Source: Candidatus Poribacteria bacterium | Lineage (GTDB): Bacteria > Poribacteria > WGA-4E > WGA-3G | Assembly: GCA_965198235.1 (NCBI GenBank) | Contig: OZ240248.1 | Location: 2,624,001 to 2,688,000 of the forward strand | DNA length: 64,000 nt | Direction of reading: 5' to 3' | Shown here: positions 1-64,000 of the stretch, piece after piece | Position numbering within the stretch: the first letter of the stretch is position 1 | How the letters are laid out: each line of letters opens with the position of its first letter | Notes under the pieces: model-generated | Database searches by the model: none | Seen by the model: the letters and a program-made list of their open reading frames with translations, nothing else | Told to the model about the DNA's origin: nothing | Position numbers and translations under genes: made by a program

Positions 1-1263
1 GCACCCCCCACCGAGGAAGCACCTGCTGAAACTCCTGAGGAACCAGCCGCAGAAGAACCAATGCCAGAACCCGTCGTAGAAGGTCCTGGTTTTGATATGA
101 CCCTTGAACCCGGTTTAAACATGATTTCTATTCCGCTGATGCCGGTAGAACCTTACACAGCGAAATCGTTGGCAGAAATGCTGAACGCGACAGCTATTAT
201 TCAACTCGAGGCGGCGACACAGCGTTTTGTCGCTTACACGGTTGCTGATGAAGGTGATGGCTTTGGCGTTACGGGGGACAAAGGTTATATCGTGAATACT
301 CCTGCTGGAGGCATGGTAAAGTTCACAGGTGATGCGTGGGACAACCAGCCTGAACCGGAACCGATGCCAGATGAACCTGTTGCTGAGGATGCACCCGCTG
401 AAGATGCACCCGCTGATGACGCAGTTGCCGAAGATGCTCCTGCTGACGACGCACCCGTTGATGACGCAGTTGCCGAAGATGCTCCTGCTGACGACGCAGC
501 TGTTGAAGATGCAGCCGCTGAGGATGCTCCTGCCGATGACGCAGCCGCTGATGCCGATGGAGACGACGCTGCTGGAGATGACGCAGCTGCTGATGCCGCA
601 CCCGCTGATGCCGGTGGAGATGCCGCACCCGCCGCACCCGCACTCTCAACCTATGACAGCGCATGGGCGTTCATCGTTACCAGTGACATCCATGGCATGG
701 AAACAGGCACAGGGTATATCCTCGTCGCTGAGAACCTCCGCGCTGGTACTATCGCTACCGAGAACATCACAAGCACTGCGAAACGTTCCTCTGCTGTCTG
801 GGCAGACCTGAACCGCAAGAGCGTCGTTGAAGCAGGCGATAAACTCGAAATTGCCCTTTACGACGACCGCGGTAGAATCGTGTCAGGTCCGTTCCAACGC
901 ACGGTTACGACATCTGACATTCGCAATGCGTTCCTGAGTCTGCAGCTGAATGTTGGAGATGTGCAGCCGCAAGACACGCTTTTGGCGCAGAACTTCCCGA
1001 ATCCGTTCAATCCAGAAACATGGATTCCGTATCAGTTGAGCAAAGCGACAGAAGTCAAGATTGATATTTATGATGTATCGGGTCACTTAGTTCGTTCGTT
1101 GGATTTGGGTTGGCAGCCGTTAGGTTCGTATATGATGCCGTCGAGTGCTGCTTACTGGGATGGTAAGAACGCAGTAGGTGAGCGTGTAGCGAGTGGTATT
1201 TACTTCTATACGCTACAGACATCAGATTTTACCGCAACCCGACGGATGGTTATCCTCAAGTAG
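1..1263 (+). CDS. C-terminal part of a large secreted protein with an acidic Ala/Asp/Glu/Pro linker and a FlgD-Ig/T9SS-type C-terminal domain (5' end outside window)
   Basis: Frame is open from base 1 (APPTEEAPAE...). Ends LAQNFPNPFNPETWIPYQL...YWDGKN..GERVASGIYFYTL...RRMVILK. Confidence 0.85.
   Translation, partial: APPTEEAPAETPEEPAAEEPMPEPVVEGPGFDMTLEPGLNMISIPLMPVEPYTAKSLAEMLNATAIIQLEAATQRFVAYTVADEGDGFGVTGDKGYIVNTPAGGMVKFTGDAWDNQPEPEPMPDEPVAEDAPAEDAPADDAVAEDAPADDAPVDDAVAEDAPADDAAVEDAAAEDAPADDAAADADGDDAAGDDAAADAAPADAGGDAAPAAPALSTYDSAWAFIVTSDIHGMETGTGYILVAENLRAGTIATENITSTAKRSSAVWADLNRKSVVEAGDKLEIALYDDRGRIVSGPFQRTVTTSDIRNAFLSLQLNVGDVQPQDTLLAQNFPNPFNPETWIPYQLSKATEVKIDIYDVSGHLVRSLDLGWQPLGSYMMPSSAAYWDGKNAVGERVASGIYFYTLQTSDFTATRRMVILK
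380..630 (+). repeat. Coding tandem repeats (AEDAPADDA-type acidic low-complexity linker)
   Basis: Degenerate 15/30-nt units such as gctgaagatgcaccc and gttgccgaagatgctcctgctgacgacgca. Confidence 0.85.
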
Positions 1264-1288
1264 GGAACACGGCAAACACAATTCACTC

Positions 1289-1322
1289 AAACGCCTTGGT
1301 GTCTTCATCAAGGCGTTTTTTT
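1289..1322 (+). terminator. Rho-independent terminator
   Basis: Stem aaacgccttg...caaggcgttt followed by a T run, about 25 nt after the stop at 1263. Confidence 0.8.
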
Positions 1323-1343
1323 AGCGCATCTCGCTATTTTTAG

Positions 1344-1352
1344 TGGTATAAT
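1344..1352 (+). promoter_or_regulatory. Extended -10 promoter element (TGgTATAAT)
   Basis: Consensus TGnTATAAT about 35 nt upstream of ATG 1387. Confidence 0.55.
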
Positions 1353-1386
1353 TGTAACCACACCCACTTCGACAAAGGGGAATCAA

Positions 1387-2193
1387 ATGGTCAGAAATAC
1401 CGTCCTGCTTGTTGTACTGCTCTGTGTTTTCGCCAGTATAACGAATGCTCAGAATTATTACCCTGCTGATATCGGGAATACTTGGGTATTGGAGAGCGAA
1501 GACGGTGCGGAACGTACCACTTACACAATTGAGGCAACCGATGAACCTTTCAACGGCGAACACGTCCGCATCCTTAAAATCACAACAGAAGTATTAGGCA
1601 CAAGCACTGTCAATACAAGCACCTTCTTTGTACAAGTAGACGAAGAGGGGATGAAACTTCACAGAATAGTTGCCGAGCTTGGTGACGTTTTTGGCGTGGC
1701 GCGCGTAGAATTCTCGCCACCTGCTATATTTTTTCCGCCGATGCTTCGACTTGGAGAAGTATGGGAGACGCAGGGAGAGACAGAAGTAAATATAGTAGGT
1801 GCCCTTACGATCTCCAGTGTGAACGAAGTTGTCGCCATTGAGGACGTAAACACATCGGCAGGACCATTTGAGAACTGCTTGAAAATTCGAGTGAGATCGA
1901 AAACGACCGCTGCGTTGGGAGCGAGTCGTTCCACCTCCTACCAGTGGCTTGCTCCTAATTTCGGACCCGTTAAATTTGAAACAGATCAGGATATTATCTT
2001 TGAATTGATAAGTTCAAATCTGCTCGCGACCGAGATGCCTTATGACGTGAATGCCGATGGAACTGTGAATATCTTGGACCTCGTCTTTGTGGCTTCTCGC
2101 TTTGGGCAGGCTGATCCGACTGCTGATGTAAACGCCGATGGCATCGTTAATATTCTCGATTTGACGCTTATTGCTCAGAATTTCGGGAATTAA
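1387..2193 (+). CDS. Secreted protein with C-terminal dockerin type I domain
   Basis: Signal peptide; two DVNADGxVNILDL repeats at the C-terminus. Confidence 0.85.
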   Translation: MVRNTVLLVVLLCVFASITNAQNYYPADIGNTWVLESEDGAERTTYTIEATDEPFNGEHVRILKITTEVLGTSTVNTSTFFVQVDEEGMKLHRIVAELGDVFGVARVEFSPPAIFFPPMLRLGEVWETQGETEVNIVGALTISSVNEVVAIEDVNTSAGPFENCLKIRVRSKTTAALGASRSTSYQWLAPNFGPVKFETDQDIIFELISSNLLATEMPYDVNADGTVNILDLVFVASRFGQADPTADVNADGIVNILDLTLIAQNFGN

Positions 2194-2248
2194 AAATATA
2201 AAGATAGGTTTCCATATCTCAATACCTTCGCCAAAAAATAAAGGAGGG

Positions 2249-3829
2249 TTACAAAACTCGCTTTTGAGTTTTATGTGTCGCAAGTGTTTCCTCATGCCAC
2301 GCGGATGCTTCGTCTCTGGTTCGAAATCGCCACGAAAATGTAAGCAACGTATCGCCTCCGTTATAGAAAACTGCTTCTGTGTTCCCTTCTCTGTTTCCTA
2401 AAATAGGACGCACCAGAGAGAGCAGTGTCGGTGGTGGATGTTTTCTTCCGTTGCTCTGTCGGACCTCCAGAAGTTGTGTAACTTCACTCTGAACCTCACG
2501 CGTGCCAAGAAGCAGGGGACCATAGCACGCCGTGACCGCGCCTTGTCCCCAGTTCCGTCCATGTCCCGCCGCAATTGAGCAGACCGCGCCTCCCATATCG
2601 GCGTGTTCCCTGCCACCGCGTAGCACACGCCTCGCAATATGTAGACGCGTCGCAGCACTTCGCAACGCACGCGCCGCGTAAGCAATCTCACCTGTCACCT
2701 CATAGGCAAGCGTTAGGGTGGCAGTTGACGGCTCTTGAATCGGTTTCACGGATCCATCATCCGACCATTCACCCCAATATGCCATATCCGCGCGTTTACC
2801 GACACCGAGTTCCCGACGGCGTGTCTCTTGTGGGAAAATCAAAGCCAGCAGTTCTGGGGGTTCATCACGGAGCTCCGCCAATCCCGCACAGATCTCCTCA
2901 TCAAATCCAGTATCCTTAAAAGTCCAACGATAGTAACTCAACGCAGCCGCTGCAGGGTCATTATACGGATCGCTCAACGATGTTACTAATGGTTCTATAA
3001 TCCGCTTTGCCGCCCTTTTGAAAACCTCTTCTCCGGACAGCAGATAGAGATCCCCCAACGCATAGATGGCACCGGAAGCCAACAAGACTTCAATGCCAGC
3101 GATCGGGTCGCCCGGTATATGGTGCGTACTTGCTACAAGCCGATGTAAATTCTTCGCATCAACCGCTGCTTCGTCAAGCCCCTCTCCGTCAAGCGTCCAG
3201 AGCAACGGCATTGGGTCCGGTGCCTCAATAAGCCGTTCGGCGCGCTTTCTTCCGTACCGCAACGCCCACGTTAGATAGCGTTCCTCGCCTGTCACACGAT
3301 ACGCCGCAATCGCGATATGGATGAATCGAAAATGTTCCGCCATTTCATACGCGTCCTTTTCATCGTTCGTCACATCTCGGCTGCCAATGTTGTAACCGAT
3401 AAACGTATCTCGGTCGTAATCATACCAAGGTGGGATCTCTGATACCCAATTCCCGATGTGTTCCGCCGCATCTGTCAGGAGCGTAACCGCTTCCGTATCC
3501 TCCGGCATCAGACCGATGTAACGCGGTAGGAAAAGGAGGAAAGGTTCCGGTCCGTGATGTGCCTCTGCCTTCGGTTCATAGCCGTGGACGCAATCACGTT
3601 TCACCCAACCGAGCAGTGCCCCCTTCAATGTGTCGAAGTGCTGTAGGACGGTCGCATCACCAGTAATTAGGTAATGCGGGAACCATGCGAGTGCATAGTT
3701 CGCCTCGTCCTCGCCGCCATCGTTGGGACCTGGCGGATCGAGCAGCATGCTCTGTTTCAGCCATCGTCCCATTTCGCTTTTGAGCGTGGTATACGCCTCA
3801 TAGCATTCATCATGGATAGTCTTGTTCAT
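2249..3829 (-). CDS. Hypothetical protein, possibly (alpha/alpha)-barrel glycosidase-like
   Basis: 526-aa ORF with recurring YxxTGExxY-type helical motifs; starts about 10 nt downstream of the epimerase gene. Confidence 0.6.
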   Translation of the reverse strand: MNKTIHDECYEAYTTLKSEMGRWLKQSMLLDPPGPNDGGEDEANYALAWFPHYLITGDATVLQHFDTLKGALLGWVKRDCVHGYEPKAEAHHGPEPFLLFLPRYIGLMPEDTEAVTLLTDAAEHIGNWVSEIPPWYDYDRDTFIGYNIGSRDVTNDEKDAYEMAEHFRFIHIAIAAYRVTGEERYLTWALRYGRKRAERLIEAPDPMPLLWTLDGEGLDEAAVDAKNLHRLVASTHHIPGDPIAGIEVLLASGAIYALGDLYLLSGEEVFKRAAKRIIEPLVTSLSDPYNDPAAAALSYYRWTFKDTGFDEEICAGLAELRDEPPELLALIFPQETRRRELGVGKRADMAYWGEWSDDGSVKPIQEPSTATLTLAYEVTGEIAYAARALRSAATRLHIARRVLRGGREHADMGGAVCSIAAGHGRNWGQGAVTACYGPLLLGTREVQSEVTQLLEVRQSNGRKHPPPTLLSLVRPILGNREGNTEAVFYNGGDTLLTFSWRFRTRDEASAWHEETLATHKTQKRVL

Positions 3830-3838
3830 CGTTCTCTC

Positions 3839-4648
3839 CTATAGCAGCGACTTCACAAATTCAATGCTCTGTTTTGCAATCGTTTGCGGATCCGGGTTGA
3901 AGTCGAAAACCTCCGTCGAGACATAACCTTTGTAATCAATCTCTTTCAAGGCTTCAATAATTGGCGGATAATCTACATTGCCAGAACCCGGCAGATAGCC
4001 GTTGTCGTCGTTGGAATGGAAATGTGCAACGTGCGGAGCATGGTTACGGATTTGTGTCGGCATATCCAAGCCCTCTTTCGCAGTGCTACACACATCCAGG
4101 ATCATCTGGAAGTTTGGATGATTGACATCCGTCACCATTTCGACTGCTTTGTCTGGGTTCGTGATGAAGTTCGTCTGATCGCTCGATAATGGTTCCATGC
4201 ACAACACCACATCTCTTTCACCTGCCAGTTCAGCACCTTCTGAGAAAGTCGCCCGCGCGTATTCCCAAGCTTCTTCAAACGAGAGGGGTTCCATTACATT
4301 TCGTTGCTGTGGTGAACCGATAACCATCACTTTGCCATCTAAGTCGGCACATAGGTTAATCAGCGCGAGGAAATAGTCCCGCGTTTCTTTCCGAATATCT
4401 GCGTCCGGGTGATTAATATACAGTCCGGGGGGCGAGACGAGTAGCCAATGAAGTCCAGCAATCTCTATCTTCGCGCTTTCTGCTGCCTTGCGGATGCGTG
4501 TCCGTTCGGTCCCGCTGATGTCAAGGACTGAGTCGGCTAAAGTGAACGGTGCGATCTCAACTGCCTCGTAACCGAGTTCAGCAGTATAGGTAAAAATATC
4601 TTCGATTTTCCAATTTTCAAACATTTCGTTGCATATTGCAATTCTCAT
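3839..4648 (-). CDS. Sugar phosphate isomerase/epimerase (xylose-isomerase-like TIM barrel, D-psicose/tagatose 3-epimerase-like)
   Basis: GYEAVEIAP, CMEPL, MILD, HFHSND, PGSG, STEVF metal-binding motifs; start placed at MRIAICNE. Confidence 0.85.
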   Translation of the reverse strand: MRIAICNEMFENWKIEDIFTYTAELGYEAVEIAPFTLADSVLDISGTERTRIRKAAESAKIEIAGLHWLLVSPPGLYINHPDADIRKETRDYFLALINLCADLDGKVMVIGSPQQRNVMEPLSFEEAWEYARATFSEGAELAGERDVVLCMEPLSSDQTNFITNPDKAVEMVTDVNHPNFQMILDVCSTAKEGLDMPTQIRNHAPHVAHFHSNDDNGYLPGSGNVDYPPIIEALKEIDYKGYVSTEVFDFNPDPQTIAKQSIEFVKSLL

Positions 4649-4718
4649 TCTCTGTCCTACTTTCATTTTTTCCACTATTCTAAAGGGACTGTGCATTTTT
4701 GTCAAATTTTGCTATTGT

Positions 4719-4935
4719 TCAAAAACGCCGGACCAATTCCATGCTCCAAAATCGCGGTTCATTGACATAACCGGTCAGATTGTTGAAGTCAATACCACCA
4801 GTGGGAGATGTATCGTTAAGGATATTGCGTCCTATAAGTGCTACCTCTATATCGGCGTTTGGGAATAGGTAAGCGAGTCGGACACCGCCCTCCAGGAGCC
4901 AATCGTCAGCGAATTCCACCGATTCATCATAACTC
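4719..4935 (-). pseudogene. 3' remnant of a TonB-dependent receptor gene
   Basis: ESVEF...EVALIGRNILND...GGIDFNNLTGYVNEPRFWSMELVRRF* resembles the last beta-strands and terminal Phe of TBDRs; the rest of the gene is absent. Confidence 0.7.
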
Positions 4936-5020
4936 TCCTGTGGAAGTGATCTCCTGATCGCGACATTGTGATGTATTGTGTCAGATTTCACGACATTCTA
5001 TTTGACCTATAGGTTATCCC

Positions 5021-5048
5021 GCTGATTGCTGACCGCTGACTGCTGAGT
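5021..5048 (+). repeat. Heptamer tandem repeat (GCTGAnn)x4
   Basis: gctgatt gctgacc gctgact gctgagt; a related degenerate array lies at about 32371-32428. Confidence 0.75.
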
Positions 5049-5067
5049 GCCATTCCATAAATATTCC

Positions 5068-5095
5068 TTGACATTCGATCTCGTGTTCGTATAAT
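5068..5095 (+). promoter_or_regulatory. Sigma70-type promoter
   Basis: TTGACA-16 nt-TATAAT upstream of ATG 5142. Confidence 0.75.
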
Positions 5096-5141
5096 AGCCA
5101 GATAGCACTACGTTACAAATTTCAGATTTTGGAGATGAACT

Positions 5142-6143
5142 ATGGCGAAAATACGGATGGCGCAGTACGGAACCAAACACGGGCATGCACGCGGGAAGTT
5201 GCAGGCAATGCTTGTCAATCCTGACGTTGAAGTCGCAGGTGTATTTGAACCCGACGCGCAACAACGCGAAAAACTTCAAGCTGACGGCGAGACGTTTGCT
5301 GATGTTCACTGGTTTGCGGATGCTGCAGAAATGTTGGATGATGACACTATCGTAGCAGTTGCTTCTGAAGGTAACAACGCCGAGAGTTTAGATCAGACGG
5401 AGCAGATTGTAAACGCTGGCAAACACCTCTGGTACGACAAGCCTGCTGGTGAAAACTGGGAGCAATGGCAGCGCGTCATTAACACCGCCCAAGAAAAATC
5501 ACTACTTGTACAAATGGGCTATATGTTGCGGTATCACTCTGCCTTTAAACAGGTCGCCGAGTGGGTGAAATCTGGATTTTTAGGTGATGTTTTTTCCGTT
5601 CGCGCACACATGTCGACCAATATTTCTCACGAAGCGCGCACGCGTATCAGCCAACACATCGGTGGTATCTTTTTCGATTTGGGTGGACATGTACTCGACC
5701 AAGTGCTCTGGCTTCTCGGACGACCGGAGAAGGTGACCTCTTTCCTCCGAAACGATGGCGATTCAGTCGAGCCTTTCAAAGATAATACCCTAACTGTCTA
5801 TGAGTTTGAAAAGGCAGTGGCATTTATCTCGATTTCTGCTTTGGAGCCGAGACCGGTTGCGCGTCGATTTGAAGTCTACGGTACCAAGGGGAGTGCTATC
5901 ATCGTTGAACCCTTTGAACCGGGATTGAAGGTTCGACTCTGCTTGGAGGAAACGAAGGATGGATATTCACAGGGTGAACAGGTTGTTGAGATAGCGGGTG
6001 AAAGCCGTCAACGCACCTATGAGCTTGAACTTGACGCGTTTTTAGCGACCATTGCCGGAACGCAGCCTCCTGATCGTCCGGTATCACATGAACTGTTGGT
6101 ACAGGAAACGCTACTGCGAGCCACGGGAGTTATATCGGGTTGA
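5142..6143 (+). CDS. Gfo/Idh/MocA family oxidoreductase
   Basis: N-terminal Rossmann fold, GKHLWYDKP, GGIFFDLGGH, EVYGTKGS. Confidence 0.85.
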   Translation: MAKIRMAQYGTKHGHARGKLQAMLVNPDVEVAGVFEPDAQQREKLQADGETFADVHWFADAAEMLDDDTIVAVASEGNNAESLDQTEQIVNAGKHLWYDKPAGENWEQWQRVINTAQEKSLLVQMGYMLRYHSAFKQVAEWVKSGFLGDVFSVRAHMSTNISHEARTRISQHIGGIFFDLGGHVLDQVLWLLGRPEKVTSFLRNDGDSVEPFKDNTLTVYEFEKAVAFISISALEPRPVARRFEVYGTKGSAIIVEPFEPGLKVRLCLEETKDGYSQGEQVVEIAGESRQRTYELELDAFLATIAGTQPPDRPVSHELLVQETLLRATGVISG

Positions 6144-6155
6144 CCCCAAAATTGA

Positions 6156-6181
6156 GTAGGCGCGCTTCGGAAGCGCGCCTA
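6156..6181. repeat. GTAG-REP hairpin between convergent genes (possible bidirectional terminator)
   Basis: gtaggcgcgctt-cgg-aagcgcgccta. Confidence 0.7.
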
Positions 6182-6214
6182 ACGGAGAAACGTTTGTCGT
6201 AGATTGGATAGCAA

Positions 6215-6880
6215 CTAATCTTCCAATCCGCCCGCCCATTTGAGACATCCTATGATGTGTTCGTGGAACCATTTTTCGCTCCAAAGGGCATCGGGATGTC
6301 CGAGTGCCGTATACATCACGCGCCCTTTTCCGTAGGTATGGCACCAGCCGAGTGCGTAATCGTGGTCATCACGGTTACCGCGAGAGAGATCAATAGAATC
6401 GTTGTCCAAACGCATCAGGACCCGTGTTTTGGAGCGATCCCAATCTTTGAACGTGTAGATTTCATCGACGACCTTGAAACTGCTGCCTAACATACGAGTT
6501 GCTGGATGGTCCCCGTCTTCCACAATCACGTTCACTTCTTCATGCCACGGGTGTCCGGCGAAATAACCACCGAGCATCTCACCGTATTCGGGCCAGTCGT
6601 AGCAGGTATCTGTCGCGTTGTGGATGCCAAAGAATGCTTTGCCGTTCCGTACGAAACTCAACAGTGCCTCTTTTTGAGCGTCATCAAACGCGAGGTTACC
6701 TGTCGTTGCGAATGCGAGGATATCTTGGTTTTCGAGGTTTTCAGCAGTAATCCGGTCGCATCGGTGCGTTGTGGTGACGTTCCAACCGTTTGCTGCACCA
6801 ATCTGCTTCAGTGTAACTTCCGCATCCGGTAGATACGTGTGCTCAAAGCCAGCGGAATGGCGTAACATCAGAATGTTCAT
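6215..6880 (-). CDS. ThuA domain (class I glutamine amidotransferase-like) protein
   Basis: GFEH, FFGIHNATD, GGYFAGHP, DEIY, YGKGRVMYTALGH; GGAG Shine-Dalgarno before ATG 6880. Confidence 0.85.
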   Translation of the reverse strand: MNILMLRHSAGFEHTYLPDAEVTLKQIGAANGWNVTTTHRCDRITAENLENQDILAFATTGNLAFDDAQKEALLSFVRNGKAFFGIHNATDTCYDWPEYGEMLGGYFAGHPWHEEVNVIVEDGDHPATRMLGSSFKVVDEIYTFKDWDRSKTRVLMRLDNDSIDLSRGNRDDHDYALGWCHTYGKGRVMYTALGHPDALWSEKWFHEHIIGCLKWAGGLED

Positions 6881-7152
6881 AAAAAACTCCTTTGCAATAG
6901 GGCGGTGCGCGAGATTCATGACAATTAATTAAATTGATAATTCTCTGGTTTCCGAGTTAAATTTAGGAACTTTATCGGATCACGCGCTTTTTTCGTATAC
7001 GTATTATACAAAATTATCGGAAAAAATGTTAAACTATTTTGAGTTAAACCGTCACATAAAGCAGTGTTGACGTTCCGCTATGTGGTACGCTATTATTGAC
7101 AGTGACCCAACACTTTCTGAATATCCAATAAACAAAACTATAGGAGAACCGA

Positions 7153-8103
7153 ATGAGATTTCTGAAAAAAGGCGAGAAAGAAAAGCCAAAACCTCAGTCC
7201 GATTCTGCGACAAAAGGACATCCCGAACTTCAAGTTATCAGTGGTTCACAGATCTCTGGACGGCAACCCCGACAACCGACACCACCGCAGCAGCAACAGC
7301 AACAGAATATAACATTGCCGAATATCAAGTATAAAATCGCGGTTGCTAGTGGAAAGGGCGGCGTAGGAAAATCTACTGTCGCTACCAATCTCGCGATCTC
7401 CTTGGCGAATGCAGGTAGCACAGTCGGCTTGCTGGATGCAGATGCCTACGGTCCCAGTATCCCAACAATGATGGGTATTCAAGAACAGCCGAAGACCAGC
7501 CCGGAACGTAAGATTATTCCGCTCGTTCGTCACGACATTAAACTCATGTCGATTGGATTTATGGTGCCAGAAGAGCAGGCGATGATCTGGCGGGGACCGA
7601 TGTTACACGGTGCCATCCGCCAACTTCTCGGTGACGTAGACTGGGGTGAACTCGATTATCTGATTATCGATCTCCCGCCGGGAACAGGCGATGTTGCTCT
7701 CTCTTTAACGCAGGCGCTTCCGCTCACCGGCGCACTCATTGTTACGACCCCACAAGATGTCGCTCTCGCCGATGTCCGACGCGGCGTTGCCATGTTTGAG
7801 CGCCTCGGTGTTCCTATTCTCGGTATTATTGAAAATATGAGCTATTTCCTCTGTCCGCACTGCAATGAAAAAACAGAAATCTTTAGAGCAGATGGTGGTA
7901 AGAACACCAGCGAACGATTCGGTGTTGCGTTCTTGGGGCAAATCCCACTTGATGCTGAAGTCTGTACTGCGGGTGACATCGGTGTTCCGATTGTCGCTGG
8001 GCATCCAGAATCCCCACAATCCGGAGCATTCGGCACGGTCGCCGCGGAATTGGCGACGGTCCTGGAGGAAAGTGGCGAAGAAGATGAATTGACGATCCTC
8101 TAA
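7153..8103 (+). CDS. apbC: Mrp/NBP35 family iron-sulfur cluster carrier ATPase
   Basis: SGKGGVGKST, DADAYGPS, WRGPM, DLPPGTGD, ENMSYFLCPHC. Confidence 0.92.
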   Translation: MRFLKKGEKEKPKPQSDSATKGHPELQVISGSQISGRQPRQPTPPQQQQQQNITLPNIKYKIAVASGKGGVGKSTVATNLAISLANAGSTVGLLDADAYGPSIPTMMGIQEQPKTSPERKIIPLVRHDIKLMSIGFMVPEEQAMIWRGPMLHGAIRQLLGDVDWGELDYLIIDLPPGTGDVALSLTQALPLTGALIVTTPQDVALADVRRGVAMFERLGVPILGIIENMSYFLCPHCNEKTEIFRADGGKNTSERFGVAFLGQIPLDAEVCTAGDIGVPIVAGHPESPQSGAFGTVAAELATVLEESGEEDELTIL

Positions 8104-8231
8104 TTCTTGACACGGCAAAATCTGTTGACGATTTCTCTGTTTCCTGTTACAGTACGTTTAGATTCCTTGTTCAAAACCGTTAACGCTTTCTCATTCGAGT
8201 TATCGAGAAACCTTACGTAAGGAGGCTACTC

Positions 8232-9353
8232 ATGGCGAATACAGGTTGGGGAAACATCTACAAAAAACTCGGCGCACGACCCGTTATTAATGCGACAGGC
8301 AACCAGACTGTCCGAGGCGGATCCACACCTTCGGCAACCGTCCGAGACGCAATGCGCCAAGCGGATGAAAGTTACGTCGAAATGGAGGAATTGCTCGAAA
8401 AATCGGGGCAATTCATCGCTGAGCAGTTGGGGGTTGAAGACGCGTATGTCACTGCTGGGTGCTATGCCGCACTCGTCTTGGCATCAGCCGCAGTCATGAC
8501 TGGGAACGATCCTGACAGGTGCGCACAACTGCCAGATACCACCGGACTCAAGGACGAAATCGTTTTTCAGAAGATACAGCACTACGGCTATGATCGTGCG
8601 TTTACAGTTCCAGGGAGTAAACTTATATCTGTAGGGGACGAAAACGGATGCACCGAGGTGGCGTTGAAAGAGGCTATCGGCGAGAATACAGCCGCAGTCG
8701 CGTATCTTATCCAACCGAATCAGGGCAACGCGGTCCCGTTGGAGACAGCGATTGAGATTGCGCATGCGAATGGCTTACCACTCATCGCTGATGCTGCCGC
8801 TCAAATCTATCCACTTGATTACTTTCGGCGGAACGCCCAGTCTGCGGATCTCGTCTGCTTTGGCGGTAAGTATTTCAATGCACCCCACTCTACAGGGTTC
8901 GTTTGTGGCAGAAAAGATCTGATTGAAATAGTGCGGGCGCACGGTTTCATTGGACCAAGACCCGTTGGGCGTGGTATGAAGGTAGACCGTCAGGAGATTA
9001 TCGGATTGGTGACCGCTATTGACATCTGGTTGTCAACGAACCATAAGGTGCGGTCAAAGGAACAGGATGGGAGATATGCTGTCCTCGCACAGGGGCTTGA
9101 GAATCTCGACGGTGTATCCTGCGAAGTCCACTACCAAGAGAAAAGCCATACACTGTCGAATCTACATGTTACGTTTGATACTGCCATTAGTGGCAAAGAT
9201 GCTACGCAGGTCGCACACGAATTGGATGTTGGCACCCCGCGTATCAAGGTGAACACGGACGGTAAAGAAACCATTGTGATTAGTGCCTACACCCTGAATG
9301 CAGGAGAAGAGGATATCATCGCAAACGCCTTGCGACACCTCTTGCGTGGATAG
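8232..9353 (+). CDS. SelA-like PLP-dependent enzyme (DgaE-like)
   Basis: VINATG, IADAAA, FGGKY (PLP lysine), GRGMKV. Confidence 0.8.
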   Translation: MANTGWGNIYKKLGARPVINATGNQTVRGGSTPSATVRDAMRQADESYVEMEELLEKSGQFIAEQLGVEDAYVTAGCYAALVLASAAVMTGNDPDRCAQLPDTTGLKDEIVFQKIQHYGYDRAFTVPGSKLISVGDENGCTEVALKEAIGENTAAVAYLIQPNQGNAVPLETAIEIAHANGLPLIADAAAQIYPLDYFRRNAQSADLVCFGGKYFNAPHSTGFVCGRKDLIEIVRAHGFIGPRPVGRGMKVDRQEIIGLVTAIDIWLSTNHKVRSKEQDGRYAVLAQGLENLDGVSCEVHYQEKSHTLSNLHVTFDTAISGKDATQVAHELDVGTPRIKVNTDGKETIVISAYTLNAGEEDIIANALRHLLRG

Positions 9354-9410
9354 TATTTTGTTTTTTCGCGGTGGCGAGTCCTCAGGCTTGCCACCACCTC
9401 GCTATATTAA

Positions 9411-9543
9411 TAGGACTTACGCGTTTCCTCTTAAAGTCCCCCTGATAAGGGGGATTTAGGGGGTTAAGTACAACGAAGTACTCTCACTGCGAGGCATTTT
9501 CAGCAAAATATACCCTTTTTCTGTTCAATTTGCATAGGTCCTA
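9411..9543. mobile_element. MITE family A copy 1 (TIR TAGGACTTACGC), 5-bp TSD ATTAA
   Basis: taggacttacgc ... tgcataggtccta flanked by attaa on both sides (9406-9410, 9544-9548); internal ccccctgataagggggatttaggggg hairpin. Confidence 0.8.
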
Positions 9544-9580
9544 ATTAATTCGGAAACTTCTGCCTCACGCCGTGATGGGA

Positions 9581-10015
9581 TTACCAGAAAACCCAGTCTG
9601 CCCACGGCTTTATATTAAGCACCATCCCTAATAAACAGAACGCAGCCGACCCGCCGAGTGCCCCTTTCCCAGCAGCCTCCAGTTGTAGCCTCCGCGCTCG
9701 CGCTTTATAGGCATCGGTATAGATACTAACATAGTCGGCTGGTTTGCCGAGAAGTCGCTCAGCGGACGGAATAGGCTGGTAGACATAAGCCCCACCCATA
9801 GCAATAACACCGAGCGGAAGATTCCCCACCACTCCTAAGATTCCCCCGGCAGCAAGCCACACTGTTGTATTTATATCCTCTTCGGCGTCAAATTCTGCAT
9901 CCGATTTGGCGGTAAGGATTACCGTGTTCTGCTGTGCGAAGCAGTGCATCGAGACGTTTAAACTGAGTCCGAACATCAGGACGATCAGAATGTGAAGTAG
10001 CAGACCTCTTTTCAT
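9581..10015 (-). CDS. Hypothetical exported/membrane protein
   Basis: Signal-like N-terminus (MKRGLLLH...) and two further hydrophobic segments; Shine-Dalgarno-like aggaag upstream. Confidence 0.65.
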   Translation of the reverse strand: MKRGLLLHILIVLMFGLSLNVSMHCFAQQNTVILTAKSDAEFDAEEDINTTVWLAAGGILGVVGNLPLGVIAMGGAYVYQPIPSAERLLGKPADYVSIYTDAYKARARRLQLEAAGKGALGGSAAFCLLGMVLNIKPWADWVFW

Positions 10016-10047
10016 TTCCACTTCCTTTTGAAAACGTGAATTTGATT

Positions 10048-10182
10048 TATAGTAAAGCCCGAAAATATATGAACACTTTAGAAAACACAAATGACCGACT
10101 CGCTGGCGGGGTTTCCTGAGGAAACACCCAAGCAAAAACACCCCGCTAATCTTTGGGTGAATTAATGGTGGGTTTTACTATA
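10048..10182. mobile_element. MITE family B copy 1 (TIR TATAGTRAARYCC)
   Basis: tatagtaaagccc ... gggttttactata; homologous ends at 11403-11533 and 27123-27239. Confidence 0.75.
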
Positions 10183-10214
10183 AACATTTCAAGCGCAATA
10201 CAGGTTTTCCGTTT

Positions 10215-10276
10215 GTGGTAGGGCAATTCATTGCCCGTTCCATCCACGGTTAACGGGTGATAGATCGCCTAACTAC
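10215..10276. repeat. Inverted GTAG-REP pair (REPIN-like)
   Basis: gtggtagggcaattcattgcccgtt ... aacgggtgatagatcgcctaactac; same REP type at about 11855 and 43983. Confidence 0.65.
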
Positions 10277-10307
10277 GAATGCATAAGCCTAAAAAAGTCA
10301 AATGTTT

Positions 10308-11363
10308 CTATGGTGACAGTATTTCAATGGCGCGGCGTTCCGTGGTTGCTTTACGTGCGGCTTCGATAATTGCGAGATTGTGATACGCTTTCTCTGCAGG
10401 CACCGGTAGTGCTGTGTTCGCCGCAAGTGCGTTGAAGGTCTCTGTGAAATAGCGGACATGTCCACTTGCGTCCTGCTGTTCTGCTTCATTAAATTCAGAG
10501 AGTTCCAGTTGTTTCCATCCGTCTGCCCGTGTGAAACGCCGGAGTGCATCCTCCACATTTCGGCGGTGTTGGACGCGTAGAGAGCCGTTTTCAGCGTGCA
10601 TCTCGCACCAGCCGGAATCCGTACCAGGCACACACCACGCCCCTGAAACCGTTGTGACAGCCCCGTTTTCATGTTCACACAGTAGCATCGCGATGTCGTC
10701 AACGTCAATGTCAAGTCGTAACGTTTGCACGCGTGCCTCAACGTAACACACCGGGGATCGCATCAGCGTACAGACGGAATAAATTTCATGGTAACTTGTG
10801 TCAATGATACAACCACCGCCTTTCGCTTTGCTGGCGCGCCACGCGAACGCTGGAGTCGGATGATCCGCTGAGAAATCTGTCGGTTTCAGCCCCATTCCAA
10901 CACTTCGTCCGAAGTGCGATTCACCCAAGGCATCCAGTTCTGTCATCGCCGATCGCATCCCAGCGGTAAAGATGTAGTTATGTACCACTGTATAGGGGAC
11001 GCTGTTACGACGGACTGCCTCCAGAATTTTATCCGCCTCTTCTAACGTCGTCGCCATCGGTTTTTCAGAGATAATAGCTACGTCTGCTCCTGCTGCTTCT
11101 ATTACCTGCTCGGCGTGAAGTGAGTGCGGTGTGGCAACGGTCACCGCGTCGATTGTTGCGTGTTCCAGCATGTCTCGATAATCTGCATATCGGTTTTCTG
11201 TAGGCACGCTGAACATGTCTCCAATCTTTTGCAAATTCGCCGGGACAATATCCGCGAGTGCAGTAACCTTAACAGTATCTGGGAGGGAGCGGTAGGCACG
11301 GGCATGCGTATTTTGCACAATACCCCCACAGCCAATCAGTCCTAAGCGGATCGGTTTTTTCAT
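10308..11363 (-). CDS. Gfo/Idh/MocA family oxidoreductase
   Basis: GLIGCGGI, ATPHSLH, SEKPMA, GGGCIID; AGGAG Shine-Dalgarno before ATG 11363. Confidence 0.88.
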   Translation of the reverse strand: MKKPIRLGLIGCGGIVQNTHARAYRSLPDTVKVTALADIVPANLQKIGDMFSVPTENRYADYRDMLEHATIDAVTVATPHSLHAEQVIEAAGADVAIISEKPMATTLEEADKILEAVRRNSVPYTVVHNYIFTAGMRSAMTELDALGESHFGRSVGMGLKPTDFSADHPTPAFAWRASKAKGGGCIIDTSYHEIYSVCTLMRSPVCYVEARVQTLRLDIDVDDIAMLLCEHENGAVTTVSGAWCVPGTDSGWCEMHAENGSLRVQHRRNVEDALRRFTRADGWKQLELSEFNEAEQQDASGHVRYFTETFNALAANTALPVPAEKAYHNLAIIEAARKATTERRAIEILSP

Positions 11364-11402
11364 TGTATATCTCCTTTGTATAGAGTTTAGCATATTTTTT
11401 AT

Positions 11403-11533
11403 TATAGTGAAATCCAAAAATATGTTTACACTTGTAGCATAGGAAACCGTTGGTCTCCTGTGCCAGCGTGAGCCGCAACTTCATAGTTCGCACTACGATA
11501 CGAGTGTCCAAAGTAATTACGGAATCTACTATA
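11403..11533. mobile_element. MITE family B copy 2
   Basis: tatagtgaaatccaaaaatatgtttacacttgtag ... gtgtccaaagtaattacggaatctactata. Confidence 0.75.
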
Positions 11534-11591
11534 ATGTCAAATTCTTTGCGCGGCTTGATGTGGGCATTTGGTTTCCTCACTCTTTCTCCGC

Positions 11592-11978
11592 TCCATTCCT
11601 TGTATTACATTTCCATTCCTTGTATTACATTGCAAAAACCCCAAGCAAAAACACCGCACCGAGCATGGTTGGGACATTACCGAATTGAATTGTTAATCTT
11701 CATGCAACCGCCCCAGTGTTTATCTGAATCGCGGATTATCGCAGATGACGCAGATTTCGCGGATTTTAAGAGTTTGTCGCGTTGTGATTTTTGAGTCCTG
11801 TAGGGGTCGGATGTTTAGAATCTCGGTTCTTTGATGGCGGGGTTTCGCTGTTTGTAGTAGGGCAATTTATTGTCCGTCCGTTGGATCTATAGATATCTGA
11901 TGCCTCTCCGCTGCTGACGAGATTTGAAACCTTGCCGATTCCCCAGGCCCGGTAGGTGCGGTTTCCCAACCGCACCGA
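11592..11978. repeat. Intergenic repeat mosaic: 20-bp tandem duplication, G/T micro-element, 9-10-mer tandem, several GTAG REPs
   Basis: tccattccttgtattacatt x2 (11592-11631); ccccaagcaaaaacacc (about 11639-11655); (cgcrgat) units 11729-11765; gtagtagggcaatttattgtcc at about 11855; gtaggtgcggtttcccaaccgcaccg at about 11952-11977. Confidence 0.7.
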
Positions 11979-12045
11979 ATATCATTAGAACCTTAGTGGG
12001 ACTCGCGACTTTCCTTGATTGTTTAGGTTAAATGTGCTACTATTT

Positions 12046-12201
12046 TAACCCAAGTTGCTACTCACAAATTTTGGACATTTCAACAAGGTTTTCAGGCACT
12101 TTCCCACCCCGTAGGGGTGATATGTCTATAGAAAATCGTGTTGTCAAAACACTGCACTCCAGCGGAGTGCTATGTCTATAAAAAAGGGGCAACTTGCGTT
12201 A
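12046..12201. mobile_element. MITE family C copy 1 (TIR TAACCCAAGTTGC) carrying a CTCCAGCGGAG hairpin doublet
   Basis: taacccaagttgc ... gcaacttgcgtta, with tatttta repeated at both junctions. Confidence 0.72.
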
Positions 12202-12379
12202 TTTTAATAAGCAATGATATGTTTAATCGCTCCAAAATCCATTTTGAGGACAAGTAGAGGAATATAGGAGGAACATAGCAGCTTTTCAACACGCTATTAA
12301 TAACTATACTGAAACTATCAAATTCTTGAAAAATGCCCTCTAACATAGCGGAAGGAAGGACTGATAAGTTAGCACGACT

Positions 12380-13409
12380 ATGACTGTTATTGATGAGAAA
12401 TACCTTAACAAGCTCAGTAAATTTCCTAGTGGCTGTGCATTTCGTGGACAAGTTAAAAGCAAATGGCTGTTACATTCTGGGGCTACCCGTCGCCTGATTA
12501 AGTATTATTCTGAAGATGTTACGCAAAATCCTAGTTTCTCGCAGATTTACGTGAACTATCATAGTGCTGTGCTTATAAACCCTGCCCATACGAACGGATT
12601 TGACATTGATGATGGCCATCAAGTTTCTGACCTGCAACTTCTGGCAAAACTACAACACTTTGAGGCAGCAACGGGGTTACTTGACTTTACATGGAACCCT
12701 TTAGTTGCATTATGGTTTGCATGTAAAGATAATGATAATTGTGACGGAAAGGTTTTTGTTGCTGATTTGAGAAATCCGATAACGTTTCAACAAGTCTCTA
12801 ATGAAACGGAAAAACAAAGCGTTGAAGCAATCTTTTTGCCCAATAGTGATGTCGGCAAACTACTATACTGGGAAGCAAAGATTCATGGCGAAGCTGCCGC
12901 AAGAATTTTGCGACAACGTAGTGTGTTCGTCATTGATCGCCCGTTGATTCTCGAAGATGTCGTAGATTACATAGAAATTAAGGCATCGGACAAAGCCTTG
13001 ATCAGAAAAGAACTTGAAGATATATTTGATATTAGCGCGTGGACTCTATTTATGGATATACACGGTTTTTCGCTACGTAGTGTTTTTAGGGCGTTTCAAC
13101 GAAGCCTTTCGGTGTTATAACAAAGCAATAAGAGCAGAAAATGACAATGCAGGGGTTGCTAACAACCATGGAGGAACAGCACAAATCCTCAATATGATTG
13201 ATGGCGCAGAATACAAAAGTCATTTTGCGCAGGATAAACCTCCTTCTGCTGTGTATGTACAGGTTGCTAGAGACAATTTGTCAGAGAGAATCTTTGTTTT
13301 CACTGGCAACAAGGGAAACACAGGGAACTTTGGCTATATTTCGTCCGGAGGTCAAGGATTTGATGGTGGGAACCCCTTTCTTATCAAAGTAAGCAGTCAG
13401 CAAGGTTAA
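12380..13409 (+). pseudogene. FRG domain protein with out-of-frame TPR/C-terminal remnant
   Basis: AFRGQ, LQHF..ATGLLDFTWNPLVALWFAC, RILRQRSVF in 12380-13120; TPR-like GRFNEAFRCYNKAI in another frame (13014-13409); AT-rich. Confidence 0.7.
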
Positions 13410-13606
13410 TTCAGAAGTGAATTTGGAAAGTGAAGTGGAAAAATCTGACTATCGGAGAATGCGACAAAAGGGTGTGGTTTGGGTAAGATATTAAGTTAAA
13501 TCCAATTTATCATTACGTGTTTCACGGAGAAAGGATATATTGAATCTCAGAAACCCGCGTACCATCTGACCTGAAAAAATCCTCCGTGAACCCTCCGTGA
13601 ATTGTC

Positions 13607-16600
13607 CTATAATAGTGGCAAATTTTTGACAATCTCCACCGTTTTCAGACTCACCGTGATAACACGTCCAATCAAATCCACAATATACTGCGGCTGATCC
13701 GCACGGTTCGGGTCATTCACGATCCCACTCCGTTTGTCTACTTTGACGCGATACTGATCCACCACCCATTCCACCGCAGAACGCGTGCCTAACCGATACT
13801 CATACACCTCCGCAGGGATACCATCCAGCGTCAGGAAGTCGTTGTATTTCAACTGCGTTTTGTCTTTGGAGAGTTTCATCTTTTCGACACGCCAATCTAT
13901 CGGTATACCGGGAGTTTCAATATATTTCAGTTCATCGTCCTTCGGAGCGGATTCATAGTTGACGTGGATATCTGCTAACTGTGCACCTGCAGTGGCGAAC
14001 CCCCAGAAATCTTCAGCGAAGGGGATATGCGGTAGGTCGCGCTTGAGATTCGCCTGATACTTTTCGCGATACTCGGGATGGTGTAAGAGCGCGTAGGTAT
14101 AGTGGAAGATGTCCCATTTGGTGATAGCATCGTCTCCGTAGTGATTTTGAAACGCCGCTAATGCCCAATCGGTGATATTCTCTTGTCGATTTGTGCCATC
14201 CTCATCGTAGGTGTAAAAGGGAAAGGATTGTTGTGGGTCGCCATAGAGATTCACATCGGGAATACATTGGCTCATCAACACGGCAAACTCTTTCCGACCA
14301 TAGCCTCCGACGCAAATTACTTGGTTCTCCGACTCTGTTACTGATCTTGGAAAGATTGAAGGAAACACATGGACATCATTGTTTATTGTCCGATCAAAAT
14401 AAAGATTTAATTTAGTAAATGGGCGATAGAGAGATGTCTTCACCTTGCGTTCCGCATATTCAACAATTACCCCTCGTTTTAACTTTACCTTTAGGTCCCG
14501 ACTCCAACTAACTTTCGTGTCATCATAAGCGACAAAATCATCAACGTTGATTTCCCTCTGATTTTCCTGCCGTTTCCACCTATCTACCTCTGTGTTGTAG
14601 GTTTCACTCATGCGCAGAATGTTCTCAGTAAGGACCTTTCGATTAAAGTTGTAAGCCCAGGCATCACGATTGGTTTTTACACCGTTGCTGTAGGTCTTGA
14701 AAATCACATCTGCTGCTATGCCTTTTATTCCCTTTGCTTCCTTAGTTCCCATCGGAGTAAAAGTGTCAAACTCAGCATGAAGTCCGTCGGTGAGCCACGT
14801 ATGTCGCGCGTCAGGTTGAATCGTCTGCCACACAATATTATCTGTATCTTGGGATTCGTTCAAAAAATCGAATTTCTGTCTCTTGTTCCACTTTTCATCA
14901 GTACGATAGTAAAAGATTTGGGAGGAGTTTGATGATTTTCTTCCCTTTTTCACAAAAAAATTAATGCTCACGCCGACCCGAATTCTGAATACGTTCGCGT
15001 CAGAAACTTTCAATCCCTTCCGTGCGTTCCCGCCTAAATCAAGAATGTAAATCGCGTCAAAATCGTTCATGAGATGTTTCCGCATCCCGTCAAATGCCAG
15101 ACCATCAAGAAAACTATTGTTGGTCACAAAGGCAACAACTCCTTCGGTCCCAATCCGTTTTGATGCCCAAAGAATTGCCTTTACATACGGATCTGAGAGT
15201 GCGTTTTTATTGGTCGCTTTTGAGGCTTGCGAATACGTTTCCTGCACGAGCGTGTCCATCATCTCGTACTTCCGATTCTTGTTGTTGTCATTTTGGTTAA
15301 CTTGTTTCGCGTTGTAGGGCGGATTGCCGATAACGACAAACATATCCGTCGCCTTCTGCTTTTTCACACGTTCTGTGTTTTCCTGCGTGAAGAGTTCTAT
15401 TTGTCGGTCCTCCAGCAGCTCAAACGTGTCCGCAAGTGCGATCCCGTCAAACGGCAGATACGTCCCCGTCCGTTGAAAATACTCCTGCTCGATGTTAAGA
15501 CTTGCGATGTAGTAGGGCAATAACAGAATCTCGTTGCAATGCAGCTCGTGACGGTATTTCTCTTCAAATGTTGTCGCTTGGATGTCCTGCATGAGCCGGA
15601 CGATGAAGTTGCCGGTGCCGACGAACGGATCAATGATATGAACGCCGATATCCGACAGCGACCGGTCGAACTCGGTTTCCAAAATCTGTTCAACACTGTT
15701 CACCATGAAATCAACGATCGGCTGCGGGGTGTAGACGATGCCGTGAGTGTCCGCCACCTTAACGGAAAATCCCTGAAAAAACTGCTCGTAGACGGTATTG
15801 AGAAATTGCTGTTTTTGGGAGAAGTCTTTGCAGAGCAAAGCTGCTTGTTCAATGGCGAGATAGAACGGGTCCAGTTCTCTGAGGAACGCGTCGCGACTAT
15901 ACGTCTGTCCGATAAGCACTTCAATGACCTTTTCAATTTCGCGTGCGATGATATTTCGGCGGGTGAAATCCGGATTATTGAAAACAGTACGAAAGATGCG
16001 TTCGGTGAGCAGGTGTTGGATGAGCATCTCCTCAACAGCAGTTTTAGAGAGGTTCGGATTGATTGCGGCGCGGCACTGTTGATAAAAATCTGTGAAAACG
16101 GTGACAAATTGTGGGTTCGTCTCGTGTTGTTCCGCTATGAGTTCTGCGGCTTTTCTACCGAGGGTGGGAACCTTCTCTTTAAATTCGGCGACGGCAGCGT
16201 GCCAGTTTGTGAGCGCAGCGGGTGGCACGGCGAAAAGGTGTTGGAGTGCCGTAATCAGGCGTGTTGGATCGGTAATGTCTACGTCAAAAACCTGCTCCCC
16301 GTTTTGATAGAGAATGCCGTGCTGTGGATTTTGGAAAAAAATGTTATCAAGCGGATAACCCGCTTCACGTTTCTCCTGCACGGCTTTGTAGAGGTTATCG
16401 TCTATATCTTTCGCTTCCCAGTAGGCGAACGGGAGTCCGTATGTGTCGAGTATCACGCCGTCGAGAACGATACGGTTGCCCGATGGCGCGCGCATCGCGA
16501 ATTGTGGAATCAGGGTAGCATCCACCTGTTTTGCACAGACGGTAAGCAGCGTTTCAAAAGGGGAACTGACAGCACCTTCGTGTGTGATGTCGTGCCTATT

Positions 16601-16669
16601 ATATTGCTGCAGCGTGGCGTAGTAGTCTCGGACTGCTTTGTGGCTGGGTTTGAGATTGAGTTGTGGCAT
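13607..16669 (-). CDS. Single-chain restriction-modification enzyme (N6-adenine MTase, N-terminal PD-(D/E)XK nuclease, type ISP-like specificity domain, no helicase)
   Basis: LDG...WEAK nuclease motif; GIVYTP, DPFVGTGNF (motif I), GNPPY (motif IV); C-terminal YRPF, YALLHHPEYR, EWVVDQY. Confidence 0.85.
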   Translation of the reverse strand: MPQLNLKPSHKAVRDYYATLQQYNRHDITHEGAVSSPFETLLTVCAKQVDATLIPQFAMRAPSGNRIVLDGVILDTYGLPFAYWEAKDIDDNLYKAVQEKREAGYPLDNIFFQNPQHGILYQNGEQVFDVDITDPTRLITALQHLFAVPPAALTNWHAAVAEFKEKVPTLGRKAAELIAEQHETNPQFVTVFTDFYQQCRAAINPNLSKTAVEEMLIQHLLTERIFRTVFNNPDFTRRNIIAREIEKVIEVLIGQTYSRDAFLRELDPFYLAIEQAALLCKDFSQKQQFLNTVYEQFFQGFSVKVADTHGIVYTPQPIVDFMVNSVEQILETEFDRSLSDIGVHIIDPFVGTGNFIVRLMQDIQATTFEEKYRHELHCNEILLLPYYIASLNIEQEYFQRTGTYLPFDGIALADTFELLEDRQIELFTQENTERVKKQKATDMFVVIGNPPYNAKQVNQNDNNKNRKYEMMDTLVQETYSQASKATNKNALSDPYVKAILWASKRIGTEGVVAFVTNNSFLDGLAFDGMRKHLMNDFDAIYILDLGGNARKGLKVSDANVFRIRVGVSINFFVKKGRKSSNSSQIFYYRTDEKWNKRQKFDFLNESQDTDNIVWQTIQPDARHTWLTDGLHAEFDTFTPMGTKEAKGIKGIAADVIFKTYSNGVKTNRDAWAYNFNRKVLTENILRMSETYNTEVDRWKRQENQREINVDDFVAYDDTKVSWSRDLKVKLKRGVIVEYAERKVKTSLYRPFTKLNLYFDRTINNDVHVFPSIFPRSVTESENQVICVGGYGRKEFAVLMSQCIPDVNLYGDPQQSFPFYTYDEDGTNRQENITDWALAAFQNHYGDDAITKWDIFHYTYALLHHPEYREKYQANLKRDLPHIPFAEDFWGFATAGAQLADIHVNYESAPKDDELKYIETPGIPIDWRVEKMKLSKDKTQLKYNDFLTLDGIPAEVYEYRLGTRSAVEWVVDQYRVKVDKRSGIVNDPNRADQPQYIVDLIGRVITVSLKTVEIVKNLPLL

Positions 16670-16713
16670 GGGGTATCGTAGCAGGTTTTTGCGATAGGTT
16701 CAGAAGCGAACGT

Positions 16714-16971
16714 TTAGGTCAACAGGGCAATAAGAGCTATAATTGCGGCTCCAACGGCAGTACATACAGTCAGGACAGTTAACACTTTATTGCTGCCTTC
16801 TTGCTTACTTTCCAGTTTTCTCTTTATCCATCCCACATCGCGTTCCAAAACCCCTACGCGAGTGTCCAGAGAATCAAGACGTTTTTCCAAACGGGCATTG
16901 TTTTCTCTCGCTTGTGTCTCGATCCGTGACAAAGTTTCGAGAACCCTTTCCCGGAAATCTTGATTAGCCAT
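16714..16971 (-). CDS. Small coiled-coil protein with C-terminal transmembrane helix
   Basis: MANQDFRERVLETLSRIE...RLDSLDTRVGVLERDV...VLTVCTAVGAAIIALIALLT; AGGAG Shine-Dalgarno upstream. Confidence 0.7.
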   Translation of the reverse strand: MANQDFRERVLETLSRIETQARENNARLEKRLDSLDTRVGVLERDVGWIKRKLESKQEGSNKVLTVLTVCTAVGAAIIALIALLT

Positions 16972-17175
16972 TTTGATATCTCCTGTGTTCTGTGTGATGT
17001 CTTTTACCAAAGTATACCACAAATATAGGCCGAAATCAACAAAAAAGGAGGCAGAGTTTCCTCGCAAAATCCGAATGATTTTTGTCACACCTCTTTCTAC
17101 GAAATATGATATAATGCATTCAATAAAGCAATGTGTCCAAGTCTTGCCAATCAAAAAAGTGGAAAGGAATTCAAT

Positions 17176-18654
17176 ATGAGCCAAGAAGAAAAAAAAGAAT
17201 CTGAAGAGACGAAGGATGAGGAGAAAAATCCCGATATACCTGAAGATAAACTCTCGGTTACGCATCACAGCGTTACCATTAATGGCGAAGAGATGCGTTA
17301 CACCGCCACAGCGGGAACACTCGTTCTGAAAGAGGAGATCGACAAGGAGGGCGAGAAGCCGAAAGCCTCCGTTTTCTTTATTGCCTATACGCGTGACGAT
17401 GTGGAAGATACATCCAAACGTCCGATAACGTTCTCCTTCAACGGGGGTCCCGGATCTTCATCAGTGTGGTTACATTTAGGTGTCCTGGGACCGCGGTGTG
17501 TCAAGTCTGATGAAGATGACGAATTGCCGCATCCGCCGTATCAATTGACCAATAACGAATGTTCTATTTTAGACAAAACGGATCTCGTTTTCATCGATCC
17601 CGTCAGCACTGGGTTCAGCAGAGCGGTACCCGGTGAAGAAGCGAAACAATTCCACGGCTTCAAGAGGGATATTGAATCGGTTGGCGATTTTATTCTGCTC
17701 TATTTGGGACGCTACAAACGGTGGGGATCGCCCAAACTCCTCATCGGTGAAAGTTATGGAACAACGCGGGCTGGCGGACTGGCGGGTTATCTTCAGGGAC
17801 GGCACGGTGCCTATCTCAACGCCATCATGCTTGTTTCGGTCGTGCTTAACTTCCAGACAATCCGATTTGCCCCCGGTAACGATCTTCCTTATATTCTCTA
17901 TCTACCTACTTATGCAGCGACTGCACGTTATCATGACAAATTAAGCGAAATTGATGCCCAATTTGAATCGTTCATGGACGAGGTAAGGGCGTTCGCTATG
18001 GGTGATTACACCATCGCTTTGATGCAGGGTGATGCTGTGCCCCCAGATCAACGCGCGAACATCGTTCAACAACTCGCGAAGTATACCGGGCTTACACCGG
18101 AATATATTGAGCGAACGGACATACGGATTAACATTATGCGGTTTTGCAAGGAGTTGCTCCGGGATGAAGGTCGCACGGTTGGGCGTTTTGATAGCCGATA
18201 CAAGGGAATCGACCGCGATTCAGCAGGTGAAACTTACGAATACGATCCGAGTTCCGCAGTCGTGCAAGGCGCGTATACCGCCGCTCTCAACGCTTATGTC
18301 CGAGATGAACTGGAATTTGAGTCCGACCTACCGTATGAGATATTGAGCCGACGTGTTCATCCATGGGACTACAGCGACCATCAGAACGAATACGTCAACG
18401 TTGCCGATACACTCCGCGCGGCGATGACCATGAATCCTGCCTTGAAAGTCTTTGTTGCAAACGGCTATTACGACTTAGCAACACCTTTTCTCGCATCAGA
18501 GTATACCTTCAGCCACCTTGGACTCGATAAATCTTTGCAGGATAACATCACGATGGCTTACTATCAGGCTGGACACATGATGTACATAGACCAGGCGGAA
18601 TTGCGTAAGATGAAAGACGATTTGGATGCGTTCCTTGACGACGTACTTTCGTAA
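17176..18654 (+). CDS. Serine carboxypeptidase, peptidase S10 family
   Basis: FNGGPGSSS, DLVFIDPVSTGFS, GESYG, GYYDLATP, AGHMMY. Confidence 0.92.
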   Translation: MSQEEKKESEETKDEEKNPDIPEDKLSVTHHSVTINGEEMRYTATAGTLVLKEEIDKEGEKPKASVFFIAYTRDDVEDTSKRPITFSFNGGPGSSSVWLHLGVLGPRCVKSDEDDELPHPPYQLTNNECSILDKTDLVFIDPVSTGFSRAVPGEEAKQFHGFKRDIESVGDFILLYLGRYKRWGSPKLLIGESYGTTRAGGLAGYLQGRHGAYLNAIMLVSVVLNFQTIRFAPGNDLPYILYLPTYAATARYHDKLSEIDAQFESFMDEVRAFAMGDYTIALMQGDAVPPDQRANIVQQLAKYTGLTPEYIERTDIRINIMRFCKELLRDEGRTVGRFDSRYKGIDRDSAGETYEYDPSSAVVQGAYTAALNAYVRDELEFESDLPYEILSRRVHPWDYSDHQNEYVNVADTLRAAMTMNPALKVFVANGYYDLATPFLASEYTFSHLGLDKSLQDNITMAYYQAGHMMYIDQAELRKMKDDLDAFLDDVLS

Positions 18655-18661
18655 CCCCTAC

Positions 18662-18914
18662 GCCTTAACCGCGAGGTAAATTAAGGGATCAGACGAAATT
18701 AGTCCTAAGTGCGTAGCTTGAAACGAAGTGGAAAGCGGGTTTGTGGGAAGGAACGTCAAATCCACAACCGCTGTGCCTTAACCGCAAGGTAAATTAGAGA
18801 ATCAGATGAAATTAGCCGTAAGTGCGTAGCTTGAAACGAAGTGGAAAGCGGGTCTACGGGAAGGAACATCAAATCCCCAGTTCGCCTGACCGAACCGCAA
18901 GGTAAATTAAAAAA
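18662..18914 (+). repeat. 113-bp tandem repeat (about 2.2 copies) filling the intergenic space up to ATG 18915
   Basis: aaccgc(g/a)aggtaaatta at 18667, 18780 and 18893; units share taagtgcgtagcttgaaacgaagtggaaagcgggt. Confidence 0.88.
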
Positions 18915-19958
18915 ATGAGTTATCAGAGAGAATTTGAGAAAAGGCTGAACGTTGCTGTCGTCGGTGTCGGTTCACACGGTTATCGCAACGTTCTGCCGAC
19001 GCTAACCTTTCTCCCGATTCGGCTCAAAGCGTTCTGTGACCTTGATATTGACCGTGCCCGCGTCACTGCCGAACAATACGGTGTTCAGGCGTGCTATCCG
19101 AGTATGGCGGAGATGCTCCGCAACGAAGAATTGGACGCGATCTTTCTCTGCGCACCGCCGCGTCTACACCCTGAATTAACCTGTGAAGCGTTAGACGCCG
19201 GTATGCATGTCTGGATGGAAAAGCCGCCCGGAATGTTTGCTGACGAGGTCTCAGAGATGATCCGTCACCGAAAGGATCGCGTCGTGGTTGTCGGGTTCAA
19301 AAAGGCTTTCATGCCTGCCACGCAGAAGATTATCGAAATCTTCGCAACCGATGAATACGGTCCCTTACGGAGCATTTTGGGGGTCTATCCGATGACGATT
19401 TCAGAGGATGGGAAGCGTGTGCTACGCGAGAAACAGCATACGAATTGGCTCCAAAACGGGTGTCATCCACTGTCTCTGTTTGTCGCAGTCGGCGGGAAGG
19501 TTTCAGCGGTGACCGTTCGCCGGGGGCAACGGGGTGGTGGCGCGTGTATCTTGGAGTACGAAAGTGGAGCACTCGGAAACTTTCATTTAGCGGATGGCGC
19601 GAGGCATGGACAGCCTTCTGAACTTTATCAATTCTTCGGTGATGGATGCCACGCCGAAATTCGGAACAGCACGCGAGTTGTACTCCAGCGTGGCATATCC
19701 TTCAATTATAGCGGCAGCACCAGTTATGTCCCTGAAGGTTTTGACAGTGGGGCTATCGTCTGGGAGCCACAAAACAGCCTCGGCACCCTCGAAAACAAAG
19801 GGCTTTTCATACAAGGCTTCTACCAAGAGATGCGATATTTCTGTGACTGTATTCTGGAGGGCAAACCCGCAGCGCAAGGGTCGCTTGAATTTGCACTGGA
19901 AGTGATGAAGGTTTATGAGGCGGGACTCCGTTCAGAAGGCGAAACCGTTCCTGTTTGA
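18915..19958 (+). CDS. Gfo/Idh/MocA family oxidoreductase
   Basis: [23 protein letters not shown]. Confidence 0.85.
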
Positions 19959-20010
19959 TGAGGTCGATTGAACAGGTAGCGAATGCTTTTAGTATTCCTT
20001 TGGATGAAAA

Positions 20011-21717
20011 ATGTTAACAAAACTGATTTGCCGTAATTTCAAAAACTTTGGCGAAGTCGAGATTGAATTAGGGAATCCCGTCGTTTTCATCGGTCCAAAT
20101 AACTCTGGCAAGACGACAGCGTTACAAGCACTCGCTCTGTGGGAGATAGGGCTCAAACGATGGAACGAGAATCGCAAGGGGAAAACAAACCCAGAAAAGC
20201 GTCCGGGTGTTGTTATCAACCGACGCGACCTCATTTCCGTTCCGGTCCCAAGTGCGCGATTACTCTGGCGAAATTTGCAAGTCCGCGATCCGCAAAATGT
20301 CCGTATAGATATTATCGTTGAGGGTGTCACAATAGGCAAAGAATGGAAATGTGGTTTGGAATTTGATTATGCCAATCAGGAATCTTTTTACTGCCGTCCT
20401 TTGAGAATGCCGGACACAGATGAGAAAGGTCCTAAACGAATGCCTGTTCCTAACGAAGCGGAAAAACTTTCTGTTGCCTACCTTCCCCCGATGTCTGGTC
20501 TCGCCTCTAGTGAATTACGCCTTGACCCAGGGGCGATCAATGTTCGTATCGGAGAAGGACGGACAGCAGAAGTCTTGCGTAATATTTGCTATCAGGTTTC
20601 ACATGAGACCCAAAAATGGGAAAAACTCTGTGAGCAAATCAGTGCGTTGTTTGGTGTGTCCCTTGATGAACCGCATTATATTCAGGAACGTGGGGAAATT
20701 GCAATGGACTTTCGAGATGAATCTGGCATTTCTCTAGACCTCTCTTCATCGGGACGTGGCTTGCAACAAACGCTACTGCTACTTGCCTACATCGCAGCGC
20801 ATCCTGGATCTGTCCTTTTGCTTGATGAGCCAGATGCGCATCTTGAGATCCTTCGACAGCGTCAGATTTACCAAGTGCTTACAGAATTAGCGCGGGAACA
20901 TGGCAGTCAAATCGTTGCCGCCAGTCATTCTGAGGTTATTCTAAACGAAGCAGCAGGCCGTGATGTTGTTATCGCCTTTCTCGGCACGCCCCACCGAATT
21001 GATGATCGCGGTAGTCATCTTATTAAATCGCTTCGGACGATTGGTTTTGAGCAGTACTATCAGTCACAGCAACAGGGCTGGGTACTTTACCTTGAAGGTG
21101 CAACGGATCTCGCAATCCTGCGGGCGTTTGCTGAAAAACTTTCACATGACGCGATGGCTGTGTTAGAACGTCCTTACGTTCATTATGTTGGTAATCAACC
21201 GACGGAGGCACGTAAACACTTTTACGGTTTGCGTGAGGCAAAGCCTGATCTCGTCGGATTCTGTCTCTTCGATCGAATTTCTGACCAACTTCAGACTCCT
21301 CCTGAATTAATAGAATACGCGTGGCAAAGGCGTGAGATTGAGAATTACATTGTGTCCAGCAGACAGGTGCTAATTGACTGGGCACGTGCGGAGGGGGAAG
21401 AACGAACTGAAGGTCCACTATTCTCAATACCCTGGGTATCTACAATGGAGGAAAGGATTACGGAGATCGAAAACGCCCGTGCAACACTTCGTCAAGAATC
21501 ACCTTGGTCTCCAGATATCAAAGTGACTGACGATTTTTTGGATGGACTGTTTGAAACGTTCTTTGAAAAATTGGAAATGCCGAACCTCATGCAAAAGACA
21601 AATTATCATACTTTAGTCCAATATGTGCCAGTAGACCAGATTGACCCTGAAATCGCCAAAGTGCTTGATGCTATTTTGGAGGTTGCAGAAAAAGCAGTGC
21701 CGTTGAGCAGTGTGTAA
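20011..21717 (+). CDS. OLD-like ATP-dependent nuclease (ABC-type ATPase plus TOPRIM)
   Basis: Walker A GPNNSGKT, signature SSSGRG, Walker B LLLDEPDAHL, ASHS; TOPRIM-like LYLEGATD...FD, REIENY. Confidence 0.78.
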   Translation: MLTKLICRNFKNFGEVEIELGNPVVFIGPNNSGKTTALQALALWEIGLKRWNENRKGKTNPEKRPGVVINRRDLISVPVPSARLLWRNLQVRDPQNVRIDIIVEGVTIGKEWKCGLEFDYANQESFYCRPLRMPDTDEKGPKRMPVPNEAEKLSVAYLPPMSGLASSELRLDPGAINVRIGEGRTAEVLRNICYQVSHETQKWEKLCEQISALFGVSLDEPHYIQERGEIAMDFRDESGISLDLSSSGRGLQQTLLLLAYIAAHPGSVLLLDEPDAHLEILRQRQIYQVLTELAREHGSQIVAASHSEVILNEAAGRDVVIAFLGTPHRIDDRGSHLIKSLRTIGFEQYYQSQQQGWVLYLEGATDLAILRAFAEKLSHDAMAVLERPYVHYVGNQPTEARKHFYGLREAKPDLVGFCLFDRISDQLQTPPELIEYAWQRREIENYIVSSRQVLIDWARAEGEERTEGPLFSIPWVSTMEERITEIENARATLRQESPWSPDIKVTDDFLDGLFETFFEKLEMPNLMQKTNYHTLVQYVPVDQIDPEIAKVLDAILEVAEKAVPLSSV

Positions 21718-21736
21718 ACTATAAAACGGAGGCTGA

Positions 21737-22213
21737 ATGGTAAAAGTATCCCTCAGAACCATTACGCCGGAGAATCTTGACGAGTGTATTTCCCTAAAGG
21801 TAGCTGATCATCAAAAGGGATTCGTTGCCCCCAATATATACTCCCTTGCCCAAGCGTCTGTCAGTCCAAGGTATCATCCTTTCGGCATCTATGACGCAGA
21901 TGCCCATTACCGAGCGGATCCATCTATGGTAGGATTCGTAATGTATGGCCTTAGCAATGCCCGCGGCTTCATCTTACGTTTGATGATAGACGAAAAGTTT
22001 CAAAGGAGAGGATATGGTAAAGCCGCTATGGTTGAAGTGATACGCAGATTGAAATTACATCCAGAGGTCGAGCGGATTGCAACAAGCCATGATAGGAAAA
22101 ATGAAGCTGCCGCGCGACTTTATGAAAGTTTGGGATTCGTTGATTGGAAACATAAATCAAGGACGGACGATTCCGGTGAAAGGTATCTGATTCTTCAAGA
22201 GGATAGTATCTAA
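21737..22213 (+). CDS. GNAT N-acetyltransferase (spermidine acetyltransferase-like)
   Basis: RLMIDEKFQRRGYGK, NEAAARLYESLGF. Confidence 0.88.
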   Translation: MVKVSLRTITPENLDECISLKVADHQKGFVAPNIYSLAQASVSPRYHPFGIYDADAHYRADPSMVGFVMYGLSNARGFILRLMIDEKFQRRGYGKAAMVEVIRRLKLHPEVERIATSHDRKNEAAARLYESLGFVDWKHKSRTDDSGERYLILQEDSI

Positions 22214-22231
22214 CTATACGGAGGAGAAAGC

Positions 22232-23245
22232 GTGGAATATAGGAGACTGGGAAAAAGTGGAATTAAGGTATCCGAAATCTGTTTAGGCACGATGACCTTC
22301 GGTCACGGTGCTGACGAGGCAGAGTCAAACCGCATGGTAGATCTCGCTTTGGATGCCGGTGTCAACTTTTTTGACACGGCGAACTCTTATGCCGAAGGCG
22401 AATCCGAAGTACTTCTTGGTAAAGCACTCAAGGGGAAACGTCGCGACGCAGTTATAGCGACGAAGTTTTTCAACCCGATGGGTACCGGTCCCAACGATTC
22501 CGGGATGTCGCGCGCGCATATTATGCAAGCGATTGGCGATAGCCTCAAACGTCTCCAGATGGACTATGTAGACATCTACTATATTCACCACGTCGATACA
22601 CAAACACCGTTAGAAGAGATGCTTCGTGCCTTGGACGATCTCGTCCGGCAGGGGAAAGTCCGCTATACGGCGTGTAGCAACTACCAAGCGTGGCTGTTAT
22701 CCGAAGCACTATGGCTCAGCGATATAAACAATTGGACACGCTTTGCATGCTATCAACCGCAATATAGTCTCGTTGTCCGGGATATAGAACAGGAGATCGT
22801 GCCGCTTTGTGAACTCAAAGGGCTTGGTGTCGTCGTATGGAGTCCGTTAGCCGGTGGATTCCTGTCTGGCAAATACAAGCCGGGCGAGCGAACGCAAGGC
22901 GGAACGCGATCCGCTGAAGGGTGGGCATACCCGGAACGCTATTTCGCAGAAAACGCCGATGAAACGTTGCAGGCAGTCCTTGAGGTTTCTGATGAACTTG
23001 GACGTAGCCCCGCGCAGGTCGCACTCCGTTGGGTCCTCGAACAGCGAGCGATGACTTCGGTGATTGTCGGCGCAAGGCACGCCGGGCATTTGCGCGATAA
23101 TCTCGGCGCATCTGGATGGAGACTTGAGGGCGAGGCACTCCAAAAACTCAACGAAGTTTCACATCTGCCAGATCGGTACCCTGAAGCGATGGAAAAGAAT
23201 GTGCATGAACGGCGGGACAGCGCAGTCGATATGCCGCGGTTGTAG
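22232..23245 (+). CDS. Aldo/keto reductase
   Basis: LGTMTFG, FDTANSY, IATK, WSPLAGGFLSGKY, QVALRW. Confidence 0.92.
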   Translation: MEYRRLGKSGIKVSEICLGTMTFGHGADEAESNRMVDLALDAGVNFFDTANSYAEGESEVLLGKALKGKRRDAVIATKFFNPMGTGPNDSGMSRAHIMQAIGDSLKRLQMDYVDIYYIHHVDTQTPLEEMLRALDDLVRQGKVRYTACSNYQAWLLSEALWLSDINNWTRFACYQPQYSLVVRDIEQEIVPLCELKGLGVVVWSPLAGGFLSGKYKPGERTQGGTRSAEGWAYPERYFAENADETLQAVLEVSDELGRSPAQVALRWVLEQRAMTSVIVGARHAGHLRDNLGASGWRLEGEALQKLNEVSHLPDRYPEAMEKNVHERRDSAVDMPRL

Positions 23246-23384
23246 AGGTCACATCAGCAGAAATCCGAACTTTTCTCTTTCAGATCTGACTAACTTAAAC
23301 AGTGAACACTTTTAGCGAATGAGGGTGGCACGAAAGAACATATTATTAAACCCTTTCGGACTTTAAGATCAGGAGGGAGTTTCC

Positions 23385-25448
23385 ATGATAGGAAAATTAG
23401 GAAAATGGAAAATTATTGCAATTGTCGGTGCAGTGCTGTTAGTGGTGGCTGCGGTCGCCGTGGGGCGCATCGTATTTACAAACGCGAACGGAACAGATAG
23501 TGCTGAAATGTCAGAATTAAAGACCGCAACGGTCGAACGGGGCGACATTGCTGTGGAAATTGACGCAACAGGTACTATCAAGCCGTTGAATATTGTTAAG
23601 GTCAGTTCCAAAGCGAGTGGAAAGATTCTGGAACTTAAGGTTGACGCAGGTGATTACGTTGAGAAGGATGAAATCATTGCGATCGTTGAAACGACCTACG
23701 TGCAGATCAGTTTAGAACAAGCACAAGCCGATTTGAGATCTGCCGAAGCACGTTTGCAACAGGCAGAAATTGACTTTGAACTTCAAAAGGAGCAGTCGGC
23801 AATCCAGATTCGGCAGGCGAGGGAATCTCTCGCTGAAGCTACACGCCGCCTCATCCAATTGAAGGAAGAGATCCGTCTTGAAAAGGTAGCGAATGCACGC
23901 GGCGTGATGGATGCCGAAAACAGTCTGAACATCTCCAAGATTCGGTATAAGTTGCTAACCTCTGATGAGGTCCGGGAGGAAAATAGACAGCGCGCGAAAA
24001 ACTCCCTGGAGCAGGAAGAGGCAAACTTAGAGTTGGTAACGTCAGAACATAAAAGAAATAAGACACTTTACGAGAAAGAACTCATTTCACAAGCCGCATT
24101 AGAATCTTCACAGGCACAACTTAAATCGGCACAAGCACGGCATCAGTCCGCTGTTGAAAATCTAAAACTGGTAGAGAAACCCGCCACTGAAGCTGAACTT
24201 GAATTGGGACAAGCCGATATTAGGAAGGCAGAATTTAACCGTGAAATCGCCGAAGAACGGGTAGAGGCTGAAGCCACACGAGACATGGATATTGAACTTC
24301 AGAATCAGCGGATTGTGCAGGCTGAAGAGTCTTTGAAACTCGTGGAAGCGAATCGGAAACAGATTGAACGTAAGGAACGCGATCTGGAAACTGCACATTC
24401 ATCGGTTAAACGCAGTGAAACGCAGCTGGAACTCCGTCAAATTGAGTATGACGATACAACCATCAAGGCACCCATCTCTGGAACGATTCTTGAAAAACTG
24501 GTCGAGGAGGGACAGGTGATTACTTCACGCCTCTCCTCACTCGCCTCAGAAGAAGGACAAACGCTTGTCACGATGGCAGACCTTGACACTGTCTATGTCG
24601 TAACAGAGGTTGATGAGACTGACATCGGTAAGGTAGAGATAGGACAACCCGTGACCATCACAGTCGAAGCCTATCCCGATACGCCGTTTCAGGGGGAAGT
24701 TTTGAAGATCGCACCCCAGGGACAATCCCTTCAGAATGTGACGACTTTTGAGGTAACCTCCGAGTTGAAAAATGTGGAAGCTACAAGTACACGGCAAGGC
24801 ATGGCACGTGGCGGCGGAAGATGGCAGGGCGGTGCCCGTCCCGACATGGCGAATATGACTGAGGAGCAGCGCGAACGTTTCCAAGCAATGCGTCAGCAAC
24901 GTCAAGCAGAAGGCGGTGGTACCGGTGAAAGATCAAGACCGACCTCCCCAGAAGCATCCGCGCAACCAACACAGGAACAGCCTGTTGCGAAGGCGGAAGA
25001 GACCAATGACGACGATTTGGGTGGGCTTTTCGGTGGCTTTTTTGCAGAAGCACCCGCTGTGGAAGCACCCACGCAACCTGAACCGGTAGAGACTGAAGAT
25101 ACAAAGATACCCTACCTCAAACCCGGCATGAACGCCAGTGTTCAAATTTCCGCTGTCAACAGAATGGATATTCTTACCCTGCCAGCCGAAGCTGTCCTTG
25201 ATATGCGCGGCAGGAAAATGGTTAGAATCGTCGGTGAAGACGGTCAACCCGGACGTCCGCAGCCCGTCGTGACCGGGGTCAGTAGTTTTGACAAGATCGA
25301 AATTATCTCAGGACTTGCTGAAGGTGATGTCGTCGCAATCGGCGGCTTTGGAGGCGGCGGTGCTGGCGGCAGCGAAACTTGGCGACAGATGATGCGGAAT
25401 CCAGCGTCCACAATGCGTCGAATGGGCGGAAGCGGACGGGGGCGATAG
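23385..25448 (+). CDS. MacA-like efflux periplasmic adaptor subunit with long coiled coil
   Basis: N-terminal TM, VERGDI...ATGTIKP, IKAPISGTI, VDETDIGKV, LKPGMNA. Confidence 0.85.
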   Translation: MIGKLGKWKIIAIVGAVLLVVAAVAVGRIVFTNANGTDSAEMSELKTATVERGDIAVEIDATGTIKPLNIVKVSSKASGKILELKVDAGDYVEKDEIIAIVETTYVQISLEQAQADLRSAEARLQQAEIDFELQKEQSAIQIRQARESLAEATRRLIQLKEEIRLEKVANARGVMDAENSLNISKIRYKLLTSDEVREENRQRAKNSLEQEEANLELVTSEHKRNKTLYEKELISQAALESSQAQLKSAQARHQSAVENLKLVEKPATEAELELGQADIRKAEFNREIAEERVEAEATRDMDIELQNQRIVQAEESLKLVEANRKQIERKERDLETAHSSVKRSETQLELRQIEYDDTTIKAPISGTILEKLVEEGQVITSRLSSLASEEGQTLVTMADLDTVYVVTEVDETDIGKVEIGQPVTITVEAYPDTPFQGEVLKIAPQGQSLQNVTTFEVTSELKNVEATSTRQGMARGGGRWQGGARPDMANMTEEQRERFQAMRQQRQAEGGGTGERSRPTSPEASAQPTQEQPVAKAEETNDDDLGGLFGGFFAEAPAVEAPTQPEPVETEDTKIPYLKPGMNASVQISAVNRMDILTLPAEAVLDMRGRKMVRIVGEDGQPGRPQPVVTGVSSFDKIEIISGLAEGDVVAIGGFGGGGAGGSETWRQMMRNPASTMRRMGGSGRGR

Positions 25449-25502
25449 GCTGATTGACCGTTTTATAGGCGCATTTCACAACCGCGCCAAGGAGAGAGCA
25501 CC

Positions 25503-26714
25503 GTGAGTATCTTGGAGAGTCTTACAAACGCATTAACTGCCTTGTTGGCAAATAAACTCCGATCTATTTTGACGATGTTAGGTGTGATCATCGGTGTCGG
25601 CGCAATTATAACCACGACCTCGATTGGTGAAGGCGCGAAAGCCGACATCACTGAACGGATTCAGACATTGGGAGCGAACATTCTCGCTGTCCGTCCAGGG
25701 CAAAGTCGGTTCCGGGGACGTGGATCTGCTGATGCTCGGAAAAGTCTCACCGTCCAGGACATGGCGGCTTTAGAGGAGCGCGGGCAAAGTTTTGGTTATG
25801 TCACGCCTGAGGTCAGTAGCCGTGCACAGGTGAAGTACCTCAGTAAAAATACAAACACAACTATCGTCGGAACATCTCCAGCTTATCTCGTCACCGCGAA
25901 CTTTACGGTTGAGAAAGGGCGATTTTTTACTGATAGTGAGATCCGCTACCGTCAGCGCGTATGCATCCTCGGCAAAACCGTTGTTGACAACCTCTTTGAA
26001 ACCATAGAACCCGTCGGCAAGACAGTAAAAATTAAGGGGGTCGGTTTTCATGTCTTGGGTGTTATGAAGGAGAAGGGCGCGAGTGGTTGGCGAAACCCAG
26101 ATGACCAGGTTTTCATCCCCTATTCAACTGCTATGAAACGCGTTTTCGGGGAGGACTACCTTTCCAGCATCAGTATACAGGCGAATGATGACAAACTCAT
26201 TCAAGCCGCGGAAACTGAGGTAACAGAACTCCTCCGCAAGCAACACAAGATCCCAATAAACAAAGAACTTGATTTTCATATCCGCAATCAGGCGGAATTT
26301 ATGGAAACTTTGGAAGAGTCGAGCCAAACTTTTACCAACATGATTTTGGGGATTGCTGTCGTTTCTCTCGTCGTCGGTGGTATCGGTATCATGAACATTA
26401 TGCTCGTCTCTGTGACGGAGCGAACGAGAGAGATTGGACTCCGGAAAGCCGTTGGTGCACAGCGCTCCGATATCCTCGTTCAATTCCTTGTTGAGTCTAC
26501 GACGCTCGCACTCCTCGGAGGCCTCGTCGGCATTGGTGTTGGCATCATCGGCGCGGAAGCAGTGCCATCAATCTGGGGATGGCGAACCGTCATCTCACTG
26601 ATGTACGCAGTGCTCTCTTTTGTTGTCAGCGCGTTGGTTGGGGTCTTTTTCGGCGCATATCCCGCATGGAAGGCAGCAAAACTCCATCCGATTGATGCAC
26701 TCAGACACGAATAA
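25503..26714 (+). CDS. MacB/FtsX-like ABC transporter permease
   Basis: NKLRSILTMLGVIIGV, GGIGIMNIMLVSVTERTREIGLRKAVGA, YPAWKAAKLHPIDALRHE. Confidence 0.92.
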   Translation: MSILESLTNALTALLANKLRSILTMLGVIIGVGAIITTTSIGEGAKADITERIQTLGANILAVRPGQSRFRGRGSADARKSLTVQDMAALEERGQSFGYVTPEVSSRAQVKYLSKNTNTTIVGTSPAYLVTANFTVEKGRFFTDSEIRYRQRVCILGKTVVDNLFETIEPVGKTVKIKGVGFHVLGVMKEKGASGWRNPDDQVFIPYSTAMKRVFGEDYLSSISIQANDDKLIQAAETEVTELLRKQHKIPINKELDFHIRNQAEFMETLEESSQTFTNMILGIAVVSLVVGGIGIMNIMLVSVTERTREIGLRKAVGAQRSDILVQFLVESTTLALLGGLVGIGVGIIGAEAVPSIWGWRTVISLMYAVLSFVVSALVGVFFGAYPAWKAAKLHPIDALRHE

Positions 26715-26736
26715 ATTACACCAGAGGCACGATTTC

Positions 26737-26843
26737 ATGAAGTTTAAATAAATATTTCGGTAATTCCATTTGAGAAAACGATTGTAGGGGGTTTTTGCTT
26801 GGGTGTTTTCCTAGGTCTTGTGCCTGCCCGCGTATTACTTCAT
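26737..26843. mobile_element. MITE family D copy (degenerate right end) containing a REP interrupted by the G/T micro-element
   Basis: Left end atgaagtttaaataaatatttcggtaat resembles 41046-41073; right end is collapsed to attacttcat; cargo is gtagggg[gtttttgcttgggtgttttcct]aggtcttgtgcctgccc. Confidence 0.55.
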
Positions 26844-27037
26844 CTAACCGTGCCTCTTCCTTTATTATGGTGGAATGCGAAATATGTAGACGCTTCGCTG
26901 AAGAGTAGGAGTCCCGTAGCTCAGGTTGTGCTGGTGAAGTTTCCCAACCTCGATTCTTCACACCGTGTTGCTAACGCTATGCTTTGCTACACGGGGTTAG
27001 GACACTGTTATTCATCAGGGGCAAAAAAGGAGTTCTG

Positions 27038-27124
27038 GCACTCCAGCGGAGTGTTATGTCTATAGAAAGTGCTTAGGAAACCGTGTGCAAACGCCACCAA
27101 CTCGTTAGGTAGCAGCTTGGATTA
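27038..27124. repeat. CTCCAGCGGAG hairpin plus a family C MITE end
   Basis: gcactccagcggagtgttatgtctatag; ctcgttaggtagcagcttggatta is a near reverse complement of the 34409 left end. Confidence 0.6.
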
Positions 27125-27239
27125 TAGTGAAACCCGAAAATAAGTGAACACTTGTAGGGGAAACCGGTCTTGGGTTCTCCTGCCCAAAACACTCGCTAAC
27201 CTGGTCCTCCGTGTCCAAATAATTGTGGGCTTTACTATA
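27123..27239. mobile_element. MITE family B copy 3
   Basis: tatagtgaaacccgaaaataagtgaacacttgtag ... gtgtccaaataattgtgggctttactata. Confidence 0.75.
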
Positions 27240-27261
27240 TTATATAATAAAAGGAATTAAG

Positions 27262-27978
27262 ATGGAAAAAATAGCAGTTATCGCAGGTGTAGGTCCCGGC
27301 TTAGGGGCGGCACTCGCGCGTAAATTTGTAAACGAAGGATGCGATGTAGCACTCCTTTCACGTTCATCCGCCTACATTAAAAACCTATCCACAAGATTGT
27401 CAGAATCTGGACGCACAGCCATACCTATTCCTACAGATATTACCGAGGCTGATCAGGTCGCACGGAGTTTCGCTCGCATTCGGGAAGAACTCGGTGATCC
27501 CGACATCTTGGTAAATCATGCGGCGAACGCCGCGTGGGGAAGTTTCGCAGACCTCACGCCCGAAGCGTTTGAGGGCGCGTGGCGGGTCTGCACGCTCGGT
27601 GGGTTCCTCTGTTCAAAACAGGTCGTTCCAGGGATGCTCAAGAAAGGGGGCGGGAATATTTTATTTACTGGGGCAACCTCTGCTGTCCGTGGTAGAGCCG
27701 GTGCGTTGGCGTTCAGCAGTGCCAAGTATGCGACACGAGGTTTGGCTTCAGCACTCGCCCGCGAAGTCGGTCCCCACGGCATCCATGTCGCCCATGTCAT
27801 CGTTGATGGGGTCATTGATACGCCGGGTGTGCGTCAACGCTATAGACTCTCGGAGAATGAACCGCTTCTTGAACCCGATGCGATTGCCAATACCTATTGG
27901 GCTTTAGTGCAGCAAGAACGGAGTGCGTGGACGTTTGAAGTAGATGTCCGACCCCACAACGAGGAATTCTTTACTTAG
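27262..27978 (+). CDS. Short-chain dehydrogenase/reductase
   Basis: AGVGPGLG, FTGATS, FSSAK, HVAHVIVDG. Confidence 0.88.
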   Translation: MEKIAVIAGVGPGLGAALARKFVNEGCDVALLSRSSAYIKNLSTRLSESGRTAIPIPTDITEADQVARSFARIREELGDPDILVNHAANAAWGSFADLTPEAFEGAWRVCTLGGFLCSKQVVPGMLKKGGGNILFTGATSAVRGRAGALAFSSAKYATRGLASALAREVGPHGIHVAHVIVDGVIDTPGVRQRYRLSENEPLLEPDAIANTYWALVQQERSAWTFEVDVRPHNEEFFT

Positions 27979-27993
27979 GCGTTGCCTATTATA

Positions 27994-28149
27994 TAACTCA
28001 AGTTTCTACTAACAAATTCCGAACGTTTCAACGAAAATCTTAGGCATTTTCCTCACCCCAGCGGGGTGACATGTCTATAGAAATGGGGTTCACAACTTCT
28101 TGCACTCCAGCGGAGTGCTATGTGCACAAATTGATGGCAACTGAGGTTA
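27994..28149. mobile_element. MITE family C copy 2 with hairpin doublet
   Basis: taactcaagtttc ... gcaactgaggtta; junction repeats tattatata/tattacata; interior similar to 12046-12201. Confidence 0.72.
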
Positions 28150-28165
28150 TTACATATCTGTAGTC

Positions 28166-28417
28166 TGTAGGTTGGGTTGAACGGTACCAAACGACTCGGC
28201 TTCCCCAGAAACAAAAGTCCGTCGAAACGTCAGGTGTTCTGATAAAAAGGAAAATGAGTGAAACCCAACTTTAGAAGTGGCCGACATCCCCTGGGATAGG
28301 TATATGAAGTGTTGGGTTTCATTCGCCACTTTTCCAGTGGGCGATGTCTGTCTTAAAAATCGCCAGTTGTCTTGAGTTTGAAACGGTTTTGCTGTCATCC
28401 GTTCAACCCAACCTACA
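28166..28417. repeat. Long REPIN-like element with perfect 19-bp outer inverted repeat
   Basis: tgtaggttgggttgaacgg ... ccgttcaacccaacctaca; inner IR gagtgaaacccaac / gttgggtttcattc. Confidence 0.82.
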
Positions 28418-28456
28418 ACATTGTGGTCTCACTTTGCAAGCGCGTTGAGTTTTAAC

Positions 28457-29830
28457 CTAAAACGTACTCTCTTGTGAGGTCAAAGGACACCAGCGGGTCG
28501 TCTCAAGGTAACGAAGCAACACTGCCTTTGCCGCCGGTGTGCCGATACGATAGAGCGCATGTACAGCATCGCCGCGCACATAACGGTTTTCATCGAACAG
28601 CACATTTTCTAAGTCCGCAACCGCCTCACCAGCATTCTCACCAATCCGCGCCAACGCAAACACCGCATTTTGCCGTGCACCATCGTGTGGATCTTCCAAT
28701 GCCTTCACGAGACCGGGAACCGCAATCGAACTTGATTGACTCGTTGTTCCCAATGCCTCTATCGTATGCGACCGTACGGAGCCAGAGGCATCCGCTAACA
28801 TTTCTACCAGCGCAGGCACCGCTGATTCTGCCTTATTTCCCAAGTCGCCGAGTGCTTCCGCAGCGTTATCCCGCACGTGTTCACGGGAGTCTTTCAACGC
28901 CTCCTGCAAGGCATCAACGGCAGGCGTTCCGACCGCATTGAGCGCGTAACAAGCATTTCGGCGCGTCATCTCCGATTCATCTTGCAAACACTGCACCAGC
29001 GCAGGCACTGCCTTCTCACCAAATTGCGGCATTTCATAAGCCGCCCGCAATCCTGTTGATTCCGATGTACTATTGAGAGAACTGATGAAACCGGACAGTG
29101 ATTCACCGTTCGATGTCCCGTGCGCGTCGCTGTCTTCTATTCCGCGATGCCAGTTCCAAAGGTGCCGGAACATCTCTTGATGTTCGGCACGTCCCACAGA
29201 TGTGCCGTTTGCCCAGTCTGTTTCCTTATTCGCCCAGGTGGGTTCCTGCGGTTCTGACATCCGGGCATAGAGGAACTTCATCATATAGCGTTTCTTCTCG
29301 CTGCTGTTAGGCATCGCACGGTGCCACAGGTCGTAGTTTGCGAAAGCAACCGTTCCCGCTTTCCCAACGATCGGTTGTTCCAGCGAAATTTCTGCGCCTT
29401 CACGCGTGCTATAATAGTGACTCGTTGGAACCACACCCGTTGGCCCGAGTTCGATGGGAGTATCTTGGGGATAATAGAAAACCAGCAGCCTACGGGTATG
29501 ATGAGACCAGCGTTTCCCACCATCTTGGTGCATCCCCTGTCCATTACTACTGGGAGGGTTGTAGTGCGGATGGCGGTGCGGTTGCTTGTAGTAGTCCGCT
29601 CCAAGGAGGCTTGTCAGAGCCCCGCTCACGTTCGGATCGTCAAGAATTTGCTGGATCTCTGGTATCCGCGGCACCAGATTATTACCGGGATTGCCTTCCT
29701 TGTCAAAAACCGTTACCGTCTTTTCGTAGATTGCATCGTGGAATTGCGCAGGCAATGTGGTGGTGACGGTCACATAACCGTTCACAATGAAGTGCTGCAT
29801 CTGCGCGTCTGTTAAGAGGTGTGCTGCCAT
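28457..29830 (-). CDS. Phytanoyl-CoA dioxygenase (PhyH) family protein fused to HEAT repeats
   Basis: MHQDG (HxD), GPTGVVPTSH, LWHRA; C-terminal repeats such as VRDNAAEALGDLG and AVPALVEML. Confidence 0.85.
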   Translation of the reverse strand: MAAHLLTDAQMQHFIVNGYVTVTTTLPAQFHDAIYEKTVTVFDKEGNPGNNLVPRIPEIQQILDDPNVSGALTSLLGADYYKQPHRHPHYNPPSSNGQGMHQDGGKRWSHHTRRLLVFYYPQDTPIELGPTGVVPTSHYYSTREGAEISLEQPIVGKAGTVAFANYDLWHRAMPNSSEKKRYMMKFLYARMSEPQEPTWANKETDWANGTSVGRAEHQEMFRHLWNWHRGIEDSDAHGTSNGESLSGFISSLNSTSESTGLRAAYEMPQFGEKAVPALVQCLQDESEMTRRNACYALNAVGTPAVDALQEALKDSREHVRDNAAEALGDLGNKAESAVPALVEMLADASGSVRSHTIEALGTTSQSSSIAVPGLVKALEDPHDGARQNAVFALARIGENAGEAVADLENVLFDENRYVRGDAVHALYRIGTPAAKAVLLRYLETTRWCPLTSQESTF

Positions 29831-30015
29831 CTTTCCCCCTTTTTCTTTTACGAAACTCGATATAAACCCTATCTACAAGAATGTGAGTTGTCCTAATTAT
29901 TCCATAAAATTTCACAATTTTCAAGAAATTCTGCTATCAAATCCATAATTATGCTAAAATAACTAAGATTAGGTCGGATTTTAACGCATAACATACGAAC
30001 ATTGGAGGTTTCAGG

Positions 30016-31221
30016 ATGGGACGAAGTTTTGAAAAATCACTCGCATGGCAGAAGCGAGCCAAAGCCGCATTGGTCGGCGGTGGGCAACCCCATAAACAGA
30101 GTCAACCACCGAGACCTGTTATGATTGCAGGTGCGAAAGGTGCACATTTTTGGGATGCCGATGGCAACGACTATATCGATTATCTGATGGGATATGGACC
30201 TATGATCCTTGGGCACGCCTATTCTACTGTGATTGATATGGTTACAAAATATCTCGTTGAACGGGGTAATGTTTATAATTTCGGACATACGCTTGAGGTG
30301 GAACTCGCCGAAAAGTTGGTTCAAATTATCCCGTCGGCTGATAGAGTCGCTTACTTCGTTGGTGGATCGGACGCAACAACCGGCGCGATTAAGTTCGCTC
30401 GCGCGTATACCGGTAGAGACAAGGTGATTCGATCCGGTTATCACGGATGGCACGATTGGTGTAGCCACGCCCGCGGACACCTACCGAGTGCTGCCGACGC
30501 TACACTCAGCGTCGACTTCAACGATCTTGAAGGGCTTGCCGACCTCTTTAAAGCGCACCCTGACGAAATCGCGTGTTTAATTATGGAACCTTCCGGACAA
30601 GACCTTCCCAAAGACGGTTATCTTGAAGAGGCAAAGGCTCTCGTCAATGCCAACGGTGCCTTGATGATTTTTGACGAGGTCAAAACGGGGTTCCGCTACG
30701 CTTTGGGTGGTGCGCAGGAATACTTCGGAGTCACCCCCGACATGTCCGTTTTCGGAAAAGCACTCGCGAACGGGTTCGCGACGGCTATCGTTGTCGGGAA
30801 AAAAGAAATCATGGATGAAGTTAGCGATGTCTGGGTAGCCGCAACTTTCCACGGAGAGGTATCACTCGTCGCCGCCGCGATGGCTACAATCGAGGAACTC
30901 GAAGTGAAGGACGGAGTCGCCTTTATGTGGAAACAGGGACAGAAGTTGTTGGACGGCTACAGAGAAATGGCGGCGCGTCTCGGTATTGAGAATGCCCGTA
31001 TCGGTGGCATCGGACCCATGCCTTACTTCGGCTTAAGTACCAACAGCGATGACGAACGTCAACAGCGGTTCCACAAAACCTTCTACGAGGCGACCTTGGA
31101 GGGCGGTTTATATCTGCCTGAAGGACATATCTGGTTCATGTCCATGTCGCACACCGATGAAGATGTTGCGAAGACGCTTAGCGTCTCTGAGGATGCCCTC
31201 AAACGCGCCAAAGCCGCATAG
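30016..31221 (+). CDS. Class III aminotransferase (glutamate-1-semialdehyde aminomutase-like)
   Basis: WDADGNDYID, GYHGWHD, IFDEVKTGFR, FGKALANG. Confidence 0.88.
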   Translation: MGRSFEKSLAWQKRAKAALVGGGQPHKQSQPPRPVMIAGAKGAHFWDADGNDYIDYLMGYGPMILGHAYSTVIDMVTKYLVERGNVYNFGHTLEVELAEKLVQIIPSADRVAYFVGGSDATTGAIKFARAYTGRDKVIRSGYHGWHDWCSHARGHLPSAADATLSVDFNDLEGLADLFKAHPDEIACLIMEPSGQDLPKDGYLEEAKALVNANGALMIFDEVKTGFRYALGGAQEYFGVTPDMSVFGKALANGFATAIVVGKKEIMDEVSDVWVAATFHGEVSLVAAAMATIEELEVKDGVAFMWKQGQKLLDGYREMAARLGIENARIGGIGPMPYFGLSTNSDDERQQRFHKTFYEATLEGGLYLPEGHIWFMSMSHTDEDVAKTLSVSEDALKRAKAA

Positions 31222-31431
31222 GAAGGACAAAATTGCTGAATAATCGTAGAGATCAGGAATGTGAGTCACGCTTTCTTTAAGCCGCTCGCAATTCTTAGGA
31301 AACACCGCAACTTCACTGAAAACCTGCCCGAAATGAAATTATGCCTTAAATGGCATAATTTGTCTTTGCTTTACATTTGGAGGGGTTTTTGCTTGGGTGT
31401 TTCTTTAACCCAGGAGCGAATAGTTTAAAAA

Positions 31432-32319
31432 ATGGCACAAGTTACAGATCACACCAAACCTTTTATTGTTGATAAAAATCTCGGGACGGCACTTGACATT
31501 GATAACGCGCAACTCACGGAGACAACCTCCGATGGGACACCCGTTGTCGCACCGACACAAGAGCAGAAATACCTCTTTGACATGCGAGGATGGCTTTTAG
31601 TGCCGGGTGTGCTGTCGAGCGATGAACTCGCTGAGATGCAAGAGTTCGGGTATAAACTCCGCCACGAACCGGAGTCGATTCCGGAGCATGAACGCTCCCC
31701 ACTCGGCGGTCCCATGCAACGCCTTGCCGACCATCCGAATGTCGTCGGTTTTCTCAACGAGTTTCTCGCACATCCAGCGTTGTCAAGCCAAGACTGCTAC
31801 GGCTTCCGCATGGAATCGTGTAGCCTGTTTTATCGGACATCGGGTGATGGAAACTTTGGACCCCACAATGGAAACGGGATGCTCCGTTTCCCCGGCGATT
31901 CGCACCTCTATCGCTGTATTCCCGGCAGAGGCTATAGCGGGTTAACTCGCATCGTTTGGGAACTGAATCCTGTCAAATATCGGCAGGGAGGCACTCTGTT
32001 TATTACGGCGAGCCATAAAGCTGTCTACACAGCCCCCGACACAATCCAAAGCCAAGACTCTCTGATTTGGGATACGTATGAGTGTCCTGCTGGGTCCCTC
32101 CTCTTTTTCACGGAGGCGTTGACACATAGTACGCACACGTGGACGAACGAAGAAAACGATCGCCTCGCTATTTTCAGTTGCTACAATACAGTCAATAGCA
32201 AGTGGCACGATTGGGATCCACACCCGAAGTTGTTAGCCGAAATGCCTGAGAAGCGGCAGACCCTTTTCCGTCCCGTCCGCGCTGCTAATAACTTAATTGG
32301 CGAGGCGTACCGTCATTAG
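31432..32319 (+). CDS. PhyH-like Fe(II)/2-oxoglutarate oxygenase (HxG variant)
   Basis: QKYLFDMRGW, GPHNG, GGTLFITASHK, PAGSLLFFTEALTHS. Confidence 0.78.
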   Translation: MAQVTDHTKPFIVDKNLGTALDIDNAQLTETTSDGTPVVAPTQEQKYLFDMRGWLLVPGVLSSDELAEMQEFGYKLRHEPESIPEHERSPLGGPMQRLADHPNVVGFLNEFLAHPALSSQDCYGFRMESCSLFYRTSGDGNFGPHNGNGMLRFPGDSHLYRCIPGRGYSGLTRIVWELNPVKYRQGGTLFITASHKAVYTAPDTIQSQDSLIWDTYECPAGSLLFFTEALTHSTHTWTNEENDRLAIFSCYNTVNSKWHDWDPHPKLLAEMPEKRQTLFRPVRAANNLIGEAYRH

Positions 32320-32444
32320 TAGAGGCAGCTCTTGTGGCTGCCCAGAGATGTTAGACTTTTCATATCCTTCTAACTGATAACCGACAGCTATTCTTACAGA
32401 TAGCCGACGGCTGATTGCTGACGGCTAATAAAGGAGGCATTTGC

Positions 32445-33641
32445 ATGCGTCAAATTGGATCAACCCCTGTTACTGCACCCGGTTGGACTGCGAAATCGAA
32501 AGACGGGATCGCTATCGTCGATTGTGATGTTCACCACAATTTCCGGCACCCTACGCAATTGTTGCCTTACTTGTCAAAATTCTATCAGGAGCATCTCCTC
32601 GATCAAGGGCTACATCTCGGCGGGTATCCGAATATCCCAATTCGTAGCAATCGCGTGGACCTCAAGGGGAGGGTCGAAGAAGCCATCGAATCGACACCCA
32701 AGAACTCCGGCGGCGACCCCAGAGATTTTAACTTCACATTAGAGTTCCTCCAAGACGAGCATCTTGATGTTTGGAATATTGATGTCGCCGTGCTTACGGG
32801 ACCGCCCCCGTTCTACGGGTATTCTGGACTCCCTGATCCCGATTGGGCGGCTGCGCTCTGCCGCGCCTTTAACGATTGGACAATTGAACATTGGCTTGAT
32901 CGCGACGAACGCGTCGTCAATGCCATTCTCGTCTCTCCGTCCGACCCACCCCAAGCCGTAGAAGAGATTAACAGACTCGCACACCGGAAAGACACTGTCG
33001 CTGTTATGGTTCCGATGGGAACAAGTCGTCCCTTTGGCAACCGCTTCTATCATCCTATATGGGAAGCGTGTGAGGCGCACGGATTGCCTGTCGTATCGCA
33101 CATTGGTGGTGGCGGCGGGGCGACCCGGAACACACCAACCCCTGTCGGGCATCCCACCTACTACATGGAATCCCGAATGAGTCGCCCTTATGTTGCTAGT
33201 TCACACGCGACATCTCTGATCTGCGAAGGGGTCTTTGAAAAGTTTCCCAATCTCAAGTTCGCGCTCATTGAAGTACAACAGATGTGGGCGGTGCCGGTGA
33301 TGTGGCATCTCGATACCGATTGGAAAGCACTACGCGACCAGACCCCGTGGCTTAAACGCCTGCCGAGTGAGTACTTCCGTGAACACATACGGATCGGGTC
33401 ACAGCCGATGCACGAGCCTGAAAAACCGGAACAGATGTACCAGATGTTAGAAATGATCCACGCAGATGAAACGTTGATATTCTGCTCAGATTTCCCGCAT
33501 TTCGATTGGAACGATCCGGTGACGGTTTTCCCCAAGCTCCCGGAAGACTTACACTGTCGTATCTTCGCCCAAAACGCCCTCGATATCCTTCGATTGGATT
33601 TGGAAAAAGCCAACGGATCCGCGAATCCAGTAGCAAATTAA
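32445..33641 (+). CDS. Amidohydrolase 2 family protein
   Basis: VDCDVHH, AFNDW, YHPIWEAC, GVFEKFPNLK, FCSDFPHFD. Confidence 0.88.
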   Translation: MRQIGSTPVTAPGWTAKSKDGIAIVDCDVHHNFRHPTQLLPYLSKFYQEHLLDQGLHLGGYPNIPIRSNRVDLKGRVEEAIESTPKNSGGDPRDFNFTLEFLQDEHLDVWNIDVAVLTGPPPFYGYSGLPDPDWAAALCRAFNDWTIEHWLDRDERVVNAILVSPSDPPQAVEEINRLAHRKDTVAVMVPMGTSRPFGNRFYHPIWEACEAHGLPVVSHIGGGGGATRNTPTPVGHPTYYMESRMSRPYVASSHATSLICEGVFEKFPNLKFALIEVQQMWAVPVMWHLDTDWKALRDQTPWLKRLPSEYFREHIRIGSQPMHEPEKPEQMYQMLEMIHADETLIFCSDFPHFDWNDPVTVFPKLPEDLHCRIFAQNALDILRLDLEKANGSANPVAN

Positions 33642-33779
33642 CCGGAAACCTGTTTTTTTAAGCTATGGGCACTATGACTGCTCTCCACTTCGTTACGAGC
33701 AGGTTCTTAGTAAAATTCGTGTTCGTTTCTAAAAAGGAATACAGGATACATCAAAACCCAAGCCTGCAACACCGGCGCA

Positions 33780-33958
33780 GGGTTTTTGCTTGGGGTGTTT
33801 TTGCTTGGGGTTTTTGATAGGGCGTTTCTGCGGATTTCTGCGTATTGATAGGGGTTTTTGCTTGGGGTGTTTTTGCTTGGGTATTTCTGCGTATTGATAG
33901 GGTGTTTCTGCGGATTTCTGCGGATTTCTGCGGATTTCTTTTTCCTCAATTTCTTCAA
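33780..33958 (+). repeat. G/T-rich nested array of the 22-25 bp micro-element
   Basis: About 7 heads (gtttttgcttggg, gtttttgataggg, gtattgataggg) and about 8 tails (tttctgcgga, tttctgc, tttcctcaa, tttcttcaa). Confidence 0.85.
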
Positions 33959-34021
33959 CTCGAACACGGAAAACGTTAAAGTCTTAAATCGCGTTACTTA
34001 TCCGCAAGGGAAAATTAAAAT

Positions 34022-34399
34022 ATGGCACGTGTTGTCGTCGGAAAAGTATCGGAGATTCCACCGGGGAAACGCAAGATCATCGTGCCGTTCCGTGGCAAGG
34101 TAGGCATCGGGGTCTTTAACGTTGACGGCACCTTTTACGCTGTCCGTAACATCTGTCCGCACAAGCGCGGACCCCTATGTACAGGTGAACTCACTGGCAG
34201 ATTCGCCGCCGATGCACCGCCTTCAATTCAGGGCGTAATGCTCTCTGTTGACGGTTTGGGCGAGGTGCTACGCTGTCCGTGGCATCAGTGGACATTTGAT
34301 ATTGCTACCGGACAGTGTCTCGTCGATGAGACGTTACGTGTAGCGACTTATCCCGTCAAAATTGACGGTGATGATGTTGTCGTCGAATACGATGGCTAA
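34022..34399 (+). CDS. Rieske [2Fe-2S] ferredoxin (NirD-like)
   Basis: NICPHKRGPL and RCPWHQWTFD. Confidence 0.9.
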   Translation: MARVVVGKVSEIPPGKRKIIVPFRGKVGIGVFNVDGTFYAVRNICPHKRGPLCTGELTGRFAADAPPSIQGVMLSVDGLGEVLRCPWHQWTFDIATGQCLVDETLRVATYPVKIDGDDVVVEYDG

Positions 34400-34408
34400 G
34401 TTAATTGA

Positions 34409-34557
34409 AACCCAAGTTACTACCTAACGAGTATTGTACGTTCAAAGGGAGGTATCAGTTGGCTTTCCTACTCCAGCGGAGTAGTATGTCTATAGAATCC
34501 CGGGCGTTGAAATGCATGCACTCCAGCGGAGTGCTATTTCTATAAAAAGGTGACTTA
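34409..34557. mobile_element. MITE family C copy 3 (degenerate right end) with hairpin doublet
   Basis: aacccaagttactacc left end; ctactccagcggagtag at 34468 and gcactccagcggagtgc at 34518. Confidence 0.62.
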
Positions 34558-34597
34558 ATCTTGCCGAAAGACTCAATATGCCGAAACGGGGGACATA

Positions 34598-35371
34598 ATG
34601 ATTAACAGAATTCCGAAACAAATTTTTATTTTCGCCATTATAGCAACTGTCTTAATGGCTGCAAGCGTGGTACACGCGCGTCAAGCGATTACCGATGGGC
34701 TGGTGAGTTACTGGTCCTTTAATAAAGATACAGTCGCAGGTAAAACGGTTAAAGACATTTTCGGTGCAAGCGATGGAACCATGGATGGGGATGTCGAGGT
34801 CGCTAACGGTAAAGTCGGTGAGGCACTCAAGTTTAGTGGGGGCCATGTTGATTGTGGAGCAGATGAGAGTTTAACCGACATTGGCGATCAGATTACATTG
34901 GAGATGTGGATAAAACCTGAAAAACCTGGTTGGGCGATTATCGCAGGCATATCGAGGTCAGGAAATAATTCCTATGTGATTGCGTGGTCAGACCAAACTC
35001 GGGTTGATTTTAATCTCTGGAACGGTGCCTTGGAAACGTGGCCCTTTCACAGCGTCGGTCAGCCCGACGTAGGTAAATGGCATCACGTCGCTGGTGTCTA
35101 CGACGGTTCCGAAGCCATTATTTATATCAATGGTGAAGTGGATAATGAGAAAAAATTTGAGGGTGCTCTCAAACATAATGGAGAGAACTTTTGGATGGGT
35201 GCCAGAAAATCGGATGGACTTCCTTACAACGGTCTTCTTGACGAACTTCGCCTCTACAACCGCGGTCTCAGTCAAGCGGAGATTGAAAATAACCTTGACG
35301 CGGAAGGACTTGCTGTCGAACCGACCCAGAAATTGGCACTCACCTGGGGCGCAATAAAGGTTTCAAAGTAG
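34598..35371 (+). CDS. Secreted LamG-like jellyroll domain protein
   Basis: Signal peptide, GLVSYWSF, GKVGEALKF, WHHVAGVYDG, DELRLYNRGL, tail LAVEPTQKLALTWGAIK. Confidence 0.88.
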   Translation: MINRIPKQIFIFAIIATVLMAASVVHARQAITDGLVSYWSFNKDTVAGKTVKDIFGASDGTMDGDVEVANGKVGEALKFSGGHVDCGADESLTDIGDQITLEMWIKPEKPGWAIIAGISRSGNNSYVIAWSDQTRVDFNLWNGALETWPFHSVGQPDVGKWHHVAGVYDGSEAIIYINGEVDNEKKFEGALKHNGENFWMGARKSDGLPYNGLLDELRLYNRGLSQAEIENNLDAEGLAVEPTQKLALTWGAIKVSK

Positions 35372-35555
35372 GGGGTTTTTGATAGGGTGTTTCTTTCCGT
35401 TGTGGTTGTCTCCTAAAGACTGCGTTCGTAGGCAGGTAGCAACTCAGGTAGTTAAACATAACCGAAGTATTTTTAATCTGCATCTAACGTTGTCTGTTTC
35501 TGTTTCTCCTGCTGGCGAGTTTGCTAACTTCGTCTCTCAAAGAGAAGGGAATATA

Positions 35556-36059
35556 ATGAACAAGCAACCGCGTTTTTCCATTGAAGAACTGACAGCCGAT
35601 CACTCGGATTGGCAGGACTTCGTTGCGCTCGTCAACGACGTGAACCAAGAAGGGTGGGCGTTTAATCCGTCCTTTGAGCAGTTTTCACGCTACTTTTTGG
35701 TGGCAAAACAGGATGGGACCATCGTCGGATTTCTCATGTTTGTGGTGTGGGACATTGGTCCCCATGATCGCGACCATCCACCTCTTCAGATACATGGAAA
35801 AACGCTGAGAGAGGCGAAAATCCTCGCGTTTGGCGTGAAAGAGGGATACCGACGGCAAGGCATCGGCACCGCACTCCAGGAATATACCATCAAACAAGCG
35901 AAGTTGTTTGACTGCTACCAAGTTCGATCCGTCAGCGGTGAAAATCATCCTGAAAACCATCATCTCAAACTCTCTATGGGGTTTGCCGTAGAACCGATGG
36001 AACGCGATGAAAAGTGTTTAGCGTTTGTGATGCCTCTTAAGTCGATGGACAGGAGATAA
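35556..36059 (+). CDS. GNAT N-acetyltransferase
   Basis: FGVKEGYRRQGIGTAL acetyl-CoA binding motif; start at MNKQPRF after gaaggga. Confidence 0.8.
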   Translation: MNKQPRFSIEELTADHSDWQDFVALVNDVNQEGWAFNPSFEQFSRYFLVAKQDGTIVGFLMFVVWDIGPHDRDHPPLQIHGKTLREAKILAFGVKEGYRRQGIGTALQEYTIKQAKLFDCYQVRSVSGENHPENHHLKLSMGFAVEPMERDEKCLAFVMPLKSMDRR

Positions 36060-36065
36060 TTTTTC

Positions 36066-36467
36066 GTGAAGGAGTTAACCCACGCTGAAAAACAGCAACT
36101 TGAGGGAAAAATTAAAGAAGAGCAAAAACGGCAACAAACACTTCGAGAAACGAATCCAGACCTACCGGAGTCTTTTGAAAAGGCATCGGCAAAAACGGGG
36201 CTTTTACGAAGAACCGTACCAAATGCTCTCCGAAAATACGGTATGCTCGGGCTTATTCTCTGCCTACTTGTTTTTAACGTGCAGCACCTGCTAAAATGGC
36301 AGGATTTTGCCGATGATGAATACGGAAATCTCGTTATTGCTCTGATGCTACTCTTCAATCACATTGCCTATAATTTCACGAAAACCGGGTGGAAAAGCCG
36401 CGTGATGAAAACGGTTGCATGGATTTGGATAGTCCTTGGATTCGTGTACATCTTTTGGGTGGCTTAG
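36066..36467 (+). CDS. Hypothetical membrane protein
   Basis: 133 aa, charged N-terminus and three hydrophobic helices. Confidence 0.6.
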   Translation: MKELTHAEKQQLEGKIKEEQKRQQTLRETNPDLPESFEKASAKTGLLRRTVPNALRKYGMLGLILCLLVFNVQHLLKWQDFADDEYGNLVIALMLLFNHIAYNFTKTGWKSRVMKTVAWIWIVLGFVYIFWVA

Positions 36468-36561
36468 AGACCAGGTTGCTTGATGGATCGTTTTTTACAA
36501 TTTTTCGGGACACGGAAGCGTAATTTTCCTATCAACGAGGAGTCGTGTAATTCGCCACAGG

Positions 36562-36628
36562 CTATGGATTTTGCCGTTGAGCCGATGGAACGTGACGAAC
36601 ACTGTTTAGCATTTGTCATGCCTCTTAA
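36562..36628 (+). pseudogene. Diverged duplicate of the GNAT gene 3' end (copy of 35974-36040)
   Basis: 57/67 identical by manual alignment; encodes MDFAVEPMERDEHCLAFVMPLK versus MGFAVEPMERDEKCLAFVMPLK. Confidence 0.8.
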
Positions 36629-36667
36629 ACCAACACAATGGCGATAGGGTTGATTAGAGAAGATATA

Positions 36668-37585
36668 ATGAAGAGCCTCATGTTGATATTAACCACTGTC
36701 TTGACGGCTGGTGACGTTCCGCTCGTGGATGCAGCAGAGCAACTAAAGTCTGGAGCGTATTATATCACGCAGTCGTGGTCGCAGGAGACAGCGTTCAAGC
36801 GACTCTATTATGTCAGCGTCCCTGACTGTACGGACCAGCTAAAGTTTCCAGTTTTCATTTTTTTACATGGTCACGGTGGAAATGCGAAGGCGGCGATGAA
36901 TGAATTTATGAGACGGCACACCACGATGGCGGACAAGTACGTCATGGTGTTTGCCAACGGATACAAGGCAGGTTGGAACATCATGTCGGAGTTTTCCCAG
37001 GCAGACGATCTCGGATTCATTGAAGCGATCGTTAAGAAACTATCCATGTACGGCAACATTCAGAAAGACAATTTCAGCGTCATGAGGAATTCAAATGGTG
37101 CTGCTTTGGTGAACCAGTTGGCGATCGAAAGTAAGCTACCGAACCTTCGGAATTATGTAAGCGCGGTTAGCCCCTTGAATGTCTATCAACACGACGGGAA
37201 GAATTTCAAAGCCAAAGGTGCTGACAACAATTATCAAGTTGTGGCCACACCGATGACCGGCAAGCGTCTAATGAATATTTCGGGCACCACCGACGATCTG
37301 GTCCCTTATCGCGGCGGTCCTTCAAAACACATTCCTGCCAAGGACGGCAAGTTGGGCTTTGTTGACGCTGAGGAATCGGTTTTTCTCTGGGCGAGGCAGA
37401 TGGGATACGACGGAGAGAAGTTGTCCAGACCTATCAGAATCGATGGCAAGTTGGAAGTCTTCAGCTACCTCAACGGTGACGTGATTCACTACAAGGTCGT
37501 CAACGAGGGGCATGGTGCATCGGAGGCGATCAGCGAGAAAATTCTGCTTGAATTCTTGGAAGGCGACGGCAAAAGAGAGAAGTAA
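36668..37585 (+). CDS. Secreted alpha/beta hydrolase (PHB depolymerase/LpqC-like esterase)
   Basis: FIFLHGHGG, DDLGFI, RNSNG nucleophile elbow (variant of GxSxG), GTTDDLVPY, EGH. Confidence 0.72.
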   Translation: MKSLMLILTTVLTAGDVPLVDAAEQLKSGAYYITQSWSQETAFKRLYYVSVPDCTDQLKFPVFIFLHGHGGNAKAAMNEFMRRHTTMADKYVMVFANGYKAGWNIMSEFSQADDLGFIEAIVKKLSMYGNIQKDNFSVMRNSNGAALVNQLAIESKLPNLRNYVSAVSPLNVYQHDGKNFKAKGADNNYQVVATPMTGKRLMNISGTTDDLVPYRGGPSKHIPAKDGKLGFVDAEESVFLWARQMGYDGEKLSRPIRIDGKLEVFSYLNGDVIHYKVVNEGHGASEAISEKILLEFLEGDGKREK

Positions 37586-38395
37586 ATGATTAAAGCAGTA
37601 TTCTTTGACCTTGATGGTACACTTTGCGACTCCGATACAGCATGGAGCATCGCGCAAAGAGAAACATTTCAGCTTTTACGCGAGCATTATCCAGATGTGT
37701 CGGAAAAGGCTCTTACAGAGGCATGGAGAACGGTCCATCAGGAACTCTTTAAGCAACTCAACGCCGGGAAATGCGCTATGGCAGACGTGAGAGACTCGCG
37801 TTTCCAGTGTCTATTCAGGGAATTAGGTTTAACCGTAGGTAAAAATACAGCAGAGTTGAACGACTTTTTGGGTTCACGCTACCTCACGAGTTTACGTCTT
37901 TACGACGATGTCACCGTTCTTGAGAAGCTACACACGTCCCATGTCGGTATCATTACAAACGGTGCCCACGATGAGCATCCCGACAGTCAACTTTCTAAAG
38001 TCCGACACCTTGGACTCAGCGAACGGATCCAGTCGCTTACAATTTCCGGTGAGGTCGGTGTCAGAAAACCGAAGGTTGAAATCTTCCAAGTAGCTTGTGA
38101 GCGTGCTGGCGTTTCACCGAAAGAGGCTCTGTTCGTCGGCGATACCGTTGAAAATGACATCGTTGGTGCCAACCGTGCGGGCATGACAAGCGTTTTCATC
38201 GACCGAAAATCAGATGTCCTAATACCGAAAAAGAAGAAAACCGAGAGTACCCCAAAAAAGGGGAGGATAGAAGGAATACTGCAAGGACATCGGACGCAGC
38301 AGCTCAGAAGCAATAGATTAAAAATTCCGAAAACAGCGGACGAACGACCAGACTACTCGGTCTCAAATCTACATGATGTTTTGTCCTGCTTGTAG
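37586..38395 (+). CDS. HAD-IA family hydrolase
   Basis: FFDLDGTL, IITNG, RKP, FVGDTVENDIVGA. Confidence 0.88.
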   Translation: MIKAVFFDLDGTLCDSDTAWSIAQRETFQLLREHYPDVSEKALTEAWRTVHQELFKQLNAGKCAMADVRDSRFQCLFRELGLTVGKNTAELNDFLGSRYLTSLRLYDDVTVLEKLHTSHVGIITNGAHDEHPDSQLSKVRHLGLSERIQSLTISGEVGVRKPKVEIFQVACERAGVSPKEALFVGDTVENDIVGANRAGMTSVFIDRKSDVLIPKKKKTESTPKKGRIEGILQGHRTQQLRSNRLKIPKTADERPDYSVSNLHDVLSCL

Positions 38396-38430
38396 CACGA
38401 AATAGAAAAAAGAAATAAGAGGAGTTCATA

Positions 38431-39432
38431 ATGGACAAAAATTACAACGTCGCAATAATTGGGTGCGGTGGGATTTCTCACATGCACGCCGGGTGGTATG
38501 TGAATGAACCGAGGGCTTCTCTGACTGCGATTGCCGACATCGACGCAGAACGGATAAAGGCGTATGGTGAACAGTACGGTGTCGAAAAGCAGTATACCGA
38601 TTACATTGAGATGCTCGAGGCGGAAGATATTGATTTGGTTTCCATTTGTACCCGTCCGATACTGCATGCACCGGTCGTGATCGAAACCGCGAAACGGGGT
38701 GTAAGAGGGATTCTTTCAGAAAAGCCGATGGCGGAGAATCTCGGACAGGCACGGGAGATGCTCGAAACCTGTTCAGAGCACGGCGTGAAATTGGCGATTG
38801 ATCACCAGACCCGATTTAGTGCACCCTATGTGCGAGCGAGACAGATGATTGCCGATGGTGTTATCGGCGATCTCTTTCGCATTCACGGTGTTTGTGGCGG
38901 TGGCGACCTGAAGGACAACGCCACGCATACCGTTGACATCATGCGGTTTCTCTACGGCGATCGTCCCGTCACTTGGGTGATCGGTCAGATTGAACGTATT
39001 GACACACCGACCAAATACGATCTGCACTCCGAGGATTTCGCGATTGGTTATTTCAAGTTTGAAGACAACGTTCGAGCAGTTATTGAATCAGGGAGCGACA
39101 CCGCCCCCGGCTATCACCACATCTACTGTTACGGAACGGAAGGCGAAATCGAGCTGGCGGCACCGGGTGGGCCCTCTCTCCGTTACCGAAACACAGCATC
39201 TGGTGGTGCATGGGAGACATCTGAACTACCCCCCGAAATTAGTCCCGTGCAAGACATGATCGCAGCCATTGAAGAGGACCGGGAACACCGCTCCAGTGGT
39301 CATCAAGGATACGCGACTCACGAACTGCTCATGGCGATTTATGAGTCGTCTCGGAAACGGCAGCGGATTCATCTACCCCTTGCAGAGATGGAGTCGCCCC
39401 TAACGTTGATGATTGACGATGGATGGATATAG
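38431..39432 (+). CDS. Gfo/Idh/MocA family oxidoreductase
   Basis: AIIGCGGI, LSEKPMA, DNATH. Confidence 0.88.
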   Translation: MDKNYNVAIIGCGGISHMHAGWYVNEPRASLTAIADIDAERIKAYGEQYGVEKQYTDYIEMLEAEDIDLVSICTRPILHAPVVIETAKRGVRGILSEKPMAENLGQAREMLETCSEHGVKLAIDHQTRFSAPYVRARQMIADGVIGDLFRIHGVCGGGDLKDNATHTVDIMRFLYGDRPVTWVIGQIERIDTPTKYDLHSEDFAIGYFKFEDNVRAVIESGSDTAPGYHHIYCYGTEGEIELAAPGGPSLRYRNTASGGAWETSELPPEISPVQDMIAAIEEDREHRSSGHQGYATHELLMAIYESSRKRQRIHLPLAEMESPLTLMIDDGWI

Positions 39433-39503
39433 TATAGGACGGACACCTTTCAACCGTAGCGTGTGGATTGTTTGATTGATGCCATCTGACACGAGGAGCC
39501 GAA

Positions 39504-41000
39504 ATGAAAACGTTATTCATTGATGACCATATTGTTGAGGAAATCGACAATCTTGCTCGGAAACTACACCCACTGCAAAAGTTCGACAAAAACGTCGTGC
39601 TTCGGGCTGAACATCGCTGGGAGAACTGCGGCATTATGATGTGGACAACCCCCGCCTGGGTTCCGGATGAAGCGGTTTTCAAGACGCTCTATTACGCCAG
39701 TTCAGAGTCAGACAGTCCAGAGGTCAAGCTCGACGTGACCGGTGCGCCGGTTGGTGGGAAAAGTTTTATCTGCTATGCAACCTCGGAAGACGGTGTGAAC
39801 TGGGAGAAGCCGTCTTTGGGGCTTCACGATTATGATGCCCTCACATGGCGGGGAACTGCGATTGGCACAGAGAACAATATCTTACCTACAGGCGTGCCGC
39901 TGGCACCGATCTACGACCCTCATGACCCTGATGAACAGCGTCGCTACAAAGGAATGGGATGGGGAAAAGGTGGCGGGCTGACACCAGCGATCTCCCCAGA
40001 TTGTCTTCACTGGACATATCTTGATGTGCCATCTGTTCCAAGCTCGGACGAGGCACACTTCGGTTATGACGAGGAGAGTGGTCTGTTTATCGCGACCGTC
40101 AAGCATAGTGGACCCGATGGCAGATCACCTTACGGACGCAGTTTCTGTTTGAGTACCAGTGAGGACTTTGAAAACTGGAATGGGTTGGAACTCATTTTTC
40201 ACGCCGACCAGATTGATCAGGAGAACGGGGAGGAACGGATACGAAAATTCATTGAGGATCCCGATTATCTTACCCCGATATATAACCGTCCTGAGGAATG
40301 GCGCACCGACGTTTACAATTTTCCCGTATTTCGCTATGAAGGGTTGTATCTGGGGCTACCTGTGATGCATCACTGGACGGGGAAACATCCACCGCTGTAC
40401 GAAAACGTGGACAGTCGCAAGTCGGTGGAACTGGCTTCAAGTCGAGATCTACGGCAGTGGGAGCGGGTCGCGAACCGCACGCCATTTATCGAGTTATCAC
40501 CTATAGGGGATGGCAGTGCTTACGATACAGGACAGATCTCGGTCGTCAACGGACCCATCAGACGCAACAATGAATTGTGGTTCTACTATCTCGGAGTTCG
40601 GCACCGCAGCCAGCCGCTGGTGGACGTGATGAACAGGAAATTCCTCGATACTCTCGCCATGTCACTCGCAAAACTCCGCGTTGACGGTTTTGTGTCGCTC
40701 AAAGGTGGGGTTGAATGGGGCTCAGTGCTGACCAAACCGCTTGTTGTGAAAGGCGGCGAACTGCGCGTTAATGTGGACGCTTGGCGCGGTCGGGTTAAGG
40801 TAGAGGTTCTCAATGCCGATAATGGACAGCCTCTCCCAGGGTACACCTTCGACGAAAGTATCCCGGCGATGGTTGATAGTATTGACGAACCGGTGCGTTG
40901 GAAGGAAAAGGCTGACCTCGCTGAACTTCGCGGCAGAACCGTGAGCCTTCGCTTTTCTATACTCGAGGCAGAAATTTATGCCTTCTGGTTCACCGACTGA
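39504..41000 (+). CDS. Putative five-bladed beta-propeller glycosidase-like protein
   Basis: ATSEDGVNWEKP, SPDCLHW and SRDLRQW boxes, LRVDGFVS; paralog of 46405-47796. Confidence 0.65.
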   Translation: MKTLFIDDHIVEEIDNLARKLHPLQKFDKNVVLRAEHRWENCGIMMWTTPAWVPDEAVFKTLYYASSESDSPEVKLDVTGAPVGGKSFICYATSEDGVNWEKPSLGLHDYDALTWRGTAIGTENNILPTGVPLAPIYDPHDPDEQRRYKGMGWGKGGGLTPAISPDCLHWTYLDVPSVPSSDEAHFGYDEESGLFIATVKHSGPDGRSPYGRSFCLSTSEDFENWNGLELIFHADQIDQENGEERIRKFIEDPDYLTPIYNRPEEWRTDVYNFPVFRYEGLYLGLPVMHHWTGKHPPLYENVDSRKSVELASSRDLRQWERVANRTPFIELSPIGDGSAYDTGQISVVNGPIRRNNELWFYYLGVRHRSQPLVDVMNRKFLDTLAMSLAKLRVDGFVSLKGGVEWGSVLTKPLVVKGGELRVNVDAWRGRVKVEVLNADNGQPLPGYTFDESIPAMVDSIDEPVRWKEKADLAELRGRTVSLRFSILEAEIYAFWFTD

Positions 41001-41045
41001 ATAACACAATCAAGGTATCGCGCAACCGGTTGTAGCGCAAACTGT

Positions 41046-41169
41046 ATGAAGTTTAAGTATTTAAATCGGTAATCTGTCAGGTGCCTCTTTCTGTAGGAGC
41101 GAGCTCTGCTCGCGATCTTTGCTTCGTGGACAAAATATGTAATTACCGAATTAATTTTTTAATCTTCAT
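41046..41169. mobile_element. MITE family D (28-bp imperfect TIR) inserted in a GTAG-REP loop and carrying another GTAG-REP
   Basis: atgaagtttaagtatttaaatcggtaat ... attaccgaattaattttttaatcttcat splits gtagcgcaaactg / tagtttgcgc; cargo is gtaggagcgagctctgctcgcga. Confidence 0.72.
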
Positions 41170-41233
41170 TTAGTTTGCGCAGGACATCACACAAACAAAC
41201 AGTTTGTGCTACTGCATAAGGAACAACAAAACC

Positions 41234-42754
41234 ATGAACACAACCATCCAGAAAACAGAAGCACTCATCCATTCCACACGCGTGCTTGATGCGATGTATA
41301 CGGACGATCCTTATCGACCCTGCTATCACTTCACCCCGCCGTTCGGTTGGATGAACGATGTCAACGGTTCGATCTTTTGGAAGGGACGGTACCATATCTT
41401 CTATCAGCACAACCCTGAAGGTGGCTATTGGAAATGGATGCAATGGGGACACGCATCGAGTGTCGATCTGGTGCATTGGGTGCATCACCCGATTGCCTTA
41501 ACGCCCGACCTCGATGGACCAGACCGTAACGGCTGCTTTAGCGGCGGTGCTCTCGTGAGTCGAGAGGGCATCCCAACGTTCATCTATCATGGCGTTCCAG
41601 ACGGAACGTGTATCGCAACGAGTGATGATGATTTGCTCATCACGTGGGACAAGCATCCAGCCAATCCGGTAATTCCTGTACCCGCACCCGGTGAGAAAGG
41701 ACACGGCGAATATATTGTGTTTGACCCGTGTGCTTGGGTGGAGGACGATACGTATTACGCGCTCATCGGGAATACGATACCCGGACAGAGTGGGGACGGG
41801 ACTGCGCTGTTTAAGTCGTCTAATCTTGTGGAGTGGGAATTTGTGCGCTCCTTTTATCAATCGCGGCGCGAGTGGACAGACGCGAAAGAAGACTGTGCCG
41901 TCCCCGATTTTTATCCGTTGGGCGATAAACACATGCTACTGTTTTGTAGCCATTGGCAAGGCACACAGTATTACCTCGGCAGATTTGAAAACGAGCGGTA
42001 TTATGTCGAAAACTACGGACGGATGAGTTGGGAGGGTGGGCTGCTCGGTGGAGCCCGCTCGCTGTTAGACGCGCAAGGACGTCGTATCTTTTTCGATTGG
42101 ATTCGCGAAATTCGCGGCGTTGAACAGGAGCGTGCCTCCGGTTGGTCAGGGGTGATGACACTGCCGCGTATCCTTTCCGTCGCAACCGACGGTAGTCTAC
42201 AGATTGAGCCAGTGCCGGAGTTGGAATGCCTGCGGATGAACCCGAAAGTACGTGAAAATATCACGCTAAACGCTGATACGTTGAACTTAGAAGAGATCCA
42301 AGGGAACTGCCTTGAATTGGCTGTCGAAATTGAACTCGGCGATGCAACTGAGGTCGGCGTTCAAGTGCTCTGCTCGCCCGATCAAGCTGAACAAACCGGG
42401 ATTCTGTCCGTTCCAGCAGAGAGAACGTTGAAAATCGAGGTCAGTCGTTCCACCTTGAACGAAGCCATCCGGTATCCACACTACCGGGACGCCGGTGGCA
42501 CTGCGAGATTGCCGGAGTCGGAGCAGTTTGTTGACGCGCAGTGTGCACCGTTCATGTTGAAGGACAACGAAACACTTCAACTCCGCATCTATGTTGATAA
42601 ATCTGTAGTTGAAGTATTCGCTAACGGTAGGCAGTGCATTACACAGCGGGTCTATCCGACGCGAGCCGATAGCACCGGTGTGAGATTGGTGAGTCGTGGT
42701 GGACAAGCACGTTTCCGATCCGTTCAGGCGTGGGAGATGGCACCCGCAATTTGA
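41234..42754 (+). CDS. Glycoside hydrolase family 32 (beta-fructofuranosidase-like)
   Basis: WMNDVNG, YQHNP, WGHASSVDLVHW, CFSG, FDP, DCAVPD, DKSVVEVF. Confidence 0.9.
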   Translation: MNTTIQKTEALIHSTRVLDAMYTDDPYRPCYHFTPPFGWMNDVNGSIFWKGRYHIFYQHNPEGGYWKWMQWGHASSVDLVHWVHHPIALTPDLDGPDRNGCFSGGALVSREGIPTFIYHGVPDGTCIATSDDDLLITWDKHPANPVIPVPAPGEKGHGEYIVFDPCAWVEDDTYYALIGNTIPGQSGDGTALFKSSNLVEWEFVRSFYQSRREWTDAKEDCAVPDFYPLGDKHMLLFCSHWQGTQYYLGRFENERYYVENYGRMSWEGGLLGGARSLLDAQGRRIFFDWIREIRGVEQERASGWSGVMTLPRILSVATDGSLQIEPVPELECLRMNPKVRENITLNADTLNLEEIQGNCLELAVEIELGDATEVGVQVLCSPDQAEQTGILSVPAERTLKIEVSRSTLNEAIRYPHYRDAGGTARLPESEQFVDAQCAPFMLKDNETLQLRIYVDKSVVEVFANGRQCITQRVYPTRADSTGVRLVSRGGQARFRSVQAWEMAPAI

Positions 42755-42762
42755 GAGAAAAT

Positions 42763-42791
42763 TTGACTTTTGTATTGAAATAACGTATACT
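42763..42791 (+). promoter_or_regulatory. Sigma70-type promoter
   Basis: TTGACT-17 nt-TATACT. Confidence 0.65.
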
Positions 42792-42907
42792 CCTCCTATG
42801 AATGTGAGTTCGATTTAAGGATTTAGAGGAACCCGACGCGATACATCATGTCTATCACAGATTTGGTGACATGTATCTCCGGCAAGCCGAAGAAAGTCGT
42901 GCGATGG

Positions 42908-43031
42908 CATACCGCTCCGCTGGAGCGGAAGCGTCGAGTCGGCTCGCTGCTATAGATATATTGCTCCTCTGGAGCAAAGGTACGCCTTTTAGATATGATG
43001 TTGGGTTTCAGATGTGCTCAACCCAACCTAC
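42908..43031 (-). repeat. CTCCAGCGGAG hairpin doublet (minus strand) plus a GTAG-REP
   Basis: ccgctccgctggagcgg at 42912, ctatagatatattgctcctctggagcaa ending at 42977; tgttgggtttc...tcaacccaacctac at 42999-43031. Confidence 0.72.
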
Positions 43032-43117
43032 GTCTATAAGTGCATTTTTATTATCGAACTCACGTTATGAGATTCGTTGAATTAAAGCGTCAAATGTCAG
43101 CTTGTGAGGTAAACATC

Positions 43118-43927
43118 ATGATTTATGAGATTCCGAAAACAGTCTTAGGTCGCACAGGGTTGACGGTTACCCGACTCGGTATCGGTGGTGCGTATTGCGA
43201 ATCCGTTGACGGTTACCGCAAAGCAATTGATGCCGGTATTAATTATATTGATACAGCGCGGGCATACAGAGATGGTGAGGACGAAAAAGTCATCGGAACC
43301 GCCATAAAAGGGCAACGCGATGCGCTGATTCTTGCGACGAAAACCGCTAAGCGCGATGCAAAAAGCGCACGGACAGAACTTGAAACATCGTTACAGATGC
43401 TTGGCGTTGATTACATTGATGTCTATCAACTCCATCATCTGAACACAGAAGAGGAACGAGACCAAGCCTTGGCACCCGGCGGAGCATTGGAGATGGCTCA
43501 GGGGGCACGAGATGAAGGACTCATCCGCTTCATCGGCGTTACCGGACACGATTGGATCGAGATACAACACGCCGTTGACACGGGATTTTTCGACACCGTT
43601 CTCTGTTGGTATAACTGTGCGATGAAAACGCCCGAAGACACCATTTTCCCTGCTGCCGACAAACACAATACGGGTGTCGTCATTATGAATGCCTCTCGGA
43701 ATGATAGACTATTTGGAGACGCAGACGCGCCATCTCCAGAACAATTCTACCGCTATGTGCTCAGTCATAAAAGTGTAGACCTCACGATTATGGGATTGAG
43801 AGACATTGAACGATTCCATCGGGTTGCAGAAGCACTTTCCGAGCAAGAGACCTTAGCCTCGGAGGCGCGAATAGATATGGAAAAATATGGGGCGCAGCGG
43901 CTCGAAGAAGGGGCACTGACCCCTTAA
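43118..43927 (+). CDS. Aldo/keto reductase
   Basis: LGRTGL, YIDTARAY, LATK, DYIDVYQLH, IRFIGVTGH. Confidence 0.88.
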   Translation: MIYEIPKTVLGRTGLTVTRLGIGGAYCESVDGYRKAIDAGINYIDTARAYRDGEDEKVIGTAIKGQRDALILATKTAKRDAKSARTELETSLQMLGVDYIDVYQLHHLNTEEERDQALAPGGALEMAQGARDEGLIRFIGVTGHDWIEIQHAVDTGFFDTVLCWYNCAMKTPEDTIFPAADKHNTGVVIMNASRNDRLFGDADAPSPEQFYRYVLSHKSVDLTIMGLRDIERFHRVAEALSEQETLASEARIDMEKYGAQRLEEGALTP

Positions 43928-43939
43928 CGCCGATACTGA

Positions 43940-44061
43940 TAGGACTTACGCAGTTCACCCGTTTTCGTGCGGTCTTTCGTTCGTAGTAGCGCAATTCATT
44001 GCGCGTTCTTCGGTGATATCCGCTCAATGTCGGCATCGACTCCAAATTTGCGTAAGTCCTA
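43940..44061. mobile_element. MITE family A copy 2, 5-bp TSD ACTGA
   Basis: taggacttacgca ... tgcgtaagtccta (perfect 13-bp TIR) flanked by actga (43935-43939, 44062-44066); cargo is gtagtagcgcaattcattgcgc. Confidence 0.85.
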
Positions 44062-44110
44062 ACTGAAATGAGTGAACGAGTGAATTTGCTAACAAACGAA
44101 TGGAATTTCA

Positions 44111-45385
44111 ATGGATAAAAGCGCATCAGATCAGACAAACGCCCGTTCGGAAGAATCCTATCCGTCCGAAAAACGCAATTTAATTGTATTCGCTCTAAAC
44201 CAGATTCTGATGCGTCTCGGTTGGATGTTCAAAGCCGAGTCTGTGGTCATTCCAGCGTTTATTGACATCTATACTTCGTCTGGAACCATCCGCGGATTGC
44301 TCCCGCTCATTCTGCGAATCGGGCAGAGCCTACCCCAGTTTCTCGTCGCGCAGCGTGTCGCGCAGATGCCCAAAAAACAGGGATTCTTTATTCTCACAGG
44401 ATTCGGTTTTGCCATCCCTTGGTGCGTGTTGTCCCTGATATTGAGTTTAACACACTGGTCAGCAAATGTTATCGTTGCTATTTTTCTTGTGCTGTGTACC
44501 TTGCACTGGCTCATAGTCGGTTGCAATCATCTGGCTAACGGAACGTTACAAGGAAAACTCATTAGTCCCGAAAAACGGGGCAGACTCCTCGCCTATTCCA
44601 ATGTCATCGGTTGTTCACTTTCGATCGGACTCGCCGTTTACCTCATGCCGCGCTGGCTTTCTGACAGCAACCCGCGTTATGCGGTGATTTTCGCTGTAAC
44701 GGCTGGTGCCTTCGGTATCGCCGCTTTAATTAGTTTTTGGTTTAAAGAACTCCCTTCACAACCAGAAGGCACGGCACCTTTTTTTAAATTTCTCGGTGAT
44801 GCACTCCTCTTGTTGAGACATGATAGAAATTTTCGACGATTTGCGATCGTTATCCTGCTGTTTTACTCGATTTGGCCCCTTTTTCCACACTATGCGGTTT
44901 TCGGAAAGCGGACATTAGGGCTCGCCTCTTCTGGTTTCGTCACGTTAATAGTTGCCCAAAATGCCTCTAATGCTGTCGGTGCCGGTGTCATGGGCAACAT
45001 CGCAGACCGCTCAGGAAACCGATTTGTGCTGCGTTTTCTGATATTAATCAGTGCGTTTACGCCATTACTGGCGGTCGGCATCAGTCGAATGCCGTCCGGT
45101 GCGCAGTTGTACTGGATTATCTTTGCCCTTATCGGATTTACACCCGTGTCTGCCCGCATCGTCACAAACTACACCCTTGAAATCGCACCACAGGAGAAAC
45201 ACCCTCAATATCTCGGCGTGATGAGCCTTTTTCAGGCGATCCCCTTGTTTGTTTCACCCTTGACTGGTGCGTTAATCGAGGAATTCGCCTTTGAACCGGT
45301 TTTCATCACTTGTTCGGCACTCGTTTCACTTGGATTCTTGCTAACCTTCCGATTGGCTGAACCCCGATTTAACCAAAAGTCCTGA
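44111..45385 (+). CDS. MFS transporter
   Basis: About 12 hydrophobic segments, GNIADRSG loop motif, PEKRGR. Confidence 0.82.
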   Translation: MDKSASDQTNARSEESYPSEKRNLIVFALNQILMRLGWMFKAESVVIPAFIDIYTSSGTIRGLLPLILRIGQSLPQFLVAQRVAQMPKKQGFFILTGFGFAIPWCVLSLILSLTHWSANVIVAIFLVLCTLHWLIVGCNHLANGTLQGKLISPEKRGRLLAYSNVIGCSLSIGLAVYLMPRWLSDSNPRYAVIFAVTAGAFGIAALISFWFKELPSQPEGTAPFFKFLGDALLLLRHDRNFRRFAIVILLFYSIWPLFPHYAVFGKRTLGLASSGFVTLIVAQNASNAVGAGVMGNIADRSGNRFVLRFLILISAFTPLLAVGISRMPSGAQLYWIIFALIGFTPVSARIVTNYTLEIAPQEKHPQYLGVMSLFQAIPLFVSPLTGALIEEFAFEPVFITCSALVSLGFLLTFRLAEPRFNQKS

Positions 45386-45472
45386 GAATCGGTATGCTAT
45401 CACGTTTTTAAGGGTGAATATAGGTTGCCCTCGTATACACAGTCAATAAGTTAGCACAGGAGGAACGCCACC

Positions 45473-46336
45473 ATGGCGGAGAAAATGTCGTGCCCATTTT
45501 GTGGTACTCAGGTCGAATACGCTATCGAAAATTCTCCTGATTGGTATCGCGATCCTTCCCTACCCGTCTACCGAATCGATTGTCATGATAAATGTAGGCA
45601 GTATTGGCTTGAAGGAATTTCTGACCCGCACCCACAGATTGATCCCGCTATCCTTACCTTCCTGGATTCACTCGATGATGAACAACGAACATTTATATCC
45701 GAATCAACGCAACACGCTTGTGACAATGGTATTTTGATAGTTTATAACAGAAGTGCGTTAGGATACCTTACCACCGATTGGCATTATGCAAAAGCGGCTG
45801 TTATGTCGTTCGGATTCAATGACGTTTCATTCCGAATCAGTGGTGTGGGATTTGATATTGCTAATATGTTGTTTTTCGTGCACACTGAGGACGCTCGGTT
45901 CACACTCAGACTCCATCGAGTCGGAACTTCTGTCCATAAAATTCGGTCTGAAATTTATTGGTTAAAGGCACTTTGGAACGAGGGACGAATCAAGACCCTC
46001 TCGCCTGTGCTTGGACGTGATGGGAAAATGATTCAATGTGTCTCCCCAAACGACCTACCCTCGCGCTATGCGACTGTATATGATTGGATTCCTGGCGAGA
46101 CGCTTAACACACTCCCTGCAGCAAAGAAAACACCAGAACTGATTCGGAGTCTCGGTATCATAGTGGGTCGCATGCACTATGTATCAGAAACCTTAGAGCT
46201 CCCGCAATGGTTTACCCGTCCGCGATACGACATAGACTGGGTTACCCCCCAGGTTGAAAAGGCACTTGGAAATGATGAAATGGACTCTTCGGCGGAGGAG
46301 CTTGCAAAACTATCCTCTGGAATACGTCCCTCTTGA
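45473..46336 (+). pseudogene. Truncated APH/type II homoserine kinase-like phosphotransferase with N-terminal Cys-rich domain
   Basis: FTLRLHR, SEIYWL, YDWIPGE and GRMH are present, but the ORF stops before any HxD catalytic motif; N-terminus has CPFC...CHDKC. Confidence 0.6.
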
Positions 46337-46404
46337 TTGACCTACCTTCACATCTGTGATAACATGTCTGCACGAAAGATACGGAGTGTCTAAGGAGTCT
46401 CCAC

Positions 46405-47796
46405 ATGGAACATCGCTATCTTTTCCTCGACCTGCATCACATCACTCGAATCGAACGATTGTATCGCCGAATACACCAACCCCAACGGCATCCTAATAAC
46501 CCGGTATTGCGCGGTGAGAATCCGTGGGAGAGTGTCGCATCCCTCTACGGCACAGTCCTCTATGACCCAGAGAATTCACTCTTCAAAATGTGGTATCTCA
46601 CAGGACCTTACGTTGATGGAATGGTGCAAATCCGTCAACGGAACGCGCTCGGCAATGTGACACTCCTCGGCTATGCTACCTCAACCGATGGCGTACACTG
46701 GGAGAAACCCATCCTAAACCAAGTCGACTTTGAAGGAAGCACCGCCAATAATCTTATTGATGTCGGACGCACAAACTGCGAAGGCATGGCTGTCATCTAC
46801 GATGAGCACGAAACGGACCCTACCCATCGTTACAAAGGCTTTTATTGGGAACACGGTGGGATCGACACCTTCATTCAGCACGAAGGACGGACGATCTGGG
46901 GACGTGGGGAGGGAGACGGCATGTGGATGTCTTTTTCTCCAGACGGTGTTCACTGGAAAAACTGCGAAACCAATCCCGTCATTCCGCTTGATAGCGACAC
47001 GACTCAATCCTTAGTGTGGGACCCGAAAATACAGAAATACGTTGTCTTTGGGCGATTCGGGGCAGGTGGACGCAAAACCGCTCGCGCCGAGAGTCCCGAC
47101 GCGATCCACTTCAGCGGACCGAAACGCGTGTTTGAATGCGATGAGGTTGATGAGGAAGGCACCCAAATTTACGGCATGCCAATCAACATCTACGAAGGTA
47201 TCTATCTCGGTATGATCTGGGTCTATCGCGAAGGCGTTGATGGCACGATTGACACATCGCTCGCGATGAGCCGTGATGGTATCAACTGGCAACGCGTCCT
47301 GGATCGTCAAACATTCCTATCGCTCGGGCAGGCGGGCAGTTGGGAAGACGGGATGGTGAGAATCACCCAGAATTTTGTCACACATGACGATCAAATCTAT
47401 TTCTATTACGGTGGCGTGAACGGACCGCACACCGGCAGGAAATTCAAGCAGGTCGAACGTAAGCACACATCCATGCTCGGCTTGGCGACATTACGGCGTG
47501 ACGGATTCGTCTCACTTGATGCAGATGAAACCGAAGGGTACATGCTGACGAAACCGATAACGCTCAATGGTGGGGAATTACTCCTCAATGTTGATGCGAG
47601 TCAAGGTTATGTTATCGTTTCGGTCACGGATGATACAGGGGCACCTCTGGAAAATTATACCTCTCAGCGGATTGTCGGAGATCAATTGGATGCAGAAATT
47701 AAATTTAACCGTTCGCTGGAAGCACTTAAAGGAAAAGAGCTCCGACTCCAATTTCAAATCAGAAACGCGAGTCTGTATTCCTACTGGTTCGTTTAA
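46405..47796 (+). CDS. Putative five-bladed beta-propeller glycosidase-like protein
   Basis: YATSTDGVHWEKP, SPDGVHW, SRDGINW, LRRDGFVS. Confidence 0.68.
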   Translation: MEHRYLFLDLHHITRIERLYRRIHQPQRHPNNPVLRGENPWESVASLYGTVLYDPENSLFKMWYLTGPYVDGMVQIRQRNALGNVTLLGYATSTDGVHWEKPILNQVDFEGSTANNLIDVGRTNCEGMAVIYDEHETDPTHRYKGFYWEHGGIDTFIQHEGRTIWGRGEGDGMWMSFSPDGVHWKNCETNPVIPLDSDTTQSLVWDPKIQKYVVFGRFGAGGRKTARAESPDAIHFSGPKRVFECDEVDEEGTQIYGMPINIYEGIYLGMIWVYREGVDGTIDTSLAMSRDGINWQRVLDRQTFLSLGQAGSWEDGMVRITQNFVTHDDQIYFYYGGVNGPHTGRKFKQVERKHTSMLGLATLRRDGFVSLDADETEGYMLTKPITLNGGELLLNVDASQGYVIVSVTDDTGAPLENYTSQRIVGDQLDAEIKFNRSLEALKGKELRLQFQIRNASLYSYWFV

Positions 47797-47850
47797 GCAC
47801 AACGAATTTTACTATAAACGTGAGTTCCATAATAATATCCAAGTGTGGAC

Positions 47851-48101
47851 GTAGGTGTTTTTGCTTGGGTGTTTCCCCCAGGTTGAGCCATAAAAGACCC
47901 AGACTGTCTCGTTTATATGGAGGATTCGCTTCTCATGGTCTATTGGGGCAAGGAGATGGAGCGAAACCCAACAATTTAAACGTTGTAAGTGTAATAATGT
48001 GTTGGGTTCGCTCGTATTCTGGTGATTTTAGGTTTCTTGATGAATTTGAGCGTTATCTGTTCTGTGCGATTTCCAATAAATTCCCGTTCAACCCAACCTA
48101 C
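47851..48101. repeat. REPIN-like element (same family as 28166-28417) with left arm interrupted by the G/T micro-element
   Basis: gtaggt[gtttttgcttgggtgtttccccca]ggttgagc ... gcgaaacccaaca / tgttgggttcgc ... ccgttcaacccaacctac. Confidence 0.78.
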
Positions 48102-48139
48102 GCACTTAAGTCGAACTTAGGTTATGCAAGGAGGAAAAG

Positions 48140-48559
48140 ATGAAACATATTTATCACAAAGAGGATGCCGAAGTCCTACGTATTGAAGGCGAGGCTCCAC
48201 GGACATTGTACACCCTCGTCGAACCGAATACCGTTGGCACTGAACACTTTGCCATGGGATTGGAAGAGGTTGATCCTAATAGCGAGATTCCTATCCATTT
48301 CCACAACGAAGCCGAAGAGATCATTTTTGTCTATGGTGGGCAAGGGAAAGGATTCGTCGGTGATGAAGTCGCCGATTTGAGGCCCGGCACGGTTATCTAT
48401 ATTCCACCCAACGTGGAACACCGCTTTGTCAATACAGGAGATGAATCGCTCTGGATTACATGGACGCTCTCACCGCCCGGTTTTGAGAAACAGATTCGAC
48501 AGATCGCAGACGGTTCCGCTGGAATGGAAGTCTTTAGCGAATCTAAAGACGGTTCCTAA
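48140..48559 (+). CDS. Cupin domain protein
   Basis: PIHFHNEAEEI, PPNVEHRFVN. Confidence 0.88.
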   Translation: MKHIYHKEDAEVLRIEGEAPRTLYTLVEPNTVGTEHFAMGLEEVDPNSEIPIHFHNEAEEIIFVYGGQGKGFVGDEVADLRPGTVIYIPPNVEHRFVNTGDESLWITWTLSPPGFEKQIRQIADGSAGMEVFSESKDGS

Positions 48560-48595
48560 ATTATGTAGGACTTACAAGAGGTTTCAACGATACTT

Positions 48596-48982
48596 ATGAA
48601 TGTTTATGTCAGTTTGGTAACTGGTATCGTGTACGTGGAATTTGCGGTACTTATGGGATTCTTGGTGTTTTTCTACTTCCGAACGCGGTCAAAGGGTTTG
48701 ATACTGGTCACCGCGGGACTGGCACTCATGCAAGTCAACGTTCTCACCTGGATTGCCGCTGCTGTTTGCAACGTATTTAATATAGGGCAATGGGAGCCGG
48801 GTATAGATGTAAGGGGCGTGAAATTGTTCCAAAGATTGGACATCGCCATAGTAACCACTGGTATAGAAGCCATGTTATGCTACGGTTTATGTCTACTCGG
48901 TGCATTTCTCATTTACAAAGAGTGGCGACAGGCAAAGTTTCGCCAACCCGAACCTGAACCCATAGAAGAACCCACGTCATAA
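48596..48982 (+). CDS. Hypothetical membrane protein
   Basis: 128 aa with three hydrophobic segments. Confidence 0.55.
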   Translation: MNVYVSLVTGIVYVEFAVLMGFLVFFYFRTRSKGLILVTAGLALMQVNVLTWIAAAVCNVFNIGQWEPGIDVRGVKLFQRLDIAIVTTGIEAMLCYGLCLLGAFLIYKEWRQAKFRQPEPEPIEEPTS

Positions 48983-49089
48983 CGAAATCAATTAAGGCCA
49001 TTTTTATGTCCGACCACCGTAGGCGAGGTTTGTAACCTCGTCCTTCTGTTGGTGTATAGGTAATGTAGAGCTTACTATAATGAATTCTT

Positions 49090-49119
49090 TTGACAGATTC
49101 TGATTGGATATGTTACCAT
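49090..49119 (+). promoter_or_regulatory. Possible sigma70 promoter
   Basis: TTGACA-18 nt-TACCAT with a TG extension, upstream of 49195. Confidence 0.45.
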
Positions 49120-49194
49120 AATCGGTGGAGTTATTGAGAACGTTGCAAATCACTGTATTCCAAAATCTAACGATGATGTTGCGGAGATGACAAC

Positions 49195-50499
49195 ATGAGC
49201 ATTACCCAATTCACAATGGAAGAAGTCCGTTGTTTTGGTGCACGTCAAACATTTAAGATTCGTCCCCTGACTTTTTTAGTTGGAGAAAATAGCACTGGTA
49301 AAACAACAGCACTCGCGTGTTTTCAGGTGTTAGCAAATTATTTGTGTGATAGGGGAATGGATTTTAACTCACACCCTTACTCTATGGGAACCTTTAGGGA
49401 TATTGTCAGAAATAGCAAAAAAAGAGAGAAAAATTTTAAGCTTGGATTTACTTATGAATACAATAATGAAAATATTGAAACAACAGTTGAGCTCGTTGAA
49501 AAAAAGGCAGGGATAGAACCGATTGTTAGTTCGGTAATAATGAAATTGACTGATGGTGAAATTGTTATTCGGTCCAAAGACACAATGAACAGGGAGGTGC
49601 GTTTAGACTTTTTTGATGAAGAACAGGATCGATATAGAATAGTTTGCGGAACTGATATATTAAACGAGCTTCCTTTGTTCTTCTTGTTCCCACCTTTTGG
49701 AGGGAAATCTGAGGGGGAAATTGCTTTCTCGAAATATTTTGAGAAAAAAGGTGAAAAATCTAAAAAAAGCAGTTATCTACCATGGGATCCCCTTAGAACT
49801 CTGCCGGTATTTAGTACATCACCGGTTCGCTCACGACCTAAGCGAACTTATGATCCGACGCGAGAATTTAACGATCCGGAGGGTAGTGATGTTCCTATGT
49901 ATTTAATGCGGATTGAGGCAACCCAAAAAGAGAATTGGGAGGGATTGAAGCAGCAGTTGGTCGAATTTGGTAAGAGTTCAGGATTGTTTCAGAACATAAA
50001 AATAAAAAAACTTGGGCGATCCTTGGGTGCCCCCTTCCAGCTTCAATTCAAAGTAAGAGGACCTACTTCTAATATTATCGATGTTGGTTACGGTGTCAGT
50101 CAAATTCTGCCGATCTTGGTGCAGATCTTAAATCCTAATATATCTCGGGGTACCCCTAGATTGTCGAGTTTTTCCTTATTACAACAGCCTGAAGTCCATT
50201 TACACCCAAGAGCACAGGCGGAATTCTCTTCTTTATTGGCGAGATTAGCGAATAAAGGCAACAGTTCATTCATTATTGAAACCCATAGCGACTATATGAT
50301 TGACCGTGCCCGTATTGAAATTAGAAAGGGAAATATCCGGCCCGAAGATGTGTCCCTAATATACTTTGAGCCGAAGGGAAATATCGTCAAGGTACATAAT
50401 ATCAGTTTTGATAAGATGGGTAATATGGAAGGCGTGCCACCACATTATGGAGAATTTTTTCTGAAGGAGACCGATAGACTCATGGGATTTGAGGATTAA
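49195..50499 (+). CDS. AAA_21-type ABC ATPase (DUF3696-like)
   Basis: GENSTGKTT, DVGYGVSQILP, LQQPEVHLHP, IETHSD; AT-rich. Confidence 0.8.
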   Translation: MSITQFTMEEVRCFGARQTFKIRPLTFLVGENSTGKTTALACFQVLANYLCDRGMDFNSHPYSMGTFRDIVRNSKKREKNFKLGFTYEYNNENIETTVELVEKKAGIEPIVSSVIMKLTDGEIVIRSKDTMNREVRLDFFDEEQDRYRIVCGTDILNELPLFFLFPPFGGKSEGEIAFSKYFEKKGEKSKKSSYLPWDPLRTLPVFSTSPVRSRPKRTYDPTREFNDPEGSDVPMYLMRIEATQKENWEGLKQQLVEFGKSSGLFQNIKIKKLGRSLGAPFQLQFKVRGPTSNIIDVGYGVSQILPILVQILNPNISRGTPRLSSFSLLQQPEVHLHPRAQAEFSSLLARLANKGNSSFIIETHSDYMIDRARIEIRKGNIRPEDVSLIYFEPKGNIVKVHNISFDKMGNMEGVPPHYGEFFLKETDRLMGFED

Positions 50500-50502
50500 G
50501 TG

Positions 50503-50920
50503 ATGTGTGTTGTTTTGGATGCCAATTGTATTGGCAAATTTAATAAGGGGATAGATGAAGATATAAAGCCCGTGAGGCACTGGGTGTATAACAGAAATGG
50601 TAAAATCGTTTACGCGAATACCGAAAAGTTTAGAGGAGAATGGAAGAGCGCGGGAGGGTACAAATTGAGGCGGGAACTGCTAAGACGGAACAAACTCAAA
50701 GAGATGCTAGCTCAGGATGTAGTAGAGAAAGAGAATGGACTCAAGGGAGAAATAACATCAGACGACGAGCATATTATCGCATTAGCCATAGTAGCCGAAG
50801 TAAAAGTATTGGTTTCCGACGATATAAAACTAATCAGAGATTTTAAGAATCACATAACTCGGGGAAAAGTGTATAGAACAAAGAAACACACACCTATTGA
50901 AGAAAGACACCTGCCCTTAA
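50503..50920 (+). CDS. PIN-domain-like protein; 3' end probably frameshifted at a (CA)n run
   Basis: VVLDAN, SDDEHIIALA, LVSDD acidic PIN pattern. Restoring 2 nt at about 50887-50893 gives ...KKHTHLLKKDTCP* ending at 50920. Confidence 0.62.
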
Positions 50921-50971
50921 AATGTGGGCGGTGCGAGGCACGGCGACCTCGCACTACCGCACAATCTCCCT

Positions 50972-52645
50972 TTAGGAAGGCATCCACGTCCGTGGTGCAA
51001 TCCCTTCCACATGCGTTTTCACATCCACGACCGCCGGTCTCCCGGAATCAAGTGCCTGATCCAGTGCGCCCGCGAATTCACTCGGTTTGTTGACCCTAAT
51101 TCCGAGGCATCCCATCGATTCTGCCATCTTAGCGAAGTCCGCATCTGGGAACAACCAGAGTTCGTCGGAACCGGAGGTCCGACCACCGTAAACCGACTCA
51201 ACACCACCCTGCTCCTGATTCAGTGAGTGGTTGTTGTTCACAACGATAACAGCGTTAATCCCGGACTTCATTGCCGTGTCGAGTTCAGCTATATGATACC
51301 AGATACCGCCGTCGCCTGTGAAACAGACCACCGGTCTATCGGGTTGCGCGCACTTTGCACCCATCGCCGCGGGAAGTCCCCATCCCAACGAACCTGAACA
51401 ACGTATGAAGCTCTGATCGGGATGTTTAAAATCGATCATCGTGCCGGTCCAGATGCCTGAATGTCCCGTGTCAGATACAAGGATCGCGTCTGACGGGAGA
51501 TAGTCTGTCAGTTCACGGCAGAGTCGTTCTGGTAGCATCGGCAACCGTTCCGAGTTCACTTTTTCACTGACATCCTCTTTCCAGTTTTTCACTAATTCCT
51601 GGATACGGCTAACCCATTCAGTACGCGGCTCGGCGGTTTCTGACGCTTCAAGCATCCGGCGCAGTGTGTTCCGCACATCTCCCTGCATTCCTAACTGAAT
51701 TGGATAATTCCGTCCCAGTTCATCTGGGTTAATATCGAGTTGTACAATCGGTGTCCCTTGTGGTGGAATCTTGTATCCGTTGGTTACCTGTCCGCCGGTA
51801 TGGCTTCCGATAAAGAAGACAAGGTCTGCTTCGCACACGGCTTGATTGGCGCACGCCCGTGAGTATGAACCGGGAGTCCCGACTGCCAGTGGATGGTCAC
51901 TCGGGAACATCGCCTTTGCATTCAGGGAGGTCGCTACCGGAATCGAGAGTTTCTCTGCCAATGCGACAAGTTCTGATCGGGCGTCTGAAGCCGTTACACC
52001 GCCACCTGCCACAATGATGGGGCGTTCCGCATCGGAGAGGATGCTGAGGGCTTCCGTTACCTTTTCTGCTTCTGCTTCTGGTCGGAACGGGGGTAATTGG
52101 GTAAATGACTCTTCAATGATTACTTCAAATTCACCCTCCCGATCAATAACCGACGTTCCCGCGATGCCTTCGAAATCGAGATGGGCAGGTCCTGGTGTCC
52201 CTGTTGTCGCAGCACGGAAAACTTGACGTAGATAGAAGGGCAACTGCTCCGGTGTCGCGACGTATGCACTGTATTTCGTAACAGCAGAAAATGGGTTGAC
52301 GTGATCTACCTCTTGATAGGCATGCCGTTGTTGATTGATTTGGTTTTCCTTGCCGGTAATCGCAATCACTGGTGAGCAAGCGAGATAGGCATCTTGTAGT
52401 CCGGCAGCGAGGTTCACGGCTCCGACTGATTGTGCCATACAGAGACTCGGACGACGGTTCACACGGGCATAAGCGTCAGCCATATACGCTGCTGCTTTCT
52501 CACCGTGCGTCTGAACCCGCTTAATCCCGAGATTTTCCATCTCCATTAAAGCCCGCGGTCCGATATACGGCATAAAAAAAGCGTGGGTAATCCCATATCC
52601 GTGGACGGTTTCAGCAATAAATTTAGCACCTGTCATTTTCGGCAT
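50972..52645 (-). CDS. Thiamine diphosphate-dependent enzyme (acetolactate synthase large-subunit-like)
   Basis: HGEKAAAYMADAYAR, GSLGWGLPAAMG, TGDGG...NN ThDP motif. Confidence 0.9.
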   Translation of the reverse strand: MPKMTGAKFIAETVHGYGITHAFFMPYIGPRALMEMENLGIKRVQTHGEKAAAYMADAYARVNRRPSLCMAQSVGAVNLAAGLQDAYLACSPVIAITGKENQINQQRHAYQEVDHVNPFSAVTKYSAYVATPEQLPFYLRQVFRAATTGTPGPAHLDFEGIAGTSVIDREGEFEVIIEESFTQLPPFRPEAEAEKVTEALSILSDAERPIIVAGGGVTASDARSELVALAEKLSIPVATSLNAKAMFPSDHPLAVGTPGSYSRACANQAVCEADLVFFIGSHTGGQVTNGYKIPPQGTPIVQLDINPDELGRNYPIQLGMQGDVRNTLRRMLEASETAEPRTEWVSRIQELVKNWKEDVSEKVNSERLPMLPERLCRELTDYLPSDAILVSDTGHSGIWTGTMIDFKHPDQSFIRCSGSLGWGLPAAMGAKCAQPDRPVVCFTGDGGIWYHIAELDTAMKSGINAVIVVNNNHSLNQEQGGVESVYGGRTSGSDELWLFPDADFAKMAESMGCLGIRVNKPSEFAGALDQALDSGRPAVVDVKTHVEGIAPRTWMPS

Positions 52646-52917
52646 AGTTCTTTCTCCTCTCTTTTCGAGTAGCTTGCAAGCGAAAACTTGCTATTAGAAG
52701 TCGGTGTGGTTTGCAACACGATGTGATATCCATTTTACCAGTTTTCGGCGTAACTTGCAAGTGTGAACTTGAAATCGGAATAAAGTTGGTAGCAAATCGC
52801 CAGAGGTGCTATGATTGTCTCACCGATTTTAAAGGCAAGTTTTGAAAGTCTCGAAACCAGACCAGAAATTTTCCATAAATGCGGAAATAAACCCGCTTCC
52901 GCAAGGGGGAAAGCACC

Positions 52918-53755
52918 ATGAAAAGGCTAAACTATCTCCTCTTATGCACGCTAACTATCGCTATATTTACCCACAATGCATATACAGAAACCGTAGTGAC
53001 AGATGGACTCGTGAGTTATTGGACGTTTGATCGGCAGGACATTGCGGGTGGCACAGTCAAAGATGTCTGGGGTGAGAATGATGGCACGATAGTCGGTGCT
53101 CCGAAAATTGTCGGCGGACAGGTCGGAGAAGCACTTGAATTTGATGGAAGTGATGATTATGTCAACTTGACAAACCTCGGCGATTTTGGAGGTCAAGTCG
53201 CCGCATCTACCTTTGAAGCTTGGGTTAAAACCGATTTCAAAAAGGATTGGACAACGCTTTTCAAGGTCCTCGATCAGGGATGCAATATGGCGTGGGCAAT
53301 CGATGTCAACCGGAGTGCAAAAGCAGGTTTTCCGTTGGCTGAGGATATCGTTCACTACTATGTCCGTCAGAAATCGCCGGCGGGATGTAACGCAATTGCT
53401 GTTGAGATCGAATTCGCTCTGTCGGATGGCAAATGGCACCACATCGTTTTTGCAATTGTAGACACCGGCAAGTCCGAGATCAGTATCTATATGGATGGTG
53501 AACCACAGGAAGTTATTGAAGGTGCTGTAAAGGATCTTGACACGTTTGTCCCGTTTGTGGAGCCTGTCTATATCGGCGCGGCAAACAATCGTCGAGCGAT
53601 TTTTCCCCGGTGTCATTGATGAAGTCCGCATTTATGATCGACCCCTCACAGCAGGCGAAGTGACCCGGAATTTTGAATCGAAAATCGGATTGTCTGTCCA
53701 AGCGGACGAGAAATTGCCTATTGTCTGGGCGACTCTCAAGACAATCTTAAAATGA
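52918..53755 (+). pseudogene. LamG-like secreted protein with a frameshift near 53590
   Basis: One frame runs to YIGAANNR; another continues VERFFPGVIDEVRIYDRPL...KLPIVWATLK. Confidence 0.8.
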
Positions 53756-53843
53756 TGGACAAAACGTCTTTAGAACGCCGAAATCTGTTTTTGAATTGCT
53801 ATTTCAGATGCCCGTTATTTCTCCGCAAGGAACAATTAAAAAT

Positions 53844-54629
53844 ATGCTAACACCTCACGAAAAATGGTTCTTCGATCACCACGGGTTCATTATCCTCCGC
53901 AAAGTCGTGCCACCCGAGGATATCGAGCGAATGATTCAGCTCGGTAACCAATGGCATGACACGCCCTTGGATGAGCTTCCGCCGCCGCTCACCTCTACGT
54001 CCCGAACTGGTGATACTTCCCCGACGATTGCACATTGGATTAATCATATCCAATACGGCGATCCCGTCTTTCAACGGCTTGTGCTTAACCGCGAGATTAT
54101 ACGGGTGATTATTGCCCTGACGCGGGGAACTCCCTGTCTCGTTGATTGCGCCTTGACGAAGAATTACAAAACCTCCGATGACATCCACTTCCATGCCTCC
54201 GGTCAAGATTATAGTGTTGACACCGCAGAACCTCGTGCGGGTTTCCTCAACGCTGGCACCTCCTTGGTGGATGTGCCAGCGGAAACAGGGTTCGTCTGTC
54301 TACCCGGAAGCCATAAGCGCAACTTTGAGCCACCCGATGCCCTCTCAATCTACGATGGGCCACCTACGGTTATCAACGTTCCTGTCAACGCTGGCGATTG
54401 TGTCGTCTTTACAGAAGCACTCTATCACGGCGGAAGACGCTGGACAGAATCCTATCCTCGATACACTATTTTTAACCGCTATATTGATAATGCATCACAC
54501 AATTCCCTTCCCATTGAAAGCCATAAACACCTGATTTCGGATGATGTTTATGAATTGGAACAGCCCGCAATCCAAGGACAACGAAAACGGATAGTAGAAC
54601 GTATCCTGAGTGAATTGGACACGCGTTGA
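53844..54629 (+). CDS. PhyH-like Fe(II)/2-oxoglutarate oxygenase (HxS variant)
   Basis: EKWFFDHHGF, IHFHAS, GFVCLPGSHK, AGDCVVFTEALYHG. Confidence 0.8.
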   Translation: MLTPHEKWFFDHHGFIILRKVVPPEDIERMIQLGNQWHDTPLDELPPPLTSTSRTGDTSPTIAHWINHIQYGDPVFQRLVLNREIIRVIIALTRGTPCLVDCALTKNYKTSDDIHFHASGQDYSVDTAEPRAGFLNAGTSLVDVPAETGFVCLPGSHKRNFEPPDALSIYDGPPTVINVPVNAGDCVVFTEALYHGGRRWTESYPRYTIFNRYIDNASHNSLPIESHKHLISDDVYELEQPAIQGQRKRIVERILSELDTR

Positions 54630-54638
54630 GGTTTTACC

Positions 54639-56780
54639 ATGCAAAAGCGTGAAACTGCCGAACAGAAGTCGTATCCACTGGGTGAACCGGGACAGATGGC
54701 GACATATCAACGTGAAAGCGGAGAATCACTACCGAACGCCGTTGTGAAGACGCTAACTGTAGTAATCGGTTCGGTTGAGGAAAAGACTGGCGTGTCGTCC
54801 CAGTGGATCTGTCTCCGTGCAACGAAAGCATCCGGTGAAAAATTCGCTGTCTGGTTGCTTGGCGAAAACGTACCGTCCGAGGATCTGAAGGTAGCCCGCG
54901 CTGCCACATCTCGCTACATCCTGCAGATCGGAGACGACATTCCCTTGGAATTCCGAGATAGGTTCACTGGAGAGCCTGTCCTACCCGGTCTCGGTACGTG
55001 GCAATATCTCTTCCCGAAATCTACGGACAAAACAGCGCAGAATAGTCTCTTCCCAGAAATAGCAAAATGCCTTGGTCATACCTATCGACTTACGCGTATA
55101 TCCGATTCAAGCGAATCTGCTGCACCACCGGAAGACACGCGGCTCCTTTCTCTCCGTCCCGATGTCCTCATCGGACCGCCCAGCAACACGAGACAGAGGG
55201 ATGAAACCCGTCGCTATGATATGTCTGATTACGAACTCCTCCCATTGACCGAAGTCGATTACGACGAGATGATTGAGGCGGGGATCAACTGTGTTCGCGT
55301 TGATACTGAACAGGTCGAATGGGTTAAAAATCGCAACGTTTTTTATTGGGGAATCGACGCGGCGACACTCGGCTATCCTGAGTGTTTATACCGAAGCAAC
55401 TACCTCGGTCCTGCTATTTTCATGGACGAACCCGCTGTCTGCACGCGGGACCACGTGCTTAGACCCAAGTTGGAAGCAGATGCTGATTTTCGGAAAGCCT
55501 TAACACCACAACTCGCATTTGAAGCGTTTCAAAACTACTTCCACACCGCTAAATACGATGGCGCACCCACGCGGCTATGCAAAGGCTTAGAGGCACACCC
55601 GGACGTAGATTTGGGAGATATGGAGTTTCTTCAGGAAAATCTATATACCTGGGACACCATCATCAGTTCAGCGGCGTATCAACTCTCAGAGGGAAACACC
55701 GAATCTCCTATCGCGATCGTTTTTGAGCCGCCCGGCAGAGTCGGAACAATGAGAACGCTACCTGAAATGAATATGGTTTACGGTTGCCAGATCCCGATAG
55801 ACAACCCGAAAAATCTTGCGAGTATCCTCTACGGCTTCCTTCGGGGTGCCGCCAGACAAACCGATAAAGGGTGGGGCATGAGTATCTACGGACAGGTCCA
55901 CCGTGCCGATGCCTTCTGGCTCCAGACACACGCTTACGATTTAGGTGCGCGGCATTTCCACTACTGGGATAACTATCAACTCGCCTGTGTGCCTTATAGT
56001 GAAATCCTGGCACTTTCACGAAATTTAAGTGCCCACGTCGAAAGCCATCCCGATAGGAATCTTGCCGAACTCCGCACGGCTGCTGAAATCGTTATCCTCC
56101 TACCACCCGGCTACAATCTCGGACATGTTGAGATGGGCAGGGGCAATCTCTGGGGGTTAGGAGAACTCAATTTAGAACGGCGTAATAGGGAAGGGGTCAA
56201 ATACCGCACCGTAATGCACAACTTTTTTACCGAAATTGAGAGAGCGATTCGACTCGGTGTTGCTTTCGACCTTATCTGGGATTTGGAAGGACTCAAATTG
56301 TCCAATTATCGAGAAGTCGTCCGCATCCGGGAAGACGGTAAGGTGGAGGTCCGTGAAGGTGAGGAGACGGGCTTACACGAAGGCGCGAGAACCCCAACCC
56401 GTCCAACCGGTATCCCTCCAACTCTGACAGTTGATGTGTCTATACCGCATGCCGAAACACCCCTCGAAGTCCGTGCCTGTGCCACTGTAACCGATGGATC
56501 TGCCTCTGTTTACTACACACGAGGCGCAGACGAAAGCGGTATCTACAATAATGAGATAGTGCTCTGGGAATTGTTCGGTCCAGGGGAGGAAGATTACCGT
56601 TTCCTGAACAGAGATCACTCCGAAATTCGCATCGATCAAACGGAATCGGTAGCCGAGGTGGAGATTCGTTTTAGTCTTAAACACCCTGGGAATTACCGTC
56701 TCCGAGCCGCAACCGTCGACATGGCAGGCCGTACGGCAGTCGTATGGAAAACCATTACTGTTTCCAGTAAGTATACCTAA
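54639..56780 (+). CDS. Hypothetical protein (possible TIM-barrel core plus Ig-like C-terminus)
   Basis: 713-aa ORF; FMDEP motif; C-terminal GNYRLRAATVD. Confidence 0.65.
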   Translation: MQKRETAEQKSYPLGEPGQMATYQRESGESLPNAVVKTLTVVIGSVEEKTGVSSQWICLRATKASGEKFAVWLLGENVPSEDLKVARAATSRYILQIGDDIPLEFRDRFTGEPVLPGLGTWQYLFPKSTDKTAQNSLFPEIAKCLGHTYRLTRISDSSESAAPPEDTRLLSLRPDVLIGPPSNTRQRDETRRYDMSDYELLPLTEVDYDEMIEAGINCVRVDTEQVEWVKNRNVFYWGIDAATLGYPECLYRSNYLGPAIFMDEPAVCTRDHVLRPKLEADADFRKALTPQLAFEAFQNYFHTAKYDGAPTRLCKGLEAHPDVDLGDMEFLQENLYTWDTIISSAAYQLSEGNTESPIAIVFEPPGRVGTMRTLPEMNMVYGCQIPIDNPKNLASILYGFLRGAARQTDKGWGMSIYGQVHRADAFWLQTHAYDLGARHFHYWDNYQLACVPYSEILALSRNLSAHVESHPDRNLAELRTAAEIVILLPPGYNLGHVEMGRGNLWGLGELNLERRNREGVKYRTVMHNFFTEIERAIRLGVAFDLIWDLEGLKLSNYREVVRIREDGKVEVREGEETGLHEGARTPTRPTGIPPTLTVDVSIPHAETPLEVRACATVTDGSASVYYTRGADESGIYNNEIVLWELFGPGEEDYRFLNRDHSEIRIDQTESVAEVEIRFSLKHPGNYRLRAATVDMAGRTAVVWKTITVSSKYT

Positions 56781-57236
56781 TCTCGTAGGACTGTTGTCAA
56801 TACACCCTTTTCAATTTCCCATTTTATTTTTGGAATTCGGCTTAAATCTTGGATTTTATGCAACCTTTAGATCTTTAGACCCGCCTGCAAAACACTGAAT
56901 CTATCTGCTTTCAGAGGTGCCTTGTATAGAGGTGATACACTTTTCGGGCTTACTGACGGGATTTCTTATGTCCGTTTTGCGACATATATCACGTATTCTA
57001 CGACCTTCTAAGAAATGCGGTAAATGCGTCTGAATTAATCTGACTTAAAAATTCCAAATGTAGTATAATGACATATCGGAAGATATGAAGAACAAAACCG
57101 ATCTGGCACGTCCCTACGCATTCCTCAGTGAAGCAAAGTGGCATGCTTCTAACCCGGCGCGCAGGTTTAAACATTAAAATTCTTTCATCGTCTTAAAATT
57201 ACAAGCATACGTAAAATAAGTGAGGAGGAGCAAAAT

Positions 57237-58592
57237 TTGCACCACCGAAAACCGATTTTTTTGGCGCAGCTTGCAAGCCAAAACTTGCTTTACAAAAGTC
57301 GGCTATTCATCTGCCTTTTTCTGGTTGCCGTTCCTATGCACGCCATCGCTGGCGATTGGCCAACATGGCGGGGACCAAATCAGGATGGCACTTCTGCCGA
57401 AACCGGACTCATCTCGACTTGGTCGACCGAAGGTGAGAACCTTCTCTGGAAGGCAGAATTCATAGGGCGCTCTACACCGATCGTTCTCAACGACAGAGTC
57501 TACGTCATCGGGCGTGTCGGCAAAGATATCACCGAACAGGAACGTATCGCCTGCTTCGATGCAGAAACCGGCAAACTGGTCTGGAATTATCAATTCAACG
57601 TCTTTCATACCACTATCTCCTTCAACCGAGTCGGATGGACAAGCCTCGCTGGCGATCTCGAAACCGGAAATGTTTATGCACACGGTGTCCAAGGACTCTT
57701 CTTCTGTTTCGACAAGGATGGAAACATCCTCTGGTCGCGTTCGCTCACGGAAGAATATGGACGGATATCCGGTTATGGCGGACGGGTCCATACCCCTGTT
57801 ATCGCTGGCGACCTCGTCGTCATTAGTTATCTCAATTCTGGATGGGGTGACCAAGCCGCCACCCGCCACCGCTATTTTGCTTTCGACAAACGCACTGGCG
57901 AACTGATTTGGGTTTCAACTCCCGGCGGTAGACCGTTAGACACTACCTATTCCACACCAGTCGTCGCGAATATCAACGGACAGCAACTCATCATCGGTGG
58001 CAATGCTGATGGCGGCATTTACGCTATGAAACAGAGCACCGGAGAGATGGTCTGGGGATTTAAACTGAGTCAGCGTGGTATCAATACGTCCGTCATCGTT
58101 TCAGGCACGAAAGTCTATGCCACGCATAGCGAAGAGAATATAGATACTACCACGATGGGACGGGTCGTCTGTATTGACACAACCGGTACTGGGGATGTCA
58201 CCCAAACTCACGAACTTTGGCGATATGATGGCGTTAATGTCGGATACGCGTCTCCTACAATTCACGCAGGACACCTCTATGTTGTAGATAACTCCGCGAA
58301 CGTTCATGCCGTTAGTGCTGACACCGGTGAAACATACTGGGAACACAACATCGGTAAAGTCGGGAAAGGTTCCCCTGTCTGGGCAGATGGGAAACTCTAT
58401 GTCACCGAAGTCAATGGTGGCTTCACTATCCTTCAACCCAGCGAAGAGGGATGTGAGTCGCTAAGTGTTCAAGAGATAAGCCGAGCCAAAGATGAACACT
58501 ACGTCGAAATTTACGGTTCATCCGCTATTGCTGATGGACGTATCTATTTCACTACAGAGGAACACCTCTACTGTATCGGGGGGACAAAGTAA
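57237..58592 (+). CDS. Secreted PQQ-like (BamB-type) beta-propeller protein
   Basis: DWPTWRGP, repeated D.ETGKLVW and SPV.ADG.LY motifs; TTG start after gaggagga. Confidence 0.85.
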   Translation: MHHRKPIFLAQLASQNLLYKSRLFICLFLVAVPMHAIAGDWPTWRGPNQDGTSAETGLISTWSTEGENLLWKAEFIGRSTPIVLNDRVYVIGRVGKDITEQERIACFDAETGKLVWNYQFNVFHTTISFNRVGWTSLAGDLETGNVYAHGVQGLFFCFDKDGNILWSRSLTEEYGRISGYGGRVHTPVIAGDLVVISYLNSGWGDQAATRHRYFAFDKRTGELIWVSTPGGRPLDTTYSTPVVANINGQQLIIGGNADGGIYAMKQSTGEMVWGFKLSQRGINTSVIVSGTKVYATHSEENIDTTTMGRVVCIDTTGTGDVTQTHELWRYDGVNVGYASPTIHAGHLYVVDNSANVHAVSADTGETYWEHNIGKVGKGSPVWADGKLYVTEVNGGFTILQPSEEGCESLSVQEISRAKDEHYVEIYGSSAIADGRIYFTTEEHLYCIGGTK

Positions 58593-59512
58593 TGAAAAAG
58601 TATATTCCAATTTACGCTATCCCGATTGTGTGCCTCCTCGTCATCGGTTGTGCCAGCAAAGAGATAGCACCAGAACCGGTTGAGATGAGCACGGCTCCTG
58701 CTGTTTCACTGTTGCTGACCCCCGCAGAAGTACTTACATCAGGCAACCCTGTTACGTTCAACGTCATCGGGTTCGATGCAGGCGGAAAACGGACGAGTGC
58801 GATTGATGCCGTAGAATGGATGAAAGTCGGCTTAACCGGTACCCTCCAAGACAACACATTCACACCCGATGAAAGTGCCGGGGCACACGCAGGCACAGTC
58901 ACTGCCCAATCCGGCGATATGAAAGCGACGGCTCGCATCCGCGTCATTCCATCACTCCCGTGGACAGAGGATTTTGAGACAATTGAACTTGAGAAGATAC
59001 CTACGCACTGGATTGGTGCGACCGGCAAATTCTTTGTGCGTGAAAAAGATGGTGGTAAAGTCTTAGTCAAAACGCCTGTCCAACGCGGCTTAAACCGCTC
59101 CAACGTCTATCTCGGTCCCTCAACAATGAAGAACTATCAGATTCAAGTTGACCTGATGGGAACCAGAAATAAGCGCAGACTGCCAGACCTGGGCTTAATT
59201 GCGAATCGTTACACATTGGATATGCAGGGCAGACACCAACGCTTGCAAATCCGTTCGTGGGCATCCGATTTACGCATGGCGAAAACAATCGACTTCGCGT
59301 GGGAGATGGATGTCTGGTATACAATGAAAATGATGGTAGAGGTTATGGAGGATAAAGCAGTAATTCACGGAAAGGTATGGCGCACCGGTGAACCTGAACC
59401 CACAGAATGGACGATTACTGCCGAAGACCCACTTCCAAATCGAGAGGGGAGCCCCGGCATCTACGGCTACTCCGCAACGGAAATCTATTACGACAATCTA
59501 AAAGTGTGGTAA
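58592..59512 (+). CDS. Lipoprotein with Ig-like and ConA/LamG-like domains
   Basis: Lipobox LVIGC; TAATG stop/start overlap with the upstream gene; WYTMKM...GKVW...EPTEW...GSPGIYG...DNLKV. Confidence 0.7.
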
Positions 59513-59573
59513 TCTTTTAATCGACACCACGCGCGAATATACAGACTGCGACGAAACAGAAGGAGTCGTTCAA

Positions 59574-61034
59574 TTGAAACCTTTTTGGAAATCCCGATTT
59601 ATCTACATCGCAAATCTTGCACTGCTACTCACTTTTGCCTCATCGGGAATCGGAGTTCCCTCCTACGCGGAAAAAGAGATTGCCTTGTGGGGCGGCACGT
59701 TAAGCCGGAACATGATATCCGATGAAATGAATATCCCCGGGAGTTGGGATCTGGAAACCGGCGAAAATATTAAATGGACAGCGGAACTCGGTTCCCAAAG
59801 TTACGCGGGACCGCTTGTCATCGGTGGCAAAGTCTTTGTCGGCACAAACAATAAAGCACTTCGCAACCCTAAACTCACTGGAGACCGCGGGGTCATCATG
59901 GCGTTTAACGAATCCGATGGCAAATTTCTCTGGCAAGCCACCCATACCAAACTTCCTTCAGGACGTGTTAACGACTGGCCCCTACAGGGAATCTGTTCCA
60001 CTCCGTTTATTGAAGGCGACCGACTCTACTACATCTCCAACCGTTGTGAAGTCGTCTGTATCGACACTGAAGCCTTCCTTGATGGCGAAAACGACGGTCC
60101 CTTTACCGAAGAAACAGAAACGAGCGAGATCGATGCCGACATCATCTGGAGCTACGACATGATGGATGAGTTGGATGTTTTTCCGCATAACCTTGCCACC
60201 TGTTCACCGCTTGCTGTCGGAGATATCCTCTTCTTGGAAACGAGCAACGGCGTTGATGAAGGACATATCCATATCCCTTCTCCCGACGCTCCGTCCTTCA
60301 TTGCCCTCAATAAACACACTGGCGAACTCGTGTGGGAAGATGCCTCGCCCGGCGAAAATATACTGCACGGGCAGTGGGCGAACCCCGCTTACGGTGTTGT
60401 CAACGGGGTCCCGCAGGTTATCATTCCCGGCGGCGATGGCTGGATTTATGCCTTTGAACCAGAAACGGGCAACATTATCTGGAAGTTTGACTGCAACCCC
60501 AAGGATTCCGTGTGGGAACTCGGTGGACGCGGCACTCGCAACAATATCATCTCAACCCCTGTCGTCTATGAAGACAAAGTCTTCGTCGCTGTCGGGCAGG
60601 ACCCGGAGCACGGCGAAGGCGTAGGGCATCTCTGGTGCATTGATGCCTCACAAACCGGTGATATTACCGAGACTGCTGACATCTGGCACTTCGGCGATGA
60701 ACAGTTCAATCGCACGATGTCCACTGTAGCCATCGCTGATGGGCTACTCTACATCTCGGATCTGAGCGGATTCCTTTACTGCTTAGATGTTAACACGGGG
60801 GACCCTTATTGGACGCATGATACCTTCGCCGCAATTTGGGGATCGCCTTATGTTGTAGACGGTAAGGTTTACCTCGGCGATGAGGATGGCGATGTTGTGA
60901 TTCTAAAGACAGGGAAAACGAAGCAGGTGCTGTTTGAAACCAATCTGGGCAGTGCTGTTTATACGACACCTGTAGCAAAGGACGGCGTGCTTTACATTGT
61001 GACCCGTAATATGCTGATTGCGATTTCAGAATAG
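59574..61034 (+). CDS. Secreted PQQ-like beta-propeller protein
   Basis: [43 protein letters not shown]. Confidence 0.85.
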
Positions 61035-61094
61035 GAGACTGCTTAACACCAGAATCATTTGGAATCTATCTCATATCTTGAGAGGTACTATCAC

Positions 61095-61700
61095 ATGGCG
61101 TACAGCAACTTTACATTAGAAACAGTACGGGAGGCATTTAACATAGAAGAGGTTGATATCGCCGGACTTTTCTCTGATAGTGAGCCGATGGCTCCAAGTG
61201 AACTCCTCACTGCCGTGTTGGCGCGAAATATACCCCTAGCCACTGCTATTGGTACCGAGAAGGCGAAGTCAGAAATGATTGTCTCCGATGTGCTTGTCGA
61301 ACTTCGCGAGCAGTTAGACCTAAGCATTAGTCTTTTTTCTGGCATTGATTTCAACGTTAATGACGAGAACGGACTGATAGGCGTGTGTGATTTTCTGATC
61401 AGCCTGTCACCAGTCCAATTTGTGTTGGAAGCACCTGTGATCATTCTGGTTGAGGCCAAGAAAGATGATTTGGAGATCGGGCTCGGGCAGTGTGTCGCAG
61501 AGATGGTCGCCGCACAATACTTTAACGCCGAAAAGGGTAATGACATTCCGCGCATCTATGGGGCTACCACCTCAGGTAGAGAGTGGCGGTTCCTCAAATT
61601 GGAGGGGAAAAAACTCCACATTGACATGGCAGTCTACCAAATCGCACAATGCGACAAAGTCCTGGGTATCCTCGCAAGTATGGTAAAGCAAAAAGCATGA
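61095..61700 (+). CDS. PD-(D/E)XK restriction-endonuclease-fold hypothetical protein
   Basis: CDFLIS...LVEAKK...QCVAEM...YGATTSG..WRF. Confidence 0.65.
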   Translation: MAYSNFTLETVREAFNIEEVDIAGLFSDSEPMAPSELLTAVLARNIPLATAIGTEKAKSEMIVSDVLVELREQLDLSISLFSGIDFNVNDENGLIGVCDFLISLSPVQFVLEAPVIILVEAKKDDLEIGLGQCVAEMVAAQYFNAEKGNDIPRIYGATTSGREWRFLKLEGKKLHIDMAVYQIAQCDKVLGILASMVKQKA

Positions 61701-61736
61701 AGGGGGTAGGTACACTCCGCTGTGCTCTAACAAAAA

Positions 61737-62825
61737 ATGAACATTTTGAATCAAAATCTCTCCCCCAAAATTACCAACGCTCGAAAAGCACTCGATGCAC
61801 ACGTCCGGGAAATCGTCAAATGGCACTTCAGCCCAAAGACCGGCTGTCCGTTTTGGCTGGAATACGCAGAAAACCTCGGTTTTGATCCGAAAAAAGAAAT
61901 CGGTGGTTATGCCGACCTCAAGTGCCTCGGGCATTTTGAAGACGAATGGCTCCGCGGTGGACCTGTCCGACGTTGGGTGCCAAAAGCTTACGCCGATGAG
62001 CCAATTTATGTCTTTGAAACCGGTGGCTCGACAGGCGTGCCCAAGTCACGCATCAGTATTCGTGATTTTCACATTGATTATGAGCTGTTTAGTGAATCGC
62101 TTTCTGATGAAGGGTTTCCGACCGGTAGCGATTGGCTCATGTTGGGTCCGACGGGACCGCGACGCTTACGACTTGCTGTTGAGCATCTCGCCCAACATCG
62201 TGGCGGTATCTGTTTCCATGTAGACCTCGACCCGCGTTGGGTGAATCAACTCGTCCGTTACGGGAAAAATGAGGAATTGGACGCGTATAAAAACCATGTT
62301 ATCGGACAGGCACTCAACGTGCTCCGCGCCCATGAAAACGTTCAATGCCTCTTCACCACGCCGAAACTGTTGGAGGCGTTGTGTGAAAAAATTTCCTTGC
62401 CAAAGGTTGGTATTAAAGGTATCTTTTGTGGAGGCACCGAGATGGACGCGCAATTCCACCGTTTCGCACGCGAAGAACTCGTACCGGGTATCGATTTTAT
62501 CCCGACCTACGGCAATACCTTGATGGGATTAGCCGCCTGTAAACCTTTCAATCCGGCGGATAACTATGCTATAATCTATTATCCACCGTACCCGCGCGCT
62601 GTTATTGAACTCGTTAATCCGGAAAATCCAGAGGAACTTGTTGATTATGGCGAAACCGGACGTGTTATGCTCACGACCCTGACGCGAGAATTTTTCATGC
62701 CCCGTTTTCTGGAACGCGACGAAGCCGAACGCGCTGAACCGATTCCAGAATACCCTTGGGACGGCGTTGAAAACCTTCGCCTGCTCACAGAACTCCAAGA
62801 AAGCGTCGTCGTAGGTGTCTATTAA
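61737..62825 (+). CDS. EhpF/GriC-like adenylate-forming (ANL superfamily) enzyme
   Basis: WHFSP.TGCPFW, FETGGSTGVPK P-loop, DLDPRWV, YGNTL, ERD. Confidence 0.72.
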   Translation: MNILNQNLSPKITNARKALDAHVREIVKWHFSPKTGCPFWLEYAENLGFDPKKEIGGYADLKCLGHFEDEWLRGGPVRRWVPKAYADEPIYVFETGGSTGVPKSRISIRDFHIDYELFSESLSDEGFPTGSDWLMLGPTGPRRLRLAVEHLAQHRGGICFHVDLDPRWVNQLVRYGKNEELDAYKNHVIGQALNVLRAHENVQCLFTTPKLLEALCEKISLPKVGIKGIFCGGTEMDAQFHRFAREELVPGIDFIPTYGNTLMGLAACKPFNPADNYAIIYYPPYPRAVIELVNPENPEELVDYGETGRVMLTTLTREFFMPRFLERDEAERAEPIPEYPWDGVENLRLLTELQESVVVGVY

Positions 62826-62837
62826 TCATTTTTATCA

Positions 62838-63176
62838 ATGTGTAACGCACATCCGAGAAAACTGCAAGTCTACCAGACTCAAAACGGCAGAGAACCTTTC
62901 ACCGAATGGTTGAGATCAATTCGAGATCGAAGGACACGAACGAGAATTCGAGAACGACTTGAGCGGCTTGAAATTGGGAATGTTGGCGATTGCCAATCTG
63001 TAGGTAGCGGTGTATATGAGATGCGTCTTCATTTCGGAGGAGGCTATCGCATCTATTTTGGTGAAATTGATAACACTATCGTTCTTCTGCTCTGTGGTGG
63101 CGATAAATCATCGCAGGCGCGAGATATTGAACGCGCAAAAATCTATTGGCTGGAATACAAGGAGACACAACAATGA
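62838..63176 (+). CDS. Type II toxin, RelE/ParE (addiction module killer) family
   Basis: PFTEWL, GNVGDC.SVG.GVYEMR...GYRIYF...LLLCGGDKSSQARDI. Confidence 0.9.
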   Translation: MCNAHPRKLQVYQTQNGREPFTEWLRSIRDRRTRTRIRERLERLEIGNVGDCQSVGSGVYEMRLHFGGGYRIYFGEIDNTIVLLLCGGDKSSQARDIERAKIYWLEYKETQQ

Positions 63177-63577
63177 GAAAATATCGGACATGGCATGAGG
63201 TTATCGCCGAGCAACTTGCAGATCCGGAGGAGGCACTTGATTATCTCCAATTTGCATTAGAGGAATACCAGAAGGATGGTGATACGCCCTTCTTTCTACG
63301 GGTACTTCGGACTGTTATTGAAGCACAAGGTCAAATTGTGGAACTTTCCAAGAAAACTGGCATTCCCCCAGAAACTCTTTCAAAAATCTTGTCCAGCGAC
63401 AAATCACCGCGGATTGACACACTCGGGACTCTCCTGAATGCTTTTGGGTGGCGGCTCTCAATTGAACCGATAGAGCATGTAGAACCCAATCTTGGGCACC
63501 AGAGCAGAGAAGCGACAGGACTAAACACAGCGAGAGAAACAGGCTCGGCACAATTGGCCGAATCACCCTCATCGTGA
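63173..63577 (+). CDS. Addiction module antidote, HTH antitoxin
   Basis: ATGA overlap with the toxin; YLQFALEE, LSKKTGI..ETLSKILS...PRIDTL. Confidence 0.85.
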   Translation: MRKYRTWHEVIAEQLADPEEALDYLQFALEEYQKDGDTPFFLRVLRTVIEAQGQIVELSKKTGIPPETLSKILSSDKSPRIDTLGTLLNAFGWRLSIEPIEHVEPNLGHQSREATGLNTARETGSAQLAESPSS

Positions 63578-63670
63578 TTATCTGCCTCTTATAAAGCGGA
63601 TACTCCGATATTTAGAATTGCTAAAGTTATCTTTGGCACAAGGGCATACCCACTAAAAAGGAGCTTGAAT

Positions 63671-64000
63671 ATGATAACGAAAATTGAGAAAGTCTTCCGG
63701 TCACCTTACTCGGTGCCGAACGGTTTACAAGTTACAGACGACGGTTTGTGGATCGTCGACCAGATTACCGACAGAGTCGCATTAGTTGAAATTACATCAG
63801 ATTCGGACTACACCGTGCCGAAACTCATTCGCGACATTCCGAGTGAATCCTCCAACACAAGCGGTATGACGTCCGGCGGCGGCGCGCTCTGGTTGGCGGC
63901 AAACGGACCTGGAGAACGCTGGCGTCCCGTTCGAGATACGGATGCCAAATCCGGGACAGGCGAGATTTTCCAAGTCGATCCCGCTACCGGCGAAACCCTT
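63671..64000 (+). CDS. Beta-propeller-like hypothetical protein (runs off the 3' end of the window)
   Basis: aaggag Shine-Dalgarno; MITKIEKVFRSPYSVPNGLQVTDDGLWIVDQ...SGMTSGGGALW...VDPATGETL, open to the end. Confidence 0.7.
   Translation, partial: MITKIEKVFRSPYSVPNGLQVTDDGLWIVDQITDRVALVEITSDSDYTVPKLIRDIPSESSNTSGMTSGGGALWLAANGPGERWRPVRDTDAKSGTGEIFQVDPATGETL

Follow-up and report, generated by a model that had tools for sequence, protein, structure and literature searches.

The locus raises the question of why one short word should recur at six separate places in a 64,000-nt stretch of poribacterial DNA (the window), often interrupting a repeat hairpin. A first-pass annotation had proposed a process that inserts the word into REPs in one orientation, guided by the target sequence, with its start fixed and its end ragged. 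Empty alleles, an exact left boundary and a varying right junction support such a process. Its confinement to REPs was not borne out, because the element also occurs within genes, within an IS element and within itself, and among small repeats it has entered, apart from REP hairpins, a 5'-leader repeat and the end of a MITE-like element. The explanation that we tentatively prefer is that the word is a non-autonomous insertion module of very small size (~21 nt), of the kind of the cyanobacterial small dispersed repeats (SDRs), copied into its sites by template switching.

A search with the GTTTTTGCTTGGGTGTTT core as an 18-mer, allowing up to three mismatches, found 11 matches in the window where 0.07 were expected, a number reached in none of 100 shuffles. 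Six are the dispersed copies already listed in the first-pass annotation (Table 1), all of them present, with the one at 11635 only partial; the remaining five make up a mosaic array. GGG or GGT precedes each of the six, as had been claimed, and all are intergenic with respect to real genes, overlaps being confined to mechanical ORFs. These are the short ORFs 26799-27065, 26716-26961 and 47820-48143, ORF 9581-10141, which is overlapped at its unsupported first codons and has no Pfam match, and ORF 35379-36059, whose orthologues begin at the ATG at 35556.

Table 1. Copies of the element and the associated MITE-like element in the window
Feature	Position	Strand	Context
Single copy, exact core	10121..10139	-	gcggggt, then GTTTTTGCTTGGGTGTTTC; inside a hairpin with a 12-bp stem
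Partial copy	11635..11652	-	ggtgcggt, then one GTTTTTGCTTGGG word, then GTTTTTG
Single copy	26791..26812	+	gtagggg before; interrupts the 5' arm of a REP hairpin (GTAGGGG / AGGTCTTGTGCCTGCCC, 26783-26829)
MITE-like element, intact (empty) copy	28167..28416	+	both terminal repeats GTAGGTTGGGTTGA uninterrupted
Single copy	31385..31407	+	ggaggg before; 3' arm of the 5'-leader repeat hairpin
Mosaic array, 157 nt	33782..33938	+	same element family; four short words
Single copy, ATA variant	35375..35396	+	gtagggg, then GTTTTTGATAGGGTGTTTC; 3 nt past the stop codon of gene 34598-35371
MITE-like element, ~250 nt, filled	47851-48101		split by the 47857 copy
Single copy	47857..47880	+	gtaggt before; splits the left terminal repeat (GTAGGT / GGTTGAGC) of the MITE-like element

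In three cases removal of the insert had been said to restore a REP. For the copies at 26791 and 47857 this stands in that empty counterparts exist: the paralogue GTAGGGGCAGGTCTTGTGCC for the former and, for the latter, the uninterrupted arm GTAGGTTGGGTTGA, present at 28167 and at three other places and also at the orthologous site in two relatives. For the copy at 10121 what is seen is that the flanks form a 12-bp stem (GGCGGGGTTTCC/GGAAACCCCGCC). The arms of this hairpin are 10105-10116 and ~10140-10146 plus GTTTCC of the element itself, a 6-nt overlap at the 3' junction, and folding of the filled site gives -9.4 kcal/mol. The copy at 31385 lies 25 nt upstream of the ATG at 31432 and replaces CAG of GGAGGGCAGCCCAGGAG; its orthologous site is empty in six relatives. 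The copy at 35375 replaces 2-3 nt of a small hairpin that reads GGACATCCGTTGTGGTTGTCC in relatives, and no empty allele was found among the public contigs aligned to the window, which cannot show rare variants. The depth of these contigs spikes at element sites, where the element breaks short-read assemblies. In the partial copy at 11635, GTTTTTG is joined to another tandem repeat (CAATGTAATACAAGGAATGGAAATG) at 11590-11634.

The unit consists of GTTTTTGCTTGGGTGTTTC and two pyrimidines. Genome-wide there are 400 matches to the core, 96 of them exact, and 251 tracts, of which 130 are single copies and 112 are mosaic arrays (>22 nt); nested inverted copies also occur. The arrays combine four short words of 6-15 nt, none of them a hairpin, in a constrained order and with a length that differs between copies: GTTTTTG(CTT/ATA)GGG, (T/C)(G/A)TTTC, TGCGGATTTC and TGCGTATTG(ATA/CTT)GGG. 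Joints within arrays fall only at GGG, TTTC or TGC overlaps; units of 13-15 nt restart exactly after GGG, and recombinant words (for example GTTTTTGCGGATTTC) have TGC at the joint. The single copies are the least complex members of a modular family that builds arrays. Among the 130 single tracts, 13 of the 19 core positions are invariant. Tails take the forms CCC, TTC, TTT, CCCA and TTCA. Both results agree with the conservation on the 5' side and the variation in the last bases that were first reported. There is no complementarity between the ends GTTTTTG... and ...GTTTCYY, and no junction inspected has inverted ends or a target duplication, again as first reported. Nor is there structure in the element itself, with folding energies of 0, 0 and -1.8 kcal/mol, no better than those of shuffles.

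That the element arrives at its sites by insertion is evident from alleles of several kinds. Among paralogous repeat copies there are 51 filled/empty pairs, and at orthologous sites between species there are five, so that the empty counterparts on which the original proposal depended do exist. The net length gained in the 31 single-copy pairs is +21 in 19, +20 in six, +19 in two, +13 in two, and +22 and +23 in one each. In eight host-repeat families many copies are empty and fewer are filled (100/18, 79/12, 90/21 and 21/15 empty/filled, for example). Three genes, encoding a histidine kinase, a Mur-ligase-family protein and an LVIVD-repeat protein, carry in-frame insertions of +21, +21 and +15 nt, missing from two to five of the compared relatives; in one of them 21 nt have been inserted cleanly between AGT and CG. 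The 21-nt word amounts to seven codons and is stop-free in all six frames.

The target can be written R-R-G-(G/T)^Y-R, used in one orientation only, and the logo over the 251 tracts reads R-R-G-K on the left and Y-Y-C-R on the right. The left boundary is exact, with G at -2 in 227 of the 251 tracts and T or G at -1 in 241. The right junction is ragged: it slips by 1-3 nt, often overwriting 1-3 host bases, and some returns lie farther downstream, with the loss of 6 or 8 host nt. Host bases by the junction may also be changed to the flank usual for the element family, CG becoming CA in three host families and C becoming T at -1 in the GCGAG hairpin. No target duplication accompanies the 51 paralogous pairs, the five orthologous pairs or the three gene insertions. 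Most insertions hit small repeats, among them REP-type hairpins, in a G-rich arm or at a tip, and many hosts carry GTAG tags; only 72 of the 251 tracts lie between complementary arms of at least 6 bp, and a repeated flank was found in 208 tracts compared with 141 of 500 random intergenic 30-mers. The tracts fall into 129 junction classes and 76 left-flank classes.

Within the genus the element is present in all 24 genomes, at 9-206 copies each, and none of 16 genomes of three sister families carries it (a reversed control gave 0-1). Of the 80 exact matches listed from public genomes, 77 are in records titled Poribacteria. Tracts occur in co-directional, divergent and convergent spacers, and 43 of the 251 lie inside crude ORFs, mostly near the ORF ends.

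The anatomy of the junctions alone suggests how such a unit might be copied in. A 3' end in ...RGK, either nascent or left by a break and in the typical case halted at a hairpin, would pair with the same run before another copy of the element, copy ~21 nt, and then resume on its original template by way of a short Y-R overlap. Slipping at the internal GGG, TTTC or TGC overlaps would copy more and build arrays. Within a host-repeat family, further spread could follow from the mobility of the host repeat and from gene conversion, and no element-encoded or dedicated enzyme would be needed. Switching of this kind with a Y-R return would give a fixed start, a ragged end and donor-like junction bases. 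Copying from a donor is favoured over precise cutting because of the variable net length, the altered junction bases, the far returns, the words joined at TGC, the array joints at GGG and TTTC and the GTTTCC overlap. To our knowledge, bacteria have no established pathway that routinely copies from an ectopic donor far off on the chromosome, and the exact left boundary and the strongly modal +21 would be at least as well accounted for by an enzyme with a defined substrate. It is conceivable, if rather doubtful, that a dedicated machinery recognizes RGK runs at hairpins and writes in a fixed 21-nt word, which would place the element in a separate class of ultra-small mobile DNA that operates on the principle of SDR5. 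In that event the in-frame insertions of seven codons would be a built-in means of protein diversification, and the responsible gene should be findable by association, because a second, unrelated phylum now has such an element, with dozens of genomes closed and copy numbers that differ 20-fold.

The known enzymes closest to such a role are the HUH/Y1 transposases (a RAYT or an IS200/IS605 TnpA), which could bind the host hairpin, cut 3' of RGK and join the 21-mer in single-stranded form. Oriented insertion 3' of a short motif, with neither target duplication nor inverted ends, is what would be expected of them, as are the GTAG tags on many hosts. The genome has six Y1_Tnp genes, three of them RAYT-like with flanking REPs (CACCCCGTAGGGGTG+CTATGTCTATAG), and this REP family is itself a host, with 22 empty and seven filled copies. 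However, the element lacks a hairpin of its own to be bound, its 3' junction is imprecise, and genes and hairpin-free sites are among the targets. RAYT homologues are found in 18 of the 24 genus genomes, but none was found with this query in the genome with 206 copies, which has just two weak Y1_Tnp matches, one with a stop; conversely, five of six and four of five genomes in two sister families have a RAYT and lack the element. Nor is there an orientation bias between skew-defined arms (100:89 versus 33:26), a weak test given the weak GC skew. A role for these enzymes appears unlikely. A reverse transcriptase, acting in a telomerase-like or target-primed manner in which ...GGG primes synthesis on an RNA template and realigning at GGG makes the arrays, would suit the fixed start after a G run, the ragged far end and the exact restart of array units after GGG; it is nonetheless very improbable, as no RVT_1 match was obtained in the 96%-complete two-contig genome while control genomes gave matches.

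Other explanations dispense with an insertion process or put function before mobility. The element could be no more than a variable loop or arm module of REPs and MITEs that had one or a few origins and spreads only by hitch-hiking on these repeats and gene conversion between their copies, with slippage making the arrays. Junctions are indeed identical within a host family (all 15 filled GCACGAG...GATGG copies have T|...|TTC), arrays of 19-75 nt lie at the same site within a host family, and repeated flanks are the rule. Yet the left-flank classes are many, three unrelated single-copy genes, a unique gene-end hairpin and an IS element have been entered, and the register after RGK is always the same in unrelated hosts. 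Hitch-hiking accounts for spread within families but not for entry into new contexts, and as a full explanation it is improbable. Much the same likelihood may be given to a selected functional sequence, such as a sequence recognized by a DNA- or RNA-binding protein, the U-tract of a terminator following a hairpin or a regulator beside the RBS, whose benefit drives its spread. The core is very uniform and conserved across the genus: its differences are 0.026 per site against ~0.3 in the flanks within host families, a comparison biased by the tract-finding method, and this uniformity could mean selection on the sequence. Many copies lie just before start codons or just past stop codons, the 35375 copy is crossed by one RNA-library contig, and the TGCGGATTTC words contain GGA motifs, which are typical of CsrA-type sites. 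Against this, copy number varies widely between species, orthologous sites are mostly empty, and the same leaders work with or without the element. Of the copies flanked by co-directional genes only 86 are sense, as against 63 antisense, and the element keeps no fixed distance from promoters or starts, as a transcription-factor site would, being found in all three kinds of spacer and in genes. The window has no Rfam match at gathering score, and in a terminator scan of 26000-36500 (10.5 kb) none of the 15 terminator-like sites (11.6 expected) corresponds to the single copies at 26791, 31385 and 35375. In-frame copies in genes are hard to square with a role as a site, and arrival at new places would still need a route.

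Among known systems the element is most like the SDRs. Eight of these (SDR1-8), with units of ~21-27 nt, were reportedly described in heterocystous cyanobacteria by Elhai et al. in 2008. A recent paper gives SDR5 as 21 nt and describes the function and mechanism of SDRs as still unknown as of 2026 (PMC13756078). SDR5 inserts between the third and fourth bases of HIP1 (PMC4390886), and SDRs are restricted to one lineage (PMC5861425). By these descriptions the likeness extends to the size of the unit, the high copy number, the dispersed and mostly intergenic placing, the single or tandem and nested arrangement, precise insertion at a short defined target, restriction to a single lineage, and presence or absence at orthologous sites (including the three gene insertions). 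In contrast to the SDRs, the host here is a poribacterium (no Photo_RC gene was found in the genome, which is hence not cyanobacterial), the element targets RRGK^YR, for the most part within REP-type repeats, rather than HIP1 (which has only 139 occurrences), and in-frame gene insertions are shown for the present element. With IS200/IS605 elements it shares orientation, a fixed short target on its 5' side (RRGK, in nearly all 251 tracts) and the lack of duplication; these elements insert in one orientation 3' of a short specific motif, without target duplication or terminal inverted repeats. They are, however, >600 nt long, or >100 nt as derived mini-elements, and have subterminal hairpins, whereas the present element, at 21 nt, lacks both subterminal hairpins and a transposase and is imprecise at its 3' junction (net length 13-23 nt).

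REPs and REPINs with their RAYTs are likewise short, abundant, intergenic and lineage-specific, and REPs, some of them flanking RAYT genes, are hosts of the element; the element itself is not palindromic, is about half their size, lacks a stable hairpin or a GTAG tag of its own, and its copy number does not track RAYT presence across genomes. REPs as insertion targets and in frame within genes, and palindromic elements inserted in frame in ORFs, have been described (PMC3733652). The palindromic elements of Rickettsia resemble the present case in entering functional genes in frame, but are palindromic and mostly longer than this non-palindromic word. The arrays recall BIME-type mosaics and minisatellites in mixing a few short motifs in constrained order and variable length; here, however, the words have 6-15 nt and form no hairpins, and the single unit is scattered over ~130 separate sites.

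We know of hardly any documented mobile DNA below ~30 nt that lacks both a hairpin and an enzyme of its own, the described case being the cyanobacterial SDRs of 2008. The element is apparently among the smallest mobile DNA units seen outside cyanobacteria, and provides a second, independent case, in an uncultured lineage of sponge symbionts. It offers clean junctions (paralogous, orthologous and within genes), a defined target, a word grammar in its arrays and a range of 9-206 copies in one genus, and its mechanism is thus open to test by comparative genomics and a plasmid assay. For annotation, it is an element that reshapes 5' leaders, gene ends and repeat hairpins, and that adds seven residues to proteins.

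All six dispersed copies reported by the first-pass annotation are present in the window sequence, each preceded by GGG or GGT (6/6), and its description of them as intergenic holds, the ORF comparison finding overlaps only with mechanically called ORFs. Allowing at most three mismatches, the core GTTTTTGCTTGGGTGTTT is found 11 times in the window against 0.07 expected, five of these matches being parts of one 157-nt array. The copy at 11635 is partial, a single word followed by GTTTTTG fused to another tandem repeat. The junction of this repeat, CAATGTAATACAAGGAATGGAAATG, with a truncated word recurs at five or more further genomic sites; arrays also contain, between GTTTTTG and TATTTC, a longer element with a CAATGTAATACAAGGAATGGAAATG-type start. 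A search of the window for known RNA families and tRNAs found none. The window also carries two ATPase genes and a gene for a 1020-aa protein, which may be defence genes.

Coordinates of the features discussed (window positions, unless contig C1 of the source genome, G000, is named)
Feature	Position	Remark
Tandem repeat CAATGTAATACAAGGAATGGAAATG (minus-strand reading)	11590-11634	joined to truncated element word
Gene for 1020-aa protein	13607-16669	weak adenine-methyltransferase match
AAA_15/AAA_21 ATPase genes	20011-21717; 49195-50499	AbiEii-like P-loop proteins
MITE-like element, intact	28167-28416	
MITE-like element, split by 21-mer	47851-48101	
MITE-like element, lone end	43018-43031	
5'-leader repeat	31322-31431	CCTGCCC..loop..GGGCAG, CCCAGGAGC, A-rich spacer, ATG
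Element array	33782-33938	
ORF overlapping a copy	35379-36059	orthologues begin at ATG 35556
Plastic spacers	26715-27222; 31222-31431; 35372-35555; 47797-48139	
RAYT-like Y1 transposase genes	G000 C1:1898775-1899119; 606918-607262; 3853757-3854101	
Inverted nested copies	G000 C1:353620; 3568968; 2797237; 2703547; 2767829; 4518194; 2815196; 4184491	

The source genome (5.17 Mb, 48% GC, two contigs, the window being C1:2624001-2688000) contains 400 core matches with up to three mismatches (96 exact, and 87, 121 and 96 with one, two and three). Merging of seeds with at most one mismatch gives 348 tracts covering 10.8 kb, of which 251 were accepted as real (at least 15 nt with a core word, or more than 22 nt); the 97 discarded are mainly solitary 13-mers with one mismatch, such as noise is expected to give. 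The bare 19-nt core accounts for 130 tracts, and 112 exceed 22 nt, the longest reaching 195 nt. Long tracts are chains of four words: A, GTTTTTG(CTT/ATA)GGG, occasionally with an extra G and T; B, (T/C)(G/A)TTTC; C, TG(C/T)G(G/T)ATTTC; and D, TGCGTATTG(CTT/ATA)GGG. The arrays are joined through short overlaps, with GGG followed by A or B and TTTC by C, D or host sequence; recombinant words such as GTTTTTGCGGATTTC, with the joint at TGC, also occur. The element alone has no fold (0 to -1.8 kcal/mol, comparable to shuffles) and no stop codon in any of the six frames. Its core seems far more conserved than its flanks, but this comparison is biased by tract finding with seeds that allowed one mismatch and is given no weight here.

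The 21-nt unit is gained at new sites, and five orthologous pairs of filled and empty sites (with and without the element) capture such gains. At 31385 the source genome reads GGAGGG[GTTTTTGCTTGGGTGTTTCTTTAA]CCCAGGAGCG, and six relatives with the same leader (loci L164, L165, L169, L170, L177 and L186) are empty, reading GGAGGGCAGCCCAGGAGC, which completes a CTGCCC/GGGCAG stem. At 35375 it reads TAGGG[GGTTTTTGATAGGGTGTTTCTT]TCCGTTGTGG and relatives have TAGGGACATCCGTTGTGG or TAGGGCATCC; among 22 anchored loci the element is found in only one other, in a different host. At 47857 it reads GTAGGT[24 nt]GGTTGAGC, and the corresponding position in two relatives reads GTAGGTTGGGTTGAGC; the copy of the MITE-like element split here has an intact counterpart in the same window. 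The other two pairs lie among relatives alone (L245 versus L240, L206 versus L197). Each of the five insertions costs the host a pyrimidine-purine step (CA, CA, TG, (C)TG and CG). At 26791 no orthologous comparison is possible, because every relative lacks the host REP (hairpin repeat) in the orthologous spacer.

The alignment of filled with empty repeat copies that had been proposed as a check provides empty counterparts for 51 tracts within the genome. To obtain them, the left and right flanks of every one of the 251 tracts were fused and used as a query against the genome. Matches across the junction turned up for 58 tracts, and discarding those that themselves contained the element left 51. 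Across the 31 single-copy pairs the net gain is 21 nt in 19, 20 in six, 19 in two, 22 in one, 23 in one and 13 in two. Typical exchanges are GGAGGG-CG-GATC to GGAGGG-core+TTCA-GATC, GCGAG-CTGT-GCTCGC to GCGAG-T+core+CCCAT-GCTCGC, and GTAGGGG-C-AGGTC to GTAGGGG-core+CCT-AGGTC. When eight host families are anchored on host flanks only, empty and filled copies number 90 and 21 in H1, 100 and 18 in H2, 79 and 12 in H3, 7 and 2 in H4, 27 and about 10 in H5, 22 and 7 in H8, 21 and 15 in H9, and 82 and about 10 in H12; long fills without element words in this count are mainly false pairings between adjacent repeat copies.

Insertion is oriented and sequence-targeted, with a fixed start and a ragged end, as the first-pass annotation had inferred. 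The target is RRGK^YR (^ marks the insertion point), the 5' junction is exact and the 3' junction loose, and there is no duplication and no structure. Over the 251 tracts the left flank has a purine at -4 and -3, G at -2 (227/251) and T (159) or G (82) at -1; to the right, beyond ...TTTC, come two pyrimidines, next mainly C, then A/G. Grouped by junction the tracts make 129 classes, and by left flank 76. For 208 of the 251, one or both 30-nt flanks recur elsewhere, compared with 141 of 500 random intergenic 30-mers. Complementary arms of at least 6 bp surround 72/251 tracts, against 29/251 with swapped flanks and 74/500 random intergenic sites; hairpins are therefore enriched, yet not the rule.

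The proposal that the process acts on REPs stands in part. The hosts do include GTAG-tagged REP hairpins, and one of these REP families lies beside RAYT-like genes (REP-associated Y1 transposases). Insertions are also found, however, in a 5'-leader repeat that closes with a ribosome-binding site and a start codon, in a terminal repeat belonging to a MITE-like element of about 250 nt, in an IS element, in genes, and in the element's own reverse complement. Inverted copies inside another copy (GAAACACC-element-TTAAGCAAAAAC) form palindromic composites, and their left flank, CACC, is an exception to RRGK. The MITE-like element has terminal inverted repeats GTAGGTTGGGTTGA, and the site orthologous to its 47.8-kb copy is occupied in two relatives. 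The leader repeat appears to provide the ribosome-binding site for many genes; in the window copy a 40-nt insert that forms a hairpin, TTATGCC..GGCATAA plus TTTGTCTTTGCTTTACATT, sits in the loop, and L164 is the sole relative with extra sequence at that position.

Three tracts in long ORFs were compared with five closed relatives, and all three insertions keep the reading frame. An 818-aa histidine kinase (HAMP, HisKA, HATPase_c) has a clean 21-nt insertion, ...GAGAGT / CG..., in the source genome and one relative, absent from four. A 550-aa Mur-ligase-family protein has gained 21 nt in the source genome and two relatives but not in three others, and a 1201-aa LVIVD/FlgD_ig protein carries the element in the source genome only, 21 nt replacing 6 (+15). 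Both sense insertions translate as VFAWAFP.

Several readings of the element were considered. A link to the direction of transcription was rejected: in the window 7/7 are sense, but genome-wide co-directional spacers hold 86 sense and 63 antisense tracts (41 others sit between divergent genes, 18 between convergent genes and 43 within crude ORFs). No chromosome-wide or replication-strand bias is seen, but the weak GC skew leaves the arms poorly defined. A terminator reading was rejected, as a consensus terminator scan of 26000-36500 calls none of the three single copies there. Reverse transcriptase was discarded with the absence of an RVT_1 gene from the genome. Six Y1_Tnp genes are present, three IS605-like with a tnpB-like neighbour and three RAYT-like and REP-flanked. 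Inverted REP pairs, for example CACCCCGTAGGGGTG and CTATGTCTATAG, lie on both sides of each RAYT-like gene, the classic REPtron layout. RAYT homologues occur in 18 of 24 genomes of the genus and also in two sister families without element copies, and none was found with the query used in the genome with 206 copies; Y1_Tnp matches occur in all five re-checked genomes, the 206-copy genome having only two weak ones. RAYT was rejected as mobiliser, its presence being out of step with element copy number.

An exact start and a strongly modal gain of 21 nt make insertion by an HUH-type enzyme a serious rival. In the copy-in reading preferred here, new units would be copied from existing ones when stalled or broken 3' ends switch templates, and within host families the element would spread through the hosts' own mobility and gene conversion. 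Logan contigs of four public runs, compared over window positions 26500-36400, bridge the 35375 copy gap-free in an RNA library and three other runs, and one RNA-library contig spans this copy and both adjacent genes, although such libraries may contain DNA. No joint that removes the element is among the 15 listed of 64, and these contigs say nothing on present activity, because rare alleles, starts and strands are invisible in them.

The nearest described kind of element is the small dispersed repeats (SDRs) of cyanobacteria, known here through citing papers. The host is not a cyanobacterium, since it has no photosystem reaction-centre gene and only 139 HIP1 sites, which are not enriched. No title among the papers citing Elhai 2008 describes an SDR-like element outside cyanobacteria, titles and opening lines of abstracts on Poribacteria repeats or intergenic DNA mention no such repeats, and the core motif occurs in the literature searched only as one unrelated primer match. 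With at most one mismatch the core is found in 24/24 genomes of the genus, at 9-206 copies each, whereas none of 16 genomes from three further families in the same order has it; as a control, the reversed pattern yields 0-1 matches. When one genome per species is scanned for exact matches, at least 116 stretches are found, the 80 matches listed being titled Poribacteria (77), 'uncultured bacterium' (2) and Pyrinomonadales (1).

The orthologous spacers are very plastic: depending on the species within the genus, their length can be as little as 8 nt or exceed 1,000 nt. Varied small repeats fill them, and some species have an additional gene at two of the four. In three relatives (L181, L185 and L187) the spacer orthologous to that around 31385 is taken up by arrays in which a different short unit (GTCCCCCTGATAAGGGGGATTTAGGGGGTT...) is repeated in tandem, which suggests that additional micro-repeat families exist in the genus.

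Follow-up and report, generated by a model that had tools for sequence, protein, structure and literature searches.

A self-nesting array of a 23-25-nt element in the intergenic DNA of a Poribacteria genome

Results

A tract of heads and tails between two genes

Within the window, the 64,000-nt stretch of Poribacteria DNA analysed here, the spacer between an Amidohydro_2 gene and the gene of a Rieske [2Fe-2S] protein holds a tract of 176 nt (window positions 33782-33957), which a sequence-only reading of the same DNA had drawn slightly too wide, at 33780-33958. The tract is built from five heads, GTTTTTG(CTT|ATA)GGG, at 33782, 33797, 33810, 33854 and 33869, two pseudo-heads, GTATTGATAGGG, and 8-9 tails of the TTTC type, a composition that agrees with the earlier description, and these modules follow one another in the order H H H T T h H H T h T T T T(T). 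Written out, the tract reads H-GT-H-H-CG-T-T'-h-H-GT-H-TA-T'-h-TG-T-T-T, then TTTCTT TTTCCTCAA TTTCTTCA, where H stands for GTTTTTG(CTT|ATA)GGG, h for TTGATAGGG, T for TTTCTGCGGA and T' for TTTCTGCGTA. Every GTTTTTG head of the tract is preceded by GG, GGG or GGGGT, in line with the earlier remark that heads begin after GG(G/T). Allowing up to one mismatch, the window contains 9 copies of the 13-mer head where 0.14 are expected, and none of 100 shuffles reached that count; the tail TTTCTGCGGA occurs 4 times, always in the tract, against 0.16 expected. Tandem Repeats Finder returned fragments only (period 15, 61% matches), and the tract is thus not a plain tandem array, as the sequence-only reading had maintained; the program also reported a perfect 10-nt run of 3.5 copies at 33905-33939, and TTTCYTCAA repeats of 9 nt are found near the 3' end.

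The tract begins immediately after a hairpin of the host sequence, whose stem was placed on the minus strand by one scan and which is part of a repeated intergenic cassette reaching the start codon of the Rieske gene at 34022. Folded as RNA, the tract shows nothing unusual (z -1.0), and a terminator scan gave no signal, with 2 sites against 0.9 expected. Both borders of the array were recovered in independent public sequencing runs, the left one in run X1 (record 5, 33682-33808, 0 differences) and the right one in runs X1 (record 7, 33905-34109, 2 differences) and X8 (record 26, 33916-34100, 0 differences); no read or contig spanning the whole array was found among the public-run contigs examined, and the presence of tract sequence in contigs from RNA libraries is not proof of transcription. 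Three internal joints in the public runs, 33794>33866, 33822>33872 and 33822>33894, have a shorter side of 22-23 nt and may stem from other copies, and we therefore did not count them as intermediate alleles.

Table 1. Features of the window discussed in the text, with the elements E1 to E7 obtained by parsing the tract.
Feature	Position	Strand	Parts	Basis
Head, then long variant	11592..11652	-	GTTTTTGC plus AATGTAATACAAGGAATGGA repeats	repeat analysis
Single copy of the element	31385..31407	+	GTTTTTGCTTGGG-TG-TTTC-TTTA	motif search and G018 comparison
Upstream flanking gene, Amidohydro_2	32415..33641	+		PF04909, E 5.3e-30
Host hairpin	33763..33781	+	CCTGCAACACCGGCGCAGG; 3' end GG is the insertion point	
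E1, outer element (whole array)	33782..33957	+	head GTTTTTGCTTGGG 33782-33794; compound tail TTTCTT-TTTCCTCAA-TTTCTTCA 33935-33957	peeling; empty alleles in L003, L005, L012
E2, at the GGG^YR^TTTC site of E1	33795..33934	+	split head, GT 33795-33796 and TTGATAGGG 33845-33853; tail TTTCTGCGGA 33925-33934	peeling; split-head pairing statistic
E3, in the head of E2 at GT^TT^TTG	33797..33844	+	head 33797-33809; tail TTTCTGCGTA 33835-33844	peeling
E4, intact 25-nt unit within E3	33810..33834	+	GTTTTTGATAGGG-CG-TTTCTGCGGA	peeling; tail position agrees with motif search
E5, at the GGG^YR^TTTC site of E2	33854..33924	+	head 33854-33866; tail 33915-33924	peeling; head and tail motif searches
E6, within E5	33867..33914	+	split head, GT 33867-33868 and TTGATAGGG 33894-33902; middle TG unfilled; tail 33905-33914	peeling
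E7, intact 25-nt unit in the head of E6	33869..33893	+	GTTTTTGCTTGGG-TA-TTTCTGCGTA	peeling; deepest level (5)
Downstream flanking gene, Rieske [2Fe-2S] protein	34022..34399	+		PF00355, E 1.5e-15

The tract resolves into nested 25-nt units

The order of the modules was parsed by peeling, in which the innermost complete unit is removed repeatedly and two placeholder bases are left in its place each time. The tract is peeled away in six steps, and all the removed units are exactly 25 nt long and follow the pattern GTTTTTG-MTW-GGG-NN-TTTC-TGCG(G/T)A, four of them lying at GGG^NN^TTTC and two at GT^TT^TTG inside a head. What remains is the hairpin, GTTTTTGCTTGGG-nn-TTTCTT-TTTCCTCAA-TTTCTTCA and the host sequence, giving a total of seven elements, one outer and six nested, up to five deep (Table 1). 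Insertion at GT^TT^TTG makes the GT linker and the GTATTG pseudo-head the two halves of one head, with the pseudo-head appearing to start in GTA because of the last three bases of the inserted unit. Two surplus tail-like units of 9 nt in the outer tail lie outside the nesting rule. The earlier proposal that the unit had repeatedly inserted into its own target is supported by these six 25-nt peels, as well as by the empty alleles and the genome-wide reductions described below. The single internal target site that went with the proposal did not hold, since two sites in the same orientation were found, with about 2 nt replaced.

Empty and filled sites define the unit and its target

The array stands in place of the CG of an empty site, GCGCAGG-CG-ACTCGAAC, that occurs in related species as well as in a single contig attributed to a related strain. 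Of 29 spacers orthologous to this one in further species of the genus, three (L003, L005 and L012) have the same architecture and read GCGCAGG-CGA/CGG-CTCGAACACGG with the array absent. In the contig, of 356 nt and from run X7, positions 33781 and 33958 are separated only by CG, and the flanks differ from the window at 4/96 and 19/258 bases, which indicates that the contig comes from a related strain. The sequence-only reading had suggested looking in this spacer for empty and stepwise-filled alleles; the empty ones exist, whereas no stepwise intermediate is present among the 29 spacers.

Filled and empty orthologous states are both present at three loci in all. A second copy of the host cassette, located in this same spacer in other species, is empty in L004 and L006, GGAGGG-CGGATATAAG, and filled in L002, L007 and L021, GGAGGG-[GTTTTTGCTTG(G/A)GT(G/A)TTTCTT]-CAGA(T/G)ATAAG, and the site orthologous to the single copy at window position 31385 is empty in G018, GGAGGG-CAG-CCCAGGAG. 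Orthologous spacers in five syntenic genomes were too rearranged for most site-by-site comparison. Paralogous sites provide a further comparison: one MITE-like host repeat occurs in 8 empty copies (GAGT-T-GATGG), 1 copy filled by a single element and 8 copies with two or more, and a search for empty paralogous sites succeeded for 61 of the 111 single copies of the element and failed for the other 50.

The comparison of filled and empty sites places the 5' junction exactly, at ...G(G/T)^GTTTTTG. Single copies follow R-G-(G/T) and are not accompanied by a target duplication; of the 111, 107 have G at position -2, while 70 have T and 39 have G at position -1, and the middle dinucleotide is TG in 83, CG in 18 and TA in 7. 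Between one and three target bases (CG, TT, CA or T; about 2 nt) are lost per insertion. The inserted 3' end consists of TTTC followed by 2-5 pyrimidines and usually an A, and the 3' junction is ragged: the tail ends in TGCGGA before TTTC, in TGCGTA before TTG and in a host-specific manner elsewhere. A host site grows by a net 21 nt and a nested site by 23 nt.

Structure prediction gives no hairpin or other fold for either strand of the 25-mer (MFE 0 kcal/mol), and the ends of the element, GTTTTTG... and ...TTTC(Y)nA, are not inverted copies of each other. A long variant, found in 10 copies, carries a 47-nt hairpin-forming insert between GTTTTTGC and GG and has the same ends, tails and targets as the element. 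Since composites are also found identical at different loci (see below), it appears that the ends define what gets copied and that the interior is free. No long element with these ends was found in the genome, whose long repeats are a few IS families with different ends, and heads that lack a tail run into other small repeats.

Nesting across the genome

The genome-wide search for heads that the sequence-only reading had proposed returned 256 exact copies of the 13-mer in the 5.17-Mb genome, where the head yields the commonest 14-mers, and 234 matches to head-NN-TTTC. From the 98 arrays with at least two heads, peeling removed 164 units, among them 131 of 25 nt, 19 of 27 nt and 7 of 28 nt, with 118 at the GGG^YR^TTTC site and 46 at the GT^TT^TTG site. 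Full reduction was obtained for 60 of the 98 arrays, including the tract, against 7.0 expected after token shuffling, and the strict grammar is not followed by the other 38. As for the balanced nesting that was to be looked for at multi-copy loci, strict equality of heads and tails is not enriched (36 of 117 arrays against 29.4 on permutation, not significant), whereas arrays in which the two counts differ by one at most are (102 against a permutation mean of 73.6 and maximum of 86). In addition, GGGT precedes 34 of the 46 units that close on ...GTA|TTG and 12 of the 118 units at the other site (Fisher 2.7e-15), a pairing that is the signature of split heads.

An array might also have grown locally after one arrival, through slippage or unequal recombination between the 13-15-nt heads, the 10-nt tails or the 21-nt head-plus-tail units. 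The perfect 10-nt run and the 9-nt TTTCYTCAA repeats of the tract are consistent with such expansion, as are the frequent arrays with one extra tail (19 with one head and two tails, 13 with two heads and three tails) and the exact head/tail balance not above permutation. Nested junctions plotted against copy number across genomes have a log-log slope of 1.2-1.3, near the value of 1 expected under slippage, with about 2 expected under self-insertion, although the relation is not significant when G000, the genome with most copies, is left out. Direct head-head junctions, however, are of mixed CTT/ATA type in 38 of 76 cases, which is not expected from simple duplication, and the GT linkers pair over long range, with complete units in between, with GTA-TTG junctions in the proportions given above. 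Identical composites occur at loci with unrelated flanks, one of 58 nt at three loci and one of 54 nt at two, where flank similarity is at background level. The excess of fully reducible arrays also speaks against local expansion, although a plain block of n heads followed by n tails would pass the same grammar. On this balance we regard local expansion as an unlikely explanation. We conclude that nesting by insertion is real, and that the arrays are shaped in addition by slippage, above all of tails, and by copies being carried along with host repeats.

The same composites bear on the possibility that the element spreads by homology and has no dedicated machinery, empty paralogous sites being filled by gene conversion or template switching that relies on a few bases of left-hand identity (G-G/T) and on the right-hand context common to the sites, with host repeats providing a means of hitch-hiking. 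Junctions are uniform within each host family and different between families, the tail end is set by the nesting site, six identical double-filled copies lie in one MITE-like host family and the intergenic spacers are mosaics of many repeats, all of which would fit such a process. Yet the element is found in at least 8 unrelated host contexts and at sites that have no paralogue, the 50 of 111 single copies for which an empty paralogue was not found among them, the identical composites have flanks at background level, and 2-4 nt of identity in the flanks is very little for recombination to act on. Homology-driven spread thus seems to us improbable as the explanation. The events are nevertheless not all to be counted separately: the site-dependent 3' end and the TA middle of head-site inserts (29 of the 39 unfilled ones) suggest that many of them may be non-independent, and judging from these sequences many copies may descend from few ancestral composites, or from one, or may reflect gene conversion between similar contexts.

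Distribution among genomes

Of the 37 genomes of the genus that were sampled, 35 carry the element (24 of 24 in an earlier sample), and copy numbers range from 0 to 234. G000, the genome of the window, has the most (234), and the closed genomes G052 and G074 have none. In the sister genus 5 of 31 genomes carry 1-3 copies, and in the other three families of the order the element was seen in 1 of 47 genomes. A scan of the wider collection gave Poribacteria for 75 of the 80 matches listed, the other five being single matches elsewhere. The genome has no Photo_RC gene and is not that of a cyanobacterium, HIP1 occurs in it only 137 times, and its contig C2 matched nothing in a plasmid search. Among titles and abstract openings of the literature naming Poribacteria, we found no description of such DNA repeats.

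Candidate machinery

In agreement with the sequence-only reading, which had seen no enzyme in the window, a scan of 17 of its ORFs found no transposase, integrase or reverse transcriptase domain. Across genomes, the idea that a reverse transcriptase or HUH gene would be co-distributed with the element was not borne out, neither of them tracking it.

Movement of the unit as single-stranded DNA by a HUH (Y1) enzyme, either a RAYT or an IS200/IS605 TnpA, in the manner of REP/REPIN sequences or palindrome-associated elements, would have candidates at hand, since G000 has six Y1_Tnp genes, three RAYT-like and three of the IS200/IS605 TnpA type. The absence of a target duplication resembles IS200/IS605, and many copies lie in or beside REP-like hairpins. 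The Y1_Tnp family is present in 57 of 61 genomes of the genus, and its presence therefore says little. The RAYT-like genes of G000 are flanked by their own REP hairpins and not by the element, and the element-free G052 has a RAYT 82% identical to one in G000; the HUH genes do not track the element. A resident TnpB-type IS, with at least 14 copies, ends in GGGTCTATCAC, and its right end agrees with the unit in 14 of 18 positions, an alignment reached by 63 of 5000 shuffles and not significant after eight comparisons, whereas this IS inserts after TTATC and not after R-G-(G/T). Given also that neither strand of the 25-mer is predicted to fold and that the arrays show no clear strand bias (134 plus and 107 minus, in a genome whose GC skew has no clear origin or terminus), we consider a HUH route very unlikely.

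Telomerase-like addition, in which a 3' ...GGG end is extended on a short RNA template by a reverse transcriptase and re-primes, had been offered as the alternative to insertion; the G/T-rich head that begins after GGG and finishes in GGG would suit it, as would the exact 5' and ragged 3' junctions, but RVT_1 was not found in G000 or in the high-copy closed genomes G014, G018, G024, G068 and G006, is present in 36 of 61 genomes of the genus including the element-free G074, and re-priming would be unable to interleave heads and tails or to split heads, so that this route is hardly credible.

Discussion

A probable nest of small mobile repeats and its possible agent

Taken together, these data make it likely that the tract is a five-level nest of a very small, non-autonomous mobile repeat that is specific to one Poribacteria genus. 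The unit would be defined by its ends, with GTTTTTG(C/A)T(T/A)GGG at the 5' side, a variable YR, TTTC and a short 3' tail, and would measure about 23 nt where it lies in host sequence and 25 nt when nested, where the tail is TGCG(G/T)A. Insertion would take place directly 3' of R-G-(G/T), with an exact 5' junction, no target site duplication and replacement of about 2 target nt, and would leave a less regular 3' junction that mostly ends in A. The unit would carry two targets for itself in the same orientation, GT|TT at the start of the head and GGG|YR in the middle, and new copies would thus land inside old ones. Composite copies would keep their outer ends intact and could be recopied as units, copies would be spread passively with the intergenic host repeats, and tails would sometimes be multiplied locally through slippage.

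We infer that the unit is actively inserted by a process provided in trans. The combination of an exact 5' junction with a ragged, context-dependent 3' junction fits two models. In the first, an unknown enzyme with fixed recognition of the 5' end would place the unit; in the second, the G(G/T) end would prime a copy-in with another copy as template, and a short match downstream, a few bases long, would resolve it. We accordingly put forward, tentatively and as one possibility, that the element represents an undescribed movement of DNA on the scale of an oligonucleotide, in which a unit of 23-25 nt with no hairpin, inverted ends or reverse transcriptase would be inserted 3' of G-(G/T) with the removal of two bases, the agent being either the unknown enzyme or microhomology-primed copy-in.

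Several familiar classes were considered and set aside. A DNA-uptake or Chi-like selected oligomer does not account for copies that differ from empty sites by indels of 21-25 nt, and exchange of the integron or serine-recombinase type does not agree with the lack of a duplicated core dinucleotide. The units abut or nest and have no spacers between them, unlike a CRISPR array, and a CRISPR-like repeat at C1:2733885 has a different sequence. The element is not a MITE, as its ends are not inverted repeats and about 2 nt are replaced with none duplicated. A plain minisatellite is at odds with the Tandem Repeats Finder fragments at 61%, the mixed heads and the split heads, although tail slippage may contribute. 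REP/REPIN sequences were dropped because the unit is not palindromic (MFE 0) and the RAYT loci are flanked by other hairpins, and an IS200/IS605-derived miniature because there is no hairpin and the target R-G-(G/T) differs from the TTATC of the resident IS.

Comparison with known repeats

With a length of about 25 nt, a mobile element is at the lower size limit for movement as currently understood. The closest precedent is found in the small dispersed repeats SDR1-8 of Nostoc punctiforme and its relatives, of 21-27 nt, which Elhai et al. reportedly described in 2008 and which are said to be located also within one another; to our knowledge these Nostoc SDRs are the sole described case of mobile elements of about 25 nt, and we know of no explanation of the mechanism of their mobility. 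The sequence-only reading had drawn this analogy, and it is an apt one: the Poribacteria element shares with the SDRs the 21-27-nt class, high dispersal, a precise short target and the existence of filled and empty sites. It differs from them in targeting R-G-(G/T), in replacing about 2 nt, in carrying its own targets and in having a host among the Poribacteria and not the Nostocaceae, a comparison with SDR1-8 made by description. SDR5 is stated to insert precisely between nucleotides 3 and 4 of HIP1 (PMC4390886), and HIP1-enriched cyanobacteria outside the Nostocaceae showed no SDR-like repeats, according to papers that cite the description of the SDRs. The element described here is real and well defined, it nests in itself, and it adds to the SDR kind a variant from a phylum new for such repeats.

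Other small repeats resemble it in part. Like the REP/REPIN/BIME-RAYT systems, the element is short, intergenic, high-copy, clade-specific and gathered in mosaic clusters, but it is non-palindromic, has no GTAG or CGTC tag, does not flank a RAYT and does not co-occur with one. With IS200/IS605 it has in common the asymmetric ends, a fixed short motif adjacent to the element and the lack of a target duplication, whereas it has no subterminal hairpins, is 25 nt long as against more than 100 nt, and replaces bases of its target. The pneumococcal BOX elements, boxA-(boxB)n-boxC, are likewise modular and intergenic and have a variable number of internal modules, but their modules are 45-60 nt long and are arranged in series, not nested, and we know of no empty and filled steps of 25 nt in BOX.

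If the spread of the element were only a matter of hitch-hiking and slippage, it would be a well-documented yet ordinary repeat family. As it stands, SDR-like behaviour is encountered in an unrelated, uncultivated phylum of sponge symbionts and with unusually clear rules, namely defined ends, a defined target, a two-base replacement and two self-targets that force nesting. The range of 0-234 copies within one genus, together with dozens of closed genomes, makes SDR-type movement testable by phylogenetic profiling. The element also shows the intergenic DNA of Poribacteria to be a fast-turning mosaic of very small insertions, which matters for assembly, binning and annotation. The arrays of the genome are mostly intergenic, 69 of 241 lying in ORFs of at least 150 codons when such ORFs cover 86.7% of the genome.

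Micro-insertions and their intergenic hosts

The ~40-nt insert lies in the loop of a cassette hairpin, the orthologous site in the related genome G018 is without it, and its 14-mers occur ~77-82 times in the genome. These data point to more than one active micro-insertion family here. The host cassette (see table) begins with a hairpin, such as GCCTGCAACAACGGCGCAGGC or CCCGTAATGAAATGGAGGG, that is followed after ~60 nt by CCGCAAGG(T/A)AANTTAAAAAT, and a genome-wide count gave 60-99 occurrences for each of its 14-mers. Start codons directly adjoin its end, and the 5' leader of many genes is therefore supplied by the cassette. It can also be multiplied in tandem, as in the related genome G014, where seven copies precede the gene at window 27223.

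The cargo of the long micro-element variant is 47 nt long and contains a perfect stem of 11 bp, GGATTTAGTCT...AGACTAAATCC; in some cases 20-nt internal duplications are present as well. A long-variant version of roughly 250 nt was found in the orthologous Amidohydro_2-Rieske spacer of another species (L013). The micro-element was also found inside two of the TnpB-type IS200/IS605-family copies in the source genome (G000); in these elements TTATC precedes the left end and the right end reads ...GCCCAAGTCTTTAGGCTTGGGTCTATCAC.

Among species of the genus, the intergenic spacers between conserved genes show near-complete divergence (orthologous spacers L001-L030 and syntenic regions L157-L176), with the Amidohydro_2-Rieske spacer ranging from 35 to 478 nt in length. 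Such spacers have a mosaic structure in which REP-like hairpins and MITE-like units occur together with insertions nested in other insertions. Hairpin loops, for example GGTGCGGTTT^GTAACCGCACC, are frequent insertion targets.

Coordinates of repeats and larger elements in the window and on contigs C1 and C2 of G000
Feature	Location	Strand	Remarks
Second very small insert, ~40 nt, TTATGCCTTAAATGGCATAATTTGTCTTTGCTTTACAT	window ~31335-31380
Intergenic cassette, repeated, ~100-115 nt	window 33745-34021, 18662-18911		many further intergenic sites
Long micro-element variant	window 11592-11652	minus	10 loci in G000
TnpB-type IS200/IS605-family elements	C1, e.g. 239745-240997, 4602744-4604125, 58845-60305		at least 14 copies
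5.7-kb island	window 11398-17078		missing from all five syntenic relatives
Second copy of 40-kb chromosomal segment C1:775767-815774	C2 (43.9 kb)		takes up nearly all of the contig
CRISPR-like array, repeat containing CTTGAAACGAAAAGCATCTCG	C1:~2733885-2735000		outside the window
Coding tandem repeat, periods 45 nt and 15 nt	window 379-641

Larger elements and other repeats

On the 5.7-kb island, a Type ISP restriction-modification enzyme of 1020 aa (PF18135, E 5.7e-101) is encoded together with an FRG-domain protein. Contig C2 matches its chromosomal counterpart in three collinear blocks; it may represent an integrated element in excised or circular form, or a duplication introduced by the assembly. 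In the CRISPR-like array one 22-mer has 23 occurrences, spaced 50-95 nt apart, and the coding tandem repeat gives an acidic protein segment that is rich in Ala, Asp and Pro.
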